Assembly: GCA_963976765.1 (NCBI GenBank) | Contig: CAXBME010000009.1 | Location: 124,001 to 188,000, forward strand | Origin: an uncultured Planctomycetaceae bacterium | Lineage (GTDB): Bacteria > Planctomycetota > Planctomycetia > Planctomycetales > Planctomycetaceae | Direction: 5' to 3' | DNA length: 64,000 bases | Shown: piece by piece, positions 1 to 64,000 of the stretch | How the letters are laid out: each line of letters opens with the position of its first letter | Position numbering within the stretch: position 1 is the stretch's first letter | The notes under the pieces: model-generated | Seen by the model: only the letters and a program-made list of their open reading frames with translations | Told to the model about the DNA's origin: nothing | The model's database searches: none | Position numbers and translations under genes: made by a program

Positions 1-2
1 GC

Positions 3-833
3 AAGACGTGGCCGGAACTGACACCGTCGAAGATCCCTCATCCAAGTGCCCGCTTTTTTATCCGGCGACTGAACTCCGGGAACCTGCTGCTGGTCAAACA
101 TGGCGGCATGGATCAGAAAACCGGTCGTTCGCACCTGACCGCGTTTGTCTCGAAAGACGACGGCCAGACCTGGACTGGAGGCCTGCTGCTGGACGAACGC
201 AGCGGCGTGTCCTACCCCGACGGCCAGCAGACCGACGATGGCACAATCCGGATCATCTACGACTTCAGCCGTACGGGTTCACGGCACATCCTGATGGCGA
301 CGTTTCGCGAGGAAGATGCCGCCGCCGGGAAGCCTGTCAGCAACAACGTTAAACGGCGACAGCTCGTCGGCGAAGCCTCGGGCGGTCAGGAAAAGAAACC
401 TGAACCCGTCCGCGACAACGCCGACGGTGAAGCACTGCGTCGAGCCAATACCGGCTCGTTCAGCTCCGTAAACTTTCAGGCGGACAAGTTCAGCAAAGAC
501 GCGAAGCTCTTTACTGACCGTCCCTACGTCGTCGAGGACGACCTCCCAGCCTTACGCGGCGCGAGCTTTCTCCGAATCCCGCTCGACGGCCGCAAGACGC
601 TCACGTGTGAACGAGCCGGTACGGTCTGGTTCCTCACACCGGTTCCCGACCGCAACAAGGACTCGTGCAGCCAGGAGCTGACAAAACAGGGCTTCAAAAC
701 AGTCAGCGTTCCCGAAGTCCGACTGTTCAACCCAATGTCGACCGCCAACTTCTGCACGCTCTACCAGAAGGACTGCAAAGCCGGCGAAACCATCACCGTC
801 GGTAAGTGGGCCGTCCCGCTGTTCATGCCGTGA
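3..833 (+). CDS. BNR/Asp-box (sialidase-family) protein, 5'-partial
   Basis: Frame is open from base 3 (KTWPELTPSKIPHPSARFFIRRLNSGNLLLV...). Asp-box SKDDGQTW and VSYPDG..DDGTIRIIYD are typical of BNR_2 sialidases. Confidence 0.8.
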   Translation, partial: KTWPELTPSKIPHPSARFFIRRLNSGNLLLVKHGGMDQKTGRSHLTAFVSKDDGQTWTGGLLLDERSGVSYPDGQQTDDGTIRIIYDFSRTGSRHILMATFREEDAAAGKPVSNNVKRRQLVGEASGGQEKKPEPVRDNADGEALRRANTGSFSSVNFQADKFSKDAKLFTDRPYVVEDDLPALRGASFLRIPLDGRKTLTCERAGTVWFLTPVPDRNKDSCSQELTKQGFKTVSVPEVRLFNPMSTANFCTLYQKDCKAGETITVGKWAVPLFMP

Positions 834-1035
834 CTGCCCTCACTCAGAAAGCTGGCCCCGATGCCGCAATATTCCCAAGTGCAAGCGGCCATCGTCGTGA
901 AGACGACTTTCTCATTGGATTTCGCCCCTCCCCCGCCTTTTTCTGTTGTGGCTCACGCCGAACATGAGCTCGATCACACTCTGCTGGCCCCTGTTTACCA
1001 GCCAGCCCCTGGGAAAAACTCGTGCGGCTACGCCG

Positions 1036-1057
1036 CCCCGGTTGCAAGCAACCGGGG
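1036..1057. repeat. GC-rich hairpin (REP-like or terminator)
   Basis: CCCCGGTTGC-AA-GCAACCGGGG, a perfect 10-bp inverted repeat between convergent genes. Confidence 0.5.
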
Positions 1058-1141
1058 ATACCCTCAATTTCGGCAATCAACCGGCGTCATCCGTGCCAAG
1101 ATGCACCCTACGTCACTTCACATTAGTTCCTTCGATGTTTT

Positions 1142-1525
1142 TCACGGTTGTCTCGACAGCGAAGCAACAGTACGCATACCGGATGCCATTCCTATGCGGA
1201 TCGCAATTCGGGGTGATAGCCCAATTACGAGTACAACTTGTGGGGCATCCTTTGTCACAACCACGAGCCATTCTTCTTCGTCACACCTGCGAACTTGAAC
1301 ATACTCCACCGTGGTCAATTCCAAGTTGACTGCGGAACCGGTTGGATCTTCGGAAACGAATTGGACGTAATCGTCGCCTGGCTCAAGCGTTAAGGATACT
1401 CGTCCCGATGGCATTTCTGTTTGGAATAACACTCGGTTGTAACACCAAGGTGCTTCAGGATCGGTCAAGATCGGCTCGACGCAAAACAACGAGATTAACT
1501 CCCAGTTTTCCGATCGAATCTCCAT
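1142..1525 (-). CDS. hypothetical protein (possible immunity-type protein)
   Basis: ATG at 1525 after AAGGA. Acidic ~127 aa ORF with ELISLFCVEP..DPEAPWCYN. Confidence 0.55.
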   Translation of the reverse strand: MEIRSENWELISLFCVEPILTDPEAPWCYNRVLFQTEMPSGRVSLTLEPGDDYVQFVSEDPTGSAVNLELTTVEYVQVRRCDEEEWLVVVTKDAPQVVLVIGLSPRIAIRIGMASGMRTVASLSRQP

Positions 1526-1637
1526 GGTCCGGTCCTTATTTGCTCGCAGGTACTCTTGGTCCGCCATCGACTGCAAGTGGGCTTAGCTTGCCTTAAACAC
1601 GAAATGCCCGATCTTCAGGCTCGTATCGAATACCAAT

Positions 1638-1910
1638 TCAGGCGACCTGTTCGGAGCGGTCGCGGAACTCTTCCAGGATACTTTCCGAAGAGCGAGCGGG
1701 TTCGGCATCGCCTCCCATCCCGTTGGTGATATCGGCCAAAGCCAGGGTGGTGGTTTCTGACGTGCTGGTATTCGGCGGGGCGTTTTCGTAGCCGGTGTAA
1801 GTGGTCGAGCCGGTGCTCACGGTGATGGTGCATCCGCTACGACCGTCCGGCAGAGTGATCAGCGTTTCGGTGACCGAAATTGTGAACGTCACGGTGGTGA
1901 ACGTCGCCAT
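1638..1910 (-). CDS. hypothetical Thr-rich protein
   Basis: ORF from ATG 1910, co-oriented with its neighbours, ~90 aa. Confidence 0.4.
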   Translation of the reverse strand: MATFTTVTFTISVTETLITLPDGRSGCTITVSTGSTTYTGYENAPPNTSTSETTTLALADITNGMGGDAEPARSSESILEEFRDRSEQVA

Positions 1911-2035
1911 GCCGCTCGACAGGACACTGTGAAGATCATCCAGATGCGCAGACTGGACCGACAGTGGAAAAATACTGGCGGACTTCGATTCGTGAAGTCT
2001 CAAGCCCACCAGTACTCGCCATCAAACTTCACAAC

Positions 2036-2509
2036 CTAGCTTGTGAAGTTGCCAGATCCGCCAAGACTAATGCCGCCACCGATTCCGAGACCTCCAAAAA
2101 TGCCGCTGCCCAGGTACTCACCGGTACCGATTGTCTTGTGCTTATACCACCTCACCTCAATGCCACCAACGACGACAGACGCACTGCTCGCCCTGAAACT
2201 GACTTTATTGAGATCAAGCAACTCTTGCGGAGAAACATTGAATGTAGCCGTACCCGATCCCGCACCGGTCGCGCCAAGCCCAATGGAAGGTGCCTGTCCA
2301 TCAAAATAAACCTTTGTGCCGTCTTCGAAAATCAATGTGCATGCAAGCTGCTCATAAACAAAAATAACCCCCACGGTCATGTCGTTACATGTAGCTTGCC
2401 AAGTGTCCGTTTTCTTAGAGAGTTCTCGATTTGCCTCGACAAAATCTGTGTAGTGCCTTGTCGTTGCCTCATGCAGTTGTTTGCTGTTCGTAAGTGGCAT
2501 TTCGATCAT
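2036..2509 (-). CDS. VapA/VapB-like (Rhodococcus virulence-associated protein family) beta-barrel protein
   Basis: Pattern VIFVYEQL..KVYFDGQAPSIGLGATGAGSGT..L..VSF...GIGGG..GSGNF parallels the VapA core. AAGGA RBS upstream. Confidence 0.6.
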   Translation of the reverse strand: MIEMPLTNSKQLHEATTRHYTDFVEANRELSKKTDTWQATCNDMTVGVIFVYEQLACTLIFEDGTKVYFDGQAPSIGLGATGAGSGTATFNVSPQELLDLNKVSFRASSASVVVGGIEVRWYKHKTIGTGEYLGSGIFGGLGIGGGISLGGSGNFTS

Positions 2510-2801
2510 ATCCTTTTTGTCTGAAACACAAGCCGCTCCTGTTTAGGCGATACTCGCGCACTAAACGTTTCCATTCAGTAACGTACATTCACCACTGCTA
2601 CGCGTCAACCTGGCTATACAGAATTCGTTTGTCGATTTGTGATCACATGAACCACAATATGACGATGCAACTTTCGACAAATTCCATGGGCAAGTACGCG
2701 CCTTGACCATCTGCCTTTTGAACTAGCGTGCGACCAGTTGCGCAGGCTGGGTCTCGACCCAGCTTTGGTCCGGCGGAGAATGCTGAGTCAACTTCAGAGC
2801 A

Positions 2802-2838
2802 GGAGTGTGGCTCTCTCCCAATAGCTGAGCCACACTCC
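2802..2838. repeat. hairpin / REP-like intergenic element
   Basis: GGAGTGTGGCTC ... GAGCCACACTCC, a perfect 12-bp stem with a 13-nt loop downstream of the TolC-family gene. Confidence 0.45.
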
Positions 2839-2976
2839 AGCCAACGGCAATGGCAAAGCCAGTAGCACACGTTGCAGGCAGCGCAACCGGCGCACGCAGA
2901 AGCAGCAAGTCAGTTGCTTTTCAACAGCCTGCTAACGGCGTGGGCGCTTGTTGGACATCGGAAGAACGCCTGGCGG

Positions 2977-4299
2977 TCAATCGGTCACGGATTCGGCGGC
3001 GGCCAGACCATCGGAGAGGAGCAGGCCGTTCAGGTGGACGGCCTCCTGCCAGGCGACCCCCAGAGCGGCGATGTAGTCACGATACGTCTCCGCGTAACTG
3101 CGTTGAGCAGTCAGCAGGCGCAAGTAGTCGGTCTCGCCAGCTTCGTAGGCACCACGTGTCAGCTTCAGTGTTTCAGAAACGGTCGGCAGGACTTCGTCGC
3201 GGTACCGTTCGACCTGAACACGAGCATTCGCGAACTGTTGCCAGCGAGAAGCCAGATCACGCTGCAGCGACAGTCTCAGACGGCGAGTCTCGCGTGACGC
3301 CTGAATCCATTCCTGCTCGGCGGCGGCGATGTTGCCCTGGTTGCGATTGAAAACCGGGATCGGCAGCGTCGCCTGAATTCCGACGACGGTGTACTGCGTC
3401 GAGTCGTCGTACTGAATCGTGTTCTGCAGCGTGAGGTTGGGAATTGGTTCGACTTCGGCTCGGGCGTGCGCCGCCTGAGCGCGACCGATGCGGGCTTCGG
3501 CCAGACGAATCTGCGGACTGTTGCCTTCCAGTCGGGCGAGAAGTTGCTCAAACGTGATGTCTGGCAGACTCTCTGTTTCGAGGTGTCCGGTCAGTGGTTG
3601 AGGCTGCAGCGCGGGATCGCCGACGACAGCCAGCATTCGCTTCCAGGCGGCGGCAACGACGTTCTCGGATTGAGCGACTGTCACGGCGGCCCGCTGCTGT
3701 TCGCCGCGAGCCTGCAGTTCGTCGATGCGATTTCCTTCGCCACTTTCACGTCGCAGCTTTGCCAGAGCCGCTGCACTTTCGGCAACCTTCAGAAGCTGCC
3801 TGGCAATGTCGCGGCTGCGAGTCGCCGTCAGAATCGCGTAATACTCCAACCGCACGTTGTTGCGAACTCGCTGCTCCTGCAAAGCCAGTGCGTGATCTGC
3901 GGCTGTGCGTTCGGCGGCTCCGATATTCTGGCTCAGAGCCAGCTTGTTTCCGAAGACAAACTCCTGCTGAATGTAGCTGCCCTGCTGACCGGCCCGGCCA
4001 TCATTACCGACTTCGGACGCGGCGTATCCCACTTCCGGATTGGGATAAAGTCCCGCTTGAACATAGCGACCGTACGCCTTCCAGGTCTCAGCCCGAGCCT
4101 GATCCAACGTCGGATTGTGCTCCAGAGCGAGCACTTCGAGACGCTCAAGACTAACTGCATCCGGGTCTTCCGTCTTCTGCCACGCGGCGGCTTGACTGGC
4201 CGGAGCCCGAGACGGTTCCTCTGCATCGCAGGCCCGAATCAGAAAACCAGAAAGTAGAACCACCAGCGCAGCAAGCAAGATAAAAGCGCGAGTCATCAT
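2977..4299 (-). CDS. TolC/CzcC-family outer membrane efflux protein
   Basis: Signal peptide; ALEHNPTL, AGLYPNP, LPIPVFNRNQGNI, YEAGETDYLRLLTAQR motifs. Confidence 0.9.
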   Translation of the reverse strand: MMTRAFILLAALVVLLSGFLIRACDAEEPSRAPASQAAAWQKTEDPDAVSLERLEVLALEHNPTLDQARAETWKAYGRYVQAGLYPNPEVGYAASEVGNDGRAGQQGSYIQQEFVFGNKLALSQNIGAAERTAADHALALQEQRVRNNVRLEYYAILTATRSRDIARQLLKVAESAAALAKLRRESGEGNRIDELQARGEQQRAAVTVAQSENVVAAAWKRMLAVVGDPALQPQPLTGHLETESLPDITFEQLLARLEGNSPQIRLAEARIGRAQAAHARAEVEPIPNLTLQNTIQYDDSTQYTVVGIQATLPIPVFNRNQGNIAAAEQEWIQASRETRRLRLSLQRDLASRWQQFANARVQVERYRDEVLPTVSETLKLTRGAYEAGETDYLRLLTAQRSYAETYRDYIAALGVAWQEAVHLNGLLLSDGLAAAESVTD

Positions 4300-4641
4300 T
4301 CATCCTTGAAACCGAGTGTCTGCCCGACATCTCCAGTATCGCCCACAGACGCTCGATACGATCACTACTAACAGCACAGCCCGCACAGATTCACTACTCT
4401 GCCTGACTAGCCCGCAATCTGATCGGTCCTTTGCGCATGGGAGCACATTTTCACAGATTCAGGGCACTCGGGACCGAGGACGATGATCGGATTCGAAAGC
4501 GCTTTTTGAATCGTTTCCAGTCGTCCGCCGAAGTCGACGACAAGACTGTGGTCAGCACCGCTGATCTTCGCGTCCGCCCGATTCGAATTTGCAGCGACTC
4601 AGTCAAATCAAAGACCAGCACCTGAGCGTTGTCAAAACAGG

Positions 4642-6870
4642 TCACGCCAGTTGCTTGCGGAACCGAAGCAGGCTGAGCGTCAGGATAACGGCCGTGCAGA
4701 TCGACAGGCCGGTGATCGAGGGCAGCAGTTCCAGGAAACCAGCTCCGCGCAGGACGATGCCGCGCAGGATTTCAAGGAACCAGGTCACCGGAATTACGAA
4801 CGTCAGTGTGTAGACCGGAGCGGGCATCTGGGCTCGCGGGAACATGAAGCCGGACAGCAGGACGCTCGGCAGCATGATAATAAATGCAAACTGAATCGCC
4901 TGAAGCTGTGTCTTCGCGATCGTCGAGACCAGCAGGCCCAGACCCAGAGCGCACAATAGAAACAGTGTGCTCAACAGAAGCAGCAACGCGAGATCGCCAC
5001 GGATCGGCACGCCAAACACAAAAACCATCACGTTGATCACGATCAGCGTTTCGACAAATCCAAGCAGTGCGTACGGGATCAGTTTGCCGAGCAACAATCC
5101 TGCACGACTGACGGGTGTCACGAAGAGCTGTTCCAGCGTGCCGAGTTCCCGTTCCCGCACGACGGCGAACGACGTCAGAAACAGCGTCACCAGTTGCAGG
5201 ATGATGCCGATAAGGCCTGGCACGAAGAAGTGAGAACTTTCGAGGTTCGGGTTGTAGAGCAGCCGAGCCCGCATTTCGACAGGTAGAGCCAGATCGCCGG
5301 TTTCGTCACGGGCCGGGGCGACGCTCAGTGACTCGGCAAGCACTCGGGCCTTGCGCGTCGAAAGCTGAAACGCCAGCAGGTTTGTCGTCGTCAACGCGGT
5401 GCTGGCGACCTGAGCATCGCTGCCATCAATAAGCACCTGCACGCGAGCCTGTTCGCGACCGAGCAGTCGTTCGCTGTACTCGGCGGGAATCTTGAGACCA
5501 ACTTTCGCTTCACCGGAAGTCAGCGCTTGATGAAAGGCGTCTTCGCTATGAACCCGGTCGACGATGCAGAACGTGCGCGAATTCTCGAACGTGTCGGTCA
5601 GCTCCCTCGCAGCCGTGCGGCCATCAAGGTCGTAGACGACGGTCGGAATATCTTCAATCTGAGTGTCGATCGCGATGCCAAAGATGAAGGTCTGCAGCAC
5701 CGGTACGACGAACGCGAAAACCAGCGTGCTCCGTTCGCGGCGGATGTGCGAAAGTTCTTTAAGGAACACCGCGACGAAGCCAGCAAGGGGATTCTTTAGA
5801 ACTCCAACACGTTGTTGATCGGAAGCCTGCATCCGGGCCGGGGCAGCTGCCGAAGAATTGATGTCGGTTCGAACTACCTGTTTCTCACTGCCGCTTTGAT
5901 CAGTGGCCAGTGGCGAAAACGTACCAGCAGTTCCGCTGCCGCTCAGCGTGACGAAGACATCTTCGAGCGACGGCGCGATCGGTCGTGCGTTTGCTTCGCC
6001 GTTATCAGCACCGGCAGCCGACGCTAGTAATGCCGGTGTGGCCGACTGATCAGCCAGTACGTGAATCATCTGCCCAAACAGCGTTGCATCGCGGATGCCA
6101 TCGGCGCGTCTGAGCTTCTGCAGAGAGTCGGTCGGCGACGGCACATCGAGTTCCCAGCGGCGCGTCCCTTCAGGGGTCACCTGAGGCAGTTGTTTGAGGT
6201 CGCCGGGCTCGCCGCAGACCAGCAGCTTCGCGTTCTGGATATAGGCGACGCGCGAACACCGCTCGGCTTCGTCCATGTAATGCGTCGTCACAAACAACGT
6301 GACGCCGCGGCTGGCAAGTTCGAACAGCAGATCCCACAACTGTCGTCTCGCGACCGGATCGATGCCGGCCGTTGGCTCGTCAAGAAACACAACCCTAGGG
6401 TCGTGAATCAATGCCGCAGCCAGTGCCAGCCGTTGCTTCCAGCCGCCCGACAGCGTGCCAGCCAGTTGATCCAGTTGGTCGCCGATGCCTGTCAGTGTGA
6501 CGACTTCATCCAATCGTTCTGCCAGCCGAGCCGCTGAGAGCCCGTAAATGCGACCGTAGAATTCCAGGTTTTCCCGAACACTCAGGTCGGTATACAGGCT
6601 GAACTTCTGCGACATGTAGCCGATGCGCTGCTTGACCGCTTCGGCCTCGCGAACGACATCAAAGCCCAGCACAGTCCCGGTTCCCGATGCCGGAGCCAGG
6701 ACGCCGCAGAGCATGCGAATGATCGTCGACTTGCCACTGCCGTTCGGCCCGAGCAGCCCGAAGATGCTCCCCGCCGGAACGTCAAAACTGACGTCGTCTA
6801 CGGCGGTCAGTTGACCGAACCTCCGTGTCAATCTTTCCACTCGGATTGCCGGATCAGAATCCGAAATCAC
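4642..6870 (-). CDS. fused ABC transporter ATP-binding + ABC-2 permease (YbhF/YbhR-like)
   Basis: Walker A GPNGSGKS, LSGG, FLDEPTAGIDP, followed by a permease with RERELGTLEQLFVTP. Confidence 0.9.
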   Translation of the reverse strand: MISDSDPAIRVERLTRRFGQLTAVDDVSFDVPAGSIFGLLGPNGSGKSTIIRMLCGVLAPASGTGTVLGFDVVREAEAVKQRIGYMSQKFSLYTDLSVRENLEFYGRIYGLSAARLAERLDEVVTLTGIGDQLDQLAGTLSGGWKQRLALAAALIHDPRVVFLDEPTAGIDPVARRQLWDLLFELASRGVTLFVTTHYMDEAERCSRVAYIQNAKLLVCGEPGDLKQLPQVTPEGTRRWELDVPSPTDSLQKLRRADGIRDATLFGQMIHVLADQSATPALLASAAGADNGEANARPIAPSLEDVFVTLSGSGTAGTFSPLATDQSGSEKQVVRTDINSSAAAPARMQASDQQRVGVLKNPLAGFVAVFLKELSHIRRERSTLVFAFVVPVLQTFIFGIAIDTQIEDIPTVVYDLDGRTAARELTDTFENSRTFCIVDRVHSEDAFHQALTSGEAKVGLKIPAEYSERLLGREQARVQVLIDGSDAQVASTALTTTNLLAFQLSTRKARVLAESLSVAPARDETGDLALPVEMRARLLYNPNLESSHFFVPGLIGIILQLVTLFLTSFAVVRERELGTLEQLFVTPVSRAGLLLGKLIPYALLGFVETLIVINVMVFVFGVPIRGDLALLLLLSTLFLLCALGLGLLVSTIAKTQLQAIQFAFIIMLPSVLLSGFMFPRAQMPAPVYTLTFVIPVTWFLEILRGIVLRGAGFLELLPSITGLSICTAVILTLSLLRFRKQLA

Positions 6871-6905
6871 GTTGCATCTCCATCAATGGACGACGCCGTC
6901 ATGGC

Positions 6906-7265
6906 TCAGGCCTTCTTCACGAACTCCGATTTCAGCGCCATCGCTCCGATGCCATCGACCTTGCAGTCGATATTGTGATCGCCATCGACCAGCCGAATCT
7001 TCCTGACCTTCGTGCCACCCTTGATGACTGACGATGAACCTTTGAGTTTCAGGTCTTTGATGACAACCACGCTGTCGCCATTATGGAGCAACGTGCCATT
7101 GGAATCGCGAACGACCAGTTCATTCGAGTCAGCGGAATCCGTAGCGTCCGTGAAATCTGATTCGGTCGGCATCCATTCGTGCCCACATGACGGACACGCC
7201 AGCAGCGTGCCACTTTCATAGGTGAATTCCGAGTCACACTCGGGACAATTCGGCAGTTCGTTCAT
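6906..7265 (-). CDS. yjdM: zinc-ribbon protein YjdM (PhnA family)
   Basis: [59 protein letters not shown]. Confidence 0.9.
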
Positions 7266-7332
7266 TTTTGACTTTCCATCATTAGTAATCCATTGGTTGA
7301 TATCACATGTGGAGATTCTGGTGAGTGAACGA

Positions 7333-8460
7333 TCAAGTCCTGACCGTTTCAAAATGCACGTCAGCGGCCATGCCGGGACGCAGCCGGTCGAGATCTGATT
7401 TCAATTCGACGCGGATGCGGAAGACCTGCTTTGATCGTTCTTCCGGAGTCTGCACGTTGCCGGGTGTGAATTCTGCCTGCCGCGCGACAAACGTCACTTC
7501 GCCGGAAAACCGTTCACCCGGAAAACTGTCGACGCTGATTTCGACCCGCTGACCAGTCTCGATGTTCAACCGATTCTCCGGCACGAACGCCCGCACGTAA
7601 AGCCGTCGTGTGTCGAGCAGCGCAACGACTGGCGCATTCGGCGGCACGATGTCGCCGGGCCGTAAATCAACCGCCTCGACGACTCCGTCAAACGGCGCTA
7701 ACACGGTCAGCTCGTCAAGCTGCCGATCGATCACAGCCAGCGCGGCCCTCGCTGCGTCGCGTCGTGCCCGTGCTTCATCGACTTCCTCGCGGCGATACCC
7801 TGCCGTGCGCAGTGCGAACTGTTGATCCGCCTGCCGCAGTCGGGCATCTGCCTGTGCAATCATTTCTTTGCGAGTGCCGGCTTTGAGCAGATCAAGTTTT
7901 GCCTGCCGATCTTCGAACGTCGCCAGCGCGACGCTCAGCTTCGTGCTGGCTTCGTCGAGGTCGTTCTGATCAACGGCCTTCTGCCCAAACAGGGATTCAA
8001 TGCGGTTGTAGTCGCGAGTGGCGTTCTTGAGTTCGGCCGCCGTCAGCCGAACCTGAGCTTCAGCGGCGGCAATTTCCTGTGAGCGCGGCCCGTTGCGCAA
8101 CTCCTCCAGAGCCGCCGCCGCTTCGTCACGCATCGCCCGGCCCTGCTCGATTTCCTCGTCGCGGAAGCCGGTTGTGAGTTTCTTCAACTGAGCATCGGCT
8201 GCGGCCAGTGTCTGCTGGGCCTGAGCTTTACGTTCGCGCAGATCGAATGGCTGCAGTTCAACCAGCGGTTCACCAGCAGCCACGACCTGGCCCTCGTCGA
8301 CATGCACGACGGCCACTCGTCCGCCAATCCGCGAGCCCACACGCACGTCATCAGCTTCAACTGTACCCGACACAATCAGCGGCTCGTCCCGTCGCTGATT
8401 GAGAACCAGCAGCGCCGTCAGTCCGGCAGCGAGGATAACGATGACGACAAGTCGTTTCAT
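7333..8460 (-). CDS. HlyD-family membrane fusion protein (YbhG-like)
   Basis: N-terminal [15 protein letters not shown], coiled coil, [23 protein letters not shown]. Confidence 0.9.
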
Positions 8461-8605
8461 GGAATCTTTCAGTTGTTTCAATGCCTGGCCGCAGGATCGT
8501 CGAATCTGACCGCAATCGGCGAGCCGTGGTGTCGACAGATGGCAGCATCCATCATCACGATCGATGAAGAGCAGTGGTCAGCCGGAAAATGTCGTGAATC
8601 GATTT

Positions 8606-8620
8606 GCAACTTGCACGCCA
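8606..8620 (-). promoter_or_regulatory. sigma54 -24/-12 promoter for the efflux operon
   Basis: Minus strand TGGCGTGCAAGTTGC matches TGGC-N7-TTGC. Confidence 0.6.
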
Positions 8621-8851
8621 GATGAACGCCAACTGCAATTTAATGGGCGAAGCCTGATTCAGATGGAACAAGTCGATCGCGCGCATCGGCACATGTGCTT
8701 CTGTCTGCGTGCGATGAGACACACAACCTTGTGATTCAATTCCTGTCGATGGCATACCAGAAGGGGCTGATTGCACCCTGTCGCACACATCATGTGCGGT
8801 TTGACGACCACCCATTTCCAGTTCGACTTGTTGTCGAAAAACAGGGTTGAA

Positions 8852-8866
8852 TGGAATTGAAATTGC
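8852..8866 (+). promoter_or_regulatory. sigma54 -24/-12 promoter
   Basis: TGGAATTGAAATTGC (GG-N10-GC), ending 58 nt before the ATG at 8924. Confidence 0.55.
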
Positions 8867-8923
8867 GGTATCGGCTGCTGGTGTGGTCTTCGACAACCAA
8901 ACACGTACTGGAGGGAAGAGGCA

Positions 8924-9304
8924 ATGAGCGTCACATTTCACGAAGTTGATTTTGCTGCATCAACGGAAACGAATGTCGTGGTCCTGCGAGTAAGCGGCAA
9001 ATTAACGAAGGACGACTACGCGATTTTCGTTCCGGAACTGGAACAATGGATCGTACGCCACGGAAAGATTCGCATCCTTTTCGACATGGTCGATTTTCAT
9101 GGCTGGACGGTCAGCGCCGCGTGGGAAGACTTGAAGCTGGGTATGAAACATTTCAGCGACATTGAGCGAGTCGCCATGATCGGCGACAAGACCTGGGAGC
9201 ACGGCATGGCGACGTTCTGCCGTCCGTTCACCAGGGCGAAGGTTCGTTACTTCGACCGTGCCGACGCCGACAAGGCAGAAACGTGGATCTCCAGCGATGA
9301 GTAG
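8924..9304 (+). CDS. STAS/SEC14 (SpoIIAA-like) domain protein
   Basis: VSGKLTKDDY..GKIRILFDM.DFHGW...AAWEDLKLG..HFSDIERVAMIGDK.W. Confidence 0.85.
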   Translation: MSVTFHEVDFAASTETNVVVLRVSGKLTKDDYAIFVPELEQWIVRHGKIRILFDMVDFHGWTVSAAWEDLKLGMKHFSDIERVAMIGDKTWEHGMATFCRPFTRAKVRYFDRADADKAETWISSDE

Positions 9305-9364
9305 AAATCAGAGTACTACTCGATGTCAGCGAAGTATGTCGCCAGCAGGACAATTTCGGCGCGG

Positions 9365-9940
9365 TCACTGGGTGAACTGACCTGCTTCAGGATCGAAGGC
9401 TCGAACGCGTGCCGTCTGGTCGTCGACAAGCCACGCGTGCAGGCTTAGCTGCCCGGTCGCCAGTTGTTTGCTGATAAATCGATGCGACTGGAGATTTTCG
9501 AGCTGCAGTAACATGTGTTCCTGGACAAGCAGTTCGAAGAATTCCCGGTCGGTGGCTTGCGGATAGTGTTGTTCGACAATGCTGAGCGTTCGGCAAACGC
9601 ACAAGTCCCGACTCCGTCGCTGGGCGAGGTTGGCCAGAACGGAGCAACACGTGTGACCACAAAGAATGATGTGTTGGATCTCATGCACCGCCATGGCAAA
9701 TTCGATGCTTCCCAGAAAGGCATCCGTCTCACCCGGGCGAGCCACGGAAGCAGCCAGGTTCTGCACCACGACGAACTGATCGGGATCGGCGAAAGAAATG
9801 CTGCCAGGCAATCCGCTCTGATCGGAACAAGCCAGCAGCAGAAAATCCTGCCGACCCGACCTTGCCGCCTCAATCAATTCGGACATGGTACCGAAGTGGC
9901 GCTCATCGAAGTGGTGAATTTCGGGTTGAAGTACGGTCAT
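9365..9940 (-). CDS. beta-carbonic anhydrase-like protein (atypical active site)
   Basis: LLACSDQ, SIEFAM, HIILCGHTCCS, QLENL.SH, LSLHAW. Zn ligands C/H/C present; the Arg of CxDxR is absent. Confidence 0.75.
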   Translation of the reverse strand: MTVLQPEIHHFDERHFGTMSELIEAARSGRQDFLLLACSDQSGLPGSISFADPDQFVVVQNLAASVARPGETDAFLGSIEFAMAVHEIQHIILCGHTCCSVLANLAQRRSRDLCVCRTLSIVEQHYPQATDREFFELLVQEHMLLQLENLQSHRFISKQLATGQLSLHAWLVDDQTARVRAFDPEAGQFTQ

Positions 9941-9981
9941 GAATAGTGGCTACGGTTGAATGGCGTTCAAAGTGACAGCGA

Positions 9982-11979
9982 TCAGTGGCTGTGCGAAACC
10001 GCCAACTCATCATCCGGTGCAAAATGGCCGATGCTCATGACATCGACCGTTTCGACGCAGGCTGTCACGTGCTGATCGGGAAGAATGTCTTGGCGCAGTC
10101 GAACCATGATGTCGCTACAGACTTTCTCGGGAGCGATCACTTCAATTCGGATGTGCTGATTCTCGGGCAGAGAATCGTCGTACAGATTTCTGCGTCCGGC
10201 ACCGGTACACGGCGTCAGCGTGTAGCCCGAAACGCCGCACTGTCGGAGTCGAATCAGCAGGTCATCCTTCAGCGAACGATCAGCCATAACCGTCAGGCGA
10301 CGCACCCGGGCAAGGCCACGTTTGCGGGCGGAATGTGAGTCCGGTGAAAGAGGCTGCAGAGTATCGAGGCCACGAACCTCGAATGTCAGACCTTCGTGTT
10401 CGAAGTCGCGCTGCATTTCATCCAGCTTCTCCATCACGCTGTGATCGACAAGTTGTGCGTTCGAGACATCGACGATCAGGTTGCGATGCTGGATCAGCCC
10501 GATCTGTTCGATCTGACGTCGAAACGGAATCCAGTTGCTGAACACCGCTGATTCGCGAGCGATAATCACGCTGGTCTCTGCGTTGACCTCTTCGACTTCC
10601 AGGTACGGTTTAAACATCGATTTCAGAGGCACTCCGTTCGAGATGTGAATGACCATCTTCAGAATGATGCCGGCCGCGACCCCGATCAGCAGGTCTTCCA
10701 CCAGCACAACGACCAGCGTCGTCAGGAAGATGGCCAGCTGTTCCTTGCCGATCCGGTAGACGTGAATGAATTCGTTCGGGTGAGCCAGGCGGGACCCCGT
10801 GTAAACCAGCATCGCGGCCAGAGCGGCCAGCGGAATTCGGTGCAGCACTGTCGGAATCAGCGCCACGCACAGCAGCAGGAAGATGCCGTGCCACATGTCG
10901 GCAAAGCGCGTTCGGGCTCCGTTGTCGATGTTGGCTTTCGATCGCACGATTTCGGAGATCATGGGTAGACCACCAACCATCGCCGCACACAGATTCGCCG
11001 TTCCCACCGCGATGATGTCGCGGTCCATGTTCGTCTTGCGTTTCCACGGATCGAGCAGATCGACGGCTTTGGCACTCAGCAGCGATTCCAGGCTGCCGAT
11101 CAGGAAGAACATCATCACCCACTTCCAGGCAACGGGCTGAGTAAGTGCTGCGAAGTTCGGCAGCGTGATTTCGTCGAACATCCCGAAGACGCGGTCCGGC
11201 ATGTTCACCAGGTACTGCTCGCTGAGCTGGTACTGATGGCCGGCAAGTTCATACGGATGCTTGTGCAGCAGGTCGAAGCCCATACCCATCGGCACAGCCA
11301 CCAGCAGCACAATCATCGGAGCCGGGAGCACTTTCAGCGGGCCGACTTTGCTCTTGAACGAGGGCCACAGAAACATGATTAACAGGCTGACGACGCCGAC
11401 CGCCGCGATGGCCGGGTTCGCCTCAGCGATGTAGTGCGGAATCTGCCGAACCATCTCCATCGGTGCCGCGCTGGGAGCACGACCAGTCGCCGGATCAATC
11501 ACGCCCAGTGCAAACGGAATCTGCTTCACCAGAATGATGACACCGATCGCCGCCAGCATCCCGTGGACGGCGGCCGTCGGAAAGAACTCGCCAAGGATGC
11601 CCGCTCGAAACAGACCAAACAGAATCTGCAGGACGGCGGCGGCAACACCAACGGCCAACGCCGCTTTATAGGCATCCGGATTGCCGGCCCCGCCGAATTC
11701 ATTGATACAGCCGACCGCGATCACGATCAGACCAGCGGCCGGACCCTTAATCGTCAGCTCGCTGTTACTGATAAACGTCGTGACGAGCGAGCCGATGATC
11801 GCTGTGAAGATTCCGGCGATCGGCGGATAGCCACTGGCAATCGAAATCCCCAGACACAGTGGCAGGGCGATCAGAAAAACCAGCAGGCCCGACGTCAGGT
11901 CCTGCTTCATGAACTTTTTAAAGCCAGCAATGTTGCCGTGTGGTGTGTCGCCGGATTGGTTGGCAGTGGATTCCGACAT
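9982..11979 (-). CDS. SulP/SLC26 anion (bicarbonate) transporter with STAS and C-terminal P-II/SbtB-like domain
   Basis: [56 protein letters not shown]. The tail [21 protein letters not shown] is P-II-like. Confidence 0.88.
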
Positions 11980-12128
11980 TGGTTGGGTCTCTGTTTCAGC
12001 AAGGATGGATACAGGGGAAGGCTGTTACAGCGGCGAGGCCTGGTCCAAAGGGTCGCCGGATTCGTAAGTCGTTGGACCGTACGAACTCTCATGAAGTCAA
12101 CGACGCCAGCATCAGGACCGAACAAGTG

Positions 12129-13589
12129 CTATTGGGAGTGGTCAGAAGGTGGAGCGGGAGACGGCTCGGTGGACGGCTCCGTTTGTGTGGTATGGTCGAC
12201 CACTTTGACGCCACGATGGTCCATCAGGGCGACGGCGGCGTGGTAGCGTGAGGAGACTCCAGGTTGCGGATACAGGCCACCGCCAAGGATCAGGGCGGTC
12301 AGAACCAGAATCGCGACACGTTCGCTCTTCCGGCATTTCAACGAGATCGAGGCCGTGTGGCGCGTGCCGGTGAAGACACGGAAGTAGGCCAGCACAACAG
12401 CCACGCCGTTCAACATCGCGGCCAGCACAACGGCCAGACCGACGAGTGGGTAAACTCCGATGGCTCCCTCAACCAGCAGTTCCGTCCCAATGAAACCCAC
12501 GGTTCCGGGGAAACCGATCGAAGCCAGACCCGTCAGTAGAAACAGCCCGGCCAGGATCGGAGTGTGTTCATAGAGCCCGTGAAAACTGTCGAGCGACAGT
12601 CGGCCCGTACGCGATTCGACGCTGCGCAGTGTCAGGCCGAACCCCAGCAGTGAAATGCCGACGGACAGCCACACGCACAGGGCCCCCGTCAGTCCGATAG
12701 GTGTGACCATTTCGAGTCCGACCAGCACGAGCGACGAGTGGCTCAGGAAGACGTAGCAGAAAAAGCGGCGGGCTTCGTGCTGCACCAGAGCCATTCCGGC
12801 AGCATAGACGGCGGTAAACAGTGAGACGACGGCGATGCTCTGCAGAGCCCAGTCCGGAGCAATTGGCAGCACGAGCCGCATCACGACGTAAGCGCCGGTC
12901 ATCGGCGTCACAAACAGTAGCGCGGTGCCCAGCGTGGCTTTCTCAAACAGGTCAGTCATCCAGCAGTGGACGGGAGCAACTCCGCTGCGCAGCAACGCTC
13001 CGGCCGCCAGTAGACATCCGCCAATGATCGGAGGATTAAGAGAAGATACATCATCCGGAACAAGCGCCTGACCAACACACATCAACGCCACGAACGCGCC
13101 CATGTGCAGGCTGTAGAAACGAGTCGACTGGTTCCGCGATCGCATCTCGATCCACGGCGGCACCGTTGCCAGCGACATCAGCGCGATGATGAGCCACGGT
13201 CCGCGACAGCTCAGCGTGGCCAGCAGGATCGCTTCGGAGAACAACGTCCAGCCAAACGAAAAGCGGTTCACCTTTGTCTTCAGCGTGGTCATGACGGTCA
13301 TCAGGTAGAGCATCGCCCCCAGCGGAAGCAGCGGTGCGCTCAACTCGTCAATGACGAACACGTCTTTGTGAAAAACTTTCGTCAGCATGTCCCAGTGATC
13401 ATGCGCCTCGAACGTGTGCAGCGAACTGAAGTCGATCCACTCGCCCGTCGCGCACAGCAGCGTCAAAGCGCAGATCACCGTGCTGTGGATTCTTGCGGTA
13501 TCCCGGTTCTTCAGCAGCGAGACCCAGATCGCACCCAGTAGCGGCAACAGGACAGAGAGTTCCATCCAGGGCAGATGAAGTTCACGCAT
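12129..13589 (-). CDS. NuoM/MrpD-like proton-conducting membrane subunit
   Basis: [37 protein letters not shown]; very hydrophobic; coupled to the upstream NuoL-like gene. Confidence 0.8.
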
Positions 13590-14980
13590 CAGACCACGTC
13601 CTCTAGAGAGTCGCCGTAAACAGAGACGCCATCGGATTCACGTTTCTCACCGCCCCCGGCGAAACTCGTCCAGCGGCGTTCCTGGAGATCGCACCAGCGA
13701 AACACGTTGACGAACGGTCGCACGATGTATTCGTTGAGAAAGCCGTCCAGATAACCACGCTCCAGCGCGAAGCGGTACAGCCACGCTCGCTGGGACTTCG
13801 GAATGATGCGCTGCCAGATGGAAGGACCGGTCGAGAGTCGTTCGCCGATCGCATTCTCCAGCGACTGGAAATCCTTCAGCACCGACGGAGCCCGCAGCAG
13901 TTGCAGCGTCCGCAGACAGGCATGACCGATCATGTGAATCAGCGCGATGTAGCGCAGGCCGCAACCGATCTCGACGGTGATGATTCCAACCTGAGTCAGC
14001 GACGCGAACGCCAGTGCGTTCTTCACGTCGCTCTGCACACGCGAGGCCAGTGTGCCGAAAATCGCCGACACCAGACCGAGCACCACAACTGCGATGCTCA
14101 ACGGCAGCGATGCTTCCAGCAGCGGACTGACTCGCAGCAGCAGATAGGTTCCCAGGTGAACCGACAACGCTCCATAAAACACGGCACTGGATGGCGTGGG
14201 ACCTTCCATCGCTCGCGGCAGCCAGCCGGAGAACGGCACCATGCCGGACTTGCCCGCCGCCGCGACGAGTAACAGCAGGCCGACGATCAAGGCATGCCAG
14301 GAGTCGATCGCGGCAACTCCTTCGGGCCACGGTCCTGTTCCCATCAGGCCATCAAAGTCGCCGGCTCCAGTCAGGTGATGCAGCGTCAATGCAGCCACCA
14401 GGAACGCCGCATCAGCAACTCGATACACGGTCCAGACACGATGTCCGTTCCGCACCGGGCCAGGTCGTTCGTGGAAATAGGCGATCAGCAGAGCCGACGA
14501 GAGCCCCACCAGTTCCCAGCCAAAGAAAAGCGTTTCGATCGTGCCGGCCAGTGACGAAACCATCATGCCCAGCAGAAACATTGCATAGAACAGAAAGAAC
14601 CGCCGATAGCCGGCTTCGCGATGCAGATAGATGCTCGCGAACGCTCCTACGGTGCCGCACAGCACAAACGTCAGAATGGCAAACGGGACTGACAGTCGGT
14701 CAAACACGAACTTTAAATGGAAGTGAAAATGCTCCTGCGGAATCGACACCCAGTTACCGAACTCGATCGGGACATGTCGCGAGTCGAACGCCAGCATCAG
14801 CCCCAGAATGACGACAGCCGCGGACAGACCAGTCAGGACGGCAGCCTTTGTGAAGTTGGACTGAACGGACTCGCTGAGCGCCTTCCCGAGCAGCATTGGC
14901 AGACCAAGCACGACCAGCAGTACCGCCGGACTGGCGACCACGATCAGGCCGAGAAATTGAAATGTGGAATCGAGGGTCAT
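13589..14980 (-). CDS. dabB: DabB-like (NuoL/ND5-type) membrane subunit of DIC transporter
   Basis: [59 protein letters not shown]; adjacent to the DUF2309 gene. Confidence 0.8.
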
Positions 14981-15204
14981 GTGTGTTGAATCCGCAGACC
15001 TTTGCAAACTCCGAGACTCTCTGTGGCAGATTGAGGATGGCCTCACGACGACACAGAGCACGCAGGAGAATGGAAGTAGGTCTGCATGGTTAGTTTGTTA
15101 CTTTGACATAATCCTGAGAGCGATTTCTGACCCCGGCACGACGTGCTGGCAGGCCGATCGCCGCTTCCGGAATTCACTCGTTGGCGCGTCGTACTGGTTT
15201 GAAG

Positions 15205-18200
15205 TCATGTCTGGCGGCGCGCGGCGTCGGACTCTTTGATCGAGCGGAATGGTCGGTGCTCGCGCGAACCTTCGTAACAGGCGAGTGAAGTTGCGACTTC
15301 CGGCAGTTCGTCGGTCGAAGGTTCGTACGGTCGGAACTGACCATTGTGGAACAGTTGCAGCTTCGAGGTCTCGGCATCAATCACGGCGATCTGCACCCAG
15401 CCGCCTCGACACAGCCGGCCAATGCCTGCGTGCCGATCCATGATCGACAGCATCGCTTCCGCAGTCGTCTCAATAACGAACAGCAGTCGGACCGGTTCGT
15501 GAATCTCAACCATCTGCTGATAGAGGCCGGTGCGGAGATCGCTCGCCGAACCTTCCATCACACCCAGCATCGAGATCAGGTTGTGCGGCAGTTTCGAGCC
15601 CGAGCCATACTTCACGTAATCCACGCACGAGAAGTAGTACTCCAGACTGATACCCGCACACACGGGAATCGCAGCACCAAGGATGCGGAACAGAATCGAC
15701 GAGTCCTTGTCATCCTGCGCCGGGTCGTACGACGTGAGGAACGCTCGACGGTCGAGAAACAATCCGCGCGTCCATGCTCGACGGCCGACGACACACAGCG
15801 CGTTGGTAGCGTGGTTGTATTCCGGCCGAGCCTGCGCGAGATCCTGCGCACGGGCCTCGACATGTCGCAGCGCCCCGACTGGAGTCAGGGTTAACGGAGC
15901 CGACGCAAACCGCCGACAGCGCTCGTGAGCGTTGCGGGTGCGGGCTTCTTCGATCGCGCCACGGACAACGTCGAACTCCTTGCGATGCGATGCCGGCAGA
16001 CGATCGAGGTCGAAGTACACCACCGAGTCGTCGCACGTGTTGTGGTACGAACCGACAAAAACCGTACTGTCCGGAATCAGCAGCCCTTCCTGAGCAACCC
16101 GCAACCGCACGCGATAGTCGTTGGCCATCTCAGCGAAAGCCCGGGCGTTCGGACCGCCGCGTTTTCCCGCGCAAGCTCCGCAGCAGTACGCGGACTCGTG
16201 CGGGTTGTTGAGACTCGATGAACCGTGCCCACAAATAATAAATAACCTCGAAAACGCATCTTTCTGCGTGAGACCAATATCCTGCAGCAGTCTGATGACG
16301 ATGGCCGCCATTTCATCGAGCGTGTAACCGACGTGACCGTTTTCAGAACCGGGTTCGTCGAGATACCGATGCAACTGCAGACGCGTGACGGGCGGCGGCT
16401 GCAGCAGCGAACCAAAGCGGCTGCGGATGCGCGAAGTCAGACGCGGGAACAGGACACGAGCCACCAGCGGAGCCGTCGCCAGGGACCCCGCAATCCCGGC
16501 CACCATGCCGCCGAGAAACGTGCGACTGCGAGTGTGGAACAGGTACGTCGCTCGTCCGAGTCGGTTCCGCCGCTGAGCTCGCGTCTGATGCACCCCTTCG
16601 AACGTGTAGCCAACGTCTTCCTGCACGTAGTGATCTGGATCGATCACTGCTGGACACAGTGGCTTGAAGAAGCTGTCAGCGGCACCTTTGTATTTCATGG
16701 CGACCGCAAAGAAGCCGGCCGCGCCGAACGTCTCGCACGATGGCATCACTTCTTCGAGATGACGTCGGAACGATTCTTCCCGATCGTCGAGGCAGCACAT
16801 CAATTGAAACGACGGTTGATTCGCTGGCGATGGTGCAGGCAATGCCGTGTCGTCCGCGCTGCGAGTCTCCACCGCATACCGTTGGCGAGTGTGATTTGCA
16901 AACGCGTCCAGCGCCGCCACGCGATACCGCCGCTCGTAGGCTTCGTGATAAACGCGACGCCGCTCGGTCGCATCGAACGCTTCGAATTCGCCGAGCAGTT
17001 CCGACCACTGCTGCCGGGTCAGCTTCAGCAGCGTTTCCGGCTGCCAGCCCAGCATCTGACCCACCTGAAACAGCAGAAAGGCTCGACGCTGGAAACTGGC
17101 CGGCTGCGACTTTGCAAGATGTTTCTGCGCGTCAGCCAGGACGCTCTGCAGCGAAGCGTTCGTCCCCGAAAACTCACGCCCGACATACGCTATGGCCTGC
17201 CGTTCCAAAATTAACTGCACGGCGAGGTACTCAATCAGCGACCCCTTTGCAGCAGGGCGGACCGTCCAGTCGGCGGCGGTCTCCATCTGCCAGACCATGC
17301 CGGCCCAGCCACGCAATGACAGCAGTGTCAGTGTGATGAATTCCTGTTGGTCGCTGTCGGCCACGCCGAGCAGTTCCAGCGACTCCTTGATCGACTCTTC
17401 CGGCGATGTCTGTTCCCGCTGTAGCGACAGCAGTTCTTCACGAAGCCCTCGGAGCCACTCGTCAGGCACACTGCGCTGCTTTGAGTACAACGACACGAAC
17501 GCCTTGAACAGCCCTTCGTCCCGGTCCGGCAGCTCCCAGTGCGCGTAACCCTGATCGAGAAACGCACCGCAGAAACGAATCATAAGATCGTGGACGTAAC
17601 GGTTGATGTCCTGCCCCGTGGCCTGCAGCAGCAAGTCGCGTGGATGCCGGATTGTCGGCATCGAGTTTTCCGACACAGGCACATCCTGCACGCCCTGCCG
17701 ACAAATGCGCCACATCAGTTGTAACGTGGCTCTCTCCCACATTCGGTCACGCCAGTGCTCGGGATGTCGACCGAAGCGTTCCCGGAAATCTCCGATCAGT
17801 TCGGAGTGGCGGTCTGCAGATGCTTCCGTCCCTGCCAGCGTTTCCGTAACCCATTTCCGGGTTCCTTCGAGCAGCTTCTCACGTGTCCGGACCGGGACTT
17901 CCGGGCGGAATGTTTCCAGCGCGTCGGTCTCGGCCACGACCCAGCGAAGCTCGGCATCAGGACCGACTCGAAGCGGATGCCGCAGCATCGCCAGCCGAAT
18001 CTGTCGACGCGTCCCAAGTCCGTCGATCTGTTCGGCATCGTGCTCGCCGAGATCTTCGTTGAGCACCGCTTCCAGATCGGCCACGATGATGCGACCGCTG
18101 TCGAGCAGTTCGCGGTACTTAGCTTCCGGAAAGTACGGATTCGCTCCGAAGCGTTCCTGAGCCGCCTTGACTGCTTCGTGAAACGTCAGGTCTTCAAACG

Positions 18201-18483
18201 CGTGCAGCGTGTTGTGATGAACGAAGACTTCGATCGGCCCCTGAGCCGGCAGAAAGTGGGCGGCATGTTCGACCAGATGCCGCAATTCGGCATGCTGGTC
18301 GGAGCTGGAGTGTGTTTCTTCTGTCTCGACGGTGCTGACCACGGTGACTTTCTGGTGACTGTGAATTCCTGACGACTGACTCGAAGGCCGATGGCTGGCG
18401 TTTTTTTGCTGCAACTGCGGAGTGGTCGTTTGCCCCGATTTAAACGTCCAGCCGCGCAAACTGTTGTAAGACGATTGTCTCAA
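15205..18483 (-). CDS. dabA: DabA (DUF2309/UPF0753) CO2/bicarbonate transporter catalytic subunit; true start possibly GTG 18342
   Basis: LPAQGPIEVFVHHNTLHAF, CCLDDREESFRRHLE, ETFGAAGFF, GHGS..NNP, CGACAG, AQARPEY, EIHEPVRL. Confidence 0.92.
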   Translation of the reverse strand: MRQSSYNSLRGWTFKSGQTTTPQLQQKNASHRPSSQSSGIHSHQKVTVVSTVETEETHSSSDQHAELRHLVEHAAHFLPAQGPIEVFVHHNTLHAFEDLTFHEAVKAAQERFGANPYFPEAKYRELLDSGRIIVADLEAVLNEDLGEHDAEQIDGLGTRRQIRLAMLRHPLRVGPDAELRWVVAETDALETFRPEVPVRTREKLLEGTRKWVTETLAGTEASADRHSELIGDFRERFGRHPEHWRDRMWERATLQLMWRICRQGVQDVPVSENSMPTIRHPRDLLLQATGQDINRYVHDLMIRFCGAFLDQGYAHWELPDRDEGLFKAFVSLYSKQRSVPDEWLRGLREELLSLQREQTSPEESIKESLELLGVADSDQQEFITLTLLSLRGWAGMVWQMETAADWTVRPAAKGSLIEYLAVQLILERQAIAYVGREFSGTNASLQSVLADAQKHLAKSQPASFQRRAFLLFQVGQMLGWQPETLLKLTRQQWSELLGEFEAFDATERRRVYHEAYERRYRVAALDAFANHTRQRYAVETRSADDTALPAPSPANQPSFQLMCCLDDREESFRRHLEEVMPSCETFGAAGFFAVAMKYKGAADSFFKPLCPAVIDPDHYVQEDVGYTFEGVHQTRAQRRNRLGRATYLFHTRSRTFLGGMVAGIAGSLATAPLVARVLFPRLTSRIRSRFGSLLQPPPVTRLQLHRYLDEPGSENGHVGYTLDEMAAIVIRLLQDIGLTQKDAFSRLFIICGHGSSSLNNPHESAYCCGACAGKRGGPNARAFAEMANDYRVRLRVAQEGLLIPDSTVFVGSYHNTCDDSVVYFDLDRLPASHRKEFDVVRGAIEEARTRNAHERCRRFASAPLTLTPVGALRHVEARAQDLAQARPEYNHATNALCVVGRRAWTRGLFLDRRAFLTSYDPAQDDKDSSILFRILGAAIPVCAGISLEYYFSCVDYVKYGSGSKLPHNLISMLGVMEGSASDLRTGLYQQMVEIHEPVRLLFVIETTAEAMLSIMDRHAGIGRLCRGGWVQIAVIDAETSKLQLFHNGQFRPYEPSTDELPEVATSLACYEGSREHRPFRSIKESDAARRQT

Positions 18484-18610
18484 TCATTCCCGCGTCCGCA
18501 CAGTCAGTAGAACGATTGGAACAATTGCTCTACCCATCTGTGCCTGCCCGCTGGTTCGGCTCGCTTCAGCAAGTTCGAACACCGCGCTCAGAGCCTGACA
18601 GCCCCCAGTG

Positions 18611-18625
18611 GCAAGGACTGTGCCA
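18611..18625 (-). promoter_or_regulatory. sigma54 -24/-12 promoter for the dab operon
   Basis: Minus strand TGGCACAGTCCTTGC is an exact TGGCAC-N5-TTGC. Confidence 0.75.
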
Positions 18626-18855
18626 AAGTTCTCGCAAACCAAAACAGTCGCCTGAAGTGCGGCCCTCAGAGCCTGGTGATTGATTGCCACCGGCACTGCG
18701 GGCTGTTGATTTCCCGCCTGTGGGCTTGCTCGCTTCCTGCCGACGCGTCGCCCCGATACCAACCAAATCGGTATTGAATGCCCGCGTGGTTAATGGACAG
18801 CAGACCCTCGTCACAGAACCTGGCGGCCGCAAAAGTGCAGGTCTCTGCCGAGAGT

Positions 18856-18871
18856 CTGCAATTATTTGCAG
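18856..18871. promoter_or_regulatory. candidate enhancer (bEBP) site
   Basis: CTGCA-ATTATT-TGCAG dyad about 230 bp upstream of the sigma54 motif; a similar dyad lies at 27046. Confidence 0.4.
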
Positions 18872-19055
18872 ATGCAACCGCGGTCAGGCTGCCAGCTGAA
18901 CCTGGTACTGTCGCGTCTGGCCGTGCTGCTGACTTACCAGTGGCAGCACCTGCTGAAGGTCCAGCAGATTCAGACCGACCTGATCGAAGAAGTCACCGGC
19001 CACGGACCAGCCGGTGTGCAGAAAAAGCCAACGGGATGAGCATCGTCCTGTTCGG

Positions 19056-20279
19056 TCACGAAACTTTCTGCCCTTTGCGACCTGGTTTGATGCCAAGCGC
19101 TCGACCGATCATGAAAGCTGGTAAGGCAGCGAGGAAGCTGCCGAGAGCTCCCATCTTGACGGAGTCCTGAATCGCTCCCGGTTCCGGATACGCGGCCGAC
19201 GACACGAACAGCGCGACCGTGAATCCGATTCCCGCCACCAGGCCCAGAGTGACGACGTGTCGATAGCTCATGCCCTCCGGTCGCTGGAAGCCAAACAGCC
19301 TCTCGCCGATCAGCGTCAGCAGCGTGATGCCAACCGGTTTGCCGATCACCAGGCCGCTCAACACCAGCCACGTTCCCGTACCCGCATTCGACAGCACGAC
19401 TCCCGCGTTCACCAGACCAAACAATCCGAGAATCATTTCAACCGGATTTTTCCACCAGGCGGCGAACTGACTGAGGGTGTCTTCCTGAGTGTGCTCATCA
19501 GGATGAAACAGTCCTTTGTCCTCATGATGTCCGGGCATCGTCGGGATGATCGGGACCAGCCCCAGAGCCGCGTGAATACCAGCCTCGTAAAACGACCACC
19601 AGCTCAGCACGCCGGGAATCAACAGGTACCACCAGAAATTCTTCACACCCGCCCGACGCATCCCCAGTCCAGTACCGATCGCAGCGAGTGTCAGCAGCAG
19701 CAGCCACTCAGGATGCATCGCTTCCTGCGGATAGAAGGCTGCCAGAATCAGCAGCCCGGCCGCATCGTCTGCAATTGCCAGCAGAAGCAGGAAAACAATT
19801 GCAGGATGTTCATGGCCAAAGATCAGCCGGGCGACGAGATAGCTGAACGCGATATCCGTCGCGCAGGGAATCGCCCAGCCGCGACCGAGCGTTGTCTGCT
19901 CACCCAGCAGATGAACTCCCGCGAAGTAGATCAGCGCGGGAGCCAGCACACCTCCGGCTGTCGCCATCAGCGGAGTCGCGGCCGTCTTCGGATTCGACAG
20001 CGGTCCGCCCGGCAACAGAGCCTCCCAGACTTCCTTGGCGGCAATAGCGAAGAACAGAGCCATCGCGACGTCGTTGATCAGAAAATGCAGATCAATATGC
20101 CGCTCGGCAAGCATCGCGAATTCGTGATGTACAAAGTGGTGATACCCGTCCAGGTCGAGGTTGGCCCAGACCAGAGCCGCGACGGCACCGCCAATCAGGA
20201 AGAGCGAGTTCTCCATCAGAAACGCAATGGAACGCCAAACAGGTCCGGAATCTCCGGAAATCGTCATGATCGCCCTCAC
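19056..20279 (-). CDS. nhaA: Na+/H+ antiporter NhaA
   Basis: INDVAMALFF, GWAIPCATDIAF, FLLLLAIADD, GIHAAL, GLVIGKPVGI, AGIGFTVALFV. Confidence 0.92.
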   Translation of the reverse strand: MRAIMTISGDSGPVWRSIAFLMENSLFLIGGAVAALVWANLDLDGYHHFVHHEFAMLAERHIDLHFLINDVAMALFFAIAAKEVWEALLPGGPLSNPKTAATPLMATAGGVLAPALIYFAGVHLLGEQTTLGRGWAIPCATDIAFSYLVARLIFGHEHPAIVFLLLLAIADDAAGLLILAAFYPQEAMHPEWLLLLTLAAIGTGLGMRRAGVKNFWWYLLIPGVLSWWSFYEAGIHAALGLVPIIPTMPGHHEDKGLFHPDEHTQEDTLSQFAAWWKNPVEMILGLFGLVNAGVVLSNAGTGTWLVLSGLVIGKPVGITLLTLIGERLFGFQRPEGMSYRHVVTLGLVAGIGFTVALFVSSAAYPEPGAIQDSVKMGALGSFLAALPAFMIGRALGIKPGRKGQKVS

Positions 20280-20350
20280 GTCCTGGGAACTGACATCAAT
20301 GAAAATCCTGATCGCTCCCGGGACGCCCAGTAAGAATCGAAGCAGACAGC

Positions 20351-20365
20351 TCAGTAAGTGTGCCA
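20351..20365 (-). promoter_or_regulatory. possible sigma54 promoter for nhaA (variant -12)
   Basis: Minus strand TGGCACACTTACTGA; -24 box matches, -12 box reads CTGA. Confidence 0.3.
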
Positions 20366-20454
20366 GACAGCGAAAACCGTACCGACCATGTTGGTAACCT
20401 GATCGTCATTCGCCTGCCGGCTGCACTGTCGACGACCGTCTCAGATTGCTTTTC

Positions 20455-20468
20455 ACTGAGATCTCAGT
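20455..20468. promoter_or_regulatory. palindromic operator candidate for GntR autoregulation
   Basis: Perfect 14-bp palindrome ACTGAGATCTCAGT about 50 nt upstream of gntR, with extra TCTCAG half-sites on either side. Confidence 0.5.
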
Positions 20469-20519
20469 TAGATATTTACGACAGTCTCAGACATTGAAAC
20501 ATCCCCAAAGAACACACAC

Positions 20520-21233
20520 ATGACGACAACTATTCGCGATCGCAAGACGCGACGTTCAACAGCTCCCGGCGACAATCGGACAGCGGCAGACGCTCGCGTG
20601 CTGCTAAAAGACCGGGCCTATTCAGAGCTGAAGCAACTCATTCAGGATGTCACGTTCAAGCCGGGTGCCTTTCTTTCCGAACGGCAACTGGCCGGACAAC
20701 TGGGGATGAGCAAGACGCCGGTCAAAGCGGCGCTCGAACGGCTGGAAATGGAGGGTTTCATTGCCGTCTCGCCGCAACAGGGCATCGTGGTGCGCGAGCT
20801 GTCGGTGCATGAAGTCGCTGATCAGTTTGAAATTCGTGTCGCTCTGGAATCGCATGTGCTGCGGTCGATCGCGGGACGTCTCACCGACAAACAGGCAGCC
20901 TTTCTGACCGCCAGTATCCGGCAGCAGAAGCAGGCGGCCAAAAGGCGGGATGTCGCGCAACTGGTCGCGCGGGATGCGGAGTTTCACATGCTGTTCTGCG
21001 AGTTTCACGGCAACCGCGAAATCACGCGGGTGATGAGTCAACTGCGGGAAAAGATTCATCGAGTGATCGGTCGAGTCTTTCAGCAACTGCCGGAGCGTCT
21101 CGGCTCGAGTTGCGACGAACATGCGGCGATCGTCGATGCAGTGCTGGCAGGAGACGCTGATCTCGCCGCTCGACGCATGGAAGAACATCTTGATTACGGT
21201 CGGCAGTTTCTGCTCGCCCCACGCGGGAGGTGA
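20520..21233 (+). CDS. GntR-family regulator (FCD domain)
   Basis: LSERQLAGQLGMSKTPVKAALERLEMEG; DAEFH, EHAAIVDAV. Confidence 0.92.
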   Translation: MTTTIRDRKTRRSTAPGDNRTAADARVLLKDRAYSELKQLIQDVTFKPGAFLSERQLAGQLGMSKTPVKAALERLEMEGFIAVSPQQGIVVRELSVHEVADQFEIRVALESHVLRSIAGRLTDKQAAFLTASIRQQKQAAKRRDVAQLVARDAEFHMLFCEFHGNREITRVMSQLREKIHRVIGRVFQQLPERLGSSCDEHAAIVDAVLAGDADLAARRMEEHLDYGRQFLLAPRGR

Positions 21234-23953
21234 GTGTGATGTCCATTCTTCGAACATACGGTTTTCTCATCGCCGTGATCGCGATCAACCACGCGGCCAT
21301 CGGTCACGCAGCCGACTCCCCGGCGACGTTTCTGCGCGGACTGAATCTCAACGGCCCGGTGGTCACGATCGATGGCAATCGCTGGGACGGCAAAGACGCG
21401 AAGCAGTACGTTTGTAAAGACAAAGCGTTCGACAGTCAGCGCATCGAACTGCTTCCGCCGACCGATGCCGATCGCTCGAAGATGCTGCGATCCAGTCGCT
21501 GGGGCGGGAACCGCGTCGAGCTGTCGGGGATTCCGAACGGTCGCTGCACGGTGTTCCTCTACGTGTGGGAAGACAATCAGCCGGAGACGTACACGGTGTC
21601 GCTGAACGGTCGCGAAGTTCAGCGGCAGTACCGCAGCGGGCCGGCGGGGAAGTGGGATCGGCTCGGTCCGTGGTTTGTGGATGTCACTGATGAAAAGATC
21701 GTGCTCACCAGTCAGGGCGGAGCCGCGAACTTTTCCGGCGTCGAAATCTGGCGCGGCGAGCACGATGGCCATGTCGTACTTCCGGAAGAGCAGCTCGCAT
21801 TCTTCGAGAAACGCATCCGGCCGCTGCTGATTGCGAAGTGCTATGAATGCCACAGTCAGGAGTCGGATGAAGTCGCCGGTCGATTGCTGGTTGATTCCGC
21901 TCCGACGATGCGGCGCGGCGGTGACACCGGTCCGGCGATCATGCCGGGTAACCTCGATAGGAGTCTCTTGATTGAGGCCGTGCGGTACGGCAACAAAGAC
22001 CTGCAGATGCCGCCCGACGAGCAGTTGTCGGCGACCGATATCCGGGATCTCGAAGAGTGGGTCCGCATGGGGGCTCCCGATCCGCGGCACACCGCGACGA
22101 AAATTCCGCGACGCACGATCGACGTCGCGAAAGCCCGCGAATTCTGGTCGTTTCGGCCGGTCACCGATCCCGCTCCGCCCGAGGTTCAAGATGCCGAGTG
22201 GCCGTTGAGCGAAATCGACCGCTTCATTCTTGCGAAACTCGAACAGGCGAAATTGAAACCCGTCGGCCCGGCTGACAAACGGACTCTGATCCGCCGCGCG
22301 ACGTACGATCTGACCGGTCTGCCGCCGAGTCCTCAGGACATCGCCGCGTTCCTGGCCGACGATTCACGAGAGGCGTTTTCGCGAGTCGTTGATCGGCTGC
22401 TCGACTCGCCGCAGTACGGCGAGCGCTGGGGCCGGCACTGGATGGACCTCGTCCGCTACGCCGACACAGCGGGCGAGAATTCGGACTACCCGATCCCGCA
22501 GGCGTACCTTTACCGCAACTACATCATCGACTCGTTCAACGCCGACAAGCCGTACGACGAGTTCATTCGCGAACAGATCGCCGGCGACCTGCTGCCGGCC
22601 GCCAGCGACGCAGAACGCAACGAACACATCATCGCGACCGGCTACATCGCGATCTCGCGGCGCTTCGGTTCCGTGATTCAGGATTACCCGCAGCACCTCA
22701 CGATTGAAGACACGATCGACAATCTCGGTCGCGTGTTTCAGGGGCTGACGCTGTCGTGCTCACGCTGTCACGATCACAAATTCGATCCAGTACTACAGAC
22801 CGACTATTACGCGCTGTACGGGATCTTTAACAGCACACAGTACCCGTTCCCCGGCATCGAACTTGACAAGAAGCCACGCGACTTCGCACCGCTGTACGAG
22901 AACGGTAAGCCTGGTAAGTCGCTGGCGTATGCCGTGTCGGAAGCCCGCGCCGCCGACGCCGCTCTGCAGATTCGCGGCGAACCGAAGAAACCGGGAGAGG
23001 TCGTGCCACGCGGCTTTGTGGAACTGCTCGGCGGGCAATCGCTGTCCGACGACGAAGCAAAGCAGAGCGGTCGACGACAGCTCGCAGACTGGCTGACCGA
23101 TCGCAGAAACCCGTTGACGGCCCGTGTCATGGTCAACCGCATCTGGCAGTTCCACTTCGGATCAGGGCTGGTGCCGACTCCGAGCGACTTCGGTCACCGA
23201 GGTCAGCCGCCGAGCCACCCGGAACTGCTCGACTGGCTGGCAACGCGTTTCCTGAAGGACGGCTGGTCGATTAAGTCGATGCACCGACTGATTATGAATT
23301 CGCGCGTGTACCAGTTGGATTCGAAAGCTGTCGCTGACGGTCAGGCCGCGTTGCTGGATCCCGACAATCGGTTGCGCTGGCGATTCAATCGGCATCGGCT
23401 CGACGCGGAGTCGCTGCGTGACACGCTGCTGCTGCTGAGCGGCGAACTTGACTCGTCGATGATGACTGAACCGCATCCGTTTCCACCGGTCGATAAGTGG
23501 CAGTTCACTCAGCATCACCCGTTCCGGGACAGCTACGAGAGCAACCGTCGCAGCGTTTACCTGATGACCGCGCGGCTGAACACTCGCCCGTTCTTCACAA
23601 CGTTTGATGGTGCTGACCGGAATGCGTCGACAGCGGTCCGGGACAGTTCCGTCACAACCGTGCAATCACTGTTTCTGTTGAACAATGAATTCACCCATCA
23701 ACGGGCGGACAAGTTCGCCGTTCGTCTACTCAGCGAAGCATCCTCGGACACCGACCGCTTGAAACTCGCTTTTGAACTGGCCACCGGACGACTTCCAACT
23801 ACCAACGAACAAGCCGCAACCGGTGAGTATTTTCAACGCCTCAAACGAGTGCTTGAGTCATCACAACCAACTGCTCAAAACATCGACCACGAACTGTGGA
23901 GCAGCTTTGCGCGATCGCTGTTTCGTACCAACGAGTTTCTCTATGTGGATTAG
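21230..23953 (+). CDS. planctomycete cytochrome c + DUF1549 + DUF1553 protein with N-terminal beta-sandwich domain
   Basis: FFEKRIRPLL..KCYECH, QMPP, LIRRATYDLTGLPP, YGERWGRHWMD, CSRCHDHKFDP, RVMVNRIWQFHFG, PSHPELLDWLA. Confidence 0.93.
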   Translation: MSVMSILRTYGFLIAVIAINHAAIGHAADSPATFLRGLNLNGPVVTIDGNRWDGKDAKQYVCKDKAFDSQRIELLPPTDADRSKMLRSSRWGGNRVELSGIPNGRCTVFLYVWEDNQPETYTVSLNGREVQRQYRSGPAGKWDRLGPWFVDVTDEKIVLTSQGGAANFSGVEIWRGEHDGHVVLPEEQLAFFEKRIRPLLIAKCYECHSQESDEVAGRLLVDSAPTMRRGGDTGPAIMPGNLDRSLLIEAVRYGNKDLQMPPDEQLSATDIRDLEEWVRMGAPDPRHTATKIPRRTIDVAKAREFWSFRPVTDPAPPEVQDAEWPLSEIDRFILAKLEQAKLKPVGPADKRTLIRRATYDLTGLPPSPQDIAAFLADDSREAFSRVVDRLLDSPQYGERWGRHWMDLVRYADTAGENSDYPIPQAYLYRNYIIDSFNADKPYDEFIREQIAGDLLPAASDAERNEHIIATGYIAISRRFGSVIQDYPQHLTIEDTIDNLGRVFQGLTLSCSRCHDHKFDPVLQTDYYALYGIFNSTQYPFPGIELDKKPRDFAPLYENGKPGKSLAYAVSEARAADAALQIRGEPKKPGEVVPRGFVELLGGQSLSDDEAKQSGRRQLADWLTDRRNPLTARVMVNRIWQFHFGSGLVPTPSDFGHRGQPPSHPELLDWLATRFLKDGWSIKSMHRLIMNSRVYQLDSKAVADGQAALLDPDNRLRWRFNRHRLDAESLRDTLLLLSGELDSSMMTEPHPFPPVDKWQFTQHHPFRDSYESNRRSVYLMTARLNTRPFFTTFDGADRNASTAVRDSSVTTVQSLFLLNNEFTHQRADKFAVRLLSEASSDTDRLKLAFELATGRLPTTNEQAATGEYFQRLKRVLESSQPTAQNIDHELWSSFARSLFRTNEFLYVD

Positions 23954-23959
23954 AGGTCG

Positions 23960-25333
23960 ATGATTATGAATCCGTCTCACTTCGATTTTTCACGGCGATC
24001 ACTGATCCGGTCCATGGTCGGCAGCTCGATGTTGCTGCCGGGGATTCTTTCCGAACTGCTGGCTGAGGATGCGGCGCGGGCGTCGTCGAGCGATCCGCTA
24101 GCCGAGAAACCGGCTCAGTTTCCGCCGAAAGCGAAGCGAGTGATCTTCGTGTTTGCGACCGGAGGCGTGTCGCATATCGACTCGTTCGATCCGAAATCGT
24201 CGAAGAACGGTCGCGATGGAAACGGCAAAGACAAGCTGATGGGCAGCGTGTTTCCTTACAGCGCCAACAAACGCTGCGGGACCGAGGTCACCGATCTGTT
24301 CCCGCACCTGCGCGACTCGATGGAAGATATTTGTGTGATTCGCTCGATGAAGTCGGCTCACTTCGATCACACGGAAGCCGCCGTCGGGATGCACACCGGG
24401 TCGCCGACGTTTGCTCGGCCCAGCATGGGTTCGTGGCTCAGTTACGGGCTCGGCACGGTGAACCAGAATCTGCCGTCGTTCATCGTCATCGCTCCGCACT
24501 TGCCGTACGGCGGGACTCAGGTTTACGCCAGCGATTTTCTGCCGGCCTACCATCAGGGCACGCGCGTCATTCCCGGCGAGCAGCCGATCGAAAATCTTGT
24601 CGCAAGAACTCAGCAGCGACAGATTCAGGAACTGGAACTCGGACTGACGGCGACTCTGAATCGAGGGCACCTTCAGTTGCGGCAGGATGACTCGACGCTC
24701 GCAGCCAGAATGAAATCGTTCGAGACGGCGTTTCAGATGCAGACGGCCGGGCCGGAAGCGTTTGACGTCGCCAGCGAAGACGAGCGCACGCACGAGATGT
24801 ACGGGCTCAAGAGAGGTGACACAAAAAGCTTTGCGTGGCAGTGTGTCGTCGCTCGTCGACTGGCAGAACGCGGAGTGCGGTTTATTGAGTTGGTCGATAC
24901 CGGCTCGCGCCCGAACTGGGATTCGCACGGCGAAATGAACGAGCACGTCCCACTGGCAAAGGCCGTCGACCAGCCACTCGCCGCCTTGATCCGCGACTTG
25001 AAACAGCGCGCCATGTTCGACGAAACGCTGATCGTGTGGGCGACAGAATTCGGTCGCACGCCGGGTAAAGAGGGAAAGCATGGACGCGGCCATCACGGCG
25101 ACTGCTTTTCCGTCTGGCTGGCCGGCGGCGGGATCAAAGGCGGCATTGTGCACGGCGAGACGGACGATATTGGCAAGTCGATCGCACGGGACAAAGTCGA
25201 TGTTCACGACCTGCACGCGACGATTCTGCATCTGATGGGCATCGACCATACGAAGCTGACCTATCGCCACTCAGGTCGCGACTTTCGGCTGACCGACGTG
25301 CATGGCCATGTCGTGCAGCAGGTTCTGGCGTAA
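23960..25333 (+). CDS. DUF1501 domain protein
   Basis: Tat-like SRR, AKRVIF.F..GGVSHIDSFDPK, RPSMGSWLSYGLG, ARRLAERGVRF, TEFGRTP, DLHATILHLMG, FRLTDVHG. Confidence 0.93.
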   Translation: MIMNPSHFDFSRRSLIRSMVGSSMLLPGILSELLAEDAARASSSDPLAEKPAQFPPKAKRVIFVFATGGVSHIDSFDPKSSKNGRDGNGKDKLMGSVFPYSANKRCGTEVTDLFPHLRDSMEDICVIRSMKSAHFDHTEAAVGMHTGSPTFARPSMGSWLSYGLGTVNQNLPSFIVIAPHLPYGGTQVYASDFLPAYHQGTRVIPGEQPIENLVARTQQRQIQELELGLTATLNRGHLQLRQDDSTLAARMKSFETAFQMQTAGPEAFDVASEDERTHEMYGLKRGDTKSFAWQCVVARRLAERGVRFIELVDTGSRPNWDSHGEMNEHVPLAKAVDQPLAALIRDLKQRAMFDETLIVWATEFGRTPGKEGKHGRGHHGDCFSVWLAGGGIKGGIVHGETDDIGKSIARDKVDVHDLHATILHLMGIDHTKLTYRHSGRDFRLTDVHGHVVQQVLA

Positions 25334-25401
25334 GGCAACACAACAATTCGCACTCCGGCAGGATCGGCAACCGCAGCGTTAACACGATCCGAGGACAACG
25401 T

Positions 25402-26760
25402 TCAAAAATCGACCTGAGCCCGCATCGCCACAATGTCAGCGTCGCTATCGCCCACGCCGGCAGTCTTCAGGAAGGCGTGCACATAGTTGATCTGAAATTT
25501 TGCGTAACGGTTGAGGTACCAGTTAAACCCCGCCGTCAGGTCGTGCAGCTGTCCGCCGTTAATACCACCATCATTCAGATCGAGATACGACCAGCGGGCT
25601 GCAATCTCCCACGCGCCGCTGTGACCACCGCCAAAGTTCTGATCAGGCGTAATGCGACCCAGGACTCCGTTCTTGCGGTCGTACGGTCGGTGTTCCCCCG
25701 TGAGAATCCAGCCGGTCTGAATCGACGCTCCCGAGAACGTCGCCGAGCCGGCGGCTTTGCGATCCACAAACGCGTAGATGACTTCGCCCTGAGCATGCCA
25801 CGGCCCCGACGTCGCAGCAAGTTCGCCGCCAAACAAGCTCACCGTGTTCGTCGAAATGCCCAGCGTATCGACGAAAAACGGAGTCGCTCCCAGAACCGAA
25901 TCCGAGACAAAGAATTCTGGCTGATTACGGTATTCGACGGTGTCAGTGGACGGGTCGATCAAACTGTAGGCGCCGCCGACGTGCACGACCGAGTCGGCTC
26001 CGTGTTCGGTCAGCACACCAGTGAGACGCGTTGCCAGACCATAGCCGCCGTTGTCTCCGACGTTCCCGGAAAAGGCGTCGACCGGAGCTCGGAAGCCGGA
26101 GAACCACCACGTCATGTCTTCCTGCTCGCTCATCCCGTGAGCCATCACGCCAATTTGCCGGAACGGAAGAAATGCAAACGGCAATCCACGTTCAAGAAAC
26201 GTCAGCTCTTTGACGCTCGTCAATCCGTCGAGCCCGAACGGCTGTCGGTACTGGCCGAAGCGGACGTTCTGTAACACGTCCAGATTGCGAACCTCGCCCC
26301 ACACATCCATGAAGTTCGGTCGTCCCGGAAACGCGAAATCCATTTCGAGCATGTAGCCGACATTCTCAGCGACGTTGCCGGTTGCAGCCAGACGGGCTCG
26401 ACGGAAATCGGCTCCATCGTGGAGGTCTCCGACGACCGTCTGATTGAGATTGCTCTGCGATGCCCAGCCGACGTCGGCCTGAAAGAAGCCAGTGAGCTTT
26501 GCCGTGGGATAATCAGGAGCCTCACAGCCGGAAGCACCGTTCAAATGCCAGGTCGCAAACGATGCGTGCTCGATGGCGCCGGCATCGTCGGGGTCACTAT
26601 GTCGCAACTGGTCAACCAGCGATTCAAGCCGATCGATGCGCGACCTCAATTCCTGGTTCTCACGAGCAAACGGGTCAGGGTCCTGAGCAGTCAGACTCGC
26701 TGGCAGCAGACACAAAGTCGCGGCTGCAATCGCAATGGCAGAAACAGGGAACTTGAACAT
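25402..26760 (-). CDS. OprO/OprP-family phosphate-selective porin
   Basis: GADFRRARL, FLERGLP, GWILTGEHRPY, GAWEIAARWSYLDL, GFNWYLN, terminal Phe. Start chosen after AAGGA. Confidence 0.88.
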   Translation of the reverse strand: MFKFPVSAIAIAAATLCLLPASLTAQDPDPFARENQELRSRIDRLESLVDQLRHSDPDDAGAIEHASFATWHLNGASGCEAPDYPTAKLTGFFQADVGWASQSNLNQTVVGDLHDGADFRRARLAATGNVAENVGYMLEMDFAFPGRPNFMDVWGEVRNLDVLQNVRFGQYRQPFGLDGLTSVKELTFLERGLPFAFLPFRQIGVMAHGMSEQEDMTWWFSGFRAPVDAFSGNVGDNGGYGLATRLTGVLTEHGADSVVHVGGAYSLIDPSTDTVEYRNQPEFFVSDSVLGATPFFVDTLGISTNTVSLFGGELAATSGPWHAQGEVIYAFVDRKAAGSATFSGASIQTGWILTGEHRPYDRKNGVLGRITPDQNFGGGHSGAWEIAARWSYLDLNDGGINGGQLHDLTAGFNWYLNRYAKFQINYVHAFLKTAGVGDSDADIVAMRAQVDF

Positions 26761-27045
26761 GTTGGGCATCCTTACCGAACAGGCCAGAATCACCGCACCC
26801 GGTGCCACCGTCACCACAGCCAGCTGCAAAAACAGCTCCGCCTGGCCCACAACTCATGCAGAAGCTATGGCGAGCATGGCCAGAAGGCGCGATGAAATCA
26901 GTGTTTTCTGGAGTAAACGAAGGTGGGCTGACACACGTCGCATCAGACATTGAAGTGACTGTCACGAGCAATTGTCGGACGACGGGAACGGGAGTCTGCG
27001 GACGCTCAAACATCACGTCAATACGCATAGTTTTGCGTTGCAGAA

Positions 27046-27061
27046 CTGCAGAATGTTGCAG
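27046..27061. promoter_or_regulatory. candidate enhancer (bEBP) site
   Basis: CTGCA-GAATGT-TGCAG dyad between the porin and kinase genes; same geometry as the 18856 site. Confidence 0.4.
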
Positions 27062-27347
27062 CAATTCAAGGTACCGCGCGGGCTCTGTCCACAGGCTGGG
27101 CCACCGCACTGGTGACCGATCACGAAACTGGACAGACCCCAGGCAAAGCAGAAAGTCAGCAGCCGAATGCAGCGAGGCCCTTGCCTCAGCATGACTGGAG
27201 GATTGTGGCCGCCATTCTTCAATCCGCTGTTTAAGCCTTGTACGATCAGGCGGATCACCTGCAAACAACTGCATGTACCGTGCATTAATCTGCGTAAAAG
27301 CAGTGATCCTATTTCTGAACTGACGGGAAACAGAAAAAATTCCCGAC

Positions 27348-27362
27348 TGGCAGAAGATTTGC
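27348..27362 (+). promoter_or_regulatory. sigma54 -24/-12 promoter for the two-component operon
   Basis: TGGCAGAAGATTTGC. Confidence 0.65.
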
Positions 27363-27431
27363 ATGAGTTGTTTCCAGTTGGTCTTTGCAAGTCCAACGTT
27401 CGTCGACTGTCACGGAAACTGGCGAGCCTGC

Positions 27432-28787
27432 ATGTTCCGCGTTGAATCTGAAGAATCAGGTCGAAGGTATCGCCTGGCGATCGCAGGACTCCTCGTCCTG
27501 AGCGTGGCCGCGTTTTTCGTGACCGTGTGGGTCATGGTCGATTTTCTACGCGAGCAGGAAATTGTGCACGCCTTAATTGATCAGTTACCGCCGGATGCGG
27601 CACTGGCTGCTGAGGAACTGGAAGGCGAACTGCGCTGGCAGTTTCGACTGTCGATTCTGGTCGTGCTCAATCTTGTCGTGACCGCGCTGGCGGTGGTGCT
27701 GCTGTCTCGGGCGTATGGGACATCACAGGCGTCGCTGCGGGACATCAAAGCTAAAGCCAGCGACATTCTCAGCAGCATGGACCTGGCCGTGATCACAACC
27801 GATCGGGCCGGCATCGTCACCAGCATTAACCGTCGCGGAATTGAACTGCTGGCACTCGACGGGGACTACGTCGGACGCACTGTGTCGGAACTCACCGATC
27901 AGATTCCGCTTGAAGAGTTCCGCCAGAACGCTCAGGCCGAGTCCCGTGACGTGAAACCTCAGGATTATTCACTCACTGACGGCGGCACATCGCGTGTGCT
28001 GCGAACCTTCTGTCAGCCGATGAAAAACTTCGAACTGGAAGACATCGGCAGCATCATTCAGCTCCGCGAGGTCACCGAGCGGGTCCTGATGGAAGAACGT
28101 CTGCGACGGATGGAACGCTACATGGGACTCGGTTCGCTCGCCGCCGGCCTGCATCACGAGATCAAGAACCCGCTGGCCGCTTTGTCACTGCATGTTCAAT
28201 TACTCGAAGAGGAACTTGACGATTCCGAAGTGACTGACGACGTCCTGCAGATGCTGAGTGTGATCAAGACCGAGGTCACGCGCATCGGTAGCGTGCTGGA
28301 AAACTTCCGCGACTTTGCTTCGATGGCACGGCTGAATACCGGCACCGTTGACCTCGCCGCCCTGATTGAACGGCAGGTCCGACTGATTGCCCCGCAAGCC
28401 AACCAGCAGCACATCGAGGTTCATGTTGACTGCGATGCGGACCTGCCGCCAATCGACTCAGACCGCGTACGACTCGAACAGGTGCTGCTCAATCTGCTCG
28501 TGAACTCCATGGAAGCCATGCCCGACGGTGGGACTCTTACGGTGCGGGCCGGGCGAAAGAATTCGTCGAACGGCACGTCGGTGAGCATACGCGTGATCGA
28601 TACCGGCCCGGGAATTGCGGAAAGCATCCGCGATCGAATCTTCGACCCGTACTTCACAACCAGGAGCCAGGGCACCGGCATGGGACTTGCCTTGTGCGAT
28701 AAGATCATGCGGCAACATGACGGAAGCCTCGAATTTCAGCTCACCGAGAACGAGACCGTGTTCGAGATGACGCTGCCGATTGGCTGA
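27432..28787 (+). CDS. PAS-containing sensor histidine kinase
   Basis: Two TMs, PAS, H-box AAGLHHEIKNPL, N-box QVLLNLLVNS, DTGPGI, GTGMGL. Confidence 0.92.
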   Translation: MFRVESEESGRRYRLAIAGLLVLSVAAFFVTVWVMVDFLREQEIVHALIDQLPPDAALAAEELEGELRWQFRLSILVVLNLVVTALAVVLLSRAYGTSQASLRDIKAKASDILSSMDLAVITTDRAGIVTSINRRGIELLALDGDYVGRTVSELTDQIPLEEFRQNAQAESRDVKPQDYSLTDGGTSRVLRTFCQPMKNFELEDIGSIIQLREVTERVLMEERLRRMERYMGLGSLAAGLHHEIKNPLAALSLHVQLLEEELDDSEVTDDVLQMLSVIKTEVTRIGSVLENFRDFASMARLNTGTVDLAALIERQVRLIAPQANQQHIEVHVDCDADLPPIDSDRVRLEQVLLNLLVNSMEAMPDGGTLTVRAGRKNSSNGTSVSIRVIDTGPGIAESIRDRIFDPYFTTRSQGTGMGLALCDKIMRQHDGSLEFQLTENETVFEMTLPIG

Positions 28788-28817
28788 GCCCCGATTCAAA
28801 GAAAGTCCCCTGACGCC

Positions 28818-30176
28818 GTGAACAGTGAATTCCATATTCTGATCGTCGATGACGAACCCAATATTCGTTCGGGACTGGCCAAAGGTCTGGAGAAACTCGC
28901 CGACGTCATCGAGACCGCTGGTACCGTGAACGAAGCACTGGACAAATTCGACGCGGGTAATTTTCAACTGGTGATCGTCGATGTACGACTGCCAGGTGAC
29001 CGCGACGGCCTCGACTTCGTGTCGCTTGTCCATGAACGGAAACCTGAAACGACGGTTATCGTTATCACCGCACATGGCACAATGGAAACCGCTGTCGACG
29101 CCATGCGGCGAGGCGCCTTTGACTTCATCACCAAACCCGTCGATCTCAATCTGATTCGTCAACAGGTCGGCAAGGCGCTCGAACATCACCGACTGCGTGC
29201 CGAGAACCGGGAACTCAAAGACCGACTGGCCAACGCCGGTGAGATCTCCGGCATCATTGGCAACTGCGCCGCGATGCAGGATGTGTTCCAGCAGATTCGC
29301 CAGGTCGCCGACACCGACGCGACAGTCTTCATTCAGGGTGAAAGCGGAACCGGCAAAGAACTCATCGCCCGCGCGCTGCATGACCTGAGCGTTCGCAGCA
29401 GTGGCCCGTTCATCGCCGTGAATCTTGGAGCCCTGCCGGAAACGCTTCTCGAAAGTGAACTGTTTGGTCATGAAAAAGGTTCGTTCACGGGAGCCACTCG
29501 TCAGAAGCCCGGCTGCTTCGAACAGTCCCGCCACGGAACACTGTTCCTGGACGAGATCACCGAAATCCCTGCGAAGAGCCAGGTCGACCTGCTGCGAGTT
29601 CTCGAAACCGGTCAGTTCATGCGCGTCGGCGGTGAGAACCTGCTGGAATCAGATGCCCGCATCGTTTCAGCCACAAACAAAGAAGTGCAGCACCTGATCG
29701 ACGATGGCACGTTTCGCGACGATCTCTACTACCGACTCAACATTGTGCCGATTCAGATTCCGGCGCTGCGGGAGCGCCGTGAAGACATCCCGCTGCTGGT
29801 AGAACACTTTCTGAACCACTTCTGCCAGCGCCACAACCGTCCTGCCAAACGAGTTGCCGACGAAGCCATGCACGTCCTCACTGCAGCCACCTGGCCGGGC
29901 AATGTCCGTCAACTCCGCAACGTCATGGAACGTCTGGTCGTGACAATTAGCGACGACGTCATTACTGCCGAACGTCTCCCAAGCGAGCTGCATCCAGCCA
30001 ACCATGCGGCAGCCGGAAGCATCCGCCAACTGTCCGATGCCACCGAAGCAGCCGAAAAAGATGCCATCCAGGCCGCACTCGCCGCGTCGAACTGCCACCG
30101 CGAAGAAACAGCCAAAGCTTTGGGCATCAGCATCCGAACGCTGCACTACAAAATGAACCGTTACGGTCTGCACTGA
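28818..30176 (+). CDS. sigma54-dependent response regulator (NtrC/AtoC family)
   Basis: Receiver (VDDE..D), GESGTGKE, GSFTGA, LFLDEI, WPGNVRQL, Fis-type HTH. Confidence 0.95.
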   Translation: MNSEFHILIVDDEPNIRSGLAKGLEKLADVIETAGTVNEALDKFDAGNFQLVIVDVRLPGDRDGLDFVSLVHERKPETTVIVITAHGTMETAVDAMRRGAFDFITKPVDLNLIRQQVGKALEHHRLRAENRELKDRLANAGEISGIIGNCAAMQDVFQQIRQVADTDATVFIQGESGTGKELIARALHDLSVRSSGPFIAVNLGALPETLLESELFGHEKGSFTGATRQKPGCFEQSRHGTLFLDEITEIPAKSQVDLLRVLETGQFMRVGGENLLESDARIVSATNKEVQHLIDDGTFRDDLYYRLNIVPIQIPALRERREDIPLLVEHFLNHFCQRHNRPAKRVADEAMHVLTAATWPGNVRQLRNVMERLVVTISDDVITAERLPSELHPANHAAAGSIRQLSDATEAAEKDAIQAALAASNCHREETAKALGISIRTLHYKMNRYGLH

Positions 30177-30463
30177 TCGCTGCTGCATCGGCAGAAAAGC
30201 GTTTGCAACGGAAGCAAAACCAGCAGGACACCGATCCTGATCGCGTTGTTCTTATCGACGAAGCGTGCATTGTTCCAATTCTTAAGAACTCCATTTGGGT
30301 ACTCTCATTACGAATGAGCAACCATCGAATCGGTCGTTCAGCCAGTACACCGGCAGTTCAGAAACCTCTGGCAGGTTGCTGCAACGGGTATCGGATTCGG
30401 CAGATCGAAGTCTCGCTGGATCCGTACTGCACGTTTCTATTCAACTGACTATTGCTGTACCGA

Positions 30464-30712
30464 CTAACTTTGCGGCACGCTGATTTCTGCCAGCAGGTTG
30501 ATTTCTTCCTTTTGAAATCGAGCCTGCCCGCGTTGCAGGATGTCTTCCCAGTCGACTCCACTGCGTTTGCAGATGTGCATGATGTCGGTCACCAGCCAGG
30601 ACATTGCCTCATCAACCGGTTCACCACCAAGCCCCTGTGGTAGCCATGTGTAATGTCTGGATCGAATAATCTCATCGACGTGCTCCAGCCAGTGATCTCG
30701 TTGAACGCTCAT
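30464..30712 (-). CDS. hypothetical protein
   Basis: 82 aa ORF with GGAGG RBS, co-oriented downstream of the CMD gene. Confidence 0.6.
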   Translation of the reverse strand: MSVQRDHWLEHVDEIIRSRHYTWLPQGLGGEPVDEAMSWLVTDIMHICKRSGVDWEDILQRGQARFQKEEINLLAEISVPQS

Positions 30713-30796
30713 CGTTTGTCCTCCTGTCTGAAAAACAAATGGTCTGGAGCAGTCGCCTCAGCAGCAGCTTTCGGTGACTGCGGCGTCATTGTCATT

Positions 30797-31333
30797 CTAT
30801 TTCTGAAACTGCTCGTCCACTGGAGTGTCAATCAGCGCGTTGGTGTAATTACTCAACGTTTTCAACGAGACACCCAGTATGACCTCCAGAGCCGACTGCC
30901 TGGAGTAGCCAGCGTCGATGAATGTCTGCAGCTGATTCTCCGGTACGTTGCCTCGTCGCTCGACAATGGCAATTGTGAATTGTCTCAATGCTTCGAATCT
31001 TCCATCGCTGATCGCTTCGCCAGACGTCAACGCGGCAAGATCCTCGTCAGACAGGCCTGCCTGTTTCGCCAGCGGAGAGTGAGCGGGGATGCAATAGTGG
31101 CACTCGTTAACCGTACTGGCTGTCAGCAGGACGATCTGTTGTTCGAGATCGCTCAGTGATGACTTCGCCAGAAACTCGGTGACCTTGAGATACGTCTCCA
31201 GCACTGCCGGCGCTTCGGCCATCGCTTTAAGTAGATTGGGGACGAACCCGAACTGTTCCTCAGCGGCCTGCATCAATGTTTGAGCTGCTTCAGGAGCAGT
31301 TTCCGTGGCGTGTAATTCGAAACCGTATCTCAT
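30797..31333 (-). CDS. carboxymuconolactone decarboxylase / AhpD-like protein
   Basis: FGFVPNL, E.QIV.L.AS..NECHYCIPAH, KTLSNY.N. Confidence 0.9.
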   Translation of the reverse strand: MRYGFELHATETAPEAAQTLMQAAEEQFGFVPNLLKAMAEAPAVLETYLKVTEFLAKSSLSDLEQQIVLLTASTVNECHYCIPAHSPLAKQAGLSDEDLAALTSGEAISDGRFEALRQFTIAIVERRGNVPENQLQTFIDAGYSRQSALEVILGVSLKTLSNYTNALIDTPVDEQFQK

Positions 31334-31432
31334 GACATTTCTCTTGAAGTGTGAATCTGAGGTGAATTCGCTGGAAGTTCAGGCTGATCGTCAGACCTGT
31401 CTCCTGAAGAGCCAAACCTTCGCGAGCATGTA

Positions 31433-31447
31433 GCGAATCCTGTTCCA
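31433..31447 (-). promoter_or_regulatory. sigma54-like promoter
   Basis: Minus strand TGGAACAGGATTCGC (GG-N10-GC). Confidence 0.45.
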
Positions 31448-31647
31448 CAACCTCCGGGCAACGATGGCAGGCCGACTGAACAGCTTCTGCCAGCAGACGG
31501 GTTCAATAGAAGTTATGCCAGGCCCGAGGGATCCCTCTGATATTTTCCTGGCTGATGACGATTCATTTCGATCCGGTATCGACCAGACAGATTGCTGAAA
31601 AGACAGATGCAGACAGGGCGGTCGAGTATTCAATGCCCAGACAACAC

Positions 31648-31662
31648 CGGCGCGCCGATTGC
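31648..31662 (+). promoter_or_regulatory. sigma54-like promoter
   Basis: CGGCGCGCCGATTGC, ending 52 nt before the ATG at 31714. Confidence 0.5.
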
Positions 31663-31713
31663 TCTCTCAGTAAAACCCCATTCATTCGTCACTTCTTTGA
31701 GAGGAACTCAGCC

Positions 31714-32229
31714 ATGAGCACGACCCCAACCGTGGACTATCCCATCAGGGCTGCTGTCTTTGAAACAACGCTCGGCGCGGCGCGGGCCGTGAAAGATCTG
31801 AGGGCTGCCGGATTCTCGGCCGATCAGATCAGCGTGATCTGCTCGCGTGAGCACGCTCACAAGCACTTTGGAGAATACCGCGAAACGACGACCGGCGAGC
31901 AGACATCTCACACGATCGACCCGTCGGCGGTGGCGGCACTTGGAATCGGAAGAACGGCCTTCGCCTCGGCGGTTGTTCTTTCAGGAGGTAGAGCGTTGAT
32001 CGCACTTGGAGCGTTTGCCAGCGTCACGCTGACAGGGACTCTGGCATCGATTTTCGCATCGCGTGGAGTTGAAAAAGATGCCATCGACTTTCACGAACAG
32101 TCACTTCACGCAGGTGATTTGCTCGTTGCTGTCGAAGGTCACGATGACGACGCTGAACAATGGCTTGATCACGCAGACCAGGTCTTCGCTGACGCCGGCG
32201 CCAAACCACTGTCACTGCCTGAAGGGTAA
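31714..32229 (+). CDS. general stress protein (YflT-like) membrane protein
   Basis: AVF.....A.RAVKDLRAAGFSADQISVI, hydrophobic middle, G.LLVAV; GAGG RBS. Confidence 0.7.
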   Translation: MSTTPTVDYPIRAAVFETTLGAARAVKDLRAAGFSADQISVICSREHAHKHFGEYRETTTGEQTSHTIDPSAVAALGIGRTAFASAVVLSGGRALIALGAFASVTLTGTLASIFASRGVEKDAIDFHEQSLHAGDLLVAVEGHDDDAEQWLDHADQVFADAGAKPLSLPEG

Positions 32230-32265
32230 TCAGCCGGCAGGCCAACTGACGAAACAGATTTTGCC

Positions 32266-32428
32266 ATGGCAGAACATCAGGTCGATCGAACATGAGTCTA
32301 TCCGAGATGTGAGGCTCCCGCTTCAGGAATTTGACCGTGCTGACGAGGCGGACTGGGGGGACCTTCGCGAGCTCACGGAAACCGAGTGGAATCACCTCAC
32401 TGAAATCCTCGACAAGACAGAGCAGTAG
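32266..32428 (+). pseudogene. probable remnant of a W-x10-W coiled-coil stress protein
   Basis: DEADWGDLRELTETEWNHL resembles motifs in the 34799 and 35747 genes. The nearest ATG (32266) is out of frame. Confidence 0.3.
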
Positions 32429-32682
32429 ATTCGCCACGCTGAGGACGAGATAAAACTGCATACCCGATCGATCAAGACGGTCGCTTCTCGAGAAAGCTGG
32501 AACCGACAGCAGTTACAACAGCTCCTGTCACGATTTCCGGCAGACGGTAGTGCTTCGCCAGTTGCAGACTCGATGACTCCAGACGGTCACTGGCCAGCTA
32601 CGTGATGACCGTGCCGGCGCCCAGTACCAGAATGGCGAATAGAACGGTCAACGTTTTCTCCCGCGACGACATCAAAAGAAAG

Positions 32683-32717
32683 AGGCACCGGTGTCTGATA
32701 CCAGAACACCGATGCCT
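32683..32717. terminator. rho-independent terminator (possibly bidirectional)
   Basis: AGGCACCGGTGT..ACACCGATGCCT stem with an A-rich tract on the left and a T-run on the right. Confidence 0.6.
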
Positions 32718-32754
32718 TTTTCGAGATCACTCTTTCTTCGCAAGCAGTTGCTGA

Positions 32755-34692
32755 TTATTTCAACCCGGGAACTGAAGGAATCAATCCGCCAGATTTTCCT
32801 TTCGGTTTGCCACCGCCTCGTTTTCCTCCACTGCTTTTCTTCGGTTTCTGGACGTCAGGGACGGTGGGTTTTGGTGCAGGGTCTACTTTCGGCCGAGGTA
32901 CTGGAGCCGGCTTCGGATCAGGTTTCGGATCCACCTTTGGTTGCGGCTTCGGTTTTGCAACTGGCTTAGTTTTCTGCTCAGTCTTTGGCTGTCCCGGATC
33001 CTTCGTTCCAATCACGGAACCAACTCCGTCAGGAATGACGCCTTTAGTTTTGCTTTTACTATTCCCACTTCCTTTTCTGTCAGTTTCTCCGAGGACTCCT
33101 TTCACAGCGTCTCGAACGGTGTCTTTCACGTTTCCTTTACCACGATTATTTTTCTGGCCATTACCGTTGCCACGATTGTCGTTCGGGCGTTGGTCGACTC
33201 GATTTCCAGGTCGATCGTTGGTAACGCCTGGCAGTTCCGGAATTTTCGAAGGCTTTGCATCAGGTGACTGATTGCCGGGGAGAATTCGGCTAGCTACCTT
33301 CGGAAGCGTGAGCGTTCCTGCTGGTTCGGTTGCTCGCCCCTGCACGTCGACTCGTCCCTGAACTGTTGCCGAATCCCGGTTACTACGGTTACCGGTAGAC
33401 GCACGGCCTCGACCGCGCGACTCGACATCCAAACGCTGGTCAGCCAGTGACAGCAATGCCCCCGCTGTTCTCATCACCGAATCGCGTTCCGAGCGGCTGA
33501 CATCGACAACCCGGCGTCCGAACAGTTCAGAACCGACCGCTCCTGTGATCGCTCGGGCGATATTGACCTGAGCGGCCACTTCTCGATTCGTATTGCGACT
33601 CAAGAACTGGCGCTGAGCATTCAGCGTCCGTCGCGGACGGAAGTCCTGATTTTGAGTGAAGTATGTATTCCATCCTGTCAGACGGTTTCGATAATCAGGT
33701 CCGTGGCGCCACGAATTGTAAGAGTAAATCGGATCGTAGCCAGACCGTGAACCATGCCAGGTGTACCACGGACGGTAAGCATCACGACCGTAGTAGTCTC
33801 CGAAGTAGTAATTGCCCGTTCGATTTCCAACGAACAGGTGTAGCATCAAATGCGGCACGTCAAGCACCGTGCGTGGTGTGTAGTTCGTAATGTGGCGTCC
33901 CTGATAACGGTACGGGGCGTAGATGAGACCTCGTCGATCGATGTCGTAGTCCCAGTAGCCATCGCAATAAACATACCCGTTCGGAGTCCAGTCATAATGA
34001 GCTGGTACCCACACCCAGTCGTGCTGATGAGGTGCCCAGTAGCCCGGTCGCCAGCCGTAATCACGATCGCGATACTCCCAACAGCCGGGAATCCAAAAGT
34101 GGTCATTACTCGGAGCGGCACTCGACGGGCCTCGCTCCTGACTTCGAGGCGGCTCAGGTAGATAGCTCAAAGTCTCTCGCTCGGCACCAATCCATTCACC
34201 CGGTGTCCAGAGAAATCCACCATCAACCTGCGACCAGTATCCGGGAACCCAACGACGTCCCGGCGGCACGTCGCGCCATAGTCCACTTATCCAGAGAAAC
34301 TCATCTTCCGCGTCTTCGAAACTCCAGTAACCGGGAATCCAGATGACGTTGTCACCATCCGGTCGATATTCCGGCGGGACTTCTTCGATCGGTCTGGGCG
34401 GCTCTCTCTTGATGGCGGACTGACGGACCGGATCGTGGCTGACTGGTCTCGCAAAAGCTTCATGCAGAGGCCCCCACAGTGCGACATCATCTTCGACGGA
34501 AGCCTCCGCTGAAGCTGACGCGCGTTGTTCGTTTGATTGCTGTTCCTGAGTCCGGGTTTCTGCCTGCGCGTTCAACTGTCCCGATGCCGACGCTCCGTCT
34601 GACGGAGGAGCTGGCGGTGGTGGCGGCGCAGCGATTAACGGAGTCGTTGCTAACGCGCCGAACAACGCCAGAGATTTGATTCGAATATCCAT
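32755..34692 (-). CDS. YXWGXW (WXXGXW) repeat secreted protein with Pro/Lys-rich tail
   Basis: Signal peptide; WIPGYW, WISGLW, WVPGYW, WTPGEW, WIPGCW, WRPGYW, WVPAHY repeats; AGGAG RBS. Confidence 0.85.
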   Translation of the reverse strand: MDIRIKSLALFGALATTPLIAAPPPPPAPPSDGASASGQLNAQAETRTQEQQSNEQRASASAEASVEDDVALWGPLHEAFARPVSHDPVRQSAIKREPPRPIEEVPPEYRPDGDNVIWIPGYWSFEDAEDEFLWISGLWRDVPPGRRWVPGYWSQVDGGFLWTPGEWIGAERETLSYLPEPPRSQERGPSSAAPSNDHFWIPGCWEYRDRDYGWRPGYWAPHQHDWVWVPAHYDWTPNGYVYCDGYWDYDIDRRGLIYAPYRYQGRHITNYTPRTVLDVPHLMLHLFVGNRTGNYYFGDYYGRDAYRPWYTWHGSRSGYDPIYSYNSWRHGPDYRNRLTGWNTYFTQNQDFRPRRTLNAQRQFLSRNTNREVAAQVNIARAITGAVGSELFGRRVVDVSRSERDSVMRTAGALLSLADQRLDVESRGRGRASTGNRSNRDSATVQGRVDVQGRATEPAGTLTLPKVASRILPGNQSPDAKPSKIPELPGVTNDRPGNRVDQRPNDNRGNGNGQKNNRGKGNVKDTVRDAVKGVLGETDRKGSGNSKSKTKGVIPDGVGSVIGTKDPGQPKTEQKTKPVAKPKPQPKVDPKPDPKPAPVPRPKVDPAPKPTVPDVQKPKKSSGGKRGGGKPKGKSGGLIPSVPGLK

Positions 34693-34798
34693 CGTAAAAA
34701 CTCCTGAGTGAGATACGGGCGGCTTAAATCCTGTCTCGTCCTGACATAGCGTGCTGGCTGCGGCAGGAGTCCTGATCAAAAGATGCACTCGCCAATGG

Positions 34799-35254
34799 TC
34801 ACTTCTTCAACGTGCTCGCTTCGTTTGAGCATTGCCCACTGGCAGCCATCGATGGAGATGTAGCTGTGGTCTTCCCATCTGTCGTGAAGCTGCTGCACAC
34901 TGCGTCTGAAACATCGCAGGCTTCGTTGTCGTCGTCCGAGTAGTTGTCCTTGAATTCGTCGTACGCCTCGCTGCATGTCGTTCGCAGATCTTCCCAGGCA
35001 TTCTCCATGCCTTCCCGAAATTTCTCCCACGCGTCTGCGCTGTCGTCGGAAAACTGGCTGGCCTTATGACTTCCTGCAGCCGCTCGTTCTTTCAGCGTTT
35101 TAACTTTCTCGCGGAACGTTTTCGCAGCGGCGTCTCTGGCTTCCAGCGTGCGGAACTTTGCATTCAGCGTCTTCAACTCAAGATCGGACATCTCCTGCTC
35201 AAGCTGTCCGTAACGCTTCTGCAGTTCTTCCTTCGCGGTTCTTATGATCGACAT
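34799..35254 (-). CDS. coiled-coil stress-type protein (Sll1863-like)
   Basis: GGAGG RBS; coiled coil ending in DAWEKFREGMENAWEDL. Confidence 0.65.
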   Translation of the reverse strand: MSIIRTAKEELQKRYGQLEQEMSDLELKTLNAKFRTLEARDAAAKTFREKVKTLKERAAAGSHKASQFSDDSADAWEKFREGMENAWEDLRTTCSEAYDEFKDNYSDDDNEACDVSDAVCSSFTTDGKTTATSPSMAASGQCSNEASTLKK

Positions 35255-35352
35255 GGCATCCTCCGTTGAGTCTCTGCATTGACTGAAGCCGCCTCACGCT
35301 GGCAACTCACCAGCCGCGGCCTGTTGAGTTAGTGAATCGAAAGAACCGGTTC

Positions 35353-35367
35353 GCAATGCGTGTGCCG
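35353..35367 (-). promoter_or_regulatory. sigma54 -24/-12 promoter
   Basis: Minus strand CGGCACACGCATTGC. Confidence 0.7.
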
Positions 35368-35627
35368 AAAGTCTCCGACGAACTGATACATACTGGGAAC
35401 GCATGACCTGCGACTGAATGTCGGTTGGCGACCGATCAGGCCGCGTTCTGTGCGGCCAGACTGGCAATGTTTCGTACAACGGATTTGCTGATCGCGTTGA
35501 TCGTCCAATTCCATCTTCTCCGCGAAGACCCCGGCGCTGAGTCGTGAGAAACGCCACTCAAGCCCGCAAAATTTAAGTCCATGAGCTAATTGCTTATTTC
35601 ATGTGTGCAGGTCGTCGAAACGCCCTT

Positions 35628-35642
35628 TGGCACACAGTTCGC
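35628..35642 (+). promoter_or_regulatory. sigma54 -24/-12 promoter
   Basis: TGGCACACAGTTCGC, preceded by an AT-rich tract. Confidence 0.65.
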
Positions 35643-35746
35643 TCCATCAACGACCCAGCAAACACCGTTGCGAGCCTGTTCAGGACTGCGTTCGAAACTG
35701 GCTCGTGAGTTCCCACCTGATCCTGCGATTTCGGAGGAGAATCATC

Positions 35747-36319
35747 GTGAAATCACTTAGTGCGAAGCTCATTGCCGGAGTTCTGGTTGCTCTGACTGCT
35801 GGCCTGTCCGGTTGCGGAGATGCTCTGCCGCCAGCATCGATTCCAAATCCAAACTCGACCATTCCAACCACTGAAGAGAAGGCGACAACTGACGAGGAGT
35901 CGATCACCTCAACTGACGTCGAACGTGAAGTGGACGAGGCTGTCGACGCGGCATCCAGGTACGCAGGACAGACGAAAGATGAGTATCAGGCATCAATGCA
36001 GAAAAAGCTGGACGAACTCGATGCAAAGATCGACGAGTTGCAGACCAGAACGGCTGCCGCTTCGAAAGAAGCAAAGGAAGATGCAAAACGCGAGTACGAA
36101 AAGGCAATGGCCACACTGAAAGAGAAGCGTCAGGCCATGTCTGACAAATTTACTGAGATTCAAGAAGCTTCCGGAGACGCGTGGCGAGACATTGCCAACG
36201 GCGCAGATGCTGCCTGGGATGATCTGAGCGCGGCCTTCAGTTCCGCCATGAGCCGGTTTGAAAACGCGGAACAGGAAGCAGAGATCCGCGACCCGGACAT
36301 CGGGAAATCCAAAGGGTAA
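35747..36319 (+). CDS. lipoprotein with Sll1863-like coiled coil
   Basis: GGAGGAG RBS, GTG start, lipobox LSGC, ASGDAWRDIANGADAAWDDL. Confidence 0.75.
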   Translation: MKSLSAKLIAGVLVALTAGLSGCGDALPPASIPNPNSTIPTTEEKATTDEESITSTDVEREVDEAVDAASRYAGQTKDEYQASMQKKLDELDAKIDELQTRTAAASKEAKEDAKREYEKAMATLKEKRQAMSDKFTEIQEASGDAWRDIANGADAAWDDLSAAFSSAMSRFENAEQEAEIRDPDIGKSKG

Positions 36320-36376
36320 TCAGATCAGTGGATCATCCAAAGCTGGTCGCCTGCCTGAAGAAGGAGCAAGTCAGCC

Positions 36377-36778
36377 ATGAAGATTTCAATCATCGCTATC
36401 TTCGGCGGAGCTGCCATGGCCGGAATCCTGACCATGCACAACCCCGCCTCGTCAGAAGTTACCGACCAGCGTTTCGCAACAGACAGCCCTGCCATCGTCG
36501 ACCCCGACGACGTCCCGGACATCGATCCGGATGTTGAAGTTGCGCAAGCTATCGAGGTCAGCGGAACTGTTCTGGACGTCGGCGCAGCATCCATCGTTAT
36601 CAACGGAGCAGGAGTAACACCGGTAACGATCGCCGTTCCGCCAACTGCTGAGATTATTCGTGACGGCCAGAAAGCCGAACTGTCCGATCTCATGCCCGGC
36701 GACCTCGCCGATGTCGACGCCGTCCGTAAAAACGGCAAACTAACTGCCACCACCGTGGATGCCCACACGCTCCTTTGA
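36377..36778 (+). CDS. secreted hypothetical protein (OB-fold/DUF5666-like)
   Basis: AAGGAG RBS, signal-like N-terminus, G.V..V...I.RDG...LSDL.PGD..V pattern. Confidence 0.65.
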   Translation: MKISIIAIFGGAAMAGILTMHNPASSEVTDQRFATDSPAIVDPDDVPDIDPDVEVAQAIEVSGTVLDVGAASIVINGAGVTPVTIAVPPTAEIIRDGQKAELSDLMPGDLADVDAVRKNGKLTATTVDAHTLL

Positions 36779-37265
36779 TGCCGGAAACATCTTCCGGTGC
36801 ATCAATGCAATGGCTCTTCGAACCGCGGTTCGGACGCTGGTGCCAAGAGATTCGGCGGCACGAGGCGGTTGCCCTGAAAGTGCTTCAGGGCCTGTTGGAT
36901 GGCTTCTCGTTCGACGTTGTCGAGAGTTGCGTCTCGTGGAAGTTCCAGTTCGGGCTCTTCAGTTAAACACGGAAGACGGTCCTTTTAGATTTCGGATCAT
37001 TGACTTCATCCGTCTGACTTCCGTCACGATATTCCCTGACTGTCTCTCCGCAAAACTCGGTTCAATTCGCCACTAAGCCGGGCAATTCAAGTCAGAACAC
37101 AAAGCCCGTTCGTCGATGTAAACTTTTTGCTGTCGACAAACTTTCAAATCAAAGACAACACGCGACATGGAATGCGCGTTTTTCGATGAATTCGCAGCGG
37201 GATTCGACATACCTGCCCATAGGGACTCGAAATCACATTCCGATACTGAATGCACCCTCAAGCGT

Positions 37266-37310
37266 TTCAAACTCTGTGTCTCGTAGACTCAAGGTTTGTG
37301 TCTCCCACCA
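37266..37310 (-). mobile_element. Tn7-like transposon end of a sequence extending leftward (two TnsB-site repeats)
   Basis: Minus strand begins TGGTGGGAGACA at 37310. 17-bp repeats at 37288-37304 and 37266-37282, 22 bp apart. Confidence 0.75.
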
Positions 37311-37315
37311 ACAGA

Positions 37316-37446
37316 TGGTGGGAGACATAAAGGTTGAAACGCGGCGCGTTACTCCGAAAGGACTTACGTCGACGCGAGACACAAACCCTGCAACGGTTGA
37401 GACACAAAGTTTGAGCTGTTCCGCTATTTGAGACACAAAGTTTGAG
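37316..37446 (+). mobile_element. Tn7-like transposon end of the element extending rightward (four TnsB-site repeats)
   Basis: TGGTGGGAGACA at 37316. GAGACACAAAGTTTGAG-type repeats at 37322, 37376, 37399 and 37430. The 8-bp terminus followed by GACA matches Tn7 geometry (TGTGGGCG-GACA). Confidence 0.8.
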
Positions 37447-37498
37447 CCGCCAATCGGACTCGTCAGAATGAAGCCCGGAAGGAGTCGGCGTCTTGAGA

Positions 37499-38572
37499 TC
37501 ACGTGTAAGTGAGTGCGAGTTCGGATTCTGAAATTTCGCAGGTCACTGATACCGCATTCGTAAGTTCATTGCCTTGGGGCTCCAAGGCATCCGCTGGCTG
37601 GGGCGGGGCTTTTGGAGTCGCCCATGACAGAGCAAACAACGGACTCCTGGTTGCACGGATTACAGCTTCCTGATGCTCTCTTTGTCGGCGTTCGGTGCGG
37701 ATGGACTGCTGAAGTACCGCGAGTTGCTGCCGATCACGCGGATCATGTTTTCTTTGAGATTGGCCAATTTCCCGGTCAATGCGGTATTGATATCGTTCTT
37801 CAGCGAATTCGGCTCGGCGTTCTGCGAGCGAGTGTTCTCGGAGGTCTTGTTCGCATCGATGGCGAAATTTTTCGCGCTCGAATTCAAGCCGCTGTTTGGA
37901 TTGTTCGTAGTCGAGAAGCATACCGGTGAATTTCGCAGATTGAGCCGGGTCGACAATTGGCATGTCCATGGCTGCTCGCGATTTAAGATGCAGCGACTGT
38001 TCAAGTGACTGAAGTCTCGCAGTTTCATCGTTGAAGTTCGGCCCGGTGGACGAGGCCAGGACGGATGCAACTATCGGTCCGCCCGAATATGCCGTTGCGT
38101 ATCGAGCCGCCTGCTCAAACCTGCCGGCACTACGCTCCGGGGCCATAACTTGAGCATCGATCCATGAGCTGGCATTGCGATTTTCTTCGATATCAAAGAA
38201 CAACTCGCGTGTGAGTCGAACAACCTCGATATCAATGGCCGTCTGTTCGACGATCGATTTATCACTGCTGCCACCGAGCACGAGAATGATGAATGATTCT
38301 CGAAGCGGGCTCGTCAGCCAGAAAGATTCCGATGTTGCAACTAACCGATGTCGTTCTGACGCGATCTCTGGACCAGACTCCATACAGGCTGCAAGGAAAC
38401 GCACCGCTGCATGGACGCTCTCATCAGCAATCTTGCGCATCCAACGAAGTGGGGCTTCCTGAATTGCAGTCGCAAGACGCCAACGCCATGCAGGGCCATT
38501 GAGAGTTCTATGCAGCGACCGGGCCTGCTCCACGCCTGCTTCGTCAGACAATCCACTCGGTGACATGGTCAC
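37499..38572 (-). CDS. hypothetical protein
   Basis: 357 aa, GAGGTG RBS, PAWRW..ELFFD..WI..AYSGGP, C-terminal coiled coil. Confidence 0.75.
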   Translation of the reverse strand: MTMSPSGLSDEAGVEQARSLHRTLNGPAWRWRLATAIQEAPLRWMRKIADESVHAAVRFLAACMESGPEIASERHRLVATSESFWLTSPLRESFIILVLGGSSDKSIVEQTAIDIEVVRLTRELFFDIEENRNASSWIDAQVMAPERSAGRFEQAARYATAYSGGPIVASVLASSTGPNFNDETARLQSLEQSLHLKSRAAMDMPIVDPAQSAKFTGMLLDYEQSKQRLEFEREKFRHRCEQDLREHSLAERRAEFAEERYQYRIDREIGQSQRKHDPRDRQQLAVLQQSIRTERRQREHQEAVIRATRSPLFALSWATPKAPPQPADALEPQGNELTNAVSVTCEISESELALTYT

Positions 38573-38592
38573 GTTTCACCTCTTGTGATGAT

Positions 38593-39048
38593 TTACTTCA
38601 TTGCCTCAGAGACATTCGTCTGCGGACGAGCCGACTGCCAGCCACGGATTTCAGCTCCCTGAATCCGCAGCCCGACAGCCGCCAGTTGATCGTGAAGTTG
38701 TCGCCGCGTCTTTCTGAGTTCTGACCGGACCGCTTTCCGACACTCGGATATAGATTCCTGTCGACGAAGTTCCTGCTGCACAAGTTGCAGTGTCTCTCGT
38801 ACCAGTGACACTCCAGCCTGATCACTTCCGAGATAGATCGATCTCTGTTTACTGCCAGACCGATAGACCAGCCGATAGTAAGGCCCCAGTCGGCGGCCTT
38901 TGTAAGACCGCCAGGATTCCTGGACGCTGCCTTGATGGCTGAAAACATCAGCCTGTTGGCGAATCAGACTGACGGCATCGATTATTTTTTGGTCAACAGA
39001 TTCGAGTTTTTCCAGGATCTCTTCGTCGGCTGAATGCGGCATGTTCAT
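38593..39048 (-). CDS. putative DNA-binding protein (GPYY..YR..KQRSIYLG motif)
   Basis: Beta-hairpin motif followed by a coiled coil; ATGA overlap with the upstream gene; paralogous to the N-terminus of the 40579 ORF. Confidence 0.7.
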   Translation of the reverse strand: MNMPHSADEEILEKLESVDQKIIDAVSLIRQQADVFSHQGSVQESWRSYKGRRLGPYYRLVYRSGSKQRSIYLGSDQAGVSLVRETLQLVQQELRRQESISECRKAVRSELRKTRRQLHDQLAAVGLRIQGAEIRGWQSARPQTNVSEAMK

Positions 39049-39497
39049 TCCGCTCCCGAAAATTCACGCTGGATCGGATCATATCCTCCCGGAAGAACTC
39101 CGTGCCGTTCACGGAAATCCTGCAGACGGACCCAGAACGCACTTGCCTTACCCTTGGCAGCAACAACTCTCAACAGTCGCGACACTTTAGTGTCTCTCTC
39201 CTGACGTGAATCGGGACTGCTATCTGTGTGCAGAAAGTCGCGACCGATTTCGAACATTTCAAGGACTTCGAGCCACAGCAACTGGACGATGGTGACGCCG
39301 GTCGATTGTTCAATTCCGGGCTTAGCGCGAAGCACGAGTTCCTCATAGGCAGGATTCACGAGTGCCAGAATGCCCGTTCGTAAATCCGATGGCAAGCTGT
39401 CAAAGTCGACGCCCTCGGGCATCCAGTACGGTCGAATTGCCGCTGGCCCTGCGGCATGATTTGTTTTCGTGTCCATGTCTTCTTGTTCCTGAATCAT
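39045..39497 (-). CDS. hypothetical protein
   Basis: 150 aa ORF in a tightly coupled minus-strand operon. Confidence 0.7.
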   Translation of the reverse strand: MIQEQEDMDTKTNHAAGPAAIRPYWMPEGVDFDSLPSDLRTGILALVNPAYEELVLRAKPGIEQSTGVTIVQLLWLEVLEMFEIGRDFLHTDSSPDSRQERDTKVSRLLRVVAAKGKASAFWVRLQDFRERHGVLPGGYDPIQREFSGAE

Positions 39498-40579
39498 GAA
39501 ATTGAAGTTCGTGCAGCAACGGAGACATCTGGTGGGGCTCGGCGTCCCCCCACGTCTGTGTCTGCCTGCACGGGTATCAGATTGCTGTTTCTTCGGAATG
39601 GCCGGTTGAAGTGCCCCACTGCATAGCTGAAACCGCTCGCGTCACTTAACCGGTGCGCTGGCTTGCAGCTTCGCCCAGTCGAACGTCCAGGCGTGCAAGA
39701 CGTTCGGTCATCTGAACGGTTTTCAGATAAACCTGGAGACCCGGCATGAGGGTTCGCAGCCGGTCCGAACGTCCGGCATCGACTTCCAGGCTGTCGTCGA
39801 TCGCCAGTTTCAGATCGTGACACATTTCGAGAAGATCGCTTGCAACAGGACCGAGGCACGCTCGAAGCGAGTCGGGTGAATCGAGCGATGCCTCCAGGTG
39901 TTTCTGGATTCGAGCTTTTCTCTTCTCGGCCAACTGGTTGCCTCCGACCGTTTGTTGGCTGATCGGTGGCATTGGTCCTTCGGATGGCAGAATTGCCTGA
40001 TCTCTGTTCGTACTGTCCGTCGTCATTCTCTTTTCCCTCCGTGTCGATGAATCCGCCGGTCATGACGCTCGTGCCGGCACGTTTCAAATTAACTTCGTCA
40101 GAATCAACACCAGGCATCGATGCCTGGTGTTGTCGAATCTCAGCACCATGAAAGTGGTAGCCAAGTACCTCAAGAATCGGACTCAACTGCTGACGCGACT
40201 CACGCAGCAACTCTTTCGCTCGCAACATGAGCCGATTCAGTTTCCGCCACGCCTCTGTCCGTTTTTGCAACTGTTTGAGTTCTTGCTGGGCCTGTGCAGC
40301 ACGTTTGGATGACTTTCCCAGTCCTCGGACGACCTGGCAGCCGTCCCTGCGAAAACGCAGTTTGAAGTATGTTCCGGAAGGTCGGATTTCGGCCGATACG
40401 AATCCCTGCCGTGATAACGACTCCAGGTCGGACTCTGTCAGATTCAAGGACGCAAGCAGCGGAAATGCGTGTAGAGCCCGTTGCGATCGGCATGATCCGA
40501 ACGGTAGCGAACAATCCGGAGATCCACAGATTCTGCTACTGCTGCAAGAGCACTGAGAGGTTTCGGCAATACTTAACAT
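39494..40579 (-). CDS. putative DNA-binding protein; only the first ~150 aa look genuine, the tail reads through the next gene
   Basis: SRQGFV..GTYFKLRFRRDGCQVVRGLG...GYHFHGAEIR aligns with the 38593 gene. The start overlaps the stop of the 40573 gene. Confidence 0.55.
   Translation of the reverse strand: MLSIAETSQCSCSSSRICGSPDCSLPFGSCRSQRALHAFPLLASLNLTESDLESLSRQGFVSAEIRPSGTYFKLRFRRDGCQVVRGLGKSSKRAAQAQQELKQLQKRTEAWRKLNRLMLRAKELLRESRQQLSPILEVLGYHFHGAEIRQHQASMPGVDSDEVNLKRAGTSVMTGGFIDTEGKENDDGQYEQRSGNSAIRRTNATDQPTNGRRQPVGREEKSSNPETPGGIARFTRLASSVPRSCCKRSSRNVSRSETGDRRQPGSRCRTFGPAANPHAGSPGLSENRSDDRTSCTPGRSTGRSCKPAHRLSDASGFSYAVGHFNRPFRRNSNLIPVQADTDVGGRRAPPDVSVAARTSIS
39646..40026 (-). CDS. hypothetical helical protein
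   Basis: GGAGG upstream of ATG 40026; protein-like composition; nested in another frame of the 361-aa ORF. Confidence 0.7.
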   Translation of the reverse strand: MTTDSTNRDQAILPSEGPMPPISQQTVGGNQLAEKRKARIQKHLEASLDSPDSLRACLGPVASDLLEMCHDLKLAIDDSLEVDAGRSDRLRTLMPGLQVYLKTVQMTERLARLDVRLGEAASQRTG

Positions 40580-41793
40580 GGTCGTGAAAACTCCCGATAA
40601 ACTTGCAGAATCTGACCGACAAGCAGCTGCAGATTGCGTGCGTCACCAAAATCTGGCTGCCGTTCACGCCGGCGCCCCTCGATCACCCAGCGTGCCTCCC
40701 GGACAACTCTGCTTTCGGCATGACAACGCGTCATCAATTCAGCGACATTGATGAGCAACGCGCTGCGCAGAGGGTCTCGATCACTCGTGGCCGCATCACG
40801 AATGCGCTGGATGACCTCCTGGTCGTAGAGTAGATTCAGTCGGTCGAGTTTCGCCGTCAGCGATCGCTCCTGACCTCTCACCGACTCTGCGCGGCGAAGA
40901 TCAGTAGTGATTTCATGCCTCACTTCCGCGTAGTTACCCGGTGCTCCCGATACCGTAGGCGGCGCGGCTGCTGGGCACACGGAATCAGCGATGCTTTGGC
41001 GAAGGAATCGACGAACGAGGTCTTTGTCCTGCAGATCCACCGCCGTGCGAATTTCGTTCAGGTCACTTGAAGCGGGCTGCCAGGCAAACATCAAATCTGT
41101 GTCAAAACCAAGGACGGAATCCGCTCGATAGATCAACCGGCGAATCGAAACCATCTCTTCAGATACTTCATTCCTGATCGATGATAGATTCCAGCCGGCA
41201 AGAACGATTTGAGTCGGGTTTCGGGCTATATCCGCTCGTTGTTTTCCTCCCGGTTCACCGCTGCGAATTTCTGCTGGGCGTCCAAACAACAACCGCAGTT
41301 GAGGGCCTTTCATGGCAGCAAGGCCAGCGGCCAACGTAGCAGGAATTCCAAGCGTCCGAAGAACTGCCAGATCGCTTAAGCTGAACGCAGCGACAACCTT
41401 TTTCCTCAGCGAAATTGACGCCGACTTTGTCGTCGAGTCGCTCAATGCCCTGAACACCGCTGGCTCTTGAGAAACTGGCAGAACACCATTGGCCATCACC
41501 AGTTCGAGCGGCAAGTCGACGCTTTCATCGAATGATGCCGCGAATTGAGCCTCTGACCTGTTCAAAAGCGGATGAAGGTCTACGTTTTCACCCACTCGGA
41601 CACACACGCCCGACTGAATTAAGGTTGCGACATCAAATTCACTGTGAAGCGCATCACGAAGATCAGCGGGATCGCATGTCAGACGTCTGACGCTCGAATC
41701 AGCACCGAGAAACTCCCAGCATACAGGAAGTGAAAGAGGCTCGGTCTGAGCAAATACGAATTGGAGAACTGATTCGATAGCCAAGTCGTCCAT
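40573..41793 (-). CDS. degenerate DnaG/TOPRIM-like protein
   Basis: L..EFDVATLIQSGV and KVVAAFSLSDLAVLRTLGIPATLAAGL..QIVLAGW resemble the DnaG core, but the catalytic Glu and DxD are absent. GGAAGG RBS. Confidence 0.5.
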   Translation of the reverse strand: MDDLAIESVLQFVFAQTEPLSLPVCWEFLGADSSVRRLTCDPADLRDALHSEFDVATLIQSGVCVRVGENVDLHPLLNRSEAQFAASFDESVDLPLELVMANGVLPVSQEPAVFRALSDSTTKSASISLRKKVVAAFSLSDLAVLRTLGIPATLAAGLAAMKGPQLRLLFGRPAEIRSGEPGGKQRADIARNPTQIVLAGWNLSSIRNEVSEEMVSIRRLIYRADSVLGFDTDLMFAWQPASSDLNEIRTAVDLQDKDLVRRFLRQSIADSVCPAAAPPTVSGAPGNYAEVRHEITTDLRRAESVRGQERSLTAKLDRLNLLYDQEVIQRIRDAATSDRDPLRSALLINVAELMTRCHAESRVVREARWVIEGRRRERQPDFGDARNLQLLVGQILQVYREFSRPC

Positions 41794-41810
41794 GATACCT
41801 TCCCTGGCAA

Positions 41811-41845
41811 CAAGTAACCTGTCGTGTTAGTTTTTATGTTACTTG
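41811..41845. promoter_or_regulatory. inverted repeat, operator candidate between divergent genes
   Basis: CAAGTAAC-N19-GTTACTTG in an AT-rich 106-bp gap. Confidence 0.4.
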
Positions 41846-41899
41846 CTGACCTGTTCGTGTCAAGCATGATGCTGCCACCACACTTTCCCGAGAGCTTTC

Positions 41900-42544
41900 A
41901 TGCCCGAATCCAATTCAGAACTCACCCGACAACGCTTCCAACAGTTACTCAATGACCTTTCTGAAATGGGACTAACGCAGCGAGAGATCGCGGACAGGGT
42001 CAACATCCCGCCTCAATACGTTTCGAATCTGAAGACCGGCCAGCGAGAGATGAAGGAGCTGGTGGCGCGGCGATTTGGAACCGTCTTTGGATATAACTAC
42101 GAGTGGCTGCTCGGAAACTCAGACAAGAGGAATGCACTGACGATCGCGTCGACTCTCACGGAGTCATTGAGCCGGAAGTTCCCGGTGCTGGATCTTCTGA
42201 TTGAAGGCGATCCTCAATCGAATGAAGACTGGGACGGTACATTCGCTGAATTGAGCGGCGCGGCAGCGGTGCGAGTCCGAAGCTGTCATACTCCATACGT
42301 GCTGAGATGCTCCATTGACGATCTCCAAGGAAGAATTCGACAGCGCGATCTACTTCTCATTTCGCAGGAAGCGCGTGAGGACGCCGAAATCCATGTTGTT
42401 CGCCATCGAAAACGACTCGTACTCGCCCGTGCAGGAGCGGAAGGACGCTACCAGCGAGTCAGCGATGGGCAGGAACTGACTGCAGAATGCACCGTGGTCG
42501 CACATTGCGTGGGGATCGTCTGGGCATCGCTGGTCGGTAGTTGA
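41900..42544 (+). CDS. XRE/CI-like repressor (HTH + degenerate S24-like domain)
   Basis: GLTQREIADRVNIPPQYVSNLKTG..YEWLL. The C-terminal YVLR..D....I..RDLLLI..VVAHCVGIV lacks the GDSM serine. Confidence 0.8.
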   Translation: MPESNSELTRQRFQQLLNDLSEMGLTQREIADRVNIPPQYVSNLKTGQREMKELVARRFGTVFGYNYEWLLGNSDKRNALTIASTLTESLSRKFPVLDLLIEGDPQSNEDWDGTFAELSGAAAVRVRSCHTPYVLRCSIDDLQGRIRQRDLLLISQEAREDAEIHVVRHRKRLVLARAGAEGRYQRVSDGQELTAECTVVAHCVGIVWASLVGS

Positions 42545-42837
42545 GTTGCCTCTCACTTCGTTGAAGTCAGGCCGCCCCAACCGTTCGTCGGCGAGAATCC
42601 CGGGGAAACTCACAGCACATGTCCGCTTAAACAACTTTGACGGGCCTCAATACGTAAAAAACCTGAATAAACGCGAAAAACGGGGCATAATGAAGTAGTG
42701 AGGCTCCGGTTAGATCTCACACCTCAGGTATTCGAGCCTGCAGCTCACATGGGTACGTCGACTTCGTCTTCCCGACTTACGGTTGAAGACTGATGTCTGC
42801 CACGTGCTTCAACACCTCGCTCTCGAAGGAGACCAGC

Positions 42838-43710
42838 ATGAAACGATTGCGGAAGAAGTGCGCGCCGATTGAGAATGCGTCCGACTTTTCAGAGTCGTCG
42901 CCGGCGGCCTCGCGCGCCGCGTGGACTGGTTGTCTCAGGATTGGAGCCATCATCGCGCACGTGCGTGCTTATCCATCCGCGAAGGATGATGATGGACCTG
43001 AACTGCACCAGTTTCACCGAGGCTGCGGTAAGCGGATTCAGTGTCCCCGGATGTGCCCGAAGCACGGAACTCTCGCCAGTGAAGATATCGTCAAAGGCAT
43101 TGAGTCCGCGAATGGAAAACCGATTCTTATGGATGAAGACTCTCTGCGACGTCTTCGTCCGCCAAAGGATGAAGAACTTGTACTCGAACGATTCGTCGCT
43201 GCGGCAGACATTGATCCAGTGATGTATTCGGGCCGGCACCTCTACATAGCCCCGGCTTCGAAAGTGGCTGCCGCGCCGTTTGGCTTGATGGCCGGGACTC
43301 TCTCCAGACTCGGGAAGCTGGGAGTCGGACAACTCACCGTAAACGGACGAAAGAGTCTGGTTGCCGTGATGACTCGGGCTCAGCGATTGACGCTTCATTT
43401 TCTCCATTACCCAGGACAGATTCGCTCAGTCCCAGCCTTCGATGTGGTGACTGAGGATGCGAGCTTCGGTGCGCCGCTGGTTGAACAGTTTGTCAACGAG
43501 CGAAACAGCCACGTTGACTGGTCGGGCTATCAGGACCCTGTCCCTGGAATCGTGGACGAACTGATCAACACCCACAGCTCAACGCGTCGAGGTCGGCGAA
43601 AGTCGACACCACGGGCGACCGCCACCAAGTCGGACAAGTGCAACCCGACGAAGGCGACTACCTCAAGTCTGACCGGCAGGAAGTCGTCTGTTCGTAGAAA
43701 CAGCCGATGA
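42838..43710 (+). CDS. ku: Ku DNA end-binding protein
   Basis: RAAWTGCLRIG, LHQFH..CGKRI...MC, EDIVKG.E, ERFV...DIDP.MY, LHFLHYP.QIR, YQD, basic tail. GAAGGAG RBS before ATG 42838. Confidence 0.85.
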   Translation: MKRLRKKCAPIENASDFSESSPAASRAAWTGCLRIGAIIAHVRAYPSAKDDDGPELHQFHRGCGKRIQCPRMCPKHGTLASEDIVKGIESANGKPILMDEDSLRRLRPPKDEELVLERFVAAADIDPVMYSGRHLYIAPASKVAAAPFGLMAGTLSRLGKLGVGQLTVNGRKSLVAVMTRAQRLTLHFLHYPGQIRSVPAFDVVTEDASFGAPLVEQFVNERNSHVDWSGYQDPVPGIVDELINTHSSTRRGRRKSTPRATATKSDKCNPTKATTSSLTGRKSSVRRNSR

Positions 43711-44531
43711 AAGAAACGTCTCCACCCACTCCCGCGTTATCCCTGACGCCATCAACCTTTCGCCTGAGACGAAGAACACCAGGCTCTTTTCTGCTGATTC
43801 CATCGGTCCGTGAAGGACGTTGCATTCGCTGTCAGGGACAACTTGAAGGAAAGGCCGCACTGATTTTGGCCGCATGCCCATCCGTGACGTTGCTGCAGGA
43901 GCAACCAGGCCAAATCTGGTACGAATGGGATACGACTTCCAACGATGTGATCCGACTCTTTGACGAACCTCAACGGTTGAGTCGCCGTAAGTGTCGCCTG
44001 CGAACCAGCTACATCGTTCCCGACTTTCTTGTCGAAACTCGACGGCACAAACGACTGATTGAAGTCAAACCATCCAGGCGGCTGCACAAACCGGACACTG
44101 TGCGCAAGCTTTCGGTCGCTCGACTCTATGCGCAACAGAACGAAATGACATTTCACGTCCTGACTGAGCGGCATCTGTCGCGTCAGCCTCTGCTGGACAA
44201 CGTCCGACAGCTCAGTCGCTACTCCAGATTTGAATCCGACCACTGTCTCGTGAGGGCAATCATCGACGGCGTTTCCCGTGATGGAACGTCGACCCGCCAG
44301 TTGGTGACACAACTTGATCAGCCTGATTCAGTCCTGACGTGGCACATCCTCTTCCTGCTGGCAACCCACGAGGTAAGCACCGACCTGATTCAGCACTCGT
44401 TGAATACTGACTATCACCTCTATCCGAAAGGAGTTCTTGAATGGGATCCGTTCGAATCAGTGTGGGCACCGAATGGCTCGCTGACGGACGGGTCTGGCGA
44501 GTTGTTCGACAACCCAGCCCTGAAGTGCTGA
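43707..44531 (+). CDS. tnsA: TnsA-like endonuclease
   Basis: LE, EQP..I.Y, YIVPDFLV, LIEVKP, F.VLTE motifs (PD-(D/E)xK); C-terminal wHTH. Confidence 0.85.
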   Translation: MKETSPPTPALSLTPSTFRLRRRTPGSFLLIPSVREGRCIRCQGQLEGKAALILAACPSVTLLQEQPGQIWYEWDTTSNDVIRLFDEPQRLSRRKCRLRTSYIVPDFLVETRRHKRLIEVKPSRRLHKPDTVRKLSVARLYAQQNEMTFHVLTERHLSRQPLLDNVRQLSRYSRFESDHCLVRAIIDGVSRDGTSTRQLVTQLDQPDSVLTWHILFLLATHEVSTDLIQHSLNTDYHLYPKGVLEWDPFESVWAPNGSLTDGSGELFDNPALKC

Positions 44532-46480
44532 TCGCCAAGGAACACAAATCAGCCACGGAAATGGAATTGCATCTCGATGAAGTCCTTCGTGAATTCACGA
44601 GCGGGAGACTGAGTCTTCTCGACACCACTCCAGACAGCTCGACGAGCGTGGTGTCCAGAACCCGCGACATTCGTGATCTTCCGGTGAAACAGCGTGAGAT
44701 TGTGGAACAGCGCTGGAACATGATCGAGCCCCTTACAACGATGGAATGCAGTCCGACCAATACAGACTTTGAAGTCAGGGCCACGCAACTGCGGCAGGAA
44801 GGAATCAACACGTCCCGAGCATCACTCCGACGATACTACTCGGCATGGAAGGATTCAGGTGGAGATCCACGAGCAATTACTCCCCGCCTGGGACGATGCG
44901 GAGGACGTGGCCGGTCGCGACGGGACAGTCAACTGGCTCAGTATCCAATGCTCAATCGATTCGTTGAGAACAGCATCCGTGATGTCTATCTCACCACGGC
45001 ACGGCGTCCAATCTCAGCGGCGGTCCGACGAGTTCTGGAAGACGTTCAGCGACTGAATTCACGATTGCCTTCGGACAAAGCGTTACCGGTTCCACGGGAG
45101 CGGTCACTCTCTCGGGCCATTGCTCGAAGGATCGAGCGGATGGATCCGTGGGAAGTCGACCGGCAGCGGTGGGGAAAGCGGATCGCTGATCAACGACACG
45201 CGCCTCGGACTCCCCAGTCCATGGCTCGCCGGATTCTGGAGCGGGTCGAGGTCGACCATTCGCCGCTGAAGGTTGTCGTTGGCACGCAGGCCGGTCCGAT
45301 TGGGCAACCGTGGCTGACCGTACTGATTGACTACTACAGCCGGATGATTGTCGGCTTCTGTCTCGGGTTTGATCCGCCCTCGTACGCTGTGCTGATGGAA
45401 TCCTTACGCCACTCCATTCTCCCAAAGACTGAGGCCGCCTCAACTTATCCATCAGTAAAAGGCAGCTGGCCGTGTTTCGGAATTCCCGAGATGATCGTTT
45501 GTGACCGGGGAACGGACCTGACAAGTAACGATCTGGAAAATGCCGCGTTTCAACTGGGCATCGTGCTCGACTTCAACCCGCCGCGCACGCCGCATATGAA
45601 GGGATGCGTCGAATCATTCTTTGGAGGACTGAACGACCAGTTGATCTCTGCACTGCCGGGGCGAACATTTCGCAGCTGGGAGAAACGGGCCGACTACAAC
45701 GCTGACGACGGGCCGTTGCTGCCCTATGAATCGCTGCTGGAAATCATCCACGTCTATCTCATCGACGTCTACGCCCTGTCGAAACATCCGACCATTCCAC
45801 AGACCCGACTTGAGGTTTGGCAGGACAGTGCCGCCGAGTATCCGCCGTTTTTGCCGGGTTCGCCAGAAGACCTCGTCGTGCTGCTGTCGAAGCGGGCCGA
45901 GCGGACACTTTCGACACGCGGCATCGAACTCGGTGGCATGTTCTATATCAGCGACGATCTGATGGCACTACGCGCCGATCTCGCAGCAAACAATCTCAGC
46001 TCAGACCGCATGACGGTGCGGTACAACCCCTGGAACCTTGGCTCGATCCGTGTGCTGAATCCAATTGACGGTTCGTACATTCGCGCGAACGCTGTGGATG
46101 AGACTCTCGAAGGAATGACGGAGTTTCAGTGGAAAGTTCTGAAGCGTGCAGTGAGGGAGCGATTCGATTCGCCGGATTACCAGATGTCACTGGCCGAGGG
46201 TCGGAACGTCATCCGTGACATCGCCGAAACCACAATGAAGAAACCGTCGAAACGAAGGCGAACGAAGGCCGCCCGTTTTCTGGGCGAATCGCGTTCGGCC
46301 AACATGGATGATACGACTGCTACCTCTCAGATCGTCGCGGCTTCGTCAGCATCAGACACTGCCAGCAAAATTCTAACCAAGCCGGACGCTGTGACTTCAC
46401 AGCCTGCCGACGCCGACACGGATTGCGAATTTGATGACCTTGATCTCGACAACTGGGAGGTTGATACGACCAGCACCTGA
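44441..46480 (+). CDS. tnsB: TnsB/TniA DDE transposase
   Basis: VEVDHS (D), PWLTVLIDYYSR, IVCDRG (D), KGCVESFF (E), Mu-type C-terminus VRYNPWNLG. AGGAG RBS. Confidence 0.92.
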   Translation: MGSVRISVGTEWLADGRVWRVVRQPSPEVLIAKEHKSATEMELHLDEVLREFTSGRLSLLDTTPDSSTSVVSRTRDIRDLPVKQREIVEQRWNMIEPLTTMECSPTNTDFEVRATQLRQEGINTSRASLRRYYSAWKDSGGDPRAITPRLGRCGGRGRSRRDSQLAQYPMLNRFVENSIRDVYLTTARRPISAAVRRVLEDVQRLNSRLPSDKALPVPRERSLSRAIARRIERMDPWEVDRQRWGKRIADQRHAPRTPQSMARRILERVEVDHSPLKVVVGTQAGPIGQPWLTVLIDYYSRMIVGFCLGFDPPSYAVLMESLRHSILPKTEAASTYPSVKGSWPCFGIPEMIVCDRGTDLTSNDLENAAFQLGIVLDFNPPRTPHMKGCVESFFGGLNDQLISALPGRTFRSWEKRADYNADDGPLLPYESLLEIIHVYLIDVYALSKHPTIPQTRLEVWQDSAAEYPPFLPGSPEDLVVLLSKRAERTLSTRGIELGGMFYISDDLMALRADLAANNLSSDRMTVRYNPWNLGSIRVLNPIDGSYIRANAVDETLEGMTEFQWKVLKRAVRERFDSPDYQMSLAEGRNVIRDIAETTMKKPSKRRRTKAARFLGESRSANMDDTTATSQIVAASSASDTASKILTKPDAVTSQPADADTDCEFDDLDLDNWEVDTTST

Positions 46481-46506
46481 CACTTCGTCCTAACAGGAAA
46501 ACAGCC

Positions 46507-47538
46507 ATGGCCACATCGCCTGACCGAAAGAAATGGAAGACGATGGCGGCTGAGGATCGGATCGCCGCCGTCAATACGCTGCTGGTGCTGCATCCGCGCT
46601 TCCGAGATGCGGTCGATCTCCTGAAACGCTGCCACGAAGACAGTCGGCGATCTGCAGAGCCAGTCTGCGGAGCATTGCTCGGAGCCTCGGGTGTCGGCAA
46701 GACCACGGTGATTGACCACTACCGGCGGTCATTCCCGGTGGAAGAAACCGAAACTGCCACGCTTCAACGCGTACTGAAAGTGACACTCCAACCCAATGCG
46801 AAGCCGAAAGGCATTGCTGCCGACATTCTTTTCGCATTGCGGGACCCGGCATGGAGTTCCGGCACGGTCCAGACGCTGACCAACCGCGCGGTTCACCTCC
46901 TTGAACACTGCGGCGTTGAACTGATCATTCTCGATGAGTTCCACCACCTGTTCGATTCCGAACGTTCGCGCGTAATGACTCAGGCCGCTCAGTGGCTGAA
47001 AGTGCTGATCGTCAACACGCGAATTCCGGTGGTCGTGTCGGGGATGCCGGAAGCGACCTACGTGCTCAATGCGGAACACACAGAACGTCGCTTCAAGGAT
47101 CGGCTGACATTCCGTTGTTTCAACTGGCGGACTCAGCCGGGGCGGCGTGAATTCTGCGGGATGCTCAAGAAACTGGACGACACCATTCCACTGGCGAAGG
47201 TATCCGGGCTGGCGGTACCGGACCTGGCGGGTCGTATCTATTTGGCCTGCCGAGGGATTCCCGACTACCTCATGACCCTGATTCGCGGTGCGGTTTGCGA
47301 AGCGATTGAACGCGGTGCTGAAGCGATCGAGATGTCCGACCTGGCACGCGTCTACGAGTCTCGACTGACTCACCAGCGCATTATCTCAGAACAAGACAAC
47401 CCGTTTATTGGCAGTCTTGACCAAAGTGCACTGGATCGTGTCCAGCCAGCCGATGGCGTGCGCGTCGCTACCACTGGACTGACTCCTCGCGCCGCGCATC
47501 GCAGGAAGCGCGAGCTTCAGGCGGCTGACGTTCTCTGA
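46507..47538 (+). CDS. tnsC: TnsC/TniB AAA+ ATPase
   Basis: HPRF, Walker A GASGVGKT, Walker B LIILDEFHHL, PVVVSG, ERRF. Confidence 0.92.
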   Translation: MATSPDRKKWKTMAAEDRIAAVNTLLVLHPRFRDAVDLLKRCHEDSRRSAEPVCGALLGASGVGKTTVIDHYRRSFPVEETETATLQRVLKVTLQPNAKPKGIAADILFALRDPAWSSGTVQTLTNRAVHLLEHCGVELIILDEFHHLFDSERSRVMTQAAQWLKVLIVNTRIPVVVSGMPEATYVLNAEHTERRFKDRLTFRCFNWRTQPGRREFCGMLKKLDDTIPLAKVSGLAVPDLAGRIYLACRGIPDYLMTLIRGAVCEAIERGAEAIEMSDLARVYESRLTHQRIISEQDNPFIGSLDQSALDRVQPADGVRVATTGLTPRAAHRRKRELQAADVL

Positions 47539-49557
47539 ATGACCAACCGCAAGATAACCAGGGAGTTGAGCATGTCCGTTATTCCGGCAAGAGCGCCGCC
47601 TGTCGAGGGTGAATCGCTGTTGAGTGTCATTCGTCGCACGACACAGGCGATGGGATACGAAAGCACAAGCCGTATCCTCAAGCTGATCAGCCAGGCGGGT
47701 GCTGTCCCGTTCTGGCTGAATGAGATCCAGGCAGGCAGCGTCAGCGAACGACTGGCAGATCTGCTGGGGAGGACCTCCAGTGACGTGATGCGGCACACGA
47801 TTCACCGCTACTCGCAATCACTGGTCCTGACTGACGGTGAAGGTCCAGCTCCGCAGGTGTGCGACAACAAAACCAGGCTTCGTTACTTCGACCCGCAGGC
47901 ACGCGTTTGCCCGCAGTGCCTCGGTGATTCGTCAAATCCGTTCGAAAGACTGATCTGGTCATTCCGCCCGGCGCCAGTATGCGTCGACCATGGAACGCTG
48001 CTGCTGTCCCGTTGCTCAGCCTGCAGTAAGCCGATTCCCAACGCTCGGCCATGCAATGCAGAATGCCGCTGTGGGCACCGTCTGGATCAACTCTGCGTTG
48101 AGCAACCAGACGACGAGCTCGTCCGGCCGATCCGAATGCTCCTCGCTGCTTTGGACACCGGCCAGCGAATGATTCCCAACGCGTCGTTGCCAGCGGCGTT
48201 CTTCTGGCTCGAACGGATGACTCGGGCAGTCGACCAATGCGCTGCCTGGAAGCAACAACTGCGAACCACGTGGAATCTCGGCAGTGCTTACACGGATGAA
48301 ACGATTTCCTGGCTGGCTGCCGCGAGCATCATCGAGCGCTGGCCTGATGGTCTGTTCGAATTCCTCGATACCTACGTTCGCCAACCAAAATACTGCCAGA
48401 CGGCAACCGGACTGGGAAGAAGACTCGGACGGCTGCATCACCACGCCAGTGAGCTTGAGGGACTTGGTCACAGCGGGCCGGCTGACGCGATGCGTGAGTA
48501 TCTCTCACAGCGATACTCGGCCGGGCATATCAATGGAAAGGTTTGTCTCTTTCAAGGACTCGGTACGCCGTTGCTGGCCGATCAGGACTGGATGACCAGG
48601 ACTCTGGCTGCAGCGGAACTGAAGGTCAGTGTCGCGGCTGTTTCTCGACTGGTCACTGATGGTGTTCTGAACGGTGAGATTCACATGGCCGGCCACAACG
48701 GAAAGTCCATCGGAGTGGTCGCTCGCGCTTCACTGGATCGACTGAAACGACAACTCGTTTCGTCAATCACCTCGACGGAAGCGGCGACGCGTCTGGGAAT
48801 CCATCGGCACCGAGTCGCCGAACTGATTCGTACTGATGTCCTGAAAGGAGCCGTGCGTGTTAAAGGAAGCTGGCATATCCCGATGCAGTCACTCGATGAC
48901 GTCCTGCGGCTGATCTCAGACCTGCACCCCATACGGCGACTTCGACCGCCATACCTGTCACTCCGTGAGGCAACTCGACGCTTTGGCAAGCGAGGATTCA
49001 CACTCGCAGTGGCGATCCAGTTGATCAGCGACGGACTGCTGCCTGCGAAACGAGCCGTCGATGGCGACTCACTGGCTGCCGTCATCGTCAACGCGGACGA
49101 CATCGAACAATGCCGGGCTGAGATTCAACGCATGCGGGACGACCGCAAAGGCATTCCACTCAACCGTCTTGCCCAAACGCTGCTTCCCGGTCGGCCCACT
49201 AAAGAACGTGTCCTGAAGAAGTGGATCGAGACCGGACTGTTGAACGCTGATCGTTCCAGGCGTGAATCGAGTGTGACTCGCGCTGAGGTGGAACGTTTCC
49301 GGTCGACCTATTGCCTGGCAGCCGAAGCCTGCCAGATTCTGGGACTCCACCGGCGAACGCTGGGGGCCTGGGAAACCGCCGGGCATCTCACGCCGGTCTA
49401 CGGACCACGCGTCACGCCCGGCGCTGGGTTCACGGTTTACCTACGCACCGACATTGAACGGCTCAAGGATACAAGGCCGATGCGACGTCACCCGTCCGCT
49501 CAATCCAACAACAAAAATCAATCCAACCAACATCGAAAGGAGGACGCTTGCACCTGA
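47539..49557 (+). CDS. tniQ: TniQ/TnsD-like target selector with multiple C-terminal HTH repeats (alternative start 47572)
   Basis: PVEGESLLSVIRR, CPQC..W...CVDH..LL..CSAC..CRCG zinc motifs, then about five excisionase/MerR-like HTH repeats. Confidence 0.88.
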   Translation: MTNRKITRELSMSVIPARAPPVEGESLLSVIRRTTQAMGYESTSRILKLISQAGAVPFWLNEIQAGSVSERLADLLGRTSSDVMRHTIHRYSQSLVLTDGEGPAPQVCDNKTRLRYFDPQARVCPQCLGDSSNPFERLIWSFRPAPVCVDHGTLLLSRCSACSKPIPNARPCNAECRCGHRLDQLCVEQPDDELVRPIRMLLAALDTGQRMIPNASLPAAFFWLERMTRAVDQCAAWKQQLRTTWNLGSAYTDETISWLAAASIIERWPDGLFEFLDTYVRQPKYCQTATGLGRRLGRLHHHASELEGLGHSGPADAMREYLSQRYSAGHINGKVCLFQGLGTPLLADQDWMTRTLAAAELKVSVAAVSRLVTDGVLNGEIHMAGHNGKSIGVVARASLDRLKRQLVSSITSTEAATRLGIHRHRVAELIRTDVLKGAVRVKGSWHIPMQSLDDVLRLISDLHPIRRLRPPYLSLREATRRFGKRGFTLAVAIQLISDGLLPAKRAVDGDSLAAVIVNADDIEQCRAEIQRMRDDRKGIPLNRLAQTLLPGRPTKERVLKKWIETGLLNADRSRRESSVTRAEVERFRSTYCLAAEACQILGLHRRTLGAWETAGHLTPVYGPRVTPGAGFTVYLRTDIERLKDTRPMRRHPSAQSNNKNQSNQHRKEDACT

Positions 49558-49751
49558 CTCTGATCTGCTTTCTATCTGTTGCAGTGCTGTTCGCCGTCAC
49601 GGCGTTCCTGAGGGAGCGTCGTCTGCGGCTGGCTCTGCAGAAACTCATTCGCTGTCTGTTCTCCAGACGGAGGTCCAGTGAATTCACAAAGAGCACTAAC
49701 GATGATTCTGCTGGCGATGGCACTCACGCTTCAGACGGGCTGTCAGTCTGA
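49548..49751 (+). CDS. small membrane protein
   Basis: GGAGG RBS, TTG start overlapping the tniQ stop, TM followed by RERRLRLALQ. Confidence 0.55.
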   Translation: MHLTLICFLSVAVLFAVTAFLRERRLRLALQKLIRCLFSRRRSSEFTKSTNDDSAGDGTHASDGLSV

Positions 49752-50280
49752 AAGTGATCGTATCGCGGCGCTGTCACAGGAACACACGCGACTGCAGGCT
49801 GAGCAATCCCTGCGAATGGCTCAATTGCAGGAACACGTCGCGAACGGTTCCCGAGCACTTGTCGAAGCTGATGCTACCGCGAGGGGAGAAATCATCGGCC
49901 TGCAGCGTGACATCCAGTCTGAGCGGGCCGAGATCGATCATCAGCGCGACAGGCTCGAAGCCGAGCGAAAACAGATCGCCGACGAACGCCGGAGCACTCC
50001 GGTCATCTCTGCCGCAATTACCAGCATCGGCCTGCTGCTGGCCTGCCTGCTGCCACTTCTGGTGTGCCTCAAACTGCTTTCCGGCCCAGACAATCCCGTT
50101 GATGATCAGGCCGTCTTGCAGGTGCTGCTCGACGAAGGCGGTTCGCACACAAACTTGTTGACGCACTCGAACGCAGAAGGCACCGAGCGGATCGGTGACG
50201 ATCCCCGACGTGCCCTCGATCAGCAACAGACCACGGAATCCGATACCCCACACGAGGAGCCTGAATGTCCCACATCGTGA
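49678..50280 (+). CDS. lipoprotein/membrane coiled-coil protein
   Basis: GGAGG RBS, lipobox-like QTGC, coiled coil, one TM. Confidence 0.7.
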   Translation: MNSQRALTMILLAMALTLQTGCQSESDRIAALSQEHTRLQAEQSLRMAQLQEHVANGSRALVEADATARGEIIGLQRDIQSERAEIDHQRDRLEAERKQIADERRSTPVISAAITSIGLLLACLLPLLVCLKLLSGPDNPVDDQAVLQVLLDEGGSHTNLLTHSNAEGTERIGDDPRRALDQQQTTESDTPHEEPECPTS

Positions 50281-50633
50281 CCATCACCACCGAAATTCGA
50301 GACGGCACGGCACTCTCCGCCGCGTGTCGCCGCCTGCAGATTGAACAGCCTCGACACGAAACCGTGCGTTTATTCAGCCGGGAAGTCACCGGCACAACAG
50401 TCCGGCTTCCGGAGTGGCGGTATCCGGTCGTGTGCCACCTCGCCACCGGCCAGATCGACTATGACAATTTCGAGGGCCGCTGGGGCGACAACCATCACTT
50501 GAACCGGCTCCGGCAGTCATACGCCGTTGAGAAAACCCGCATCGAAGCGAGGCGCACGGGGCACACGGTCACGGAACAGCAACTCGCCGATGGATCAATC
50601 CGTCTCTCCGTGTGCGCAGGAGCAGCTTCATGA
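50265..50633 (+). CDS. DUF1257 (Ycf35-like) protein
   Basis: MSHIVTITTEIRD..AL..AC..L, YDNFEGRWG, QSYA, EQQLADGSIRL. Confidence 0.85.
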   Translation: MSHIVTITTEIRDGTALSAACRRLQIEQPRHETVRLFSREVTGTTVRLPEWRYPVVCHLATGQIDYDNFEGRWGDNHHLNRLRQSYAVEKTRIEARRTGHTVTEQQLADGSIRLSVCAGAAS

Positions 50634-50836
50634 AACGCATCGAAATCACCATCGCCCTGGACGGCAGCTCAACCGTCGAAACGAAGGGATTCACCGGATC
50701 AACATGCCGCACAGCCAGTCAATGGATTGAACGAGCCCTTGGGAAAACGGCCTGCGAACAACTGACACACGAGTTTCATGCCACTACGGAATCGCACCAC
50801 ACCGAGCATCGGCAGGATTGCGGAGGACATGATTGA
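50630..50836 (+). CDS. DUF2997 protein
   Basis: IEITIALDGSSTVETKGFTGSTC..AS..IERALG...T.EF. Confidence 0.85.
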   Translation: MKRIEITIALDGSSTVETKGFTGSTCRTASQWIERALGKTACEQLTHEFHATTESHHTEHRQDCGGHD

Positions 50837-51473
50837 ATCGAACGCCTCCCTGGCCGAGACACGACATCGGCCCGTGATTGTTGTCGTCGAAGGTCAGTTT
50901 GATATCGAGTTCCTCCGACGCATCTCGCGCACGCTCCATGCCGCCGATTCAGCGGTTCCGAATCTGGCCACCGAAGAGACTGACGGTAACGTGATTCTGG
51001 TGCCATTCGGTGGCGGCGGTCATGCGGAGTGGATTTCTCGATTCCAGTCCCTGCAACTGCCTGAGTTTCACCTCTTCGATCGCGAAACATCTCCGGAAAC
51101 GGAAAACCGCCTCGCCACCGCTGCTGCGATTAACGCCAGGCCAGGCTGCCATGCTGTCGTCATGCGACGTCGAAGTCTCGAAAACTATCTGCATTCTGAT
51201 GCGGTCGCTGAAGCCTTCGGCGTAACCATCGACATCACTCCGCAATGCTCCGTCGTCCAACGGCTGGCGACGGAGCTGCACAGGTCTGGCAGCTTCGCGA
51301 TTCCGTGGCACGAACTTTCCCGCAAAGGGCGACACCGACTCTTCAATCGACTGAAACGCCGACTGAATACCGCCGCCGCAGATTACATGACCGTCGAGAG
51401 AATCCAGCAGGCGGACTCTGCCTTCGAGATTCGTTTTTGGCTGCAATCCATCACCACTCTCGGCAACGACTGA
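50829..51473 (+). CDS. stand-alone OLD-type TOPRIM nuclease domain
   Basis: IVVVEG.FDIEFL, PFGG, LFDRE, RSLENYL; no ABC ATPase domain. Confidence 0.75.
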   Translation: MIESNASLAETRHRPVIVVVEGQFDIEFLRRISRTLHAADSAVPNLATEETDGNVILVPFGGGGHAEWISRFQSLQLPEFHLFDRETSPETENRLATAAAINARPGCHAVVMRRRSLENYLHSDAVAEAFGVTIDITPQCSVVQRLATELHRSGSFAIPWHELSRKGRHRLFNRLKRRLNTAAADYMTVERIQQADSAFEIRFWLQSITTLGND

Positions 51474-51510
51474 CGCTTTCCCTAATCGCTTCGTTTTCCG
51501 TGGAGGAACA

Positions 51511-53004
51511 GTGCAACTTTCAGAAACAATCACCAACTACGTACGTGCCTGCTTTGCCGGCATCTGGATTGAGAGCCACGAGCACGATGATGCCATCGCC
51601 GACATCGCGAAGATGTGTGAAAACGAAAACTGGTCGCTGGCCACGTGGGACCTCGACGCCGGGTTAACCGTTCCTGGTTCAACTAATCCGGAAGAATCAG
51701 GTTCGACTGATCCCATTGCGGCGCTGCGATCGATTAACGGCCTTGCCTCTGATGACGGGGCTGCATTGCTTGTGCTGAAGAACTTCCATCGACTGCTGGG
51801 GTCACCGGAAATTATTCAGGCGGTCGCCCGGCAGATCAGCCTGGGTAAGCAGAACCGTACGTTTCTCATTGTCCTGGCACCTGTGGTGCAGATTCCGATC
51901 GAGCTGGAGAAGCAGTTCGTGGTCCTGTCACACGAACTGCCCGACCGCGTTCAACTCGAACAGATCGCCCGCGACATCGCGACCGAAGAAAACGAATTGC
52001 CGACTGGCAACGAACTTGACCGTGTGCTTGATTCGGCTGCCGGTTTGACCCGGTACGAAGCTGAGGGGGCATTCTCACTGTCACTCGTTCAACACGGTTG
52101 CGTGGTACCGGATGTGATCTGGGGTCTGAAGTCACAGACGTTGCGTAAGAGTGGACTGCTGGGACTGCACCGTGGGGAGGAACGATTCGATCAACTCGGC
52201 GGACTCGACAATCTCAAAGCCTTCTGCCGTCGTGCACTGGCTCGATCGAATACAAAATCAAAACATCGGCCGCGTGGCGTGCTGCTGCTCTCGCCACCGG
52301 GTTGCGGCAAGAGTCAGTTCGCCAAAAGTCTCGGCAACGAATCTGGTCGGCCGACTCTGACGCTCGATATCGGCAGTCTGATGGGCAGTCTTGTCGGTCA
52401 GAGCGAGCAGAACATCCGCCACGCTCTGCAGATTGCTGACGCCATGGCACCGGCAATTCTGTTCTGCGATGAGATCGAAAAGGGACTCGCCGGATCAGGC
52501 GGCAGCGGCCAGGCCGATTCCGGGGTGACCGCACGCGTCTTCGGTAACCTGCTGACCTGGCTCAACGATCACACTTCCGATGTCTTTGTTGTGGCCACCT
52601 GCAATGACATCAGCCGGTTGCCACCAGAGTTTTCACGAGCCGAGCGTTTCGATGGCGTGTTCTTTGTCGATCTTCCCACTCGTGAACAGCGAGACGCCAT
52701 CTGGCAAATCTATATCAACGAGTTCGAACTCGACGCAGATCAGCAGCGACCTGACGACGAACACTGGACCGGTGCGGAGATCCGTGCCTGTTGCCGGCTT
52801 TCTGCGTTACTCGATGTACCACTGGCTCAGGCCGCCACCAACATCGTCCCGGTCGCCAGCACGTCGGCAGAGTCGGTCGACACGCTAAGAACCTGGGCCA
52901 GTGGCCGATGCCTGTCGGCAGACGCACCCAGTGTATTCACATGCAACTCGAAGAGGCGTCGGCGTAGACGTCGTGCCGTTCAGGGCAATCCCTTGAACAA
53001 CTGA
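51511..53004 (+). CDS. Ycf46-like AAA+ ATPase
   Basis: Degenerate N-terminal AAA, LGGLDNLK, PRGVLLLSPPGCGKS, LFCDEIEK, ATCNDISRLPPEFSRAERFD. Confidence 0.88.
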   Translation: MQLSETITNYVRACFAGIWIESHEHDDAIADIAKMCENENWSLATWDLDAGLTVPGSTNPEESGSTDPIAALRSINGLASDDGAALLVLKNFHRLLGSPEIIQAVARQISLGKQNRTFLIVLAPVVQIPIELEKQFVVLSHELPDRVQLEQIARDIATEENELPTGNELDRVLDSAAGLTRYEAEGAFSLSLVQHGCVVPDVIWGLKSQTLRKSGLLGLHRGEERFDQLGGLDNLKAFCRRALARSNTKSKHRPRGVLLLSPPGCGKSQFAKSLGNESGRPTLTLDIGSLMGSLVGQSEQNIRHALQIADAMAPAILFCDEIEKGLAGSGGSGQADSGVTARVFGNLLTWLNDHTSDVFVVATCNDISRLPPEFSRAERFDGVFFVDLPTREQRDAIWQIYINEFELDADQQRPDDEHWTGAEIRACCRLSALLDVPLAQAATNIVPVASTSAESVDTLRTWASGRCLSADAPSVFTCNSKRRRRRRRAVQGNPLNN

Positions 53005-53045
53005 TAAATTCATCCAGCCACAAGCCAAACGAGGATGCGTAGCCT

Positions 53046-54005
53046 ATGACACAATCCACGGCAACACTGCCCGACTCGACAGATGTTGGGAAACAACTCC
53101 GAGACTCGATGGCTGCGGTTCGACTCAGCTTCACCTGGCTCGGAGTGCGTCGAACTTTGACGCCTCAGCAGAAATCCACTGCGGCAGGAACCTTTGGCGC
53201 TGAAGGTGACTATCTGTCAGCCGGCAAGAAGTTGCTCAACACGAAGCACCCTAAATTCAAAGCCGTAACGACCGTTCGCGGTGAAGCGGTCGCTTTCTGG
53301 AAGAACATCAGCGTGCCCTGGCCGGAACCCGGTATTCGGCTGATGCGGCAGGATGGAATTCGGTCGTTCGATCAGCGTCTGCGATTGCTGTCAGAGCAAC
53401 TTGATGAGGCGGTCGCAGAGCTCGACCATCACTTTGATGAGCTGAAGGAATCGGCACGTGACCGGCTGGGTAGCCTGTTCAACGAAGCTGATTACCCGAG
53501 TACGCTTCGGGGCGCGTTCGGCATTGCATGGGACTTTCCGGCTGTCGAACCGCCAAACTATCTGCGACAGCTCAATCCCGAACTCTATGAACAGGAATGC
53601 GACCGAGTGCGGACGCGGTTTGCCGAGGCTGCCAGGCTCGCCGAAGAAGCATTCATTGCCGAGCTGTCAGAAATCGTTTCACACTTATGCGAACGGCTGA
53701 GCGGTGAGCAGGATGCTCGGCCGAAAATCTTTCGCGATTCGGCCATCAACAATCTCACTGATTTCTTTGCACGGTTCCGTTCACTCAACGTCGGCTCGAA
53801 CGACGAACTGGAACGTCTCGTCGATCAGGCACAAAACGTCCTGCACGGTGTCCGTCCACAGGCGTTGCGGACAAGTGGCGAACTCCGGCAGCATGTCGCC
53901 ACGCAACTGTCCGGAGTGCAATCTGTGCTGGATGGTCTCATGGTCGATCGGCCTCGCAGGAACATCCTTCGACACAGCCGGCCAGAGGCGGAGGCTGCCG
54001 GATGA
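53046..54005 (+). CDS. DUF3150-like hypothetical protein
   Basis: SAGKKLL, SVPWPEPGIRL, RLGSLFNEADYP, KIFRDSAI; position downstream of the AAA gene. Confidence 0.65.
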   Translation: MTQSTATLPDSTDVGKQLRDSMAAVRLSFTWLGVRRTLTPQQKSTAAGTFGAEGDYLSAGKKLLNTKHPKFKAVTTVRGEAVAFWKNISVPWPEPGIRLMRQDGIRSFDQRLRLLSEQLDEAVAELDHHFDELKESARDRLGSLFNEADYPSTLRGAFGIAWDFPAVEPPNYLRQLNPELYEQECDRVRTRFAEAARLAEEAFIAELSEIVSHLCERLSGEQDARPKIFRDSAINNLTDFFARFRSLNVGSNDELERLVDQAQNVLHGVRPQALRTSGELRQHVATQLSGVQSVLDGLMVDRPRRNILRHSRPEAEAAG

Positions 54006-54241
54006 TCCTCATCGCAGAATCCGATGGACTTATGCGCTGCGTCTACGATGAAGCGATCGATGTAGGACAGCTTGGCTCGATCACGATCGAACGCGCCAGT
54101 CATGTCGAACCGAAGTGCGACAGAACGTGGACAGCCGACCTGACGCCAGTCGGCGGCCCTCTGCTGACTGGCTTTGAACGACGCAGCAAAGCACTCGCTG
54201 CTGAAATTGACTGGCTGAATAAAAACTGGCTGAGCGGCTGA
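54002..54241 (+). CDS. hypothetical protein
   Basis: ATGA coupling; CVYDEAID..LG..I.RASHVEP..W.ADL.PVGGP. Confidence 0.75.
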   Translation: MILIAESDGLMRCVYDEAIDVGQLGSITIERASHVEPKCDRTWTADLTPVGGPLLTGFERRSKALAAEIDWLNKNWLSG

Positions 54242-54294
54242 AGTCGCTGATGGATTACGATCTGGTCACGGAAGGACCTCAACAACGTTTCCAG

Positions 54295-54328
54295 GCCGTG
54301 TAGCGAATTGTTCGCCGCACGGCTTTTT
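54295..54328 (+). terminator. rho-independent terminator
   Basis: GCCGTG..GCGAA-TTG-TTCGC..CACGGC followed by TTTTT. Confidence 0.6.
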
Positions 54329-54365
54329 CTATGCGCCCTGTTTCACAACTTGAGGATGCCTTCCC

Positions 54366-54572
54366 ATGACAGACAACGACCTGAACCGAGCCGTCGCTCG
54401 TGCCACCGGTGAAACCGTCAGCGAAATTCGTTCACGCGGATTCTCGCTGGTGACTCCCGATTCCGAAACCTTCGAACCACCTCACAACAAGCGAGTGACA
54501 AGACCGCGACATCACAACGACCACCCGAGCAAAGGGGTATCGGCTGAGCCCGCCCTGGGCTCGCACGCGTAG
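54366..54572 (+). CDS. small hypothetical protein
   Basis: GAGGA RBS; LNRAVARATGETVSEIRSRGFSL. Confidence 0.65.
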   Translation: MTDNDLNRAVARATGETVSEIRSRGFSLVTPDSETFEPPHNKRVTRPRHHNDHPSKGVSAEPALGSHA

Positions 54573-54631
54573 ATCGAACGACGACTCATCACATCAACTG
54601 ACAACCTCTATTCGTAAGACAGGAAGCACTC

Positions 54632-54913
54632 TTGAAAATCCTTGTAATCAATAACGATGGTGGCGGCTTCGCTGACTATGTGAACGTCGCTGATGACACC
54701 ACAGTCGAGCAACTCTTCAAGTCACATTGCCCGTCAGCGGATGCGTCGAGTTACCTAATCAGAGTTAATCGTCAGCCCTGCGCCAGTGACCAGCGACTCA
54801 GCGAAGGTGATCGCATCAGCATTACGCCCACTAAAATCGAAGGTGCCGCAACGTTTCGCCGCAGTAGCTCTGCCGTTCGGCCCAGAGTGCCCCGGCATTA
54901 TCACAGTGGTTGA
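54632..54913 (+). CDS. ubiquitin-like (ThiS/MoaD beta-grasp) protein
   Basis: [15 protein letters not shown]...[19 protein letters not shown], followed by a 22-aa tail. Confidence 0.8.
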
Positions 54914-55002
54914 GTGATCGTCGGCCGACTCATGAATTCAGTTGTTTTGCGGCGGTAGCGACTGTTGCTGCCGCCGCAAAACTTTTCTTCATCAGGTGAA
55001 TT

Positions 55003-56058
55003 ATGGTCTCACGAACATGCTGTTCAATCCTCGCTGCGGCAATGATTCATGCTCGACTGGCCGAGCCGCCACCGAACGCGCCCGCCGCCGAACTGCCTGT
55101 TGCGGGCTGGCAGGAGTCTGCTCGTCTGATCCGGCTAATTCAGAAAGCTCAACAAGCATGTCTCTATCGAGCCGAGCGGAAATTACAGACTGCACTTTGG
55201 AGTTCGATTCAGCGACTCAATCTGAAAATCGCTGAAGTTCTGCGGACACTGGAAACACAGCCGCAGAACAAGGTGGTGACATCGGCCCAAAGTATTCTCG
55301 CCGATCTTCGTGCGCTGGAAACGGAATTTGAAACCGTAGACATCAACGTGCCGAAACAGACGGTTGCCGTTGAAACGGATGCCATTTGCCTGGAGGGCCG
55401 TGAGCTTGGTCGATTTCAGATCGTTTTGAACTGGCGTCTTTTGGGAGGAACCGGAGCATACAAAGTGATTGCCCTTGATGCCAACGCCGCTGCCACGGAC
55501 GACGACACGCCTCATCCGCATGTGCAATCCAATTCGTTGTGCGAAGGTGAAGGACGAGTTCCGATTCGCAAGGCACTTGCCGATGGTCGGTTGTTCGACT
55601 TTTTCATTCTCATTCGCCAAATCCTTCAGACCTACAACTCGTCGAGTGCTTACGTGAGGCTGGACGAGTGGGATGGTTTTCAATGCCCTGACTGTGGTTC
55701 AACCTCGAACGAGGACGACAGCAGTCTCTGTGAAGGCTGTTCGACTCGCACCTGCTGCGAATGCTCTTTTCGCTGCCACGACTGCGAATACTTTGTTTGT
55801 TCAGACTGCATCCAAACCTGTACCGGATGCGACAACGATACCTGCTCGTCGTGTCGGTCTGCCTGTGCAGAGTGCGGCGACGGCTTCTGTGGAGAATGCC
55901 TCAATGACAACCACTGCCCACTCTGTCGCGAAAAAGAAGAGGAAGAAACGACACAGTCAGAACTCACGACGACGATCGCGCCATCCGTCTCGTCGCCCGA
56001 CCATTCGATTCACACCGTATGCGTGGGCGAAACTGCTTTACCTGCGGGATGCCGGTGA
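55003..56058 (+). CDS. prokaryotic E2-like (UBC fold) protein with Cys-rich Zn-binding C-terminus
   Basis: PHPHV...SLC (HPN-like motif plus Cys), [11 protein letters not shown], ten CxxC pairs. Confidence 0.7.
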
Positions 56059-56659
56059 CACCGAAATCGGCGGCTTTGCCGTGACATCACCGGACGATCT
56101 GCTGATGGTCGAAGATGTCAGGCTTGTGCGTCAACGATGTACGGCGGTTACGGTCGCCTTCGACGACTCATCCGTCGCGGACTACTTCGACGAACAAGTT
56201 GATGCGGACCTGAAGCCGGAACAGTTCGGACGCATCTGGCTCCATACTCATCCTGGCGACTCCGCCGAACCGAGTACGGTCGATGAAGAGACTTTCGATC
56301 GGTGCTTCGGCAACTCAGATTGGTCGGTGATGTTCATTCTGGCTCAGGACGGAGCAACGTACGCACGGCTGCGTTTCAACGTTGGTCCCACAACAACTCG
56401 AACCATGAAAGTTGAGATTGACTACTCAATGCCGTTCGCTGCGGCAGATGGCGAGGCGTGGCAGGCTGAGTACGACAGCAACGTTATGACTCAATCGCCT
56501 TCGTACTGTCTCGAAGGCGAGGCATGGGAAGACGAAGGATTGTCTTCACGCCCCTGCATCGACCAGCGGATGATCGAACACGACTGGTTCGAACGTTTCG
56601 ATGCCGAACCACTTTTCCCAGAACATGAGGAGACTCGATGGCTTGCAGCGCTCGACTGA
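55904..56659 (+). CDS. JAB/MPN (JAMM) metalloprotease
   Basis: [22 protein letters not shown] (E..HxH..S..D); GGAG upstream of ATG 55904. Confidence 0.85.
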
Positions 56660-57291
56660 TCCGACAAACAGATCTTGTTCCAGAACGACGGCTTACAGAG
56701 GTAACAGCGACGGTCATCGGAGTCGGAGCCATCGGTCGGCAGGTGGCTCTGCAGCTGGTGTCGCTCGGTGTGCCGTCAATTCAGTTGATCGATTTTGACT
56801 CGGTCGACAACACCAATGTCACCACACAGGGATACTCGACGTACGATATCGGTGAACGGAAAGTCGAAGCAACGGCAGCGGCGATCGCCAGAATTGATCC
56901 CGATGCGGATGTCACCGCAGTCGTCGATCGGTTTCGTCCTCGTTGTGATATTGGTGACGCGGTCTTCTGCTGCGTCGATTCTATTTCTGCTCGCACTGCC
57001 ATCTGGCGATCAGCTCAACACGGATGCCGATTCTGGAGCGACGGTCGCATGCTGGGCGAGACGATTCGAGTGGTCTCCGTCAGCGAAGACATCGGTCGAT
57101 CATCTTACCCCACAACCTTGTTTCGTCAGTCCGAAGCTCAGACCGGCGCCTGCACTGCTCGGAGCACAATCTACTCAGCCAGCGTCGCCGCCGGACTGAT
57201 GCTCCACCAATTCACCCGCTGGCTGCGCAATCAGCCGATCGATACTGACCTGTCATTGAACCTGCTGGCCAGCGAAATGACGGTGGCCTGA
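56638..57291 (+). CDS. ThiF/E1-like adenylyltransferase
   Basis: [35 protein letters not shown], candidate catalytic Cys in GACTA. Confidence 0.88.
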
Positions 57292-57342
57292 CACAAGTCC
57301 CGACGGTCTGAACCTTTCACATATCTTGAAAAGGGGGACCGC

Positions 57343-57477
57343 ATGGACTCACTGTTGGGAACACTGATCCTGGCTGGCTTCATCTATTGGGCGTACAAAC
57401 ACGGAAAAAGAACCGGCAGCCGCAAAGGCTACAACGTCGGCTTCTCCCGAGGTCGCAACCGCCACTTCCGCCGCTGA
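57343..57477 (+). CDS. small basic membrane protein (44 aa, below ORF-track cutoff)
   Basis: AAGGGG RBS; MDSLLGTLILAGFIYWAYKHGKRTGSRKGYNVGFSRGRNRHFRR. Confidence 0.6.
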   Translation: MDSLLGTLILAGFIYWAYKHGKRTGSRKGYNVGFSRGRNRHFRR

Positions 57478-57526
57478 AGCCGAACTCACGGGGCCGCTTC
57501 CGGGCGGCCCCGTCCCGGCTTTTGTT
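57478..57526 (+). terminator. rho-independent terminator
   Basis: AGCCG..GGGCCGC-TTCCGG-GCGGCCC..CGGCT followed by TTTGTTT. Confidence 0.6.
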
Positions 57527-57640
57527 TAGCTATCAGAACTACGAACGCCCAACAGGTTTGCCTACATGAAGATAGGAATTAGCAGGGCGTGGCGCACTTA
57601 GTGGCAGACCAGAAATTGATTGATGTAGGTCTCGTGGGGT

Positions 57641-58006
57641 ATGTTTCAGGACAACGACTGGCTTTACCTGACAAATCTGGCCGAGCAGGGATGGAACTAC
57701 TGCACTGTTCTGGCCGAGATTCAGGGGCGTGGCGGCCAGACCGTGCATAACGTCCACTTCGTCGAACACTGGGCGCCCGGGGCGACTCTGAGGGACAAAT
57801 ACTCGACCGGGACGCACGTTCCACAGATCGACCATACGCTGGGAGCATCCACCGTTACAGACATGTCGTCGGTAAAGGTGTCTGTCTGGTGCAAAGAGTT
57901 CGCACAAGCCGACAACAGGTTGGCGTATTGGGGCAACGTCAGAGACAAGGTGATCGTCGGATCTTATCGGGAACTGAAAGTTAAGTCGCGGTTTGTCCCC
58001 CGGTAA
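57641..58006 (+). CDS. hypothetical protein (possibly 5'-truncated)
   Basis: 121 aa protein-like ORF. An in-frame ATG at 57566 is separated from it by a TAG. Confidence 0.45.
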   Translation: MFQDNDWLYLTNLAEQGWNYCTVLAEIQGRGGQTVHNVHFVEHWAPGATLRDKYSTGTHVPQIDHTLGASTVTDMSSVKVSVWCKEFAQADNRLAYWGNVRDKVIVGSYRELKVKSRFVPR

Positions 58007-58378
58007 AAGGTATTGTCTGGGACACACAGCGGGGCGTTCAGGCAACACACCGGTGTCCCCGGTCTGCCACCATCGACCGTGACAATCCGCTTTACGAACG
58101 GAACGCAACAGCATTCACAGTTATGGCAGTGCGAAGCGTGGAATCGCGGCGAAGAAAAGACCTCTGATACCTCCAGAAACTGCAGTGGGCTCCGACCAGC
58201 TACGACATCGAAATCCACTTTCCCGACACAGGTTTTGTGTTTCACAGCGTTTTGCACAACGAAGAAAGCTAACGAGCGAGTCACAGCCTAAACTGACCAC
58301 CGGCTCATCGTGAACTGAACACGCAATTCACCAGGCGCATGCTGTGACGAATGTTGAAGCTGGGCCAGATAGGGTTGA

Positions 58379-59485
58379 TCATCGCTGCTCAACGGGCTCA
58401 CGCGCCGCTCGGACGTTTGGCCCAGTGCACATGGCAGACACGCACTCGATCTCCGTCGATCGTCTGACTCGGCCACTTCGCAGCCCAGTGACGTCCATCT
58501 CGTGCCCGAACAGGATGTGATTTACCTCGGCCTGAATCAGCTCCGCGGATTGCTTGTACATTCCACCGCGTGGTCCGGCGAACTGGCAGGTCCACGCCGC
58601 CAGAGACTGACCAAACCTGAGGGCTTCCTCGACATTGATCTGTGTCAGCTTTGCTGAATCTGGTCGACCGAGTTGCTGAAGCAGGTGAACGAGACCTGCA
58701 GTGCACCAGTCACCCGCGCCTGCGGTGTCGAGTACAGACGGCGCTGGGCACTGAGGCAGCGACTTCCACGCAGCACGTTTTGACCGCTGGCTCGCGAGTC
58801 GGTACCGCAGCCCGTCTGCTCCCTGTGTTTCAACCTGTAGCAGCGGGCGATTTGTCCCGGTCAGTCCGCTCATCTCGTTCATGCGTTCGTCCGAGTACTT
58901 GAGGACGTGGACGTACTGCAATGCTTCACGGAATTGTTTGGGGTTCGCGTTCGCTGACGGCTCGAAGACTACCCAGGAACCGTTTTCGTGATACCACTTA
59001 GCGAGATTGACAGCAGCCCTTGAGACACGGTCGAAGAAATAGACGTCCGCGGCGGGAACGGCTTCCGTAACGGTGTCGACACATGAACCAACGACAGCTT
59101 TGTATCCCGGCAACCACGCCCCACATCCCGGGCAGGTCCACACGAATCGATGTACGGACTCGCCCGATGGCTTTCGCTTGATCCTCTCGACAACGACGGG
59201 CGTGGTAGCGCGTGGAGTCAGTGAGGCCAGACTCGTGTTCACGCCCCAACGTCGCATGTCACGAAGAATGGTCTGCCCAGCGCGATCGTCTTCCAGCCGC
59301 GCCACCGGAAAGGCATCCCATCCGAGCCACGCCATGATTGTCATGACATTGCCACACGTACCGCCCGCAAAAAGCCGCTGATGCTCGGGGCTCACGTCGT
59401 CGATCACAACATCGAGAGCCGTCAGACCGGTGCCGACGATGGTGGGTGTTGAACGTGACTTGCGGAACGGGTCATTTGCACTCAT
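58379..59485 (-). CDS. PfkB/ribokinase-family kinase with CPGC insertion
   Basis: G...LDV, AGGTCGNV, VVFEPS, VLKYS.E, TQGADG, DTAGAGD. Confidence 0.88.
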   Translation of the reverse strand: MSANDPFRKSRSTPTIVGTGLTALDVVIDDVSPEHQRLFAGGTCGNVMTIMAWLGWDAFPVARLEDDRAGQTILRDMRRWGVNTSLASLTPRATTPVVVERIKRKPSGESVHRFVWTCPGCGAWLPGYKAVVGSCVDTVTEAVPAADVYFFDRVSRAAVNLAKWYHENGSWVVFEPSANANPKQFREALQYVHVLKYSDERMNEMSGLTGTNRPLLQVETQGADGLRYRLASQRSKRAAWKSLPQCPAPSVLDTAGAGDWCTAGLVHLLQQLGRPDSAKLTQINVEEALRFGQSLAAWTCQFAGPRGGMYKQSAELIQAEVNHILFGHEMDVTGLRSGRVRRSTEIECVSAMCTGPNVRAAREPVEQR

Positions 59486-60600
59486 TGATCTGCTTCCTTG
59501 CTGTTGTCCTGCGGGTACGCCTCACCGTGAAGCCAGAGATGTACCATCCTGACCTGCTCGGCATCATCAATCTTGTCCTGATCCATTCTGTAGCCGACGG
59601 CCTCTGATCGTACGACGGGGAAGTCTCGATCGATTGCTGCGAGCATTGCTCCGATGGCCAGCATCTTCCGGCCGAATGGAGACAGAATGGTCATCGAACC
59701 GCCTACGTCGCGGAACACCTGTTGCCGAATGTCATCAATCCTGAGAATCGTACGATACAGGTCAAGAGGGTAGCTGTCGTGGGCATAGACGATGTCACGC
59801 GAGTCCACCTGCCACGTGCTCTCAAATTCGTCTCGAAATGCCCAGATCAGATCGTCCCCAAGTCGCGGCCGAGAAGGCGCGAACGGGATGACCGGGCAGA
59901 CGGCGTCCGGTTCGAGCCAGTTGTAGACTCGCCCCAATACCTCGGGGACACTTTCACCGAGTCCAAGTTGAGGCAACCACAGCTTCGCCGCTCCGCGACT
60001 GGCATCGAGTCCCAGCTGCCCGCCGAAACCATGAACCGGCGTGGCTCGATCGGAAGCGATCGACGTAATGGCTCCGTCAGTCAGTGGTTCATCGATTGCA
60101 AACAGATGCAGGTTGACGGTTTGGCCGCCCGGCTTCTGTTCCGCATATTCCAATAAGAGCCGTACGAGAGGAAATGCCACACCGATCGACATCGCACTGA
60201 AATCGACGATCAGGTCGGTTGTGCCCGATTCAAGATGCTTCTGAACGCGTTGAACTGCCGTGCGTCCGCCGGTAACGGCCTGGTCACCCGACACCATGTT
60301 GATCCGCTCCACCTGATGGTTATCGAAGCGGGCCTGAATTGCATTCGTGTTGTCGTCAGCACGCTTGACAAGAGTATCGTCCGTCAGCGGAACATCTTCT
60401 CGCAGAATCACGCAGTGCGTGTCTTTCGCACACGCGTCTGCGACATGATCGGCAACGATGCGTGATCGTGGATCGAAGCCTCCACCGCAAACCAGGATGA
60501 CCTTCCTATCTGCGTCAGTAAAGAAGTCCTGAACGAAGGCGATGGCAGCATCACCCCAATGCTGCACACAGTCGTCCCAGCGTCCACGGTTCCGCATCAT
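59482..60600 (-). CDS. hypothetical protein, tandem Rossmann/CARF-like
   Basis: VILVCGGGFDPRS, LIVDFSAMS, ILSPFGRKMLAIGAMLA. Confidence 0.6.
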   Translation of the reverse strand: MMRNRGRWDDCVQHWGDAAIAFVQDFFTDADRKVILVCGGGFDPRSRIVADHVADACAKDTHCVILREDVPLTDDTLVKRADDNTNAIQARFDNHQVERINMVSGDQAVTGGRTAVQRVQKHLESGTTDLIVDFSAMSIGVAFPLVRLLLEYAEQKPGGQTVNLHLFAIDEPLTDGAITSIASDRATPVHGFGGQLGLDASRGAAKLWLPQLGLGESVPEVLGRVYNWLEPDAVCPVIPFAPSRPRLGDDLIWAFRDEFESTWQVDSRDIVYAHDSYPLDLYRTILRIDDIRQQVFRDVGGSMTILSPFGRKMLAIGAMLAAIDRDFPVVRSEAVGYRMDQDKIDDAEQVRMVHLWLHGEAYPQDNSKEADQ

Positions 60601-62528
60601 GGTTTCTCCTCAACGATGCGGGCCAGTTCAGCGATCGAGCCTTCAATAAAATTCCCCTGACTGAGGGAAAGACCATGCTTCAGAATGGCTACGCCACCAA
60701 GTTCCAGAATGCACCAGAGTCGGTCTTTGCATTTGTACTTCGGCCGAATGTCAAAGGCGTTCCAGGCAATGCCGAACTTCAACACTGATCGCAGGTCCTG
60801 CCGACTCGCAGTGAGTTTGTCGTACTCTTCCTGGGGTACTCCGTAGGAATTGGGACGTAGCCACCCATTCGGCTGCAGAGTTGTCTCGCGACACCGTTTT
60901 CCAAGAGCGTCGACGAGATGCCTGACCTGCGGGTGCCACGGGAAGTTCCATTCCCGCATGATCCGGTCCGCCTCATCCCGCAGAATGTGGTTCTGGTCGC
61001 GCGGTTTGAGAAGCCCTGGCTTTCCCCGGGTTAATTGTGTTGCGCTTCGCTCAACCAGCTCGCCGGCAAGGCGCAGGAATGTCTCTGCATTCTCCGTGGC
61101 GACGTCGGCGATCCGGTCGATCCCGTAGTAGTAAGGCCGCTTGTTCCTGTGGAGAAGCACGAGATTCGCCGACTCGAACACTTCCGCATTGGCAGCCACG
61201 GGCCGACTTGGCTCCGGGTCATCCACTTCTGGAAACAGACTCGGCCCTTTCGTCCGCTTTCGATACCGGTACATCAGAATTTGCAACATCGCGTGGAACA
61301 CATCTGTGTTCCGTTCAAGGTCAGAGTCTGGTTGCCGGCTCGACTGCAGGTAGTTGTTGACTGACTGCTCCAGCGACTGACGTCGCGAATCGGACACGTT
61401 CAGTCGTCGCTGAACCTTGGCCGATTCATCCTCTAATTGACGTACGGTCGCGTCACTGACCGTTGGTAACTCATGCTCAAGCAGGCTGACGAACGAAGTA
61501 ATACCCCGCTGCTGGAACACCGAAATGTGGCGCAAGTAGCGGTCTGCCATGCTGCGTGCCATGCCGCGAAACTTGCGTTTCTCTCTTCCTTCTTTTCCCT
61601 GAAGTCGAACGAACAGAAGTTCGCGTCTTGTCTTCATCCCGGTGTGTGGCTGCGTAGCCTCTGGATCAGTCGAAGCTGCGCTCAACACTTCGTCCGGGCT
61701 CAGTACATCCAGCCGCGTCAGCAACCACCGCGCTACTCGAATTTCCCGACGCGTCAGCCAACGTGTCAGTTCCTTGTATTGCTCCTGATGTAGCTCGTGA
61801 GCATCGTCGAAGATGGCCAGAGGGCGTAAGTTAAACTCGACTCCGTCGTCTCCTCGAACACGAAAGGCTTCAATGACATCGAATGGCTGGTAGGCCTTCG
61901 TTGCATCTTCTTCGAGTTGCTCCACCGGAGGCGGCAGCAGTGCCGCAACAATCGAGTAGAGAGCGGACTCGACCTCGCATGCACGTTTGAGCAGTTGCGC
62001 TGCAGCAGTTCCGCCTATTGAGGCGACTGTCGCCTCAGCGTCCTGCCTGGCAACAGCCTGAACGTCATCCAGCGAATAACCTGCTTCTTCAAGTTGTCTC
62101 AACCAGGCAATGACAGATCGCGCCTGAAGCAGCGATGTCATGAGCCCAGCCTTCAGGCTTTCGGGGTAAGGGCACTCCCAGAAGTCGCGGTAGTCAGACT
62201 CCAGTTGAAGCCGGCACCCTAGTATCAGCGGTCTGTCGTCAGCGAGGACTCCACAGTTTGCGAGCGCGGCCACAAGTTCCGTGTAGTCTTTCTCGCGGTT
62301 GCCACGCATCTGCAATAGCGTCTGCACGGAACGGAACGAAAACGTTCTGCCAATGGTCGTCTTGCCGCTCCCTGGAGTACCGCAAATAACAACAGGTCGA
62401 TCGTAGAGGTCGCTGTTCTGCGCATGCTTCTCCAGGAATCGCGTGATCGGTTCTGGCGCAACGACGGATAGAAACGCCACGTCGTCTCGAAAATGTTCCG
62501 TTGTACGTTTTTTGAACGGATTATCCAT
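60597..62528 (-). CDS. P-loop ATPase (ORC/CDC6- or STAND-like)
   Basis: NPF N-terminus, Walker A GTPGSGKT, Walker B AIFDDAHEL, PYYYG, wHTH-like C-terminus. Confidence 0.75.
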   Translation of the reverse strand: MDNPFKKRTTEHFRDDVAFLSVVAPEPITRFLEKHAQNSDLYDRPVVICGTPGSGKTTIGRTFSFRSVQTLLQMRGNREKDYTELVAALANCGVLADDRPLILGCRLQLESDYRDFWECPYPESLKAGLMTSLLQARSVIAWLRQLEEAGYSLDDVQAVARQDAEATVASIGGTAAAQLLKRACEVESALYSIVAALLPPPVEQLEEDATKAYQPFDVIEAFRVRGDDGVEFNLRPLAIFDDAHELHQEQYKELTRWLTRREIRVARWLLTRLDVLSPDEVLSAASTDPEATQPHTGMKTRRELLFVRLQGKEGREKRKFRGMARSMADRYLRHISVFQQRGITSFVSLLEHELPTVSDATVRQLEDESAKVQRRLNVSDSRRQSLEQSVNNYLQSSRQPDSDLERNTDVFHAMLQILMYRYRKRTKGPSLFPEVDDPEPSRPVAANAEVFESANLVLLHRNKRPYYYGIDRIADVATENAETFLRLAGELVERSATQLTRGKPGLLKPRDQNHILRDEADRIMREWNFPWHPQVRHLVDALGKRCRETTLQPNGWLRPNSYGVPQEEYDKLTASRQDLRSVLKFGIAWNAFDIRPKYKCKDRLWCILELGGVAILKHGLSLSQGNFIEGSIAELARIVEEKP

Positions 62529-63663
62529 TCAGCACCTGTCCCTGCTTATCCAGGGAATCATCAAGCACGTCGTGCCGCTGTCTTCTGGGAAAGAGCGGCC
62601 GCATCTGATGCACGTCCTGATTCCCTGAACTTGTCGCCCACAGAAGAGGAATCGTGTTGTTCGGAGTGTTGTGGTCGAGAATGACGGGCAGTCGGCTGTC
62701 GCCGTAGCCAAACATCATTGATTCGCAACCACTTTCACGCACATGCTTCTCTGGCGCGATGGATGCGTCGAAGTGCCTCGAAATCAGATCGAGCACGTCG
62801 GCATTCTCTGTTTCTTCCATCCGAATGGACTGCGGCAGCACCATCCCGAACGTGAATTCGGCATCGAACCAGTTGCCCTCAGCGGCACGTTCTGCATGTC
62901 TCTGCAATACTGCCTCTCGTGCACGCTGAGTGGCCAGATAATGATGGACGTGAATTCTGACGTCGTCGGAAAGGTGGCTTCCTGCAAACTGCCGCGACTC
63001 GTCCCAGAAACGGCGCAGCTTCCCCTTCCACTTCCCATCCACGAAACGCAACAGGCTGGTTCCGCTTGCGGTAAAGTCGTCAAGTAGAAAGACGAATTCA
63101 AAGCGAGCCTCGGCGTCTCCCAGCTCGTCTTGAAGGTCCTTGAGCAGGTCGTCCCACTTTTCTCTATTAAAACGTGACGTGGTGACAATCTGCTCGTTCG
63201 AGATGGTGCCAGGATTCGCTCGCCGAAACACATCGATGCGCGCACCATCGCTCAGTTCGATAAAGAGGCACTTTCTTTGCAATTTTCCCAATGCATTGCT
63301 GGCCTCTTGATGAACACGAACCTGGTAGTCTGCGATGCCATAACTGTCTGCAACAAACCGTAAGATTTCCGGTCGAAAAAACTCAGGCCAGCTCAGCCCA
63401 ATCAGGTGGTGCATCTCTGCTGTGCTGATGAAGATGAGCTGATCGCGAACGAAGCGGTAAGCCGTTTTACGGTCTTCAAGTGCTCCGAATTGTTGAACCC
63501 AATCCAGCAACCGCTCTGAAAAGCGGGCACCGGCAAGGAAATCCTGATAGCCGTCGTACTTCATCCGCGACATCAGTTCGATACGCGCAAATTCAGCTTG
63601 AGCCGTGTCGTCGTCCCACGACATGACCTCAGCCAGCTTACGGAGAACGTATTGAAGGTTCAT
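62521..63663 (-). CDS. phosphoribosyltransferase-like protein (conflict-type PRTase)
   Basis: PRPP loop FLLDDFTASGTS; GYG..LPVIL.HNTPNNTIPLLW..PLFPR. Confidence 0.8.
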   Translation of the reverse strand: MNLQYVLRKLAEVMSWDDDTAQAEFARIELMSRMKYDGYQDFLAGARFSERLLDWVQQFGALEDRKTAYRFVRDQLIFISTAEMHHLIGLSWPEFFRPEILRFVADSYGIADYQVRVHQEASNALGKLQRKCLFIELSDGARIDVFRRANPGTISNEQIVTTSRFNREKWDDLLKDLQDELGDAEARFEFVFLLDDFTASGTSLLRFVDGKWKGKLRRFWDESRQFAGSHLSDDVRIHVHHYLATQRAREAVLQRHAERAAEGNWFDAEFTFGMVLPQSIRMEETENADVLDLISRHFDASIAPEKHVRESGCESMMFGYGDSRLPVILDHNTPNNTIPLLWATSSGNQDVHQMRPLFPRRQRHDVLDDSLDKQGQVLNG

Positions 63664-63998
63664 GGTCGCGGCTTTCGCTTGAGTCGGTTCACATCAATTC
63701 GAAATCGGCCGTCCTTTGCGATCATGGCATTCAAATATACGACTGCTGCCTGCGGTCCCAGGTATCCGGCAGGCGCTACGTTCCAGCCCGAGGCCGAGTC
63801 CGGAGACACCTGTGCGACACTGAGAGAATATGGTTCCGCAAGCAGTTCAAAGTCGTTACCGGGGGCGCACCCGAGGTCACCCACCGTCAATACTGGCTCG
63901 TCATCACCCCACCCATGATTCGCGCTCAGAGCCTCAAGGACAGCCAGCTTAGATACGCCCGAGGCCAGAATGTCGACCGAGTGTGTTGACCAGAGAAC
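63660..63998 (-). CDS. HAD-IIB family phosphatase, 5'-partial
   Basis: Frame is open to the window edge: STHSVDILASGVSK (motif III Lys) and TVGDLGCAPGNDFELL (motif IV). Confidence 0.75.
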   Translation of the reverse strand, partial: VLWSTHSVDILASGVSKLAVLEALSANHGWGDDEPVLTVGDLGCAPGNDFELLAEPYSLSVAQVSPDSASGWNVAPAGYLGPQAAVVYLNAMIAKDGRFRIDVNRLKRKPRP

Positions 63999-64000
63999 TC

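Follow-up and report, generated by a model that had tools for sequence, protein, structure and literature searches.

A junction of two Tn7-like transposon ends in a planctomycete genome, most likely formed by tandem insertion downstream of gyrB

How do two transposon-like ends come to face each other across five base pairs? This question was raised by a 64-kb stretch of an uncultured planctomycete genome (CAXBME010000009.1:124001-188000). We refer to the whole stretch as the window and count positions from its first nucleotide; it lies on contig C9 of a draft genome of 8.57 Mb in 95 contigs (G000). The junction reads TGTCTCCCACCA (37299-37310), ACAGA (37311-37315) and TGGTGGGAGACA (37316-37327). 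In a repeat search, the inverted repeat around ACAGA grew to 22 nt per arm, with the arms 86% complementary and 5 nt between them.

An earlier note on this DNA had described two Tn7-like ends joined across exactly 5 bp, with identical 12-bp termini up to 37310 and from 37316 and with 17-bp sites on either side, a closely spaced pair on the left and four at wider intervals on the right. This layout was recovered as claimed. The exact terminal 12-mer occurs within the window only at 37299-37310 and 37316-37327; at up to two mismatches it was found five times against 4.96 expected, a count close to chance, so only the exact pair is meaningful. The 17-mer GAGACACAAAGTTTGAG had five matches in the 64-kb window at up to three mismatches, all within 37266-37446, against a shuffle expectation of 0.19 (five matches in 0 of 100 shuffles), and a sixth, weaker 17-bp site, GAGACACAAACCCTGCA, lies at 37376. 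With all six sites placed, the array is unique in the window: two minus-strand sites 22 bp apart on the left arm (37266-37282 and 37288-37304) and four plus-strand sites on the right arm (37322, 37376, 37399 and 37430, with spacings of 54, 23 and 31 bp). The termini, read as TGGTGG...CCACCA, are indeed TGG rather than the usual TGT, as the note had it, with the terminal TG...CA retained.

The exact 12-mer occurs three times in G000, the third copy being on contig C31, and a motif-cluster scan of all 95 contigs located site clusters only at the window junction and at C31:62157-62222. The genome thus holds three end clusters in total, two of an R type with tight sites and one of an L type with spaced sites. 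The ends are asymmetric with several putative TnsB sites each: four over 131 bp in L, three in the R end on C31 and two at 21-22 bp in the left arm of the junction (R'), which on the minus strand aligns with the C31 R end minus its first site. The C31 end points rightwards; it starts at 62157 with TGGTGGGAGACA, and its three sites lie 21-22 bp apart. Its terminus lies 10 bp past the stop of gyrB (835 aa, following dnaN), and the 5 bp before it (62152-62156) are TCTGT, the reverse complement of ACAGA. The earlier note had proposed to search the replicon for an outer end flanked by ACAGA, and this TCTGT-flanked third end is what such a search returned; in sharing the pentamer next to gyrB, it supports the note's suggestion of tandem insertion at one attachment (att) site.

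We consider it very probable that the inverted repeat is the L end of one element (E2) abutting the R end of an older element without tns genes (E1), and that it arose most likely by insertion of E2 into the 5-bp target of E1 downstream of gyrB. The parts of the junction are then as follows.

37266-37304, minus strand: two predicted TnsB-type 17-bp sites of R', matching sites 2 and 3 of the three-site C31 R end, spacing included
37299-37310, minus strand: R' terminus TGGTGGGAGACA (sequence reading and 12-mer search)
37311-37315, no strand: ACAGA, target pentamer of the gyrB att site, between E2 L and E1 R' (reverse complement TCTGT at C31:62152-62156)
37316-37446, plus strand: L end of E2, terminus TGGTGGGAGACA and four sites (from the array and from metagenome L ends)

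Two other parses of this stretch were dropped. A TGT terminus (TGTTGGTGG...) suits R and R', misfits the L end and leaves 2 bp between the ends; reading the 12-bp palindrome as a hairpin or terminator adds nothing beyond the end structure.

We measured the distance to the R terminus from the conserved gyrB motif GA.TTCATCGA.AA.CAC. It was 40 nt in G000, G007, G031 and G033, 41 nt in G004, G034 and the metagenome locus L184, and 42 nt in G005; in G032, which has a different site type, 41 nt were counted by eye. Insertion was therefore at a fixed distance and orientation-specific (R terminus at +40 to +42) in eight genomes or loci, with G032 added by eye, and the distance held down to 57% TnsB identity. 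The gyrB site was empty in G003 and G014 and carried decayed R remains in G001 and G002. Between the empty site of G003 and the occupied one of G005, the flank is shared as far as the insertion point. These comparisons point to the 3' end of gyrB as the att site of a planctomycete Tn7-like family. A separate parE-like gene is present in G000 on contig C34. A second site type (TCTACAyAA vs. GAGACAyAA; terminus TGGTGTTCTACA) was observed at L067:900-953, after gyrB in G032 (L195) and in the flank of L133; R ends with this type belong to a sister lineage, which inserts at the gyrB att site as well.

To the right of the L end, the window carries the following genes.

37499-41793, minus strand: five co-oriented open reading frames (ORFs; 357, 151, 150, 361 and 406 aa), conserved in place in locus L067 at 42-75% amino acid identity
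41900-42544, plus strand: HTH_3 regulator, 214 aa (Pfam), with homologues in G004 and L067
42793-43710, plus strand: Ku homologue, 305 aa (Pfam Ku, 4.7e-24)
43707-44531, plus strand: tnsA (PF08722, 4.2e-11, 43.7 bits, cut-off 26.5; NF033179 weak)
44441-46480, plus strand: tnsB (PF09299, 9.1e-8, passing its cut-off; PF00665, 25.3 bits and so short of the 32.6-bit cut-off)
46507-47538, plus strand: tnsC (PF05621, TniB, 2.4e-27; PF13401, AAA_22, 1.1e-16)
47539-49557, plus strand: tniQ/tnsD-like gene, 672 aa (PF06527, 7e-17; HTH_17 and MerR_1 in the C-terminal half)
49678-54005, plus strand: accessory module after tniQ, encoding proteins of 200 aa, 231 aa, 497 aa (an IetA-like AAA+ ATPase) and 319 aa (Pfam, PADLOC, NCBIfam)
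55003-63663, no strand assigned: conflict-system-like cargo with JAB-like, E1/ThiF, PfkB, CARF6, ORC-CDC6-like and PRTase-CE proteins (Pfam, PADLOC)

The TnsA, TnsB, TnsC and TniQ genes, located 6.4-12.2 kb rightwards of the L end, form the only tnsA-tnsB-tnsC-tniQ set in the 8.57 Mb and 95 contigs of G000, with tnsB and tniQ in single copy. From its Pfam domains and full-length homologues, TnsB is predicted to be an rve and Mu-transposase C protein. Full-length Tns homologues were detected in eight loci at 57-97% amino acid identity (L066 and L068 repeat stretches of G006 and G004 and were counted once), and in a contig search all eight TnsB-homologue loci came from Planctomycetes. G000 itself encodes DUF1559 proteins, a family typical of this phylum. 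The five ORFs beside the L end had no convincing family in Pfam, PADLOC or NCBIfam, with one weak DUF1678 hit. The four-gene accessory module is complete and co-linear in G004 and L071, and three of its four proteins are kept in each of L070 and L073; the G006 contig stops within the AAA gene of the module. Paralogues of the module occur elsewhere in G000 (C33, C80, C27 and C5) at 64-72% nucleotide identity.

The Ku homologue scored 85.8 bits with Pfam Ku (cut-off 25) and 141.3 bits with the NCBIfam equivalog TIGR02772 (cut-off 150). Its stop overlaps the start codon of tnsA, and a Ku gene lies just upstream of tnsA in all eight assessable loci (the window, L055, L066, L067 and L070-L073; L069 begins inside tnsA and was left out), down to 57% TnsB identity. 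Possibly the Ku homologue is a component of the transposition core and acts, e.g., in repairing the donor break. In G031, gyrB, an R end and Ku-tnsA-tnsB-tnsC-tniQ are found on one contig, with the operon 13-20 kb from the R terminus and pointing toward R, the same orientation as inferred for G000. From this single-contig layout, the tns genes are located at the L-end side in the gyrB-targeting family. The L end of the G031 element was found neither in C5:26001-61537 of that genome nor elsewhere in it, and a repeat search of L070 and L073 for element ends gave nothing usable.

The DNA to the left of the junction was compared with congeners, and it comprises three features.

27363-28787, plus strand: histidine kinase (Pfam), conserved in congeners
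28818-30176, plus strand: sigma-54 response regulator (Pfam), conserved in congeners
30186-37310, minus strand: E1, a 7.1-kb remnant bounded by R' at 37310, with seven ORFs and without tns genes

Positions 18001-30185 of the window have long matches in congeners. In G002, the closest of these (gyrB 98% identical at the amino acid level), the sequence L023:1-466 equals window 29720-30185 at 89%, and homology stops at 30185, the 3' end of the response-regulator gene; in that genome, the gyrB stop is followed by about 0.9 kb and then by this homologue of window 29720-30185. Positions 30186-37150 had no match in G001, G002, G003 or G005, and in G004 E1 had only patchy 68-75% matches on one contig (G004:C581). 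With the flank conserved up to 30185 and E1 absent from four of the congeners, the 7.1 kb directly left of the junction are a remnant, by these comparisons probably that of an older Tn7-like element abutting conserved chromosome at about 30185. The idea in the earlier note that DNA to the left belongs to another element therefore holds for about 7.1 kb (30186-37310) and fails beyond, where relatives share the chromosome. None of the seven ORFs of E1 had a convincing family in Pfam, PADLOC or NCBIfam, their matches being limited to a weak ZorA-like hit and a sll1863-family domain. The far end of E1 (L') was not found with the 17-mer, the 12-mer or the core motif in the window or in all 95 contigs, and no site-like motif was seen near its outer edge (30186-30720), where 30100-30720 was also inspected by eye. 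The outer TCTGT copy of E1 was not found either; the pentamer is seen twice, not three times.

The reading as tandem insertion builds on direct observations (how the ends are built, which tns genes are present, the third end with its pentamer, the synteny of the gyrB flank and the constant 40-42 nt), and the following mechanism is proposed. The 672-aa TniQ, with its TnsD-like HTH in the C-terminal half, is predicted to recognise the conserved final ~70 nt of the coding sequence of gyrB. Bound there, it would recruit TnsC, after which TnsA and TnsB would insert the element 40 nt beyond, with the tight R end toward gyrB and the spaced L end away. Because the insertion position is fixed, a second insertion would take the pentamer of the resident again. 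The expected order is gyrB-TCTGT-[R..E2..L]-TCTGT-[R'..E1]-response regulator, which on the plus strand of the window would appear as R'-ACAGA-L. The shared pentamer denotes a common att position and need not stem from one insertion event: any fixed-position insertion re-uses it, so TCTGT alone does not tie the C31 R end to the window L end. With three ends and one tns set in the genome, the C31 R end is by parsimony most likely the partner of the window L end. The sites of E2 and of E1 R' share their sequence type, and target immunity should have discouraged the insertion of E2; as read from the sequence, tandem sites of one type suggest that immunity was weak or bypassed.

Junctions of the same type were detected in relatives and metagenomes. 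In G004, a three-site R' is followed by AAC and an L end, and then by HTH-Ku-tnsABC-tniQ. In L067, an R' of the other site type is followed by ACTT and then L. Contigs from the sequencing runs X3 (depth ~134) and X5 align from 37316 rightwards and have R-like termini 3-4 bp before that point; on another contig of X3, an R end comes after gyrB. By these sequences, the R'-L junction is natural and recurrent. The spacer is 3 bp in G004 and 3-4 bp in L067, X3 and X5, vs. 5 bp in G000. A plain 5-bp duplication does not explain spacers of 3-4 bp, which require that the target was offset by 1-2 bp into the terminus of the resident or that bases were lost later; in G004, both sides would fit a 4-bp target shifted by one base into the resident terminus. 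A pattern scan of metagenomes yielded 118 loci, 17 of them with a second site-like match, and seven of these 17 were real ends by eye (L087, L092 and the identical L115, L128, L160, L133 and L184); the remaining loci were dropped as chance 16-mer matches. In the L ends L087, L092/L115, L128 and L160, the interior is shared and the flanks diverge exactly at TGGTGG outward. As these other L ends have unrelated flanks, abutment to R' is not part of the L end itself.

Three other explanations of the locus were weighed. That the repeats are not transposon ends at all, and form a palindromic operator or iteron array for a local regulator such as an HTH protein, is the least probable and barely conceivable. 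Short oriented intergenic repeats with a divergent HTH gene about 4.5 kb away would suit such an array, but the same termini and sites bound the R end 40-42 nt after gyrB in eight genomes, L-end homology ceases exactly at TGGTGG, and tnsABC-tniQ is present wherever the L end was found (G000, G004 and L067). Slightly less remote, and still very improbable, is the junction of an excised, circularised element, which the earlier note had offered as its alternative, or a chimeric assembly join of two ends. Abutting ends with a spacer the size of a target-site duplication are what a circularised element should have. Coverage is low (~4x) in the two best-covering runs, X1 and X2: a 191-nt X1 contig spans 37151-37341 with zero differences and only 26-31 nt on the L side, and X2 is without a contig over 37263-37415. 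X1 is gapped elsewhere, and such holes are not evidence; the two runs may also be the source samples of the assembly, in which case their agreement is not independent. Against a circle or chimera, the junction lies within a linear 252-kb contig with core genes on one side and conserved chromosome 7 kb leftwards, and its arms are different end versions, the left R-like with two sites and its own gyrB look-alike (described below), the right L-like. The same junction type also occurs in G004, L067, X3 and X5 with different R' types. Moreover, excision of the Tn7 type by TnsA and TnsB yields linear fragments. Taken together, the data fit tandem insertion, not a circle junction or an assembly artefact.

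The extent of E2 leaves somewhat more room for an account in three events, which we consider unlikely. Here, the C31 R end would come from a third element, E3; the R end of E2 and the L end of E3 would have been lost, e.g., through recombination between related cargo or a large rearrangement; and the block between gyrB and the window L end would be a fused or rearranged island instead of one transposon. A contiguous E2 would measure at least 130 kb and probably more than 200 kb, very large for a Tn7-like element, and the re-use of the pentamer by any insertion at the gyrB att site leaves R and L untied. Overlaps of 55 nt between contig ends lead both C31+ and C60+ into C68- and C68- into C50- or C62-; C9+ and C60- share a suffix and have no successor, and the path from C31 to C9 stays ambiguous. 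C68 is an exact repeat of 10.5 kb, present in two copies, that carries CusB-like metal-efflux genes and is continued by 6.9 kb of 85%-identical paralogues (C50:25325-32159 and C62:6706-13632); that the R side and the L side both enter this repeat in the same direction, and then the paralogues, favours three events. So does the interval C9:230.7-236.8 kb, where 6 kb of the C9:228-248 kb segment match one G005 contig at 79-83%. Against this, the genome holds only three ends and one tns set, and the orientation of the tns genes relative to gyrB agrees with the single-contig element of G031. The sampled interiors are also missing from congeners: beyond the end region, nothing in five congeners corresponds to C31:62.1-91 kb, and C9:188-208 kb has no counterpart save short repeats and 66-72% paralogue-level hits. 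The draft assembly is compatible with either one giant element or a fused or rearranged island.

One further feature of the window is located in the interior of an R end.

37148-37232, minus strand: look-alike of the gyrB 3' end in E1 R' (BLAST to the gyrB 3' ends of relatives, motif scan and anchored alignment)

Its motif GAATTCATCGAAAAACGC (37176-37193) begins 117 nt from where the R' terminus starts. BLAST and the motif scan placed the two copies of G000 at window 37174-37232 and C31:62257-62313; both R ends of this genome contain one, with the motif starting 117-139 nt after the terminus start; overall, the look-alike lies ~100-140 nt inside R ends of the E1/E2 lineage. The distant R end of G031 is without one. 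In an anchored alignment of nine native and 10 look-alike gyrB sites, the core G.GT..T.ATGGG..A..A..TCGA.CC..G..G.GA.TTCATCGA.AA.C..G...TCGAC.T was present in at least 17 of the 19 rows. GyrB residues are lost in the look-alikes; for example, two arginine codons are replaced by TGCGGT. Eight of 12 look-alikes are followed by a further R terminus at +39 to +41 (five in G007, G004:C181, L184 and, with a decayed terminus, G034); the other four are not (two in G000, G004:C590 and G033).

The most extensive stack was seen in G007 (L025), where six R termini stand in a row after the gyrB stop. R ends 1-5 each have three sites and a look-alike, with the next terminus 39-41 nt past the motif, and the R types vary in the outer half of the sites. 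The types in order are 1, 2, 2', 1', 5 and a truncated sixth. This order suggests that duplication within the stack took place besides separate insertions. Use of the look-alike as a secondary att site by later insertions is likely, if more tentatively so than the junction itself. An insertion there would leave the resident R end ahead of the newcomer, which would then be nested inside the resident. One possible route by which stacks lost their element bodies is excision of the DNA between an inner R end and an outer L end. The fuller proposal, to which we give somewhat less than an even chance, is that R ends carry a working att copy, that residents serve as landing pads and are stacked or nested beside gyrB, that rows of R ends are the fossils of this process, and that Ku acts in the transposition core, e.g., in sealing the donor break.

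Among known systems, Tn7 of E. coli uses TnsABC and TnsD to insert at attTn7 downstream of glmS. The gyrB-targeting family resembles it in the predicted heteromeric TnsA/TnsB transposase, AAA+ TnsC and TniQ-domain selector with a DNA-binding extension; in a selector proposed to read the 3' coding end of an essential gene, with insertion at a fixed distance beyond; in the tight-site end toward the gene and the spaced-site end away; and in the 5-bp target pentamer and terminal TG...CA. It differs in the target (gyrB, not glmS), the termini (TGG, not TGT), a tns operon at the L-end side transcribed toward R, a Ku gene before tnsA, the lack of tnsE, R ends with an att look-alike, and a resident end of the same type that did not stop a second insertion. 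We regard the family as a variant of the Tn7 kind, set off by its gyrB att site, R-end look-alikes and stacks, Ku in the operon and tns genes at the L side. Of these, the gyrB att site, the look-alikes inside R ends and the L-side position of the tns genes had escaped the earlier note. Integrase-driven islands at tRNA and tmRNA genes restore their att site and accumulate as tandem arrays. By analogy, not membership, they share a resident that carries a copy of the target and gives rise to arrays beside one conserved gene; they differ in their tyrosine recombinase chemistry and in that the copy there repairs the target gene, whereas gyrB here is uninterrupted.

According to the relevant parts of PMC11014353, parE is a known att site of Tn7-like elements in Acinetobacter and other gammaproteobacteria. 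As parE is a gyrB paralogue, both groups use an att site downstream of a type II topoisomerase B-subunit gene; they differ in the host phylum and in the target, which here is gyrB (835 aa, next to dnaN). The parE-targeting elements are described with a TniQ of ~486 aa and a second TniQ of ~170 aa (PMC11014353), compared with one 672-aa TniQ here. For Tn6022/AbaR elements in comM, the same parts of that paper report second elements nested in or proximal to residents, read from 5-bp duplications, and strong target immunity measured for Tn6022 (PMC11014353). The likeness lies in a natural second element in or next to a resident and in islands that grow by repeated insertion; Tn6022 differs in that it inserts inside comM and needs TnsF, and in that those parts describe no att copy within an end (PMC11014353). 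In their main texts, neither Faure 2023 (PMC10293859) nor Benler 2021 (PMC8649781) mentions gyrB or gyrase, and the main text of Benler 2021, in which one planctomycete host species is listed, contains no NHEJ or Ku term. A full-text literature search did not find gyrB as a Tn7-like att site in the portions of text it returned, where one paper used the gene for phylogeny only, or a Ku homologue together with Tn7-like elements.

Tandem Tn7-like insertion at an att site is a known route of island building. Explained in this way, the junction is nothing unusual: a site-specific transposon that returns to an att site already occupied will normally leave one behind. Less ordinary are the 3' end of gyrB as an att site, the att look-alike in R ends and Ku as the first gene of the tns operon, all of which bear on how site-specific transposons compete for or share a single safe site. 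If the look-alike is a self-renewing landing site, it would explain nesting, cargo swaps and stacked ends, and one has to ask how such elements escape target immunity.

Some minor observations concern the cargo of the block. The content of C31:62.1-91 kb includes an IrrE-like gene, a sigma factor, a type II CBASS and a V-type ATPase operon. The CBASS (SAVED, SMODS cyclase, E1/E2-like ThiF protein and JAB) occupies C31:64645-69700 (L019:12645-17700), 2.5 kb inside the R end, and is preceded by the IrrE/M78-like and sigma-70-like genes. The CARF6 protein at 55003-63663 of the window was identified with a PADLOC value of 8e-101. Genes for resistance to copper, mercury and other metals abound in the right part of C9, C60 and C68, where inverted duplications are also frequent, and inverted paralogous MerR-MerT-hydroxylase-LysR blocks are found at the right end of C9 and the start of C60. 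A 95-bp sequence at C9:196401-196496 (L058:8401-8496) has at least 40 copies among the matches listed for G001 and G004 together, at 72-89% identity, and two to three copies each in G002, G003 and G005; it resembles a dispersed short repeat.

Follow-up and report, generated by a model that had tools for sequence, protein, structure and literature searches.

The window, which is the whole stretch of 64,000 nucleotides analysed here, lies on contig C9 of the genome G000 and carries, from position 37316 on, the left part of a large mobile element (Table 1). The right end with the matching 5-bp duplication is found on another contig of the same genome, C31.

Table 1. Features of the element and of its left-hand neighbour, in positions of the window.
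Feature	Position	Strand	Basis or remark
Internal attachment-site copy (degenerate gyrB 3' end), within an older tandem element's right end	37164..37226	-	local alignment
Right end of the older element	37267..37310	-	pair of TnsB-type sites; CA terminus at 37310
5-bp target-site duplication ACAGA	37311..37315	+	equals the 5 bp outside the right end, G000:C31:62152-62156
Left end of the element	37316..37445	+	four TnsB-type sites
Left arm, six ORFs (406, about 190, 126, 150, 151, 357 aa)	37499..41793	-	without useful family or fold match
CI-like repressor (HTH and S24-like domain)	41900..42544	+	phrog_4 E 1e-11; divergent from left arm
Ku-like DNA-end-binding protein	42793..43710	+	PF02735 E 5e-24; overlaps tnsA
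TnsA endonuclease	43707..44531	+	PF08722; conserved EQP, PDF and EvK motifs
TnsB DDE transposase	44441..46480	+	rve, Mu-transpos_C
TnsC AAA+ ATPase	46507..47538	+	TniB, AAA_22
TniQ with C-terminal HTH_17/MerR-type domains	47539..49557	+	putative gyrB target selector
67-aa membrane peptide, 200-aa lipoprotein-like protein, DUF1257, DUF2997, 231-aa Toprim-like protein	49548..51473	+	profiles; weak GajA match (Toprim-like)
AAA ATPase, 319-aa protein, conserved ORFs of 79 and 68 aa	51511..54572	+	319-aa protein without known family
Pre-ubiquitin-like protein (Ubl)	54632..54913	+	conserved K-I/V-E/Q/S-G, then Ala and variable tail
E2-fold protein	55003..56058	+	N-terminal helical hairpin, invariant HPH and Cys180, Cys-rich multi-zinc C-terminus
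JAB peptidase	55955..56659	+	HTH-x7-S-x2-D in 34/34; start codon uncertain
Single-domain ThiF-type E1 (217 aa), then 44-aa membrane peptide	56638..57477	+	conserved Cys172; GxCT in 34/34
Defence-type operon: HAD-containing 647-aa protein, PRTase-CE, ORC-CDC6-like ATPase, CARF6, PfkB	58379..64000	-	cargo

The left end begins with TGGTGG, followed by TnsB-type repeats at 37322, 37376 (weak), 37399 and 37430. Throughout the genome strong clusters of such repeats occur only here and at C31:62163-62206, and in three of the four public runs compared the homology starts precisely at 37316, with differing left flanks. The ends read TG...CA and bear arrays of TnsB sites which are asymmetric between left and right, as is characteristic of Tn7-like elements. 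The sole right end with a matching 5-bp duplication is the one on C31, 10 bp past the gyrB stop codon. The two contigs are not joined by the assembly and closing the gap by contig overlaps was unsuccessful, therefore the pairing relies on the 5-bp match and the single left end; if the two ends do pair, the island comprises at least 130 kb. A second matching 5-bp duplication was found in G901, again across unlinked contigs, and a junction in G982 is compatible with a duplication of 4 bp. Left ends were looked for and not found in G091, G1049, G123 and G253, nor was that of the older element, whose inverted right end stops 5 bp short of 37316. A circular junction as explanation for the back-to-back ends at 37310 and 37316 was rejected, because the 5 bp between them are the same as the duplication at gyrB and because the left-hand one is only 71% like the C31 end.

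TnsA, TnsB, TnsC and a TniQ/TnsD protein are encoded in a single operon, just as in other Tn7-like transposons. An earlier note on this DNA had placed the tns genes more than 6 kb inside the end, which holds true (the tnsA start is 6,391 bp inside), as does its overlap of tniQ with the next ORF, which encodes the conserved 67-aa membrane peptide; the older element's inverted right end with its gyrB copy is not mentioned there. Searching for TnsC in 400 other genomes of the phylum gave no match, and for TniQ in plasmids one match of 20%. Neither relaxase nor type IV secretion genes, as known from ICEs, were found among the 39 proteins encoded between 28.8 and 64 kb of the window. The Ku-like gene is the sole Ku gene in the genome, where no LigD was found. 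Ku is located upstream of tnsA in all 17 loci with sequence upstream of tnsA and shows the same deep split as TnsB; Ku is a core gene of this element.

Comparing carrier genomes reveals a clear end 10-11 bp past the gyrB stop codon in 14 out of 18 informative ones and a degenerate end in one more, while none of nine non-carriers from other genera has an end after gyrB. The right end follows gyrB in a fixed orientation and at a fixed distance across families, and the gyrB 3' end is the attachment site of this Tn7-like transposon. No clear end at gyrB was seen in the carriers G1002, G1080 and G1138, and two right ends (G982 C94 and G986 C594) are preceded neither by gyrB nor by a copy of it nor by a left end. 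According to sections of two papers (PMC11014353, PMC11406308), Tn7017 and the Acinetobacter parE elements likewise combine TnsABC with a TniQ-family selector and insert downstream of the gene for a type II topoisomerase B subunit. In contrast to the parE-targeting elements the target here is gyrB (a 42%-identical paralogue on C34 is without end cluster), the selector is one 672-aa TniQ-HTH protein, compared with about 486 and 170 aa in the same sections, and Ku and an internal target copy are present. With the prototype Tn7 at glmS, as part of PMC11014353 describes it, the element shares a right end next to an essential gene, the fixed offset, the 5-bp duplication and asymmetric ends, but here no TnsE was found, insertion beside or inside residents is repeated, and the target is copied internally.

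This internal copy, at 37164-37226, reached a local alignment score of 63, compared to a maximum of 39.5 in 200 shuffles, and real gyrB contigs from other runs align at the same place. Right ends from the subclade of the window carry such a degenerate copy about 110 bp inside: it scores above all 200 shuffles in seven of 22 sequences tested (two each from G000 and G982, one each from G901, G253 and G984) and also exists in G985 and G986. As it is missing from 11 other ends, the copy is not required for transposition. Five further ends in G985 are situated 43, 44, 42, 43 and 44 nt behind gyrB copies and one in G982 lies 42 nt behind its copy, all filled copies thus coming from two genomes of one genus, with the G985 assembly being fragmented and 79% complete. 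Because the spacing at the true gyrB site is 43 nt, the internal copy appears to be a working target. The G985 units are of three types, common to other genomes, and neighbouring units are 70-74% alike except for one pair with 97%.

The copy could, on the other hand, be a relic or another kind of binding site (a TniQ sink, or a site for autoregulation or end pairing), and the G985 array could stem from gyrB and the copy having recombined unequally instead of from repeated targeted insertion. Similarities of 97% between units 2 and 3 and of 95% between units 1 and 4 would agree with recombination, as would the many copies, most of those seen, that are empty, and the target immunity which should block insertions at the copy. 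However, the stretch of 42-44 nt that separates a copy from the following end is element sequence rather than the tail of gyrB with a spacer, the ends in G985 alternate among three types, and the G000 end, 88% identical, has an empty site where unit 5 of G985 is filled. We consider this explanation unlikely. Strong target immunity has been measured for Tn6022, as reported in part of PMC11014353, and immunity of that type is at odds with an insertion only some 100 bp away from TnsB sites; the tandem and nested ends suggest that immunity may be weak or bypassed in these elements. Islands of the Tn6022/AbaR type also grow by insertions within or beside residents, and the same part of PMC11014353 ties this growth to one branch, often with a TnsC'-'TnsF fusion, whereas here a target copy in cis would direct it, at the canonical spacing.

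The left arm is variable: it was found entirely in G901 only, with the 406-aa gene also in G123. Phage satellites of the P4/PICI type possess a tyrosine or serine integrase with att direct repeats, a primase or replication protein, packaging or capsid-hijacking genes, and a repressor with a divergent AlpA/Cro-like regulator. The locus had previously been read as a hybrid of such a satellite, which would mean induction through a CI switch, packaging by a helper phage, and Tn7 proteins in place of the integrase. The CI-like gene is indeed divergent from the arm, separated by 106 bp which include an operator-like 8-bp inverted repeat and a leftward sigma-70-like site (41863-41836; the promoter scan overall was not above shuffles). 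For a Cro/AlpA-like partner there was no match. In the sibling G982 a terminase large subunit occupies the same arm (phrog_675 E 1e-66), and the 39 proteins scanned include neither TnsE nor a conjugation gene that would account for the spread; both observations would suit a satellite. Against this, neither integrase nor primase, capsid or packaging genes were recognised in the arm and no portal match was obtained, the core genes include no integrase, the ends are transposon ends, and no terminase was found in G000. The right-end pattern is absent from viral contigs (0 matches), and an element of at least 130 kb would have to be accommodated. A primase reading of the 406-aa protein was set aside (six homologues, a poor model with pLDDT 57, no structural or profile match), and the 357-aa protein had no usable match in an Atlas search. 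Since the CI-like gene is present in only three of 17 loci and lacks Ser at the presumed catalytic position of the S24 domain, induction by RecA or mitomycin seems doubtful. The CI arm is a variable passenger, and the satellite reading is very improbable.

On the other side of the tns genes, the earlier note had described a run without a gap into the AAA and Ubl modules. The genes are nearly contiguous up to 54241, but then follow a gap of 124 bp and, between Ubl and E2, a hairpin (54944-54982) of 18 pairs with a T-run, so that the description is only approximately right. The Toprim and lipoprotein labels are presumptive, based on sequence motifs and the weak GajA match, and the name DUF3150 was discarded for the protein of 319 aa, which did not match that family at E<=1. 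Ubl, E2, JAB and E1 are all present as claimed, with intact and conserved catalytic motifs. The K-I/V-E/Q/S-G pattern followed by Ala is found in 27 of 27 Ubl sequences compared; Pfam gave no match, and sequence and context suggest a beta-grasp fold. Structural comparison supports the E2 fold weakly (Foldseek E 0.05; Z 7.7), and the VIA-align match list consists mostly of helical hairpins. The E2 is matched by 1,782 clusters (50% identity).

Bil type I/II and Bub operons, as covered in parts of 10.1101/2024.11.21.623953 and PMC1779556, likewise encode separate Ubl, E2, JAB and E1 proteins and a pre-Ubl with a tail after Gly. A probable Ubl, an E2 with catalytic Cys and a JAB are shared with Bil, but the E1 is a single ThiF domain and not of the IAD-AAD-CYS type given for Bil in that part of the preprint. 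Bil acts against phages through conjugation to virion proteins. Differing from Bub, which is marked by a DUF6527 protease and Tyr/Ser oxyester chemistry, Cys is invariant in E1 and E2 and DUF6527 had no match. Unlike in both, the E2 bears an additional helical hairpin and Cys-rich tail, and the cassette is linked to DUF1257/DUF2997/AAA and mobility genes. PRTRC cassettes are associated with plasmids. They too are ThiF/E2/JAB/Ubl-type cassettes on mobile elements (NCBIfam TIGR03736), but the score of 38 is far from the cut-off of 144.75, and neither ParB nor any other PRTRC family was matched. The literature searched contains no description of the present cassette, which may be listed in Burroughs et al. 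2011 or in supplements.

Of 19 other loci, 16 have AAA and Ubl modules next to the Tn7 core, with the genes arranged in three or more different orders, confirming the suspected co-occurrence. The cassette could still be a passenger anti-phage system similar to Bil, acquired repeatedly since it is abundant in planctomycete islands, with only Ku-tnsABC-tniQ forming the core. The cassette is polyphyletic (p-AU 7e-43) with its nearest kin in the host's own serine-recombinase islands, E2 homologues exist in 20 of 40 genomes of the family with 1-5 copies, the decayed element G1005 has no cassette, and the same set of four activities is known from Bil systems (10.1101/2024.11.21.623953). On the contrary, the cassette adjoins the tns genes, on either side, in 16 of the 17 loci where its presence could be judged, while the true defence cargo varies per element; it is translationally overlapped with tniQ, and its AAA half occurs in viral contigs. 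We regard a passenger as somewhat unlikely. In total the cassette is commoner without Tn7 genes: 20 other loci have no Tn7 gene, and 11 of these 20 islands have a large serine recombinase nearby. DUF1257/AAA plus Ubl-E2-JAB-E1 is a general backbone of planctomycete mobile elements which these transposons keep and exchange. Because the modules are common to such non-Tn7 islands, the element may fairly be described as a Tn7 mobility module on a mobile-element backbone; from the hybrid with possibly core downstream modules proposed before, this part survives and the satellite part does not.

The defence-type operon, also present as claimed, is convergent to the E1-side genes, and its HAD-containing protein extends beyond the window to 65603. 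Five genes on plasmid NZ_CP146276.1 match it in sizes and order, and together with the profile matches this conserved order identifies a CARF6/PRTase-CE/ORC-CDC6-like operon. The true defence cargo is different in every element, and this operon is cargo, a variable passenger. No right end lies before it, so that neither of the two refutations named in the earlier note applies. The operon is not described in the literature searched; the CARF classification paper may list it.

Taken together, we interpret the element with a probability of roughly 0.7 as a planctomycete Tn7-like cut-and-paste transposon which homes to the gyrB 3' end, with copy-guided stacking, Ku in its core and a shared cassette backbone. 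The HTH repeats of TniQ would read the codons for LMGD.VEPRREFIEK, and TnsC would set the 43-nt offset. Incoming relatives may insert at the true gyrB site and displace the resident, which would give the junction of right end, 5 bp and left end seen in the window, or they may insert inside the resident, which would keep the gyrB-proximal end and gain the newcomer as cargo; insertions within residents could lead to stacked islands. Ku most likely caps the double-strand ends left by excision through TnsA and TnsB. In the cassette, JAB would trim Ubl after KIEG, Cys172 of E1 and Cys180 of E2 would relay it, the Cys-rich E2 tail might pick the substrates, and the AAA ATPase could remodel tagged proteins. 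For its role we would give about even odds to establishment or counter-defence during mobilisation, and anti-phage defence seems rather unlikely.

The most distinctive features of the element are the gyrB target and the internal target copy, neither of which is stated in the earlier note. These two and the pairing of Ku with Tn7 genes appear to be new as far as the literature searched goes, with the possibility that supplements list the gyrB site. Only tentatively do we propose a Tn7 lineage in whose right end an attachment site that regenerates itself has evolved under selection, which captures incoming relatives as cargo despite target immunity and is coupled to its own end protection by Ku and to an undescribed but widespread planctomycete ubiquitin/AAA pathway serving mobile elements and not the host, some members possibly using phage packaging.

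The element brings a putative target selector aimed at a highly conserved sequence of an essential gene (gyrB), usable for site-specific integration. Its proposed stacking gives a concrete, testable mechanism for the growth of Tn7-type islands and a natural case in which to see how far target immunity reaches, and a Ku probably tied to Tn7 excision bears on how donor breaks are handled. Finally, the cassette draws attention to a large, unstudied pathway of ubiquitination in bacteria, for which probable catalytic residues and a predicted processing site are already at hand.

The Tn7-like element whose left end lies at 37316 homes to gyrB, where it forms tandem and nested insertions. Strong clusters of its end repeat (consensus GAGACAYAAAG(G/T)TTGA) occur in just three locations across the 8.57-Mb genome, and one of these ends, on contig C31, begins 10 bp past the gyrB stop codon. 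The 5 bp separating 37310 and 37316 (ACAGA) recur just outside the end on C31. The simplest reading of the order gyrB, right end, cargo, left end, duplication, older right end is that of two successive insertions at the same site; a second matching duplication occurs in G901, one of the other genomes compared. In three of four public runs compared homology begins exactly at 37316 with differing flanks, while the remaining run spans the junction without differences and may be the source sample.

Ends and other features with coordinates (window positions unless a contig, C, or fetched locus, L, is named)
Feature	Position	Description	Spacing
Left-end cluster	from 37316, rightward	four sites	left-end
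Older right-end cluster	from 37310, leftward	two sites	right-end
gyrB-side cluster	C31:62157	three sites	right-end
G+C drop, left of older right end	30000-37100	~0.58 to 0.54; may be cargo left over from the older element	
361-aa ORF	39494-40579	resembles a ~190-aa gene extended across a separate conserved 126-aa gene (39646-40026)	
CI-like gene and core	from 41900, rightward	CI-like gene, Ku, tnsA, tnsB, tnsC, TniQ	
18-pair hairpin and T-run	54944-54982	Ubl/E2 interval; could give more Ubl than enzymes	
Region just inside the C31 right end (L026)	C31:62488-69700	IrrE/M78 peptidase, sigma-70 region-2 protein; type II CBASS-like operon (SAVED, SMODS, ThiF-containing protein, JAB)	
Second back-to-back right/left end junction, G982	L131:9280		
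Replaced left arm, G982	L131:9453-12363	terminase large subunit (GpA type), two unknown genes	
Broken tnsC, G982	L132:ca. 7600-12900	split by an insert of three genes, one a methyltransferase-like ORF, with part of tnsC duplicated around it	
Insert between CI-like gene and Ku, G123	L015:4709-8187	AAA and S8 protease pair, which we take to be IetAS-like	

Among other genomes, 4 of 400 from the class have a TniQ relative and 17 of 397 from the family have TnsB. The distinct carriers, 21 with the genome under study (G000), belong to three families, with TniQ identity as low as 34%. Leaving aside two without a recovered gyrB end and one whose contig stops 10 bp after gyrB, 18 are informative: 14 show a clear end 10-11 bp past the gyrB stop, one a degenerate end and three none. 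No end lies at gyrB in nine non-carriers from other genera, and four of five same-genus genomes without a TnsB match retain an end or a remnant. Known Tn7-like sites include parE, not gyrB, in the accessible portions of PMC11014353 and PMC11406308, and a term look-up of 'gyr' returned nothing from the available text of PMC10293859, PMC9881144 and 10.1101/2025.07.27.667033.

Some 110 bp inward, the right end contains a degenerate copy of the 3' part of gyrB, which outscores all 200 shuffles in seven of 22 sequences tested (two each from G000 and G982, one each from G901, G253 and G984) and was not seen in 11 ends from the other TnsB branch. G985 has a row of six ends after gyrB: the first sits 43 nt behind the matching sequence in gyrB itself, and the other five each sit behind a further copy, at distances of 43, 44, 42, 43 and 44 nt; G982 has one end 42 nt behind a copy, and a reversed-pattern control gave none in 26 genomes. 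Three types, about 70% alike, make up the G985 series: A-B-B-A-C, followed by a degenerate sixth unit. Type A is also found in G982 (94-95%), and type C is also found in G000 (88%); there, the site is unoccupied. Such filled copies could stem from recombination with gyrB or from targeted insertion. Because the bases between a copy and the next end are element sequence and not gyrB, the sequences favour targeted insertion. However, filled copies are confined to two genomes of one genus, one pair of G985 units shows 97% similarity, and the flanks of two right ends (G982 C94, G986 C594) are unrelated. Under targeted insertion TniQ would read gyrB and the copy alike, and via the copy a resident element would absorb newcomers.

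Contigs C9, which holds the window at 124001-188000, and C31 are unlinked in the assembly, and both finish in metal-resistance genes (named from ORF translations). No right end was found from E1 to the end of C9; therefore the defence operon is inside the element. A far end before the cargo, which the earlier note had named as refuting its reading, is thus not what was found. If the ends pair, the element measures at least 129,855 bp. In the accessible part of a published survey (PMC8649781), the Tn7-like elements measure up to 140 kb and the hosts include a single planctomycete species. Genes for metal resistance, ATPases, glycosylation and regulators form a long run on L001-L002, C9 to its end, C31, C60 and C68. 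C9 and C60 share paralogous blocks (84%) and C68 is a collapsed 10-kb repeat, which suggests that two related islands are present. The CARF6 gene of the defence operon occurs in one of 25 related genomes and in 19 plasmid records; on plasmid NZ_CP146276.1 five genes match the operon in size and order. Other elements bear different defence-type cargo.

The locus had been described correctly in substance: tnsA starts 6,391 bp inward of 37316, and tniQ (672 aa, with HTH_17/MerR-type domains) is overlapped by an ORF for a 67-aa peptide. Then follow a lipoprotein-like gene, DUF1257, DUF2997, a Toprim-like gene, an AAA ATPase, a 319-aa unknown, small ORFs, Ubl, E2, JAB and E1, and beyond E1 the convergent five-gene operon. 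The phage-satellite label of the earlier note is not supported. The CI-like gene, which lacks a Ser at the S24 position, is present in just three of 17 loci. The left arm behind this gene is unrecognisable in G000 and shared whole only with G901.

Nineteen other transposon loci were compared, excluding five short fragments from the TnsB search and the near-identical L018-L020. Ku and the cassette are conserved with the Tn7-like element. Ku lies immediately upstream of tnsA in all 17 loci with upstream sequence, its tree has the same deep split as that of TnsB, and in G000 it is a single gene, with no LigD found. By analogy with Mu Gam, Ku would shield excision breaks. In 16 of the 19 loci the core has cassette genes beside it (the exceptions are two contigs ending too early and one decayed element), so that the suggestion that the downstream modules travel as backbone holds. 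The cassette is wholly downstream of the core in G000, wholly upstream in G1049, and split in others (e.g. G1001, G1138), with Ubl-E2-JAB-E1 upstream of Ku and the DUF1257/AAA half downstream.

The cassette is not specific to Tn7. E2 is found in 20 of 40 family genomes (1-5 copies each). In 20 E2 loci picked for contig size from 52 matches, Ubl-E2-JAB-E1 is always complete, the AAA gene is present in 15, a large serine recombinase lies within the 20 kb in 11, and no Tn7, Ku or CI genes were found. G000 itself has five further DUF1257-DUF2997-AAA-319aa blocks (C33, C12, C56, C80, C5, C27), three behind serine recombinases. Those on C5 and C27, without Ubl genes, adjoin BREX-like genes and run on into a 467-aa unknown, a 169-aa protein and a PD-(D/E)XK nuclease. 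Four IMG/VR viral contigs (L194-L197) have a DUF1257-AAA-319aa-79aa block without ubiquitin genes. The Tn7-linked AAA genes do not group as a single clade (p-AU 7e-43 on a quick tree, with four changes forced), and the nearest non-Tn7 kin of the window's AAA gene are islands of the same host; therefore the cassette is retained but exchanged.

All 27 Ubl sequences compared end in a conserved K-I/V-E/Q/S-G followed by Ala and a variable tail, and in 34 of 34 cases the motifs of JAB and E1 are intact. Throughout the E2 family (1,782 clusters at E<=0.001) HPH and Cys180 are invariant, and the tail is Cys-rich; the predicted E2 model (pLDDT 91) gives weak matches to many E2 enzymes (best E 0.049, probability 0.91; against UBE2S Z 7.7, rmsd 4.0, 127 aligned). 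The cassette would work like Bil as portrayed in the accessible text of 10.1101/2024.11.21.623953, yet by membership test it falls outside Bil, and likewise outside Bub and PRTRC. Section 14 of PMC1779556 gives five operon types, none of them an exact match; Burroughs et al. 2011 may describe the cassette, and PMC7159879, in its accessible part, concerns a different Ubl system. We put it at about an even chance that the cassette would aid establishment; a role in defence would be considerably less probable.

Follow-up and report, generated by a model that had tools for sequence, protein, structure and literature searches.

Tn7 and the TnsA-bearing Tn7-like elements (TnsABC with TnsD), including parE-targeting ones such as Tn7017, are the described systems closest to the element analysed here, with which they share TnsA, a DDE TnsB, TnsC and a long TniQ. 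Also shared are an 8-bp terminus followed by repeated TnsB sites, asymmetric ends, probably a 5-bp duplication, and an att site that is fixed downstream of an essential gene, with tandem and nested accumulation. Little is known about what becomes of the broken donor once a Tn7-type element has been excised. Phage Mu, which is related to Tn7 at the level of the DDE transposase and ATPase and moves replicatively, is a transposable element with an end-protecting protein, Gam, that belongs to a family other than PF02735. The likeness of Gam to the Ku described below is functional; Gam may also act in joining with LigA, an idea for which a literature search found no paper.

Mycobacteriophages (Corndog, Omega, cluster J) likewise carry a mobile-element Ku for their own DNA ends, which is reported to work with the LigD of the host in closing the phage genome into a circle (PMC4351075, PMC7719229). 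This protein has about 27% identity to the transposon-linked Ku (Tn-Ku) and is unlinked to a transposase. The ku-bearing elements differ from Tn7-like elements in having Ku in the core block, termini that begin TGG and not TGT, and, in one sub-lineage, a right end containing its own att copy; neither TnsE nor a second TniQ was found, although the TnsE_C search did not detect a control either. Their att site, gyrB, is a paralogue of the known parE site, and gyrB does not appear in the main texts of PMC10293859, PMC11406308, PMC11014353 and PMC8649781. A literature search found no report of a Tn7-like family carrying its own Ku.

The ku-tns block

The window is a 64,000-nucleotide stretch of the genome of an uncultured Planctomycetaceae bacterium. 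Its five co-directional ORFs ku, tnsA, tnsB, tnsC and tniQ (Table 1) have the order proposed in the sequence-only reading, as ORFs and Pfam profiles confirm, and the proposed overlap of the ku stop with the tnsA start can be read directly as ATGA at 43707-43710. The same reading noted that the window has no ligD, and none was found nearby. Profile matches are Ku (PF02735, 4.7e-24, 85.8 bits), TnsA-N (PF08722, 4.2e-11, above cut-off), Mu-transpos_C/rve for tnsB, TniB (2.4e-27) and TniQ (7e-17). E47, D106 and K121 of TnsA are invariant, and E119 nearly so, across 27 homologues; D272, D355 and E391 of TnsB are invariant across nine. The tniQ product, the only TniQ in the host genome, would be the selector of the gyrB att site.

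AAGGAG lies at 42826-42831 ahead of the ku ATG, and no plus-strand promoter-like site was found in the region upstream of ku (41700-43000). An HTH gene on the same strand ends 294 bp upstream of ku; in L055, L070, L072 and L080 it is a thiF-like gene, also on the same strand, that ends about 80-95 bp upstream. The accessory module downstream of the block contains DUF1257, an AAA ATPase, DUF3150-like, JAB-like and ThiF genes.

Table 1. Features of the ku element and its older neighbour in the window
Feature	Position	Strand	Description
Degenerate gyrB 3'-end copy (att-like)	37170..37215	-	In right end of older neighbour
Right-type end of older neighbouring element	37267..37310	-	Terminal TGGTGGGA at 37310
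5-bp spacer between ends	37311..37315	.	Read as target-site duplication of tandem insertion
Left-type end of ku element	37316..37445	+	Terminal TGGTGGGA and TnsB-site repeats
Five accessory ORFs in element	37499..41793	-	No useful family; common to L050/L060 and L057
HTH_3 (XRE-like) regulator	41900..42544	+	Found in part of the ku element family
ku	42838-43710	+	Ku, 290 aa; core with His/Cys bridge motif, basic tail
tnsA	43707-44531	+	TnsA endonuclease; start overlaps ku stop
tnsB	44441-46480	+	TnsB DDE transposase
tnsC	46507-47538	+	AAA+ ATPase TnsC, with Walker A and B motifs in its translation
tniQ	47539-49557	+	Long TniQ, TnsD-like, 672 aa, C-terminal HTH repeats
Conserved accessory module	49678..57291	+	Often within ku elements

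Linkage and co-exchange of ku and tnsA

A census seeded by TnsB similarity alone gave 64 loci, from which 21 were dropped (upstream sequence too short), leaving 43 informative. In 40 of these ku is directly upstream of tnsA; of the three exceptions, one has an IS-disrupted tnsA, one is a tnsB fragment and one is a distant outgroup. The 28 Tn-linked Ku proteins form one clade (SH-aLRT 97; L025 omitted and L015 mis-extracted), which shows a single origin. Linkage on this scale, together with the single clade, means that the arrangement is not unique to this strain, and supports the earlier suggestion that the element brings its own Ku, here a constant member of the tns block across the family. 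The position of ku immediately before tnsA is fixed while upstream neighbours vary freely, and the ATGA coupling is retained at about 40% Ku identity.

Elsewhere in the phylum, none of 16 other TnsA-family loci from 400 genomes had Ku in flanks of up to 1.5 kb, and none of 29 Ku loci fetched from that sample, the one set in which a Tn-type Ku distant from tns genes is detectable, had tnsA nearby. No TnsB relatives were found in viral contigs, and plasmid and phage collections gave distant Ku matches only. That Ku is a passenger out of a host ku-ligD locus is ruled out by the clade and the census.

The dN/dS of ku is 0.09-0.25 in the 11 closest pairs, similar to that of TnsA, indicating that Tn-linked Ku is under purifying selection; a stop splits Ku in L082 and L096. 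Against L049, dS falls from 2.17 for ku to 1.54 for tnsA, 1.38 for tnsB 1-170, 0.51 for the tnsB core, 0.21 for tnsC and 0.12 for tniQ, a gradient which shows that ku moved along with tnsA and the N-terminal part of tnsB. Ku proteins at 39-42% identity are found paired with TnsC at 97-98%. Congruence of the Ku and Tns trees, which had been put forward as a check, is partial (L082 omitted): most supported splits are shared, 9 of the 14 supported Ku splits being recovered with TnsA and 8 of 14 with TnsB, and several conflict (four and five, respectively).

Co-exchange with TnsA and TnsB-N, and the ATGA coupling kept at such divergence, would also suit Ku as a structural transpososome cofactor, sitting on flanking DNA beside TnsA and positioning or releasing the 5' cut. 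A closed Ku ring loads on DNA only after an end exists, which tells against this. Other TnsA systems also work without such a factor (PMC11406308), and we regard a cofactor role as quite improbable.

Element ends and the gyrB att site

Both kinds of end show the 8-bp terminus and repeated TnsB sites and they are asymmetric, with two repeats in the right-type end (37304, 37282) and four, unevenly spaced, in the left-type end (37322, 37376, 37399, 37430), which L057 and L050 also support. Ends starting TGT, with the junction shortened by 6 nt, are ruled out, as other flanks show the terminus TGGTGGG. The att-like copy in the older neighbour was found by blastn to C31:62084-62118 and by tblastn/blastn with the gyrB C-terminus.

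The end-to-end junction reported earlier at 37310-37316 is real, with inverted ends and a 5-nt spacer. The circularisation drawn from it did not hold up. Read on the minus strand, the spacer repeats exactly the 5 bp preceding the gyrB-side element end (C31:62152-62156), a match between ends on two contigs (C31, C9) whose join is not assembled; the right end at the junction differs in sequence from the gyrB-side end on C31; and contigs of three other studies, with copies ~98% identical, begin at 37315/37316 with other flanks. Since the spacer equals the gyrB-side flank, the junction reads as a tandem insertion rather than a circle. The near-identical copies in different flanks would be an indirect sign of active transposition.

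G004 has an end-to-end junction with an apparent 3-nt spacer, probably present in run X7 too, and 3 nt is the TnsA offset (10.64898/2026.05.05.722991). Such a match would favour end joining driven by Ku, with LigD or some other ligase, to seal the donor or to make a circle of the excised element. The right end at the G004 junction is unlike its gyrB-side end, however, and the junction is consistent with a tandem insertion displaced by 1 nt, which leaves one base unexplained; the window junction, for its part, is read as a 5-bp duplication.

An element end lies 10-12 nt past the gyrB stop in nine cases, five with ku-tns on the same contig. Elsewhere the gyrB site is empty in G003 and degenerate in G001, and the contig ends there in G006; the left end of the G440 element was not found. 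Right ends away from gyrB occur in L042 and L043, both at one shared gntR/ABC locus, and not within obvious mobile DNA.

Such off-gyrB ends would agree with Ku as a second, dispersal-pathway target selector, flagging free dsDNA ends, whether of breaks or of linear phage or transforming DNA entering the cell, and drawing TnsC and TnsAB there in a role like that of TnsE in Tn7. Nearly all Tn7-like elements have two pathways, and TnsE prefers sites of DSB repair (PMC11406308); the single TniQ, the TnsE_C profile unmatched here as in the controls, and a Ku placed within the tns block with joining features lost would all agree with this. It is nevertheless unlikely, as Ku is exchanged with TnsA and TnsB-N rather than with TnsC, which a selector must fit, no copy was found in viral contigs, and the two off-gyrB ends share one locus with no obvious mobile DNA. 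We give similarly little credence to Ku as an obligate sixth transposition protein, an end sensor that steers or licenses transposition at free double-strand ends. Were this true, an NHEJ protein would have been made into a target selector of a new class, distinct from both TniQ and TnsE.

Ku features and host repair genes

Tn-Ku retains the Ku fold (profile against PDB Ku, E 4e-45; Foldseek match to 9vnq, E 8.5e-16) and shares with bacterial NHEJ Ku (TIGR02772; PDB 9vnq, 9i91, 8v53) the core fold, the His/Cys motif, several conserved basic residues and a tail that is still basic. At six basic positions K/R is kept in 96-100% of Tn-Ku and occurs in 79-100% of other Ku, whereas several that are conserved in other Ku are lost, with four columns dropping to 0-21%. 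The TIGR02772 score is 141.5, below the cut-off of 150, and the match stops at model position 239 of 259. The minimal C-terminal, LigD-stimulating helix is absent from all 27 Tn-Ku counted (L082 omitted) and present in 26 of 29 other planctomycete Ku, and the synapsis-loop Leu (Leu13 equivalent) is found in 0 of 25 (three N-truncated Ku left out) against 27 of 29. Unlike bacterial NHEJ Ku, Tn-Ku is also unlinked to ligD.

The beta-hairpin Leu-Val loop has a synapsis role in Ku (PMC12658125), and in mycobacterial Ku its disruption weakens both bridging and DNA association (PMC12784962). In view of these loop data and the lost basic positions, DNA-end binding by Tn-Ku is treated here as a prediction. 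The Ku core alone still binds LigD, with weak stimulation (PMC9638933), so Tn-Ku may still use LigD despite the loss of the helix.

Hosts are usually without LigD. In the host studied here (G000; 100%-complete assembly) no ATP-dependent ligase and no LigD polymerase domain was found genome-wide, the sole LigD part being a stand-alone phosphoesterase domain on contig C2. Among eight Tn-Ku hosts (G000 and seven others, the completeness figure being for G000 alone), an ATP-dependent ligase domain occurs in two, against 52 of 58 other Ku-bearing genomes, and a LigD polymerase domain in one; Tn-Ku is the sole Ku in seven. The proposed healing of the donor through LigD is not supported, given this scarcity of ligase domains and the missing helix. 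End joining in general retains in its favour the LigD-binding core and one host with LigD (G440); with the polymerase domain so rare and both helix and synapsis Leu lost, we rate it as very doubtful.

A proposed LigD-independent end cap

Our best guess from the sequence comparisons is that Ku protects ends, and we see about an even chance that it is a LigD-independent cap for breaks made by transposition. A planctomycete Tn7-like cut-and-paste family, with TnsA, TnsB, TnsC, a single TnsD-like TniQ and an att site 10-12 nt beyond the gyrB stop, would have domesticated a Ku that is now the constant partner of TnsA. When TnsA and TnsB excise Tn7, the donor is left with a double-strand break (PMC11406308), and a co-expressed Ku dimer could thread onto the ends so freed, most likely the donor flanks by the essential gyrB and possibly the excised element. 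The cap would block RecBCD temporarily, without bridging or ligating the ends, and repair would be finished by host recombination or a housekeeping ligase. In cell-free systems Ku is reported to shield linear DNA against exonucleases (PMC10146267). Where LigD is lacking, Ku may obstruct recombinational repair (PMC7719229), so that a cap over the donor break could be harmful to the host if it were not released.

Across the whole family, the element appears to supply a protein of its own for handling DNA ends, minus the ligase-recruiting parts; this would be an instance in which a transposase operon domesticated a bacterial repair protein. The 'Ku only' state, otherwise rare, would gain a concrete use, and Tn-Ku may be a natural variant in which end capping is uncoupled from end joining. 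The family offers a compact, testable system, and gyrB is a new att site in a phylum with few genetic tools.

RecB, against which the cap would act, was found in the host with a match above cut-off. Ku might instead work outside the transposition reaction, guarding element DNA in cell-to-cell transfer or countering RecBCD-linked immunity, with ku adjoining tnsA for co-regulation. Phages use end-binding proteins, Ku clusters are rich in viruses, mycobacteriophage Ku is a precedent, and no transfer genes were identified, so the element may travel as linear DNA. We think this improbable, as ku stays fixed before tnsA while its upstream neighbours vary and is exchanged along with tnsA.

The ku-tns block and its family

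The window, C9:124001-188000, belongs to an 8.57-Mb assembly (completeness rated 100%) that carries single copies of ku and of each tns gene. As the sequence-only reading had it, ku opens a block with tnsA, tnsB, tnsC and tniQ, and an ATGA is common to the ku stop and tnsA start. TnsA E47/D106/K121 show no variation across 27 homologues, nor do TnsB D272/D355/E391 across nine, and Walker motifs are seen in TnsC; the catalytic residues of all three look intact. By those Tn7-like criteria that were tested, the element is a Tn7-like transposon.

Features of the element and of its genome (plain positions, window; C numbers, contigs of the same genome)
Feature	Position	Strand	Remarks
ku	42838-43710	+	ORF, family match
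tnsA	43707-44531	+	ORF, family match
tnsB	44441-46480	+	ORF, family match
tnsC	46507-47538	+	ORF, family match
tniQ	47539-49557	+	ORF, family match
Left-type end	37316	+	four spaced TnsB sites
Right-type end abutting junction	37310	-	two TnsB sites
gyrB-side end	C31:62157		10 nt after gyrB stop; three TnsB sites
Degenerate gyrB 3' copies	37170-37215; C31:62270-62320		in right ends
DUF1257-ThiF module	49678-57291
PRTase-CE cluster	58379-63663 and C9:187660-189603	-
Nucleotidyltransferase-like and E2/E1-type-like ORFs	C31:64645-69161		inside gyrB-side end
Phosphoesterase domain (L002)	C2:459267-459551

Loci were collected by TnsB alone (8 from genomes, 55 from metagenomes and one distant, L113; 64 in total), and those in which 400 bp or more precede tnsA (43/64) were informative. 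Ku lies directly upstream of tnsA in 40 of these 43, duplicates and L059 (identical to the window) included, so the linkage is not unique to one strain. The exceptions are L062, whose tnsA 5' end reads as carrying an IS66-like insert, L104, a tnsB fragment, and the outgroup L113. The ATGA overlap is available in 6/28 other loci; the gap is <60 nt in 19, and three loci are irregular. Scoring 34 loci for Ku, TnsA and TnsB left 27 after dereplication, with mean identities of 36%, 50% and 64%, respectively. Titled records are from Planctomycetaceae and Pirellulaceae. The family is rare, since close TnsB was found in none of 400 phylum genomes and in 2/40 nearer relatives. Ku was absent beside 16 other TnsA-family hits in those 400 genomes (mostly long fusion-type ORFs; fetched flanks, some short).

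Neither a Ku among Tn7-like core genes nor an att site at gyrB came up in the literature searched, in which the bare word Ku is unsearchable and subscription papers are mostly not included. The main texts of four surveys (PMC10293859, PMC8649781, PMC11406308, bioRxiv 2025.07.27.667033) lack gyrB and NHEJ terms, save generic genome-editing use of the latter in PMC11406308; the possibly incomplete text of one PMC8649781 supplement lacks Ku, and supplements of the other three could list gyrB sites.

Origin and features of the transposon Ku

In a tree of 66 Ku (quick search), a single branch (SH-aLRT 97) separates the 28 transposon-linked Ku from the others, among them planctomycete Ku adjoining an ATP-dependent ligase or TPR gene; no donor is inferred because the outgroup is not monophyletic. 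Ku distances track those of both TnsA and TnsB (Spearman 0.77 for each, Mantel p 0.002), while the trees agree only in part. Among the 11 closest pairs, Ku dN/dS ranges over 0.09-0.25; three distant pairs, which are near saturation, give 0.29-0.37. When the window is compared with loci L049 and L051, ku, tnsA and tnsB 1-170 show synonymous distances of 1.4-2.2 and the tnsB core, tnsC and tniQ 0.1-0.6, and DNA alignment begins within tnsB. This contrast indicates that ku moved with tnsA and the tnsB N-terminus as one block. Judged from sequence, the Ku of this family is domesticated by a Tn7-like element. That it serves as a structural cofactor of TnsA, its partner in this exchange, is very unlikely.

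L010/L051 (genome G004, C181:27088-33249) reads as a damaged copy: its tnsC is broken up, with part of it duplicated along with a tnsB fragment, and a stop splits tnsA.

Profile and structure comparison give the transposon protein a Ku fold. It retains the His/Cys bridge motif (26/28), six basic positions and a basic tail; several further basic positions are missing, and the segment beyond the core is ~23 residues shorter at median. A minimal C-terminal helix occurs in 0/27 transposon Ku versus 26/29 others; it is this helix that chiefly stimulates LigD ligation (PMC9638933). Leu13, required for filament formation and synapsis (PMC12658125), has an equivalent in 0/25 versus 27/29. The window's protein belongs to the Ku family but lacks three features of the Ku-LigD system.

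Some planctomycete Ku genes (L016, L018, L028-L030, L032, L033, L037, L038) adjoin a TPR gene, often with a divergent WYL regulator, in place of a ligase; in L016 and L032 the helix is degenerate and both genomes lack PF01068 (ATP-dependent ligase domain).

Ligase context in the hosts

A domain search of the window's genome matched neither PF01068 nor PF21686 (LigD polymerase domain). RecB is present, and the only trace of LigD is a stand-alone phosphoesterase domain. PF01068 occurs in 2/7 other hosts (one match weak) and PF21686 in one, which has a second, canonical Ku; 52/58 phylum genomes with other Ku carry PF01068, a contrast rather than a test because kin are not independent and most genomes are metagenome bins. 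A 'Ku only' state is uncommon elsewhere and may prevent recombination (PMC7719229), and a phage Ku that uses host LigD is known (PMC4351075). These domain counts and the lost helix do not support the earlier supposition that Ku acts through LigD.

Element ends and the gyrB target

TnsB-site repeats cluster at three places only in the genome. The terminus is placed at TGGTGGG because flanks differ between copies; as in Tn7 (PMC9308760), 8 bp of terminal sequence precede the first TnsB site. Contigs of three other studies, ~98% identical, start at 37315/37316 with three different flanks; the flank in run X10 equals that of L057.

Ends lie 10-12 nt past the gyrB stop in nine cases, with ku-tns on the same contig in five (L071, L074, L078, L082, G440). 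The att site of known parE-targeting elements is a paralogue of this site (PMC11014353). That Ku acts as an end-sensing target selector is unlikely.

The junction 37310-37316 had been cited for a circle, which its structure does not support: read on the opposite strand, spacer 37311-37315 is identical to the 5 bp preceding the C31 end (chance 1 in 1024), and the right end beside the spacer is unlike that end (two versus three sites). On a simple reading, gyrB would be followed by a duplication, the ku element, the duplication again and then the older element, in a tandem insertion whose C31-C9 join is unassembled; if both ends belong to one element, it exceeds 130 kb. End joining or circle formation by Ku is, in our estimate, highly improbable. 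End-to-end junctions with apparent 3-nt spacers (L044, G004 C181:19278-19282; run X7 record 20; run X3, loose end at 37315) may reflect offset tandem insertion or TnsA-offset joining, both possible.

Right ends of the window's sub-lineage hold a degenerate gyrB 3' target copy, listed also for L146 (G007, after gyrB), L044, L046, L043 and L147 and not seen in those of L071, L074, L078 and L082. G007 has five right ends stacked directly past gyrB, each ~42 nt beyond the preceding end's internal copy, and G004 two. It seems that the element brings along an att site of its own, so that insertions could nest in spite of target immunity. Right ends that immediately precede one gntR/ABC-transporter locus in two genomes (L042, G004 C94; L043, G006 C594) are either a second site or captured cargo.

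Proposed role of Ku and accessory genes

Phage Mu Gam is a known protector of DNA ends. We propose that the transposon Ku would likewise cap the ends produced during transposition and would not join them, a reading to which we give an even chance. Its sequence-level base comprises linkage, origin, selection, feature losses, host context and att site. Transposition by TnsA and TnsB breaks the donor and produces a duplication of 5 bp (PMC11406308); TnsA leaves 3-nt overhangs (10.64898/2026.05.05.722991), and Ku keeps exonucleases off linear DNA to a degree that depends on context (PMC10146267). Protection during transfer, or counter-defence, is an alternative role that we consider improbable.

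A module of DUF1257, AAA ATPase, DUF3150-like, JAB-like and ThiF genes accompanies many ku elements, on either side of the tns block, with further copies in the genome on C5, C12, C27, C33, C56 and C80; the clusters that its DUF3150-like protein resembles are mostly viral. One cluster combines PRTase-CE, ORC-CDC6-like and PfkB genes and is probably defence cargo. On C31, nucleotidyltransferase-like and E2/E1-type-like ORFs, followed by a V-type ATPase cluster, appear CBASS-like by eye.
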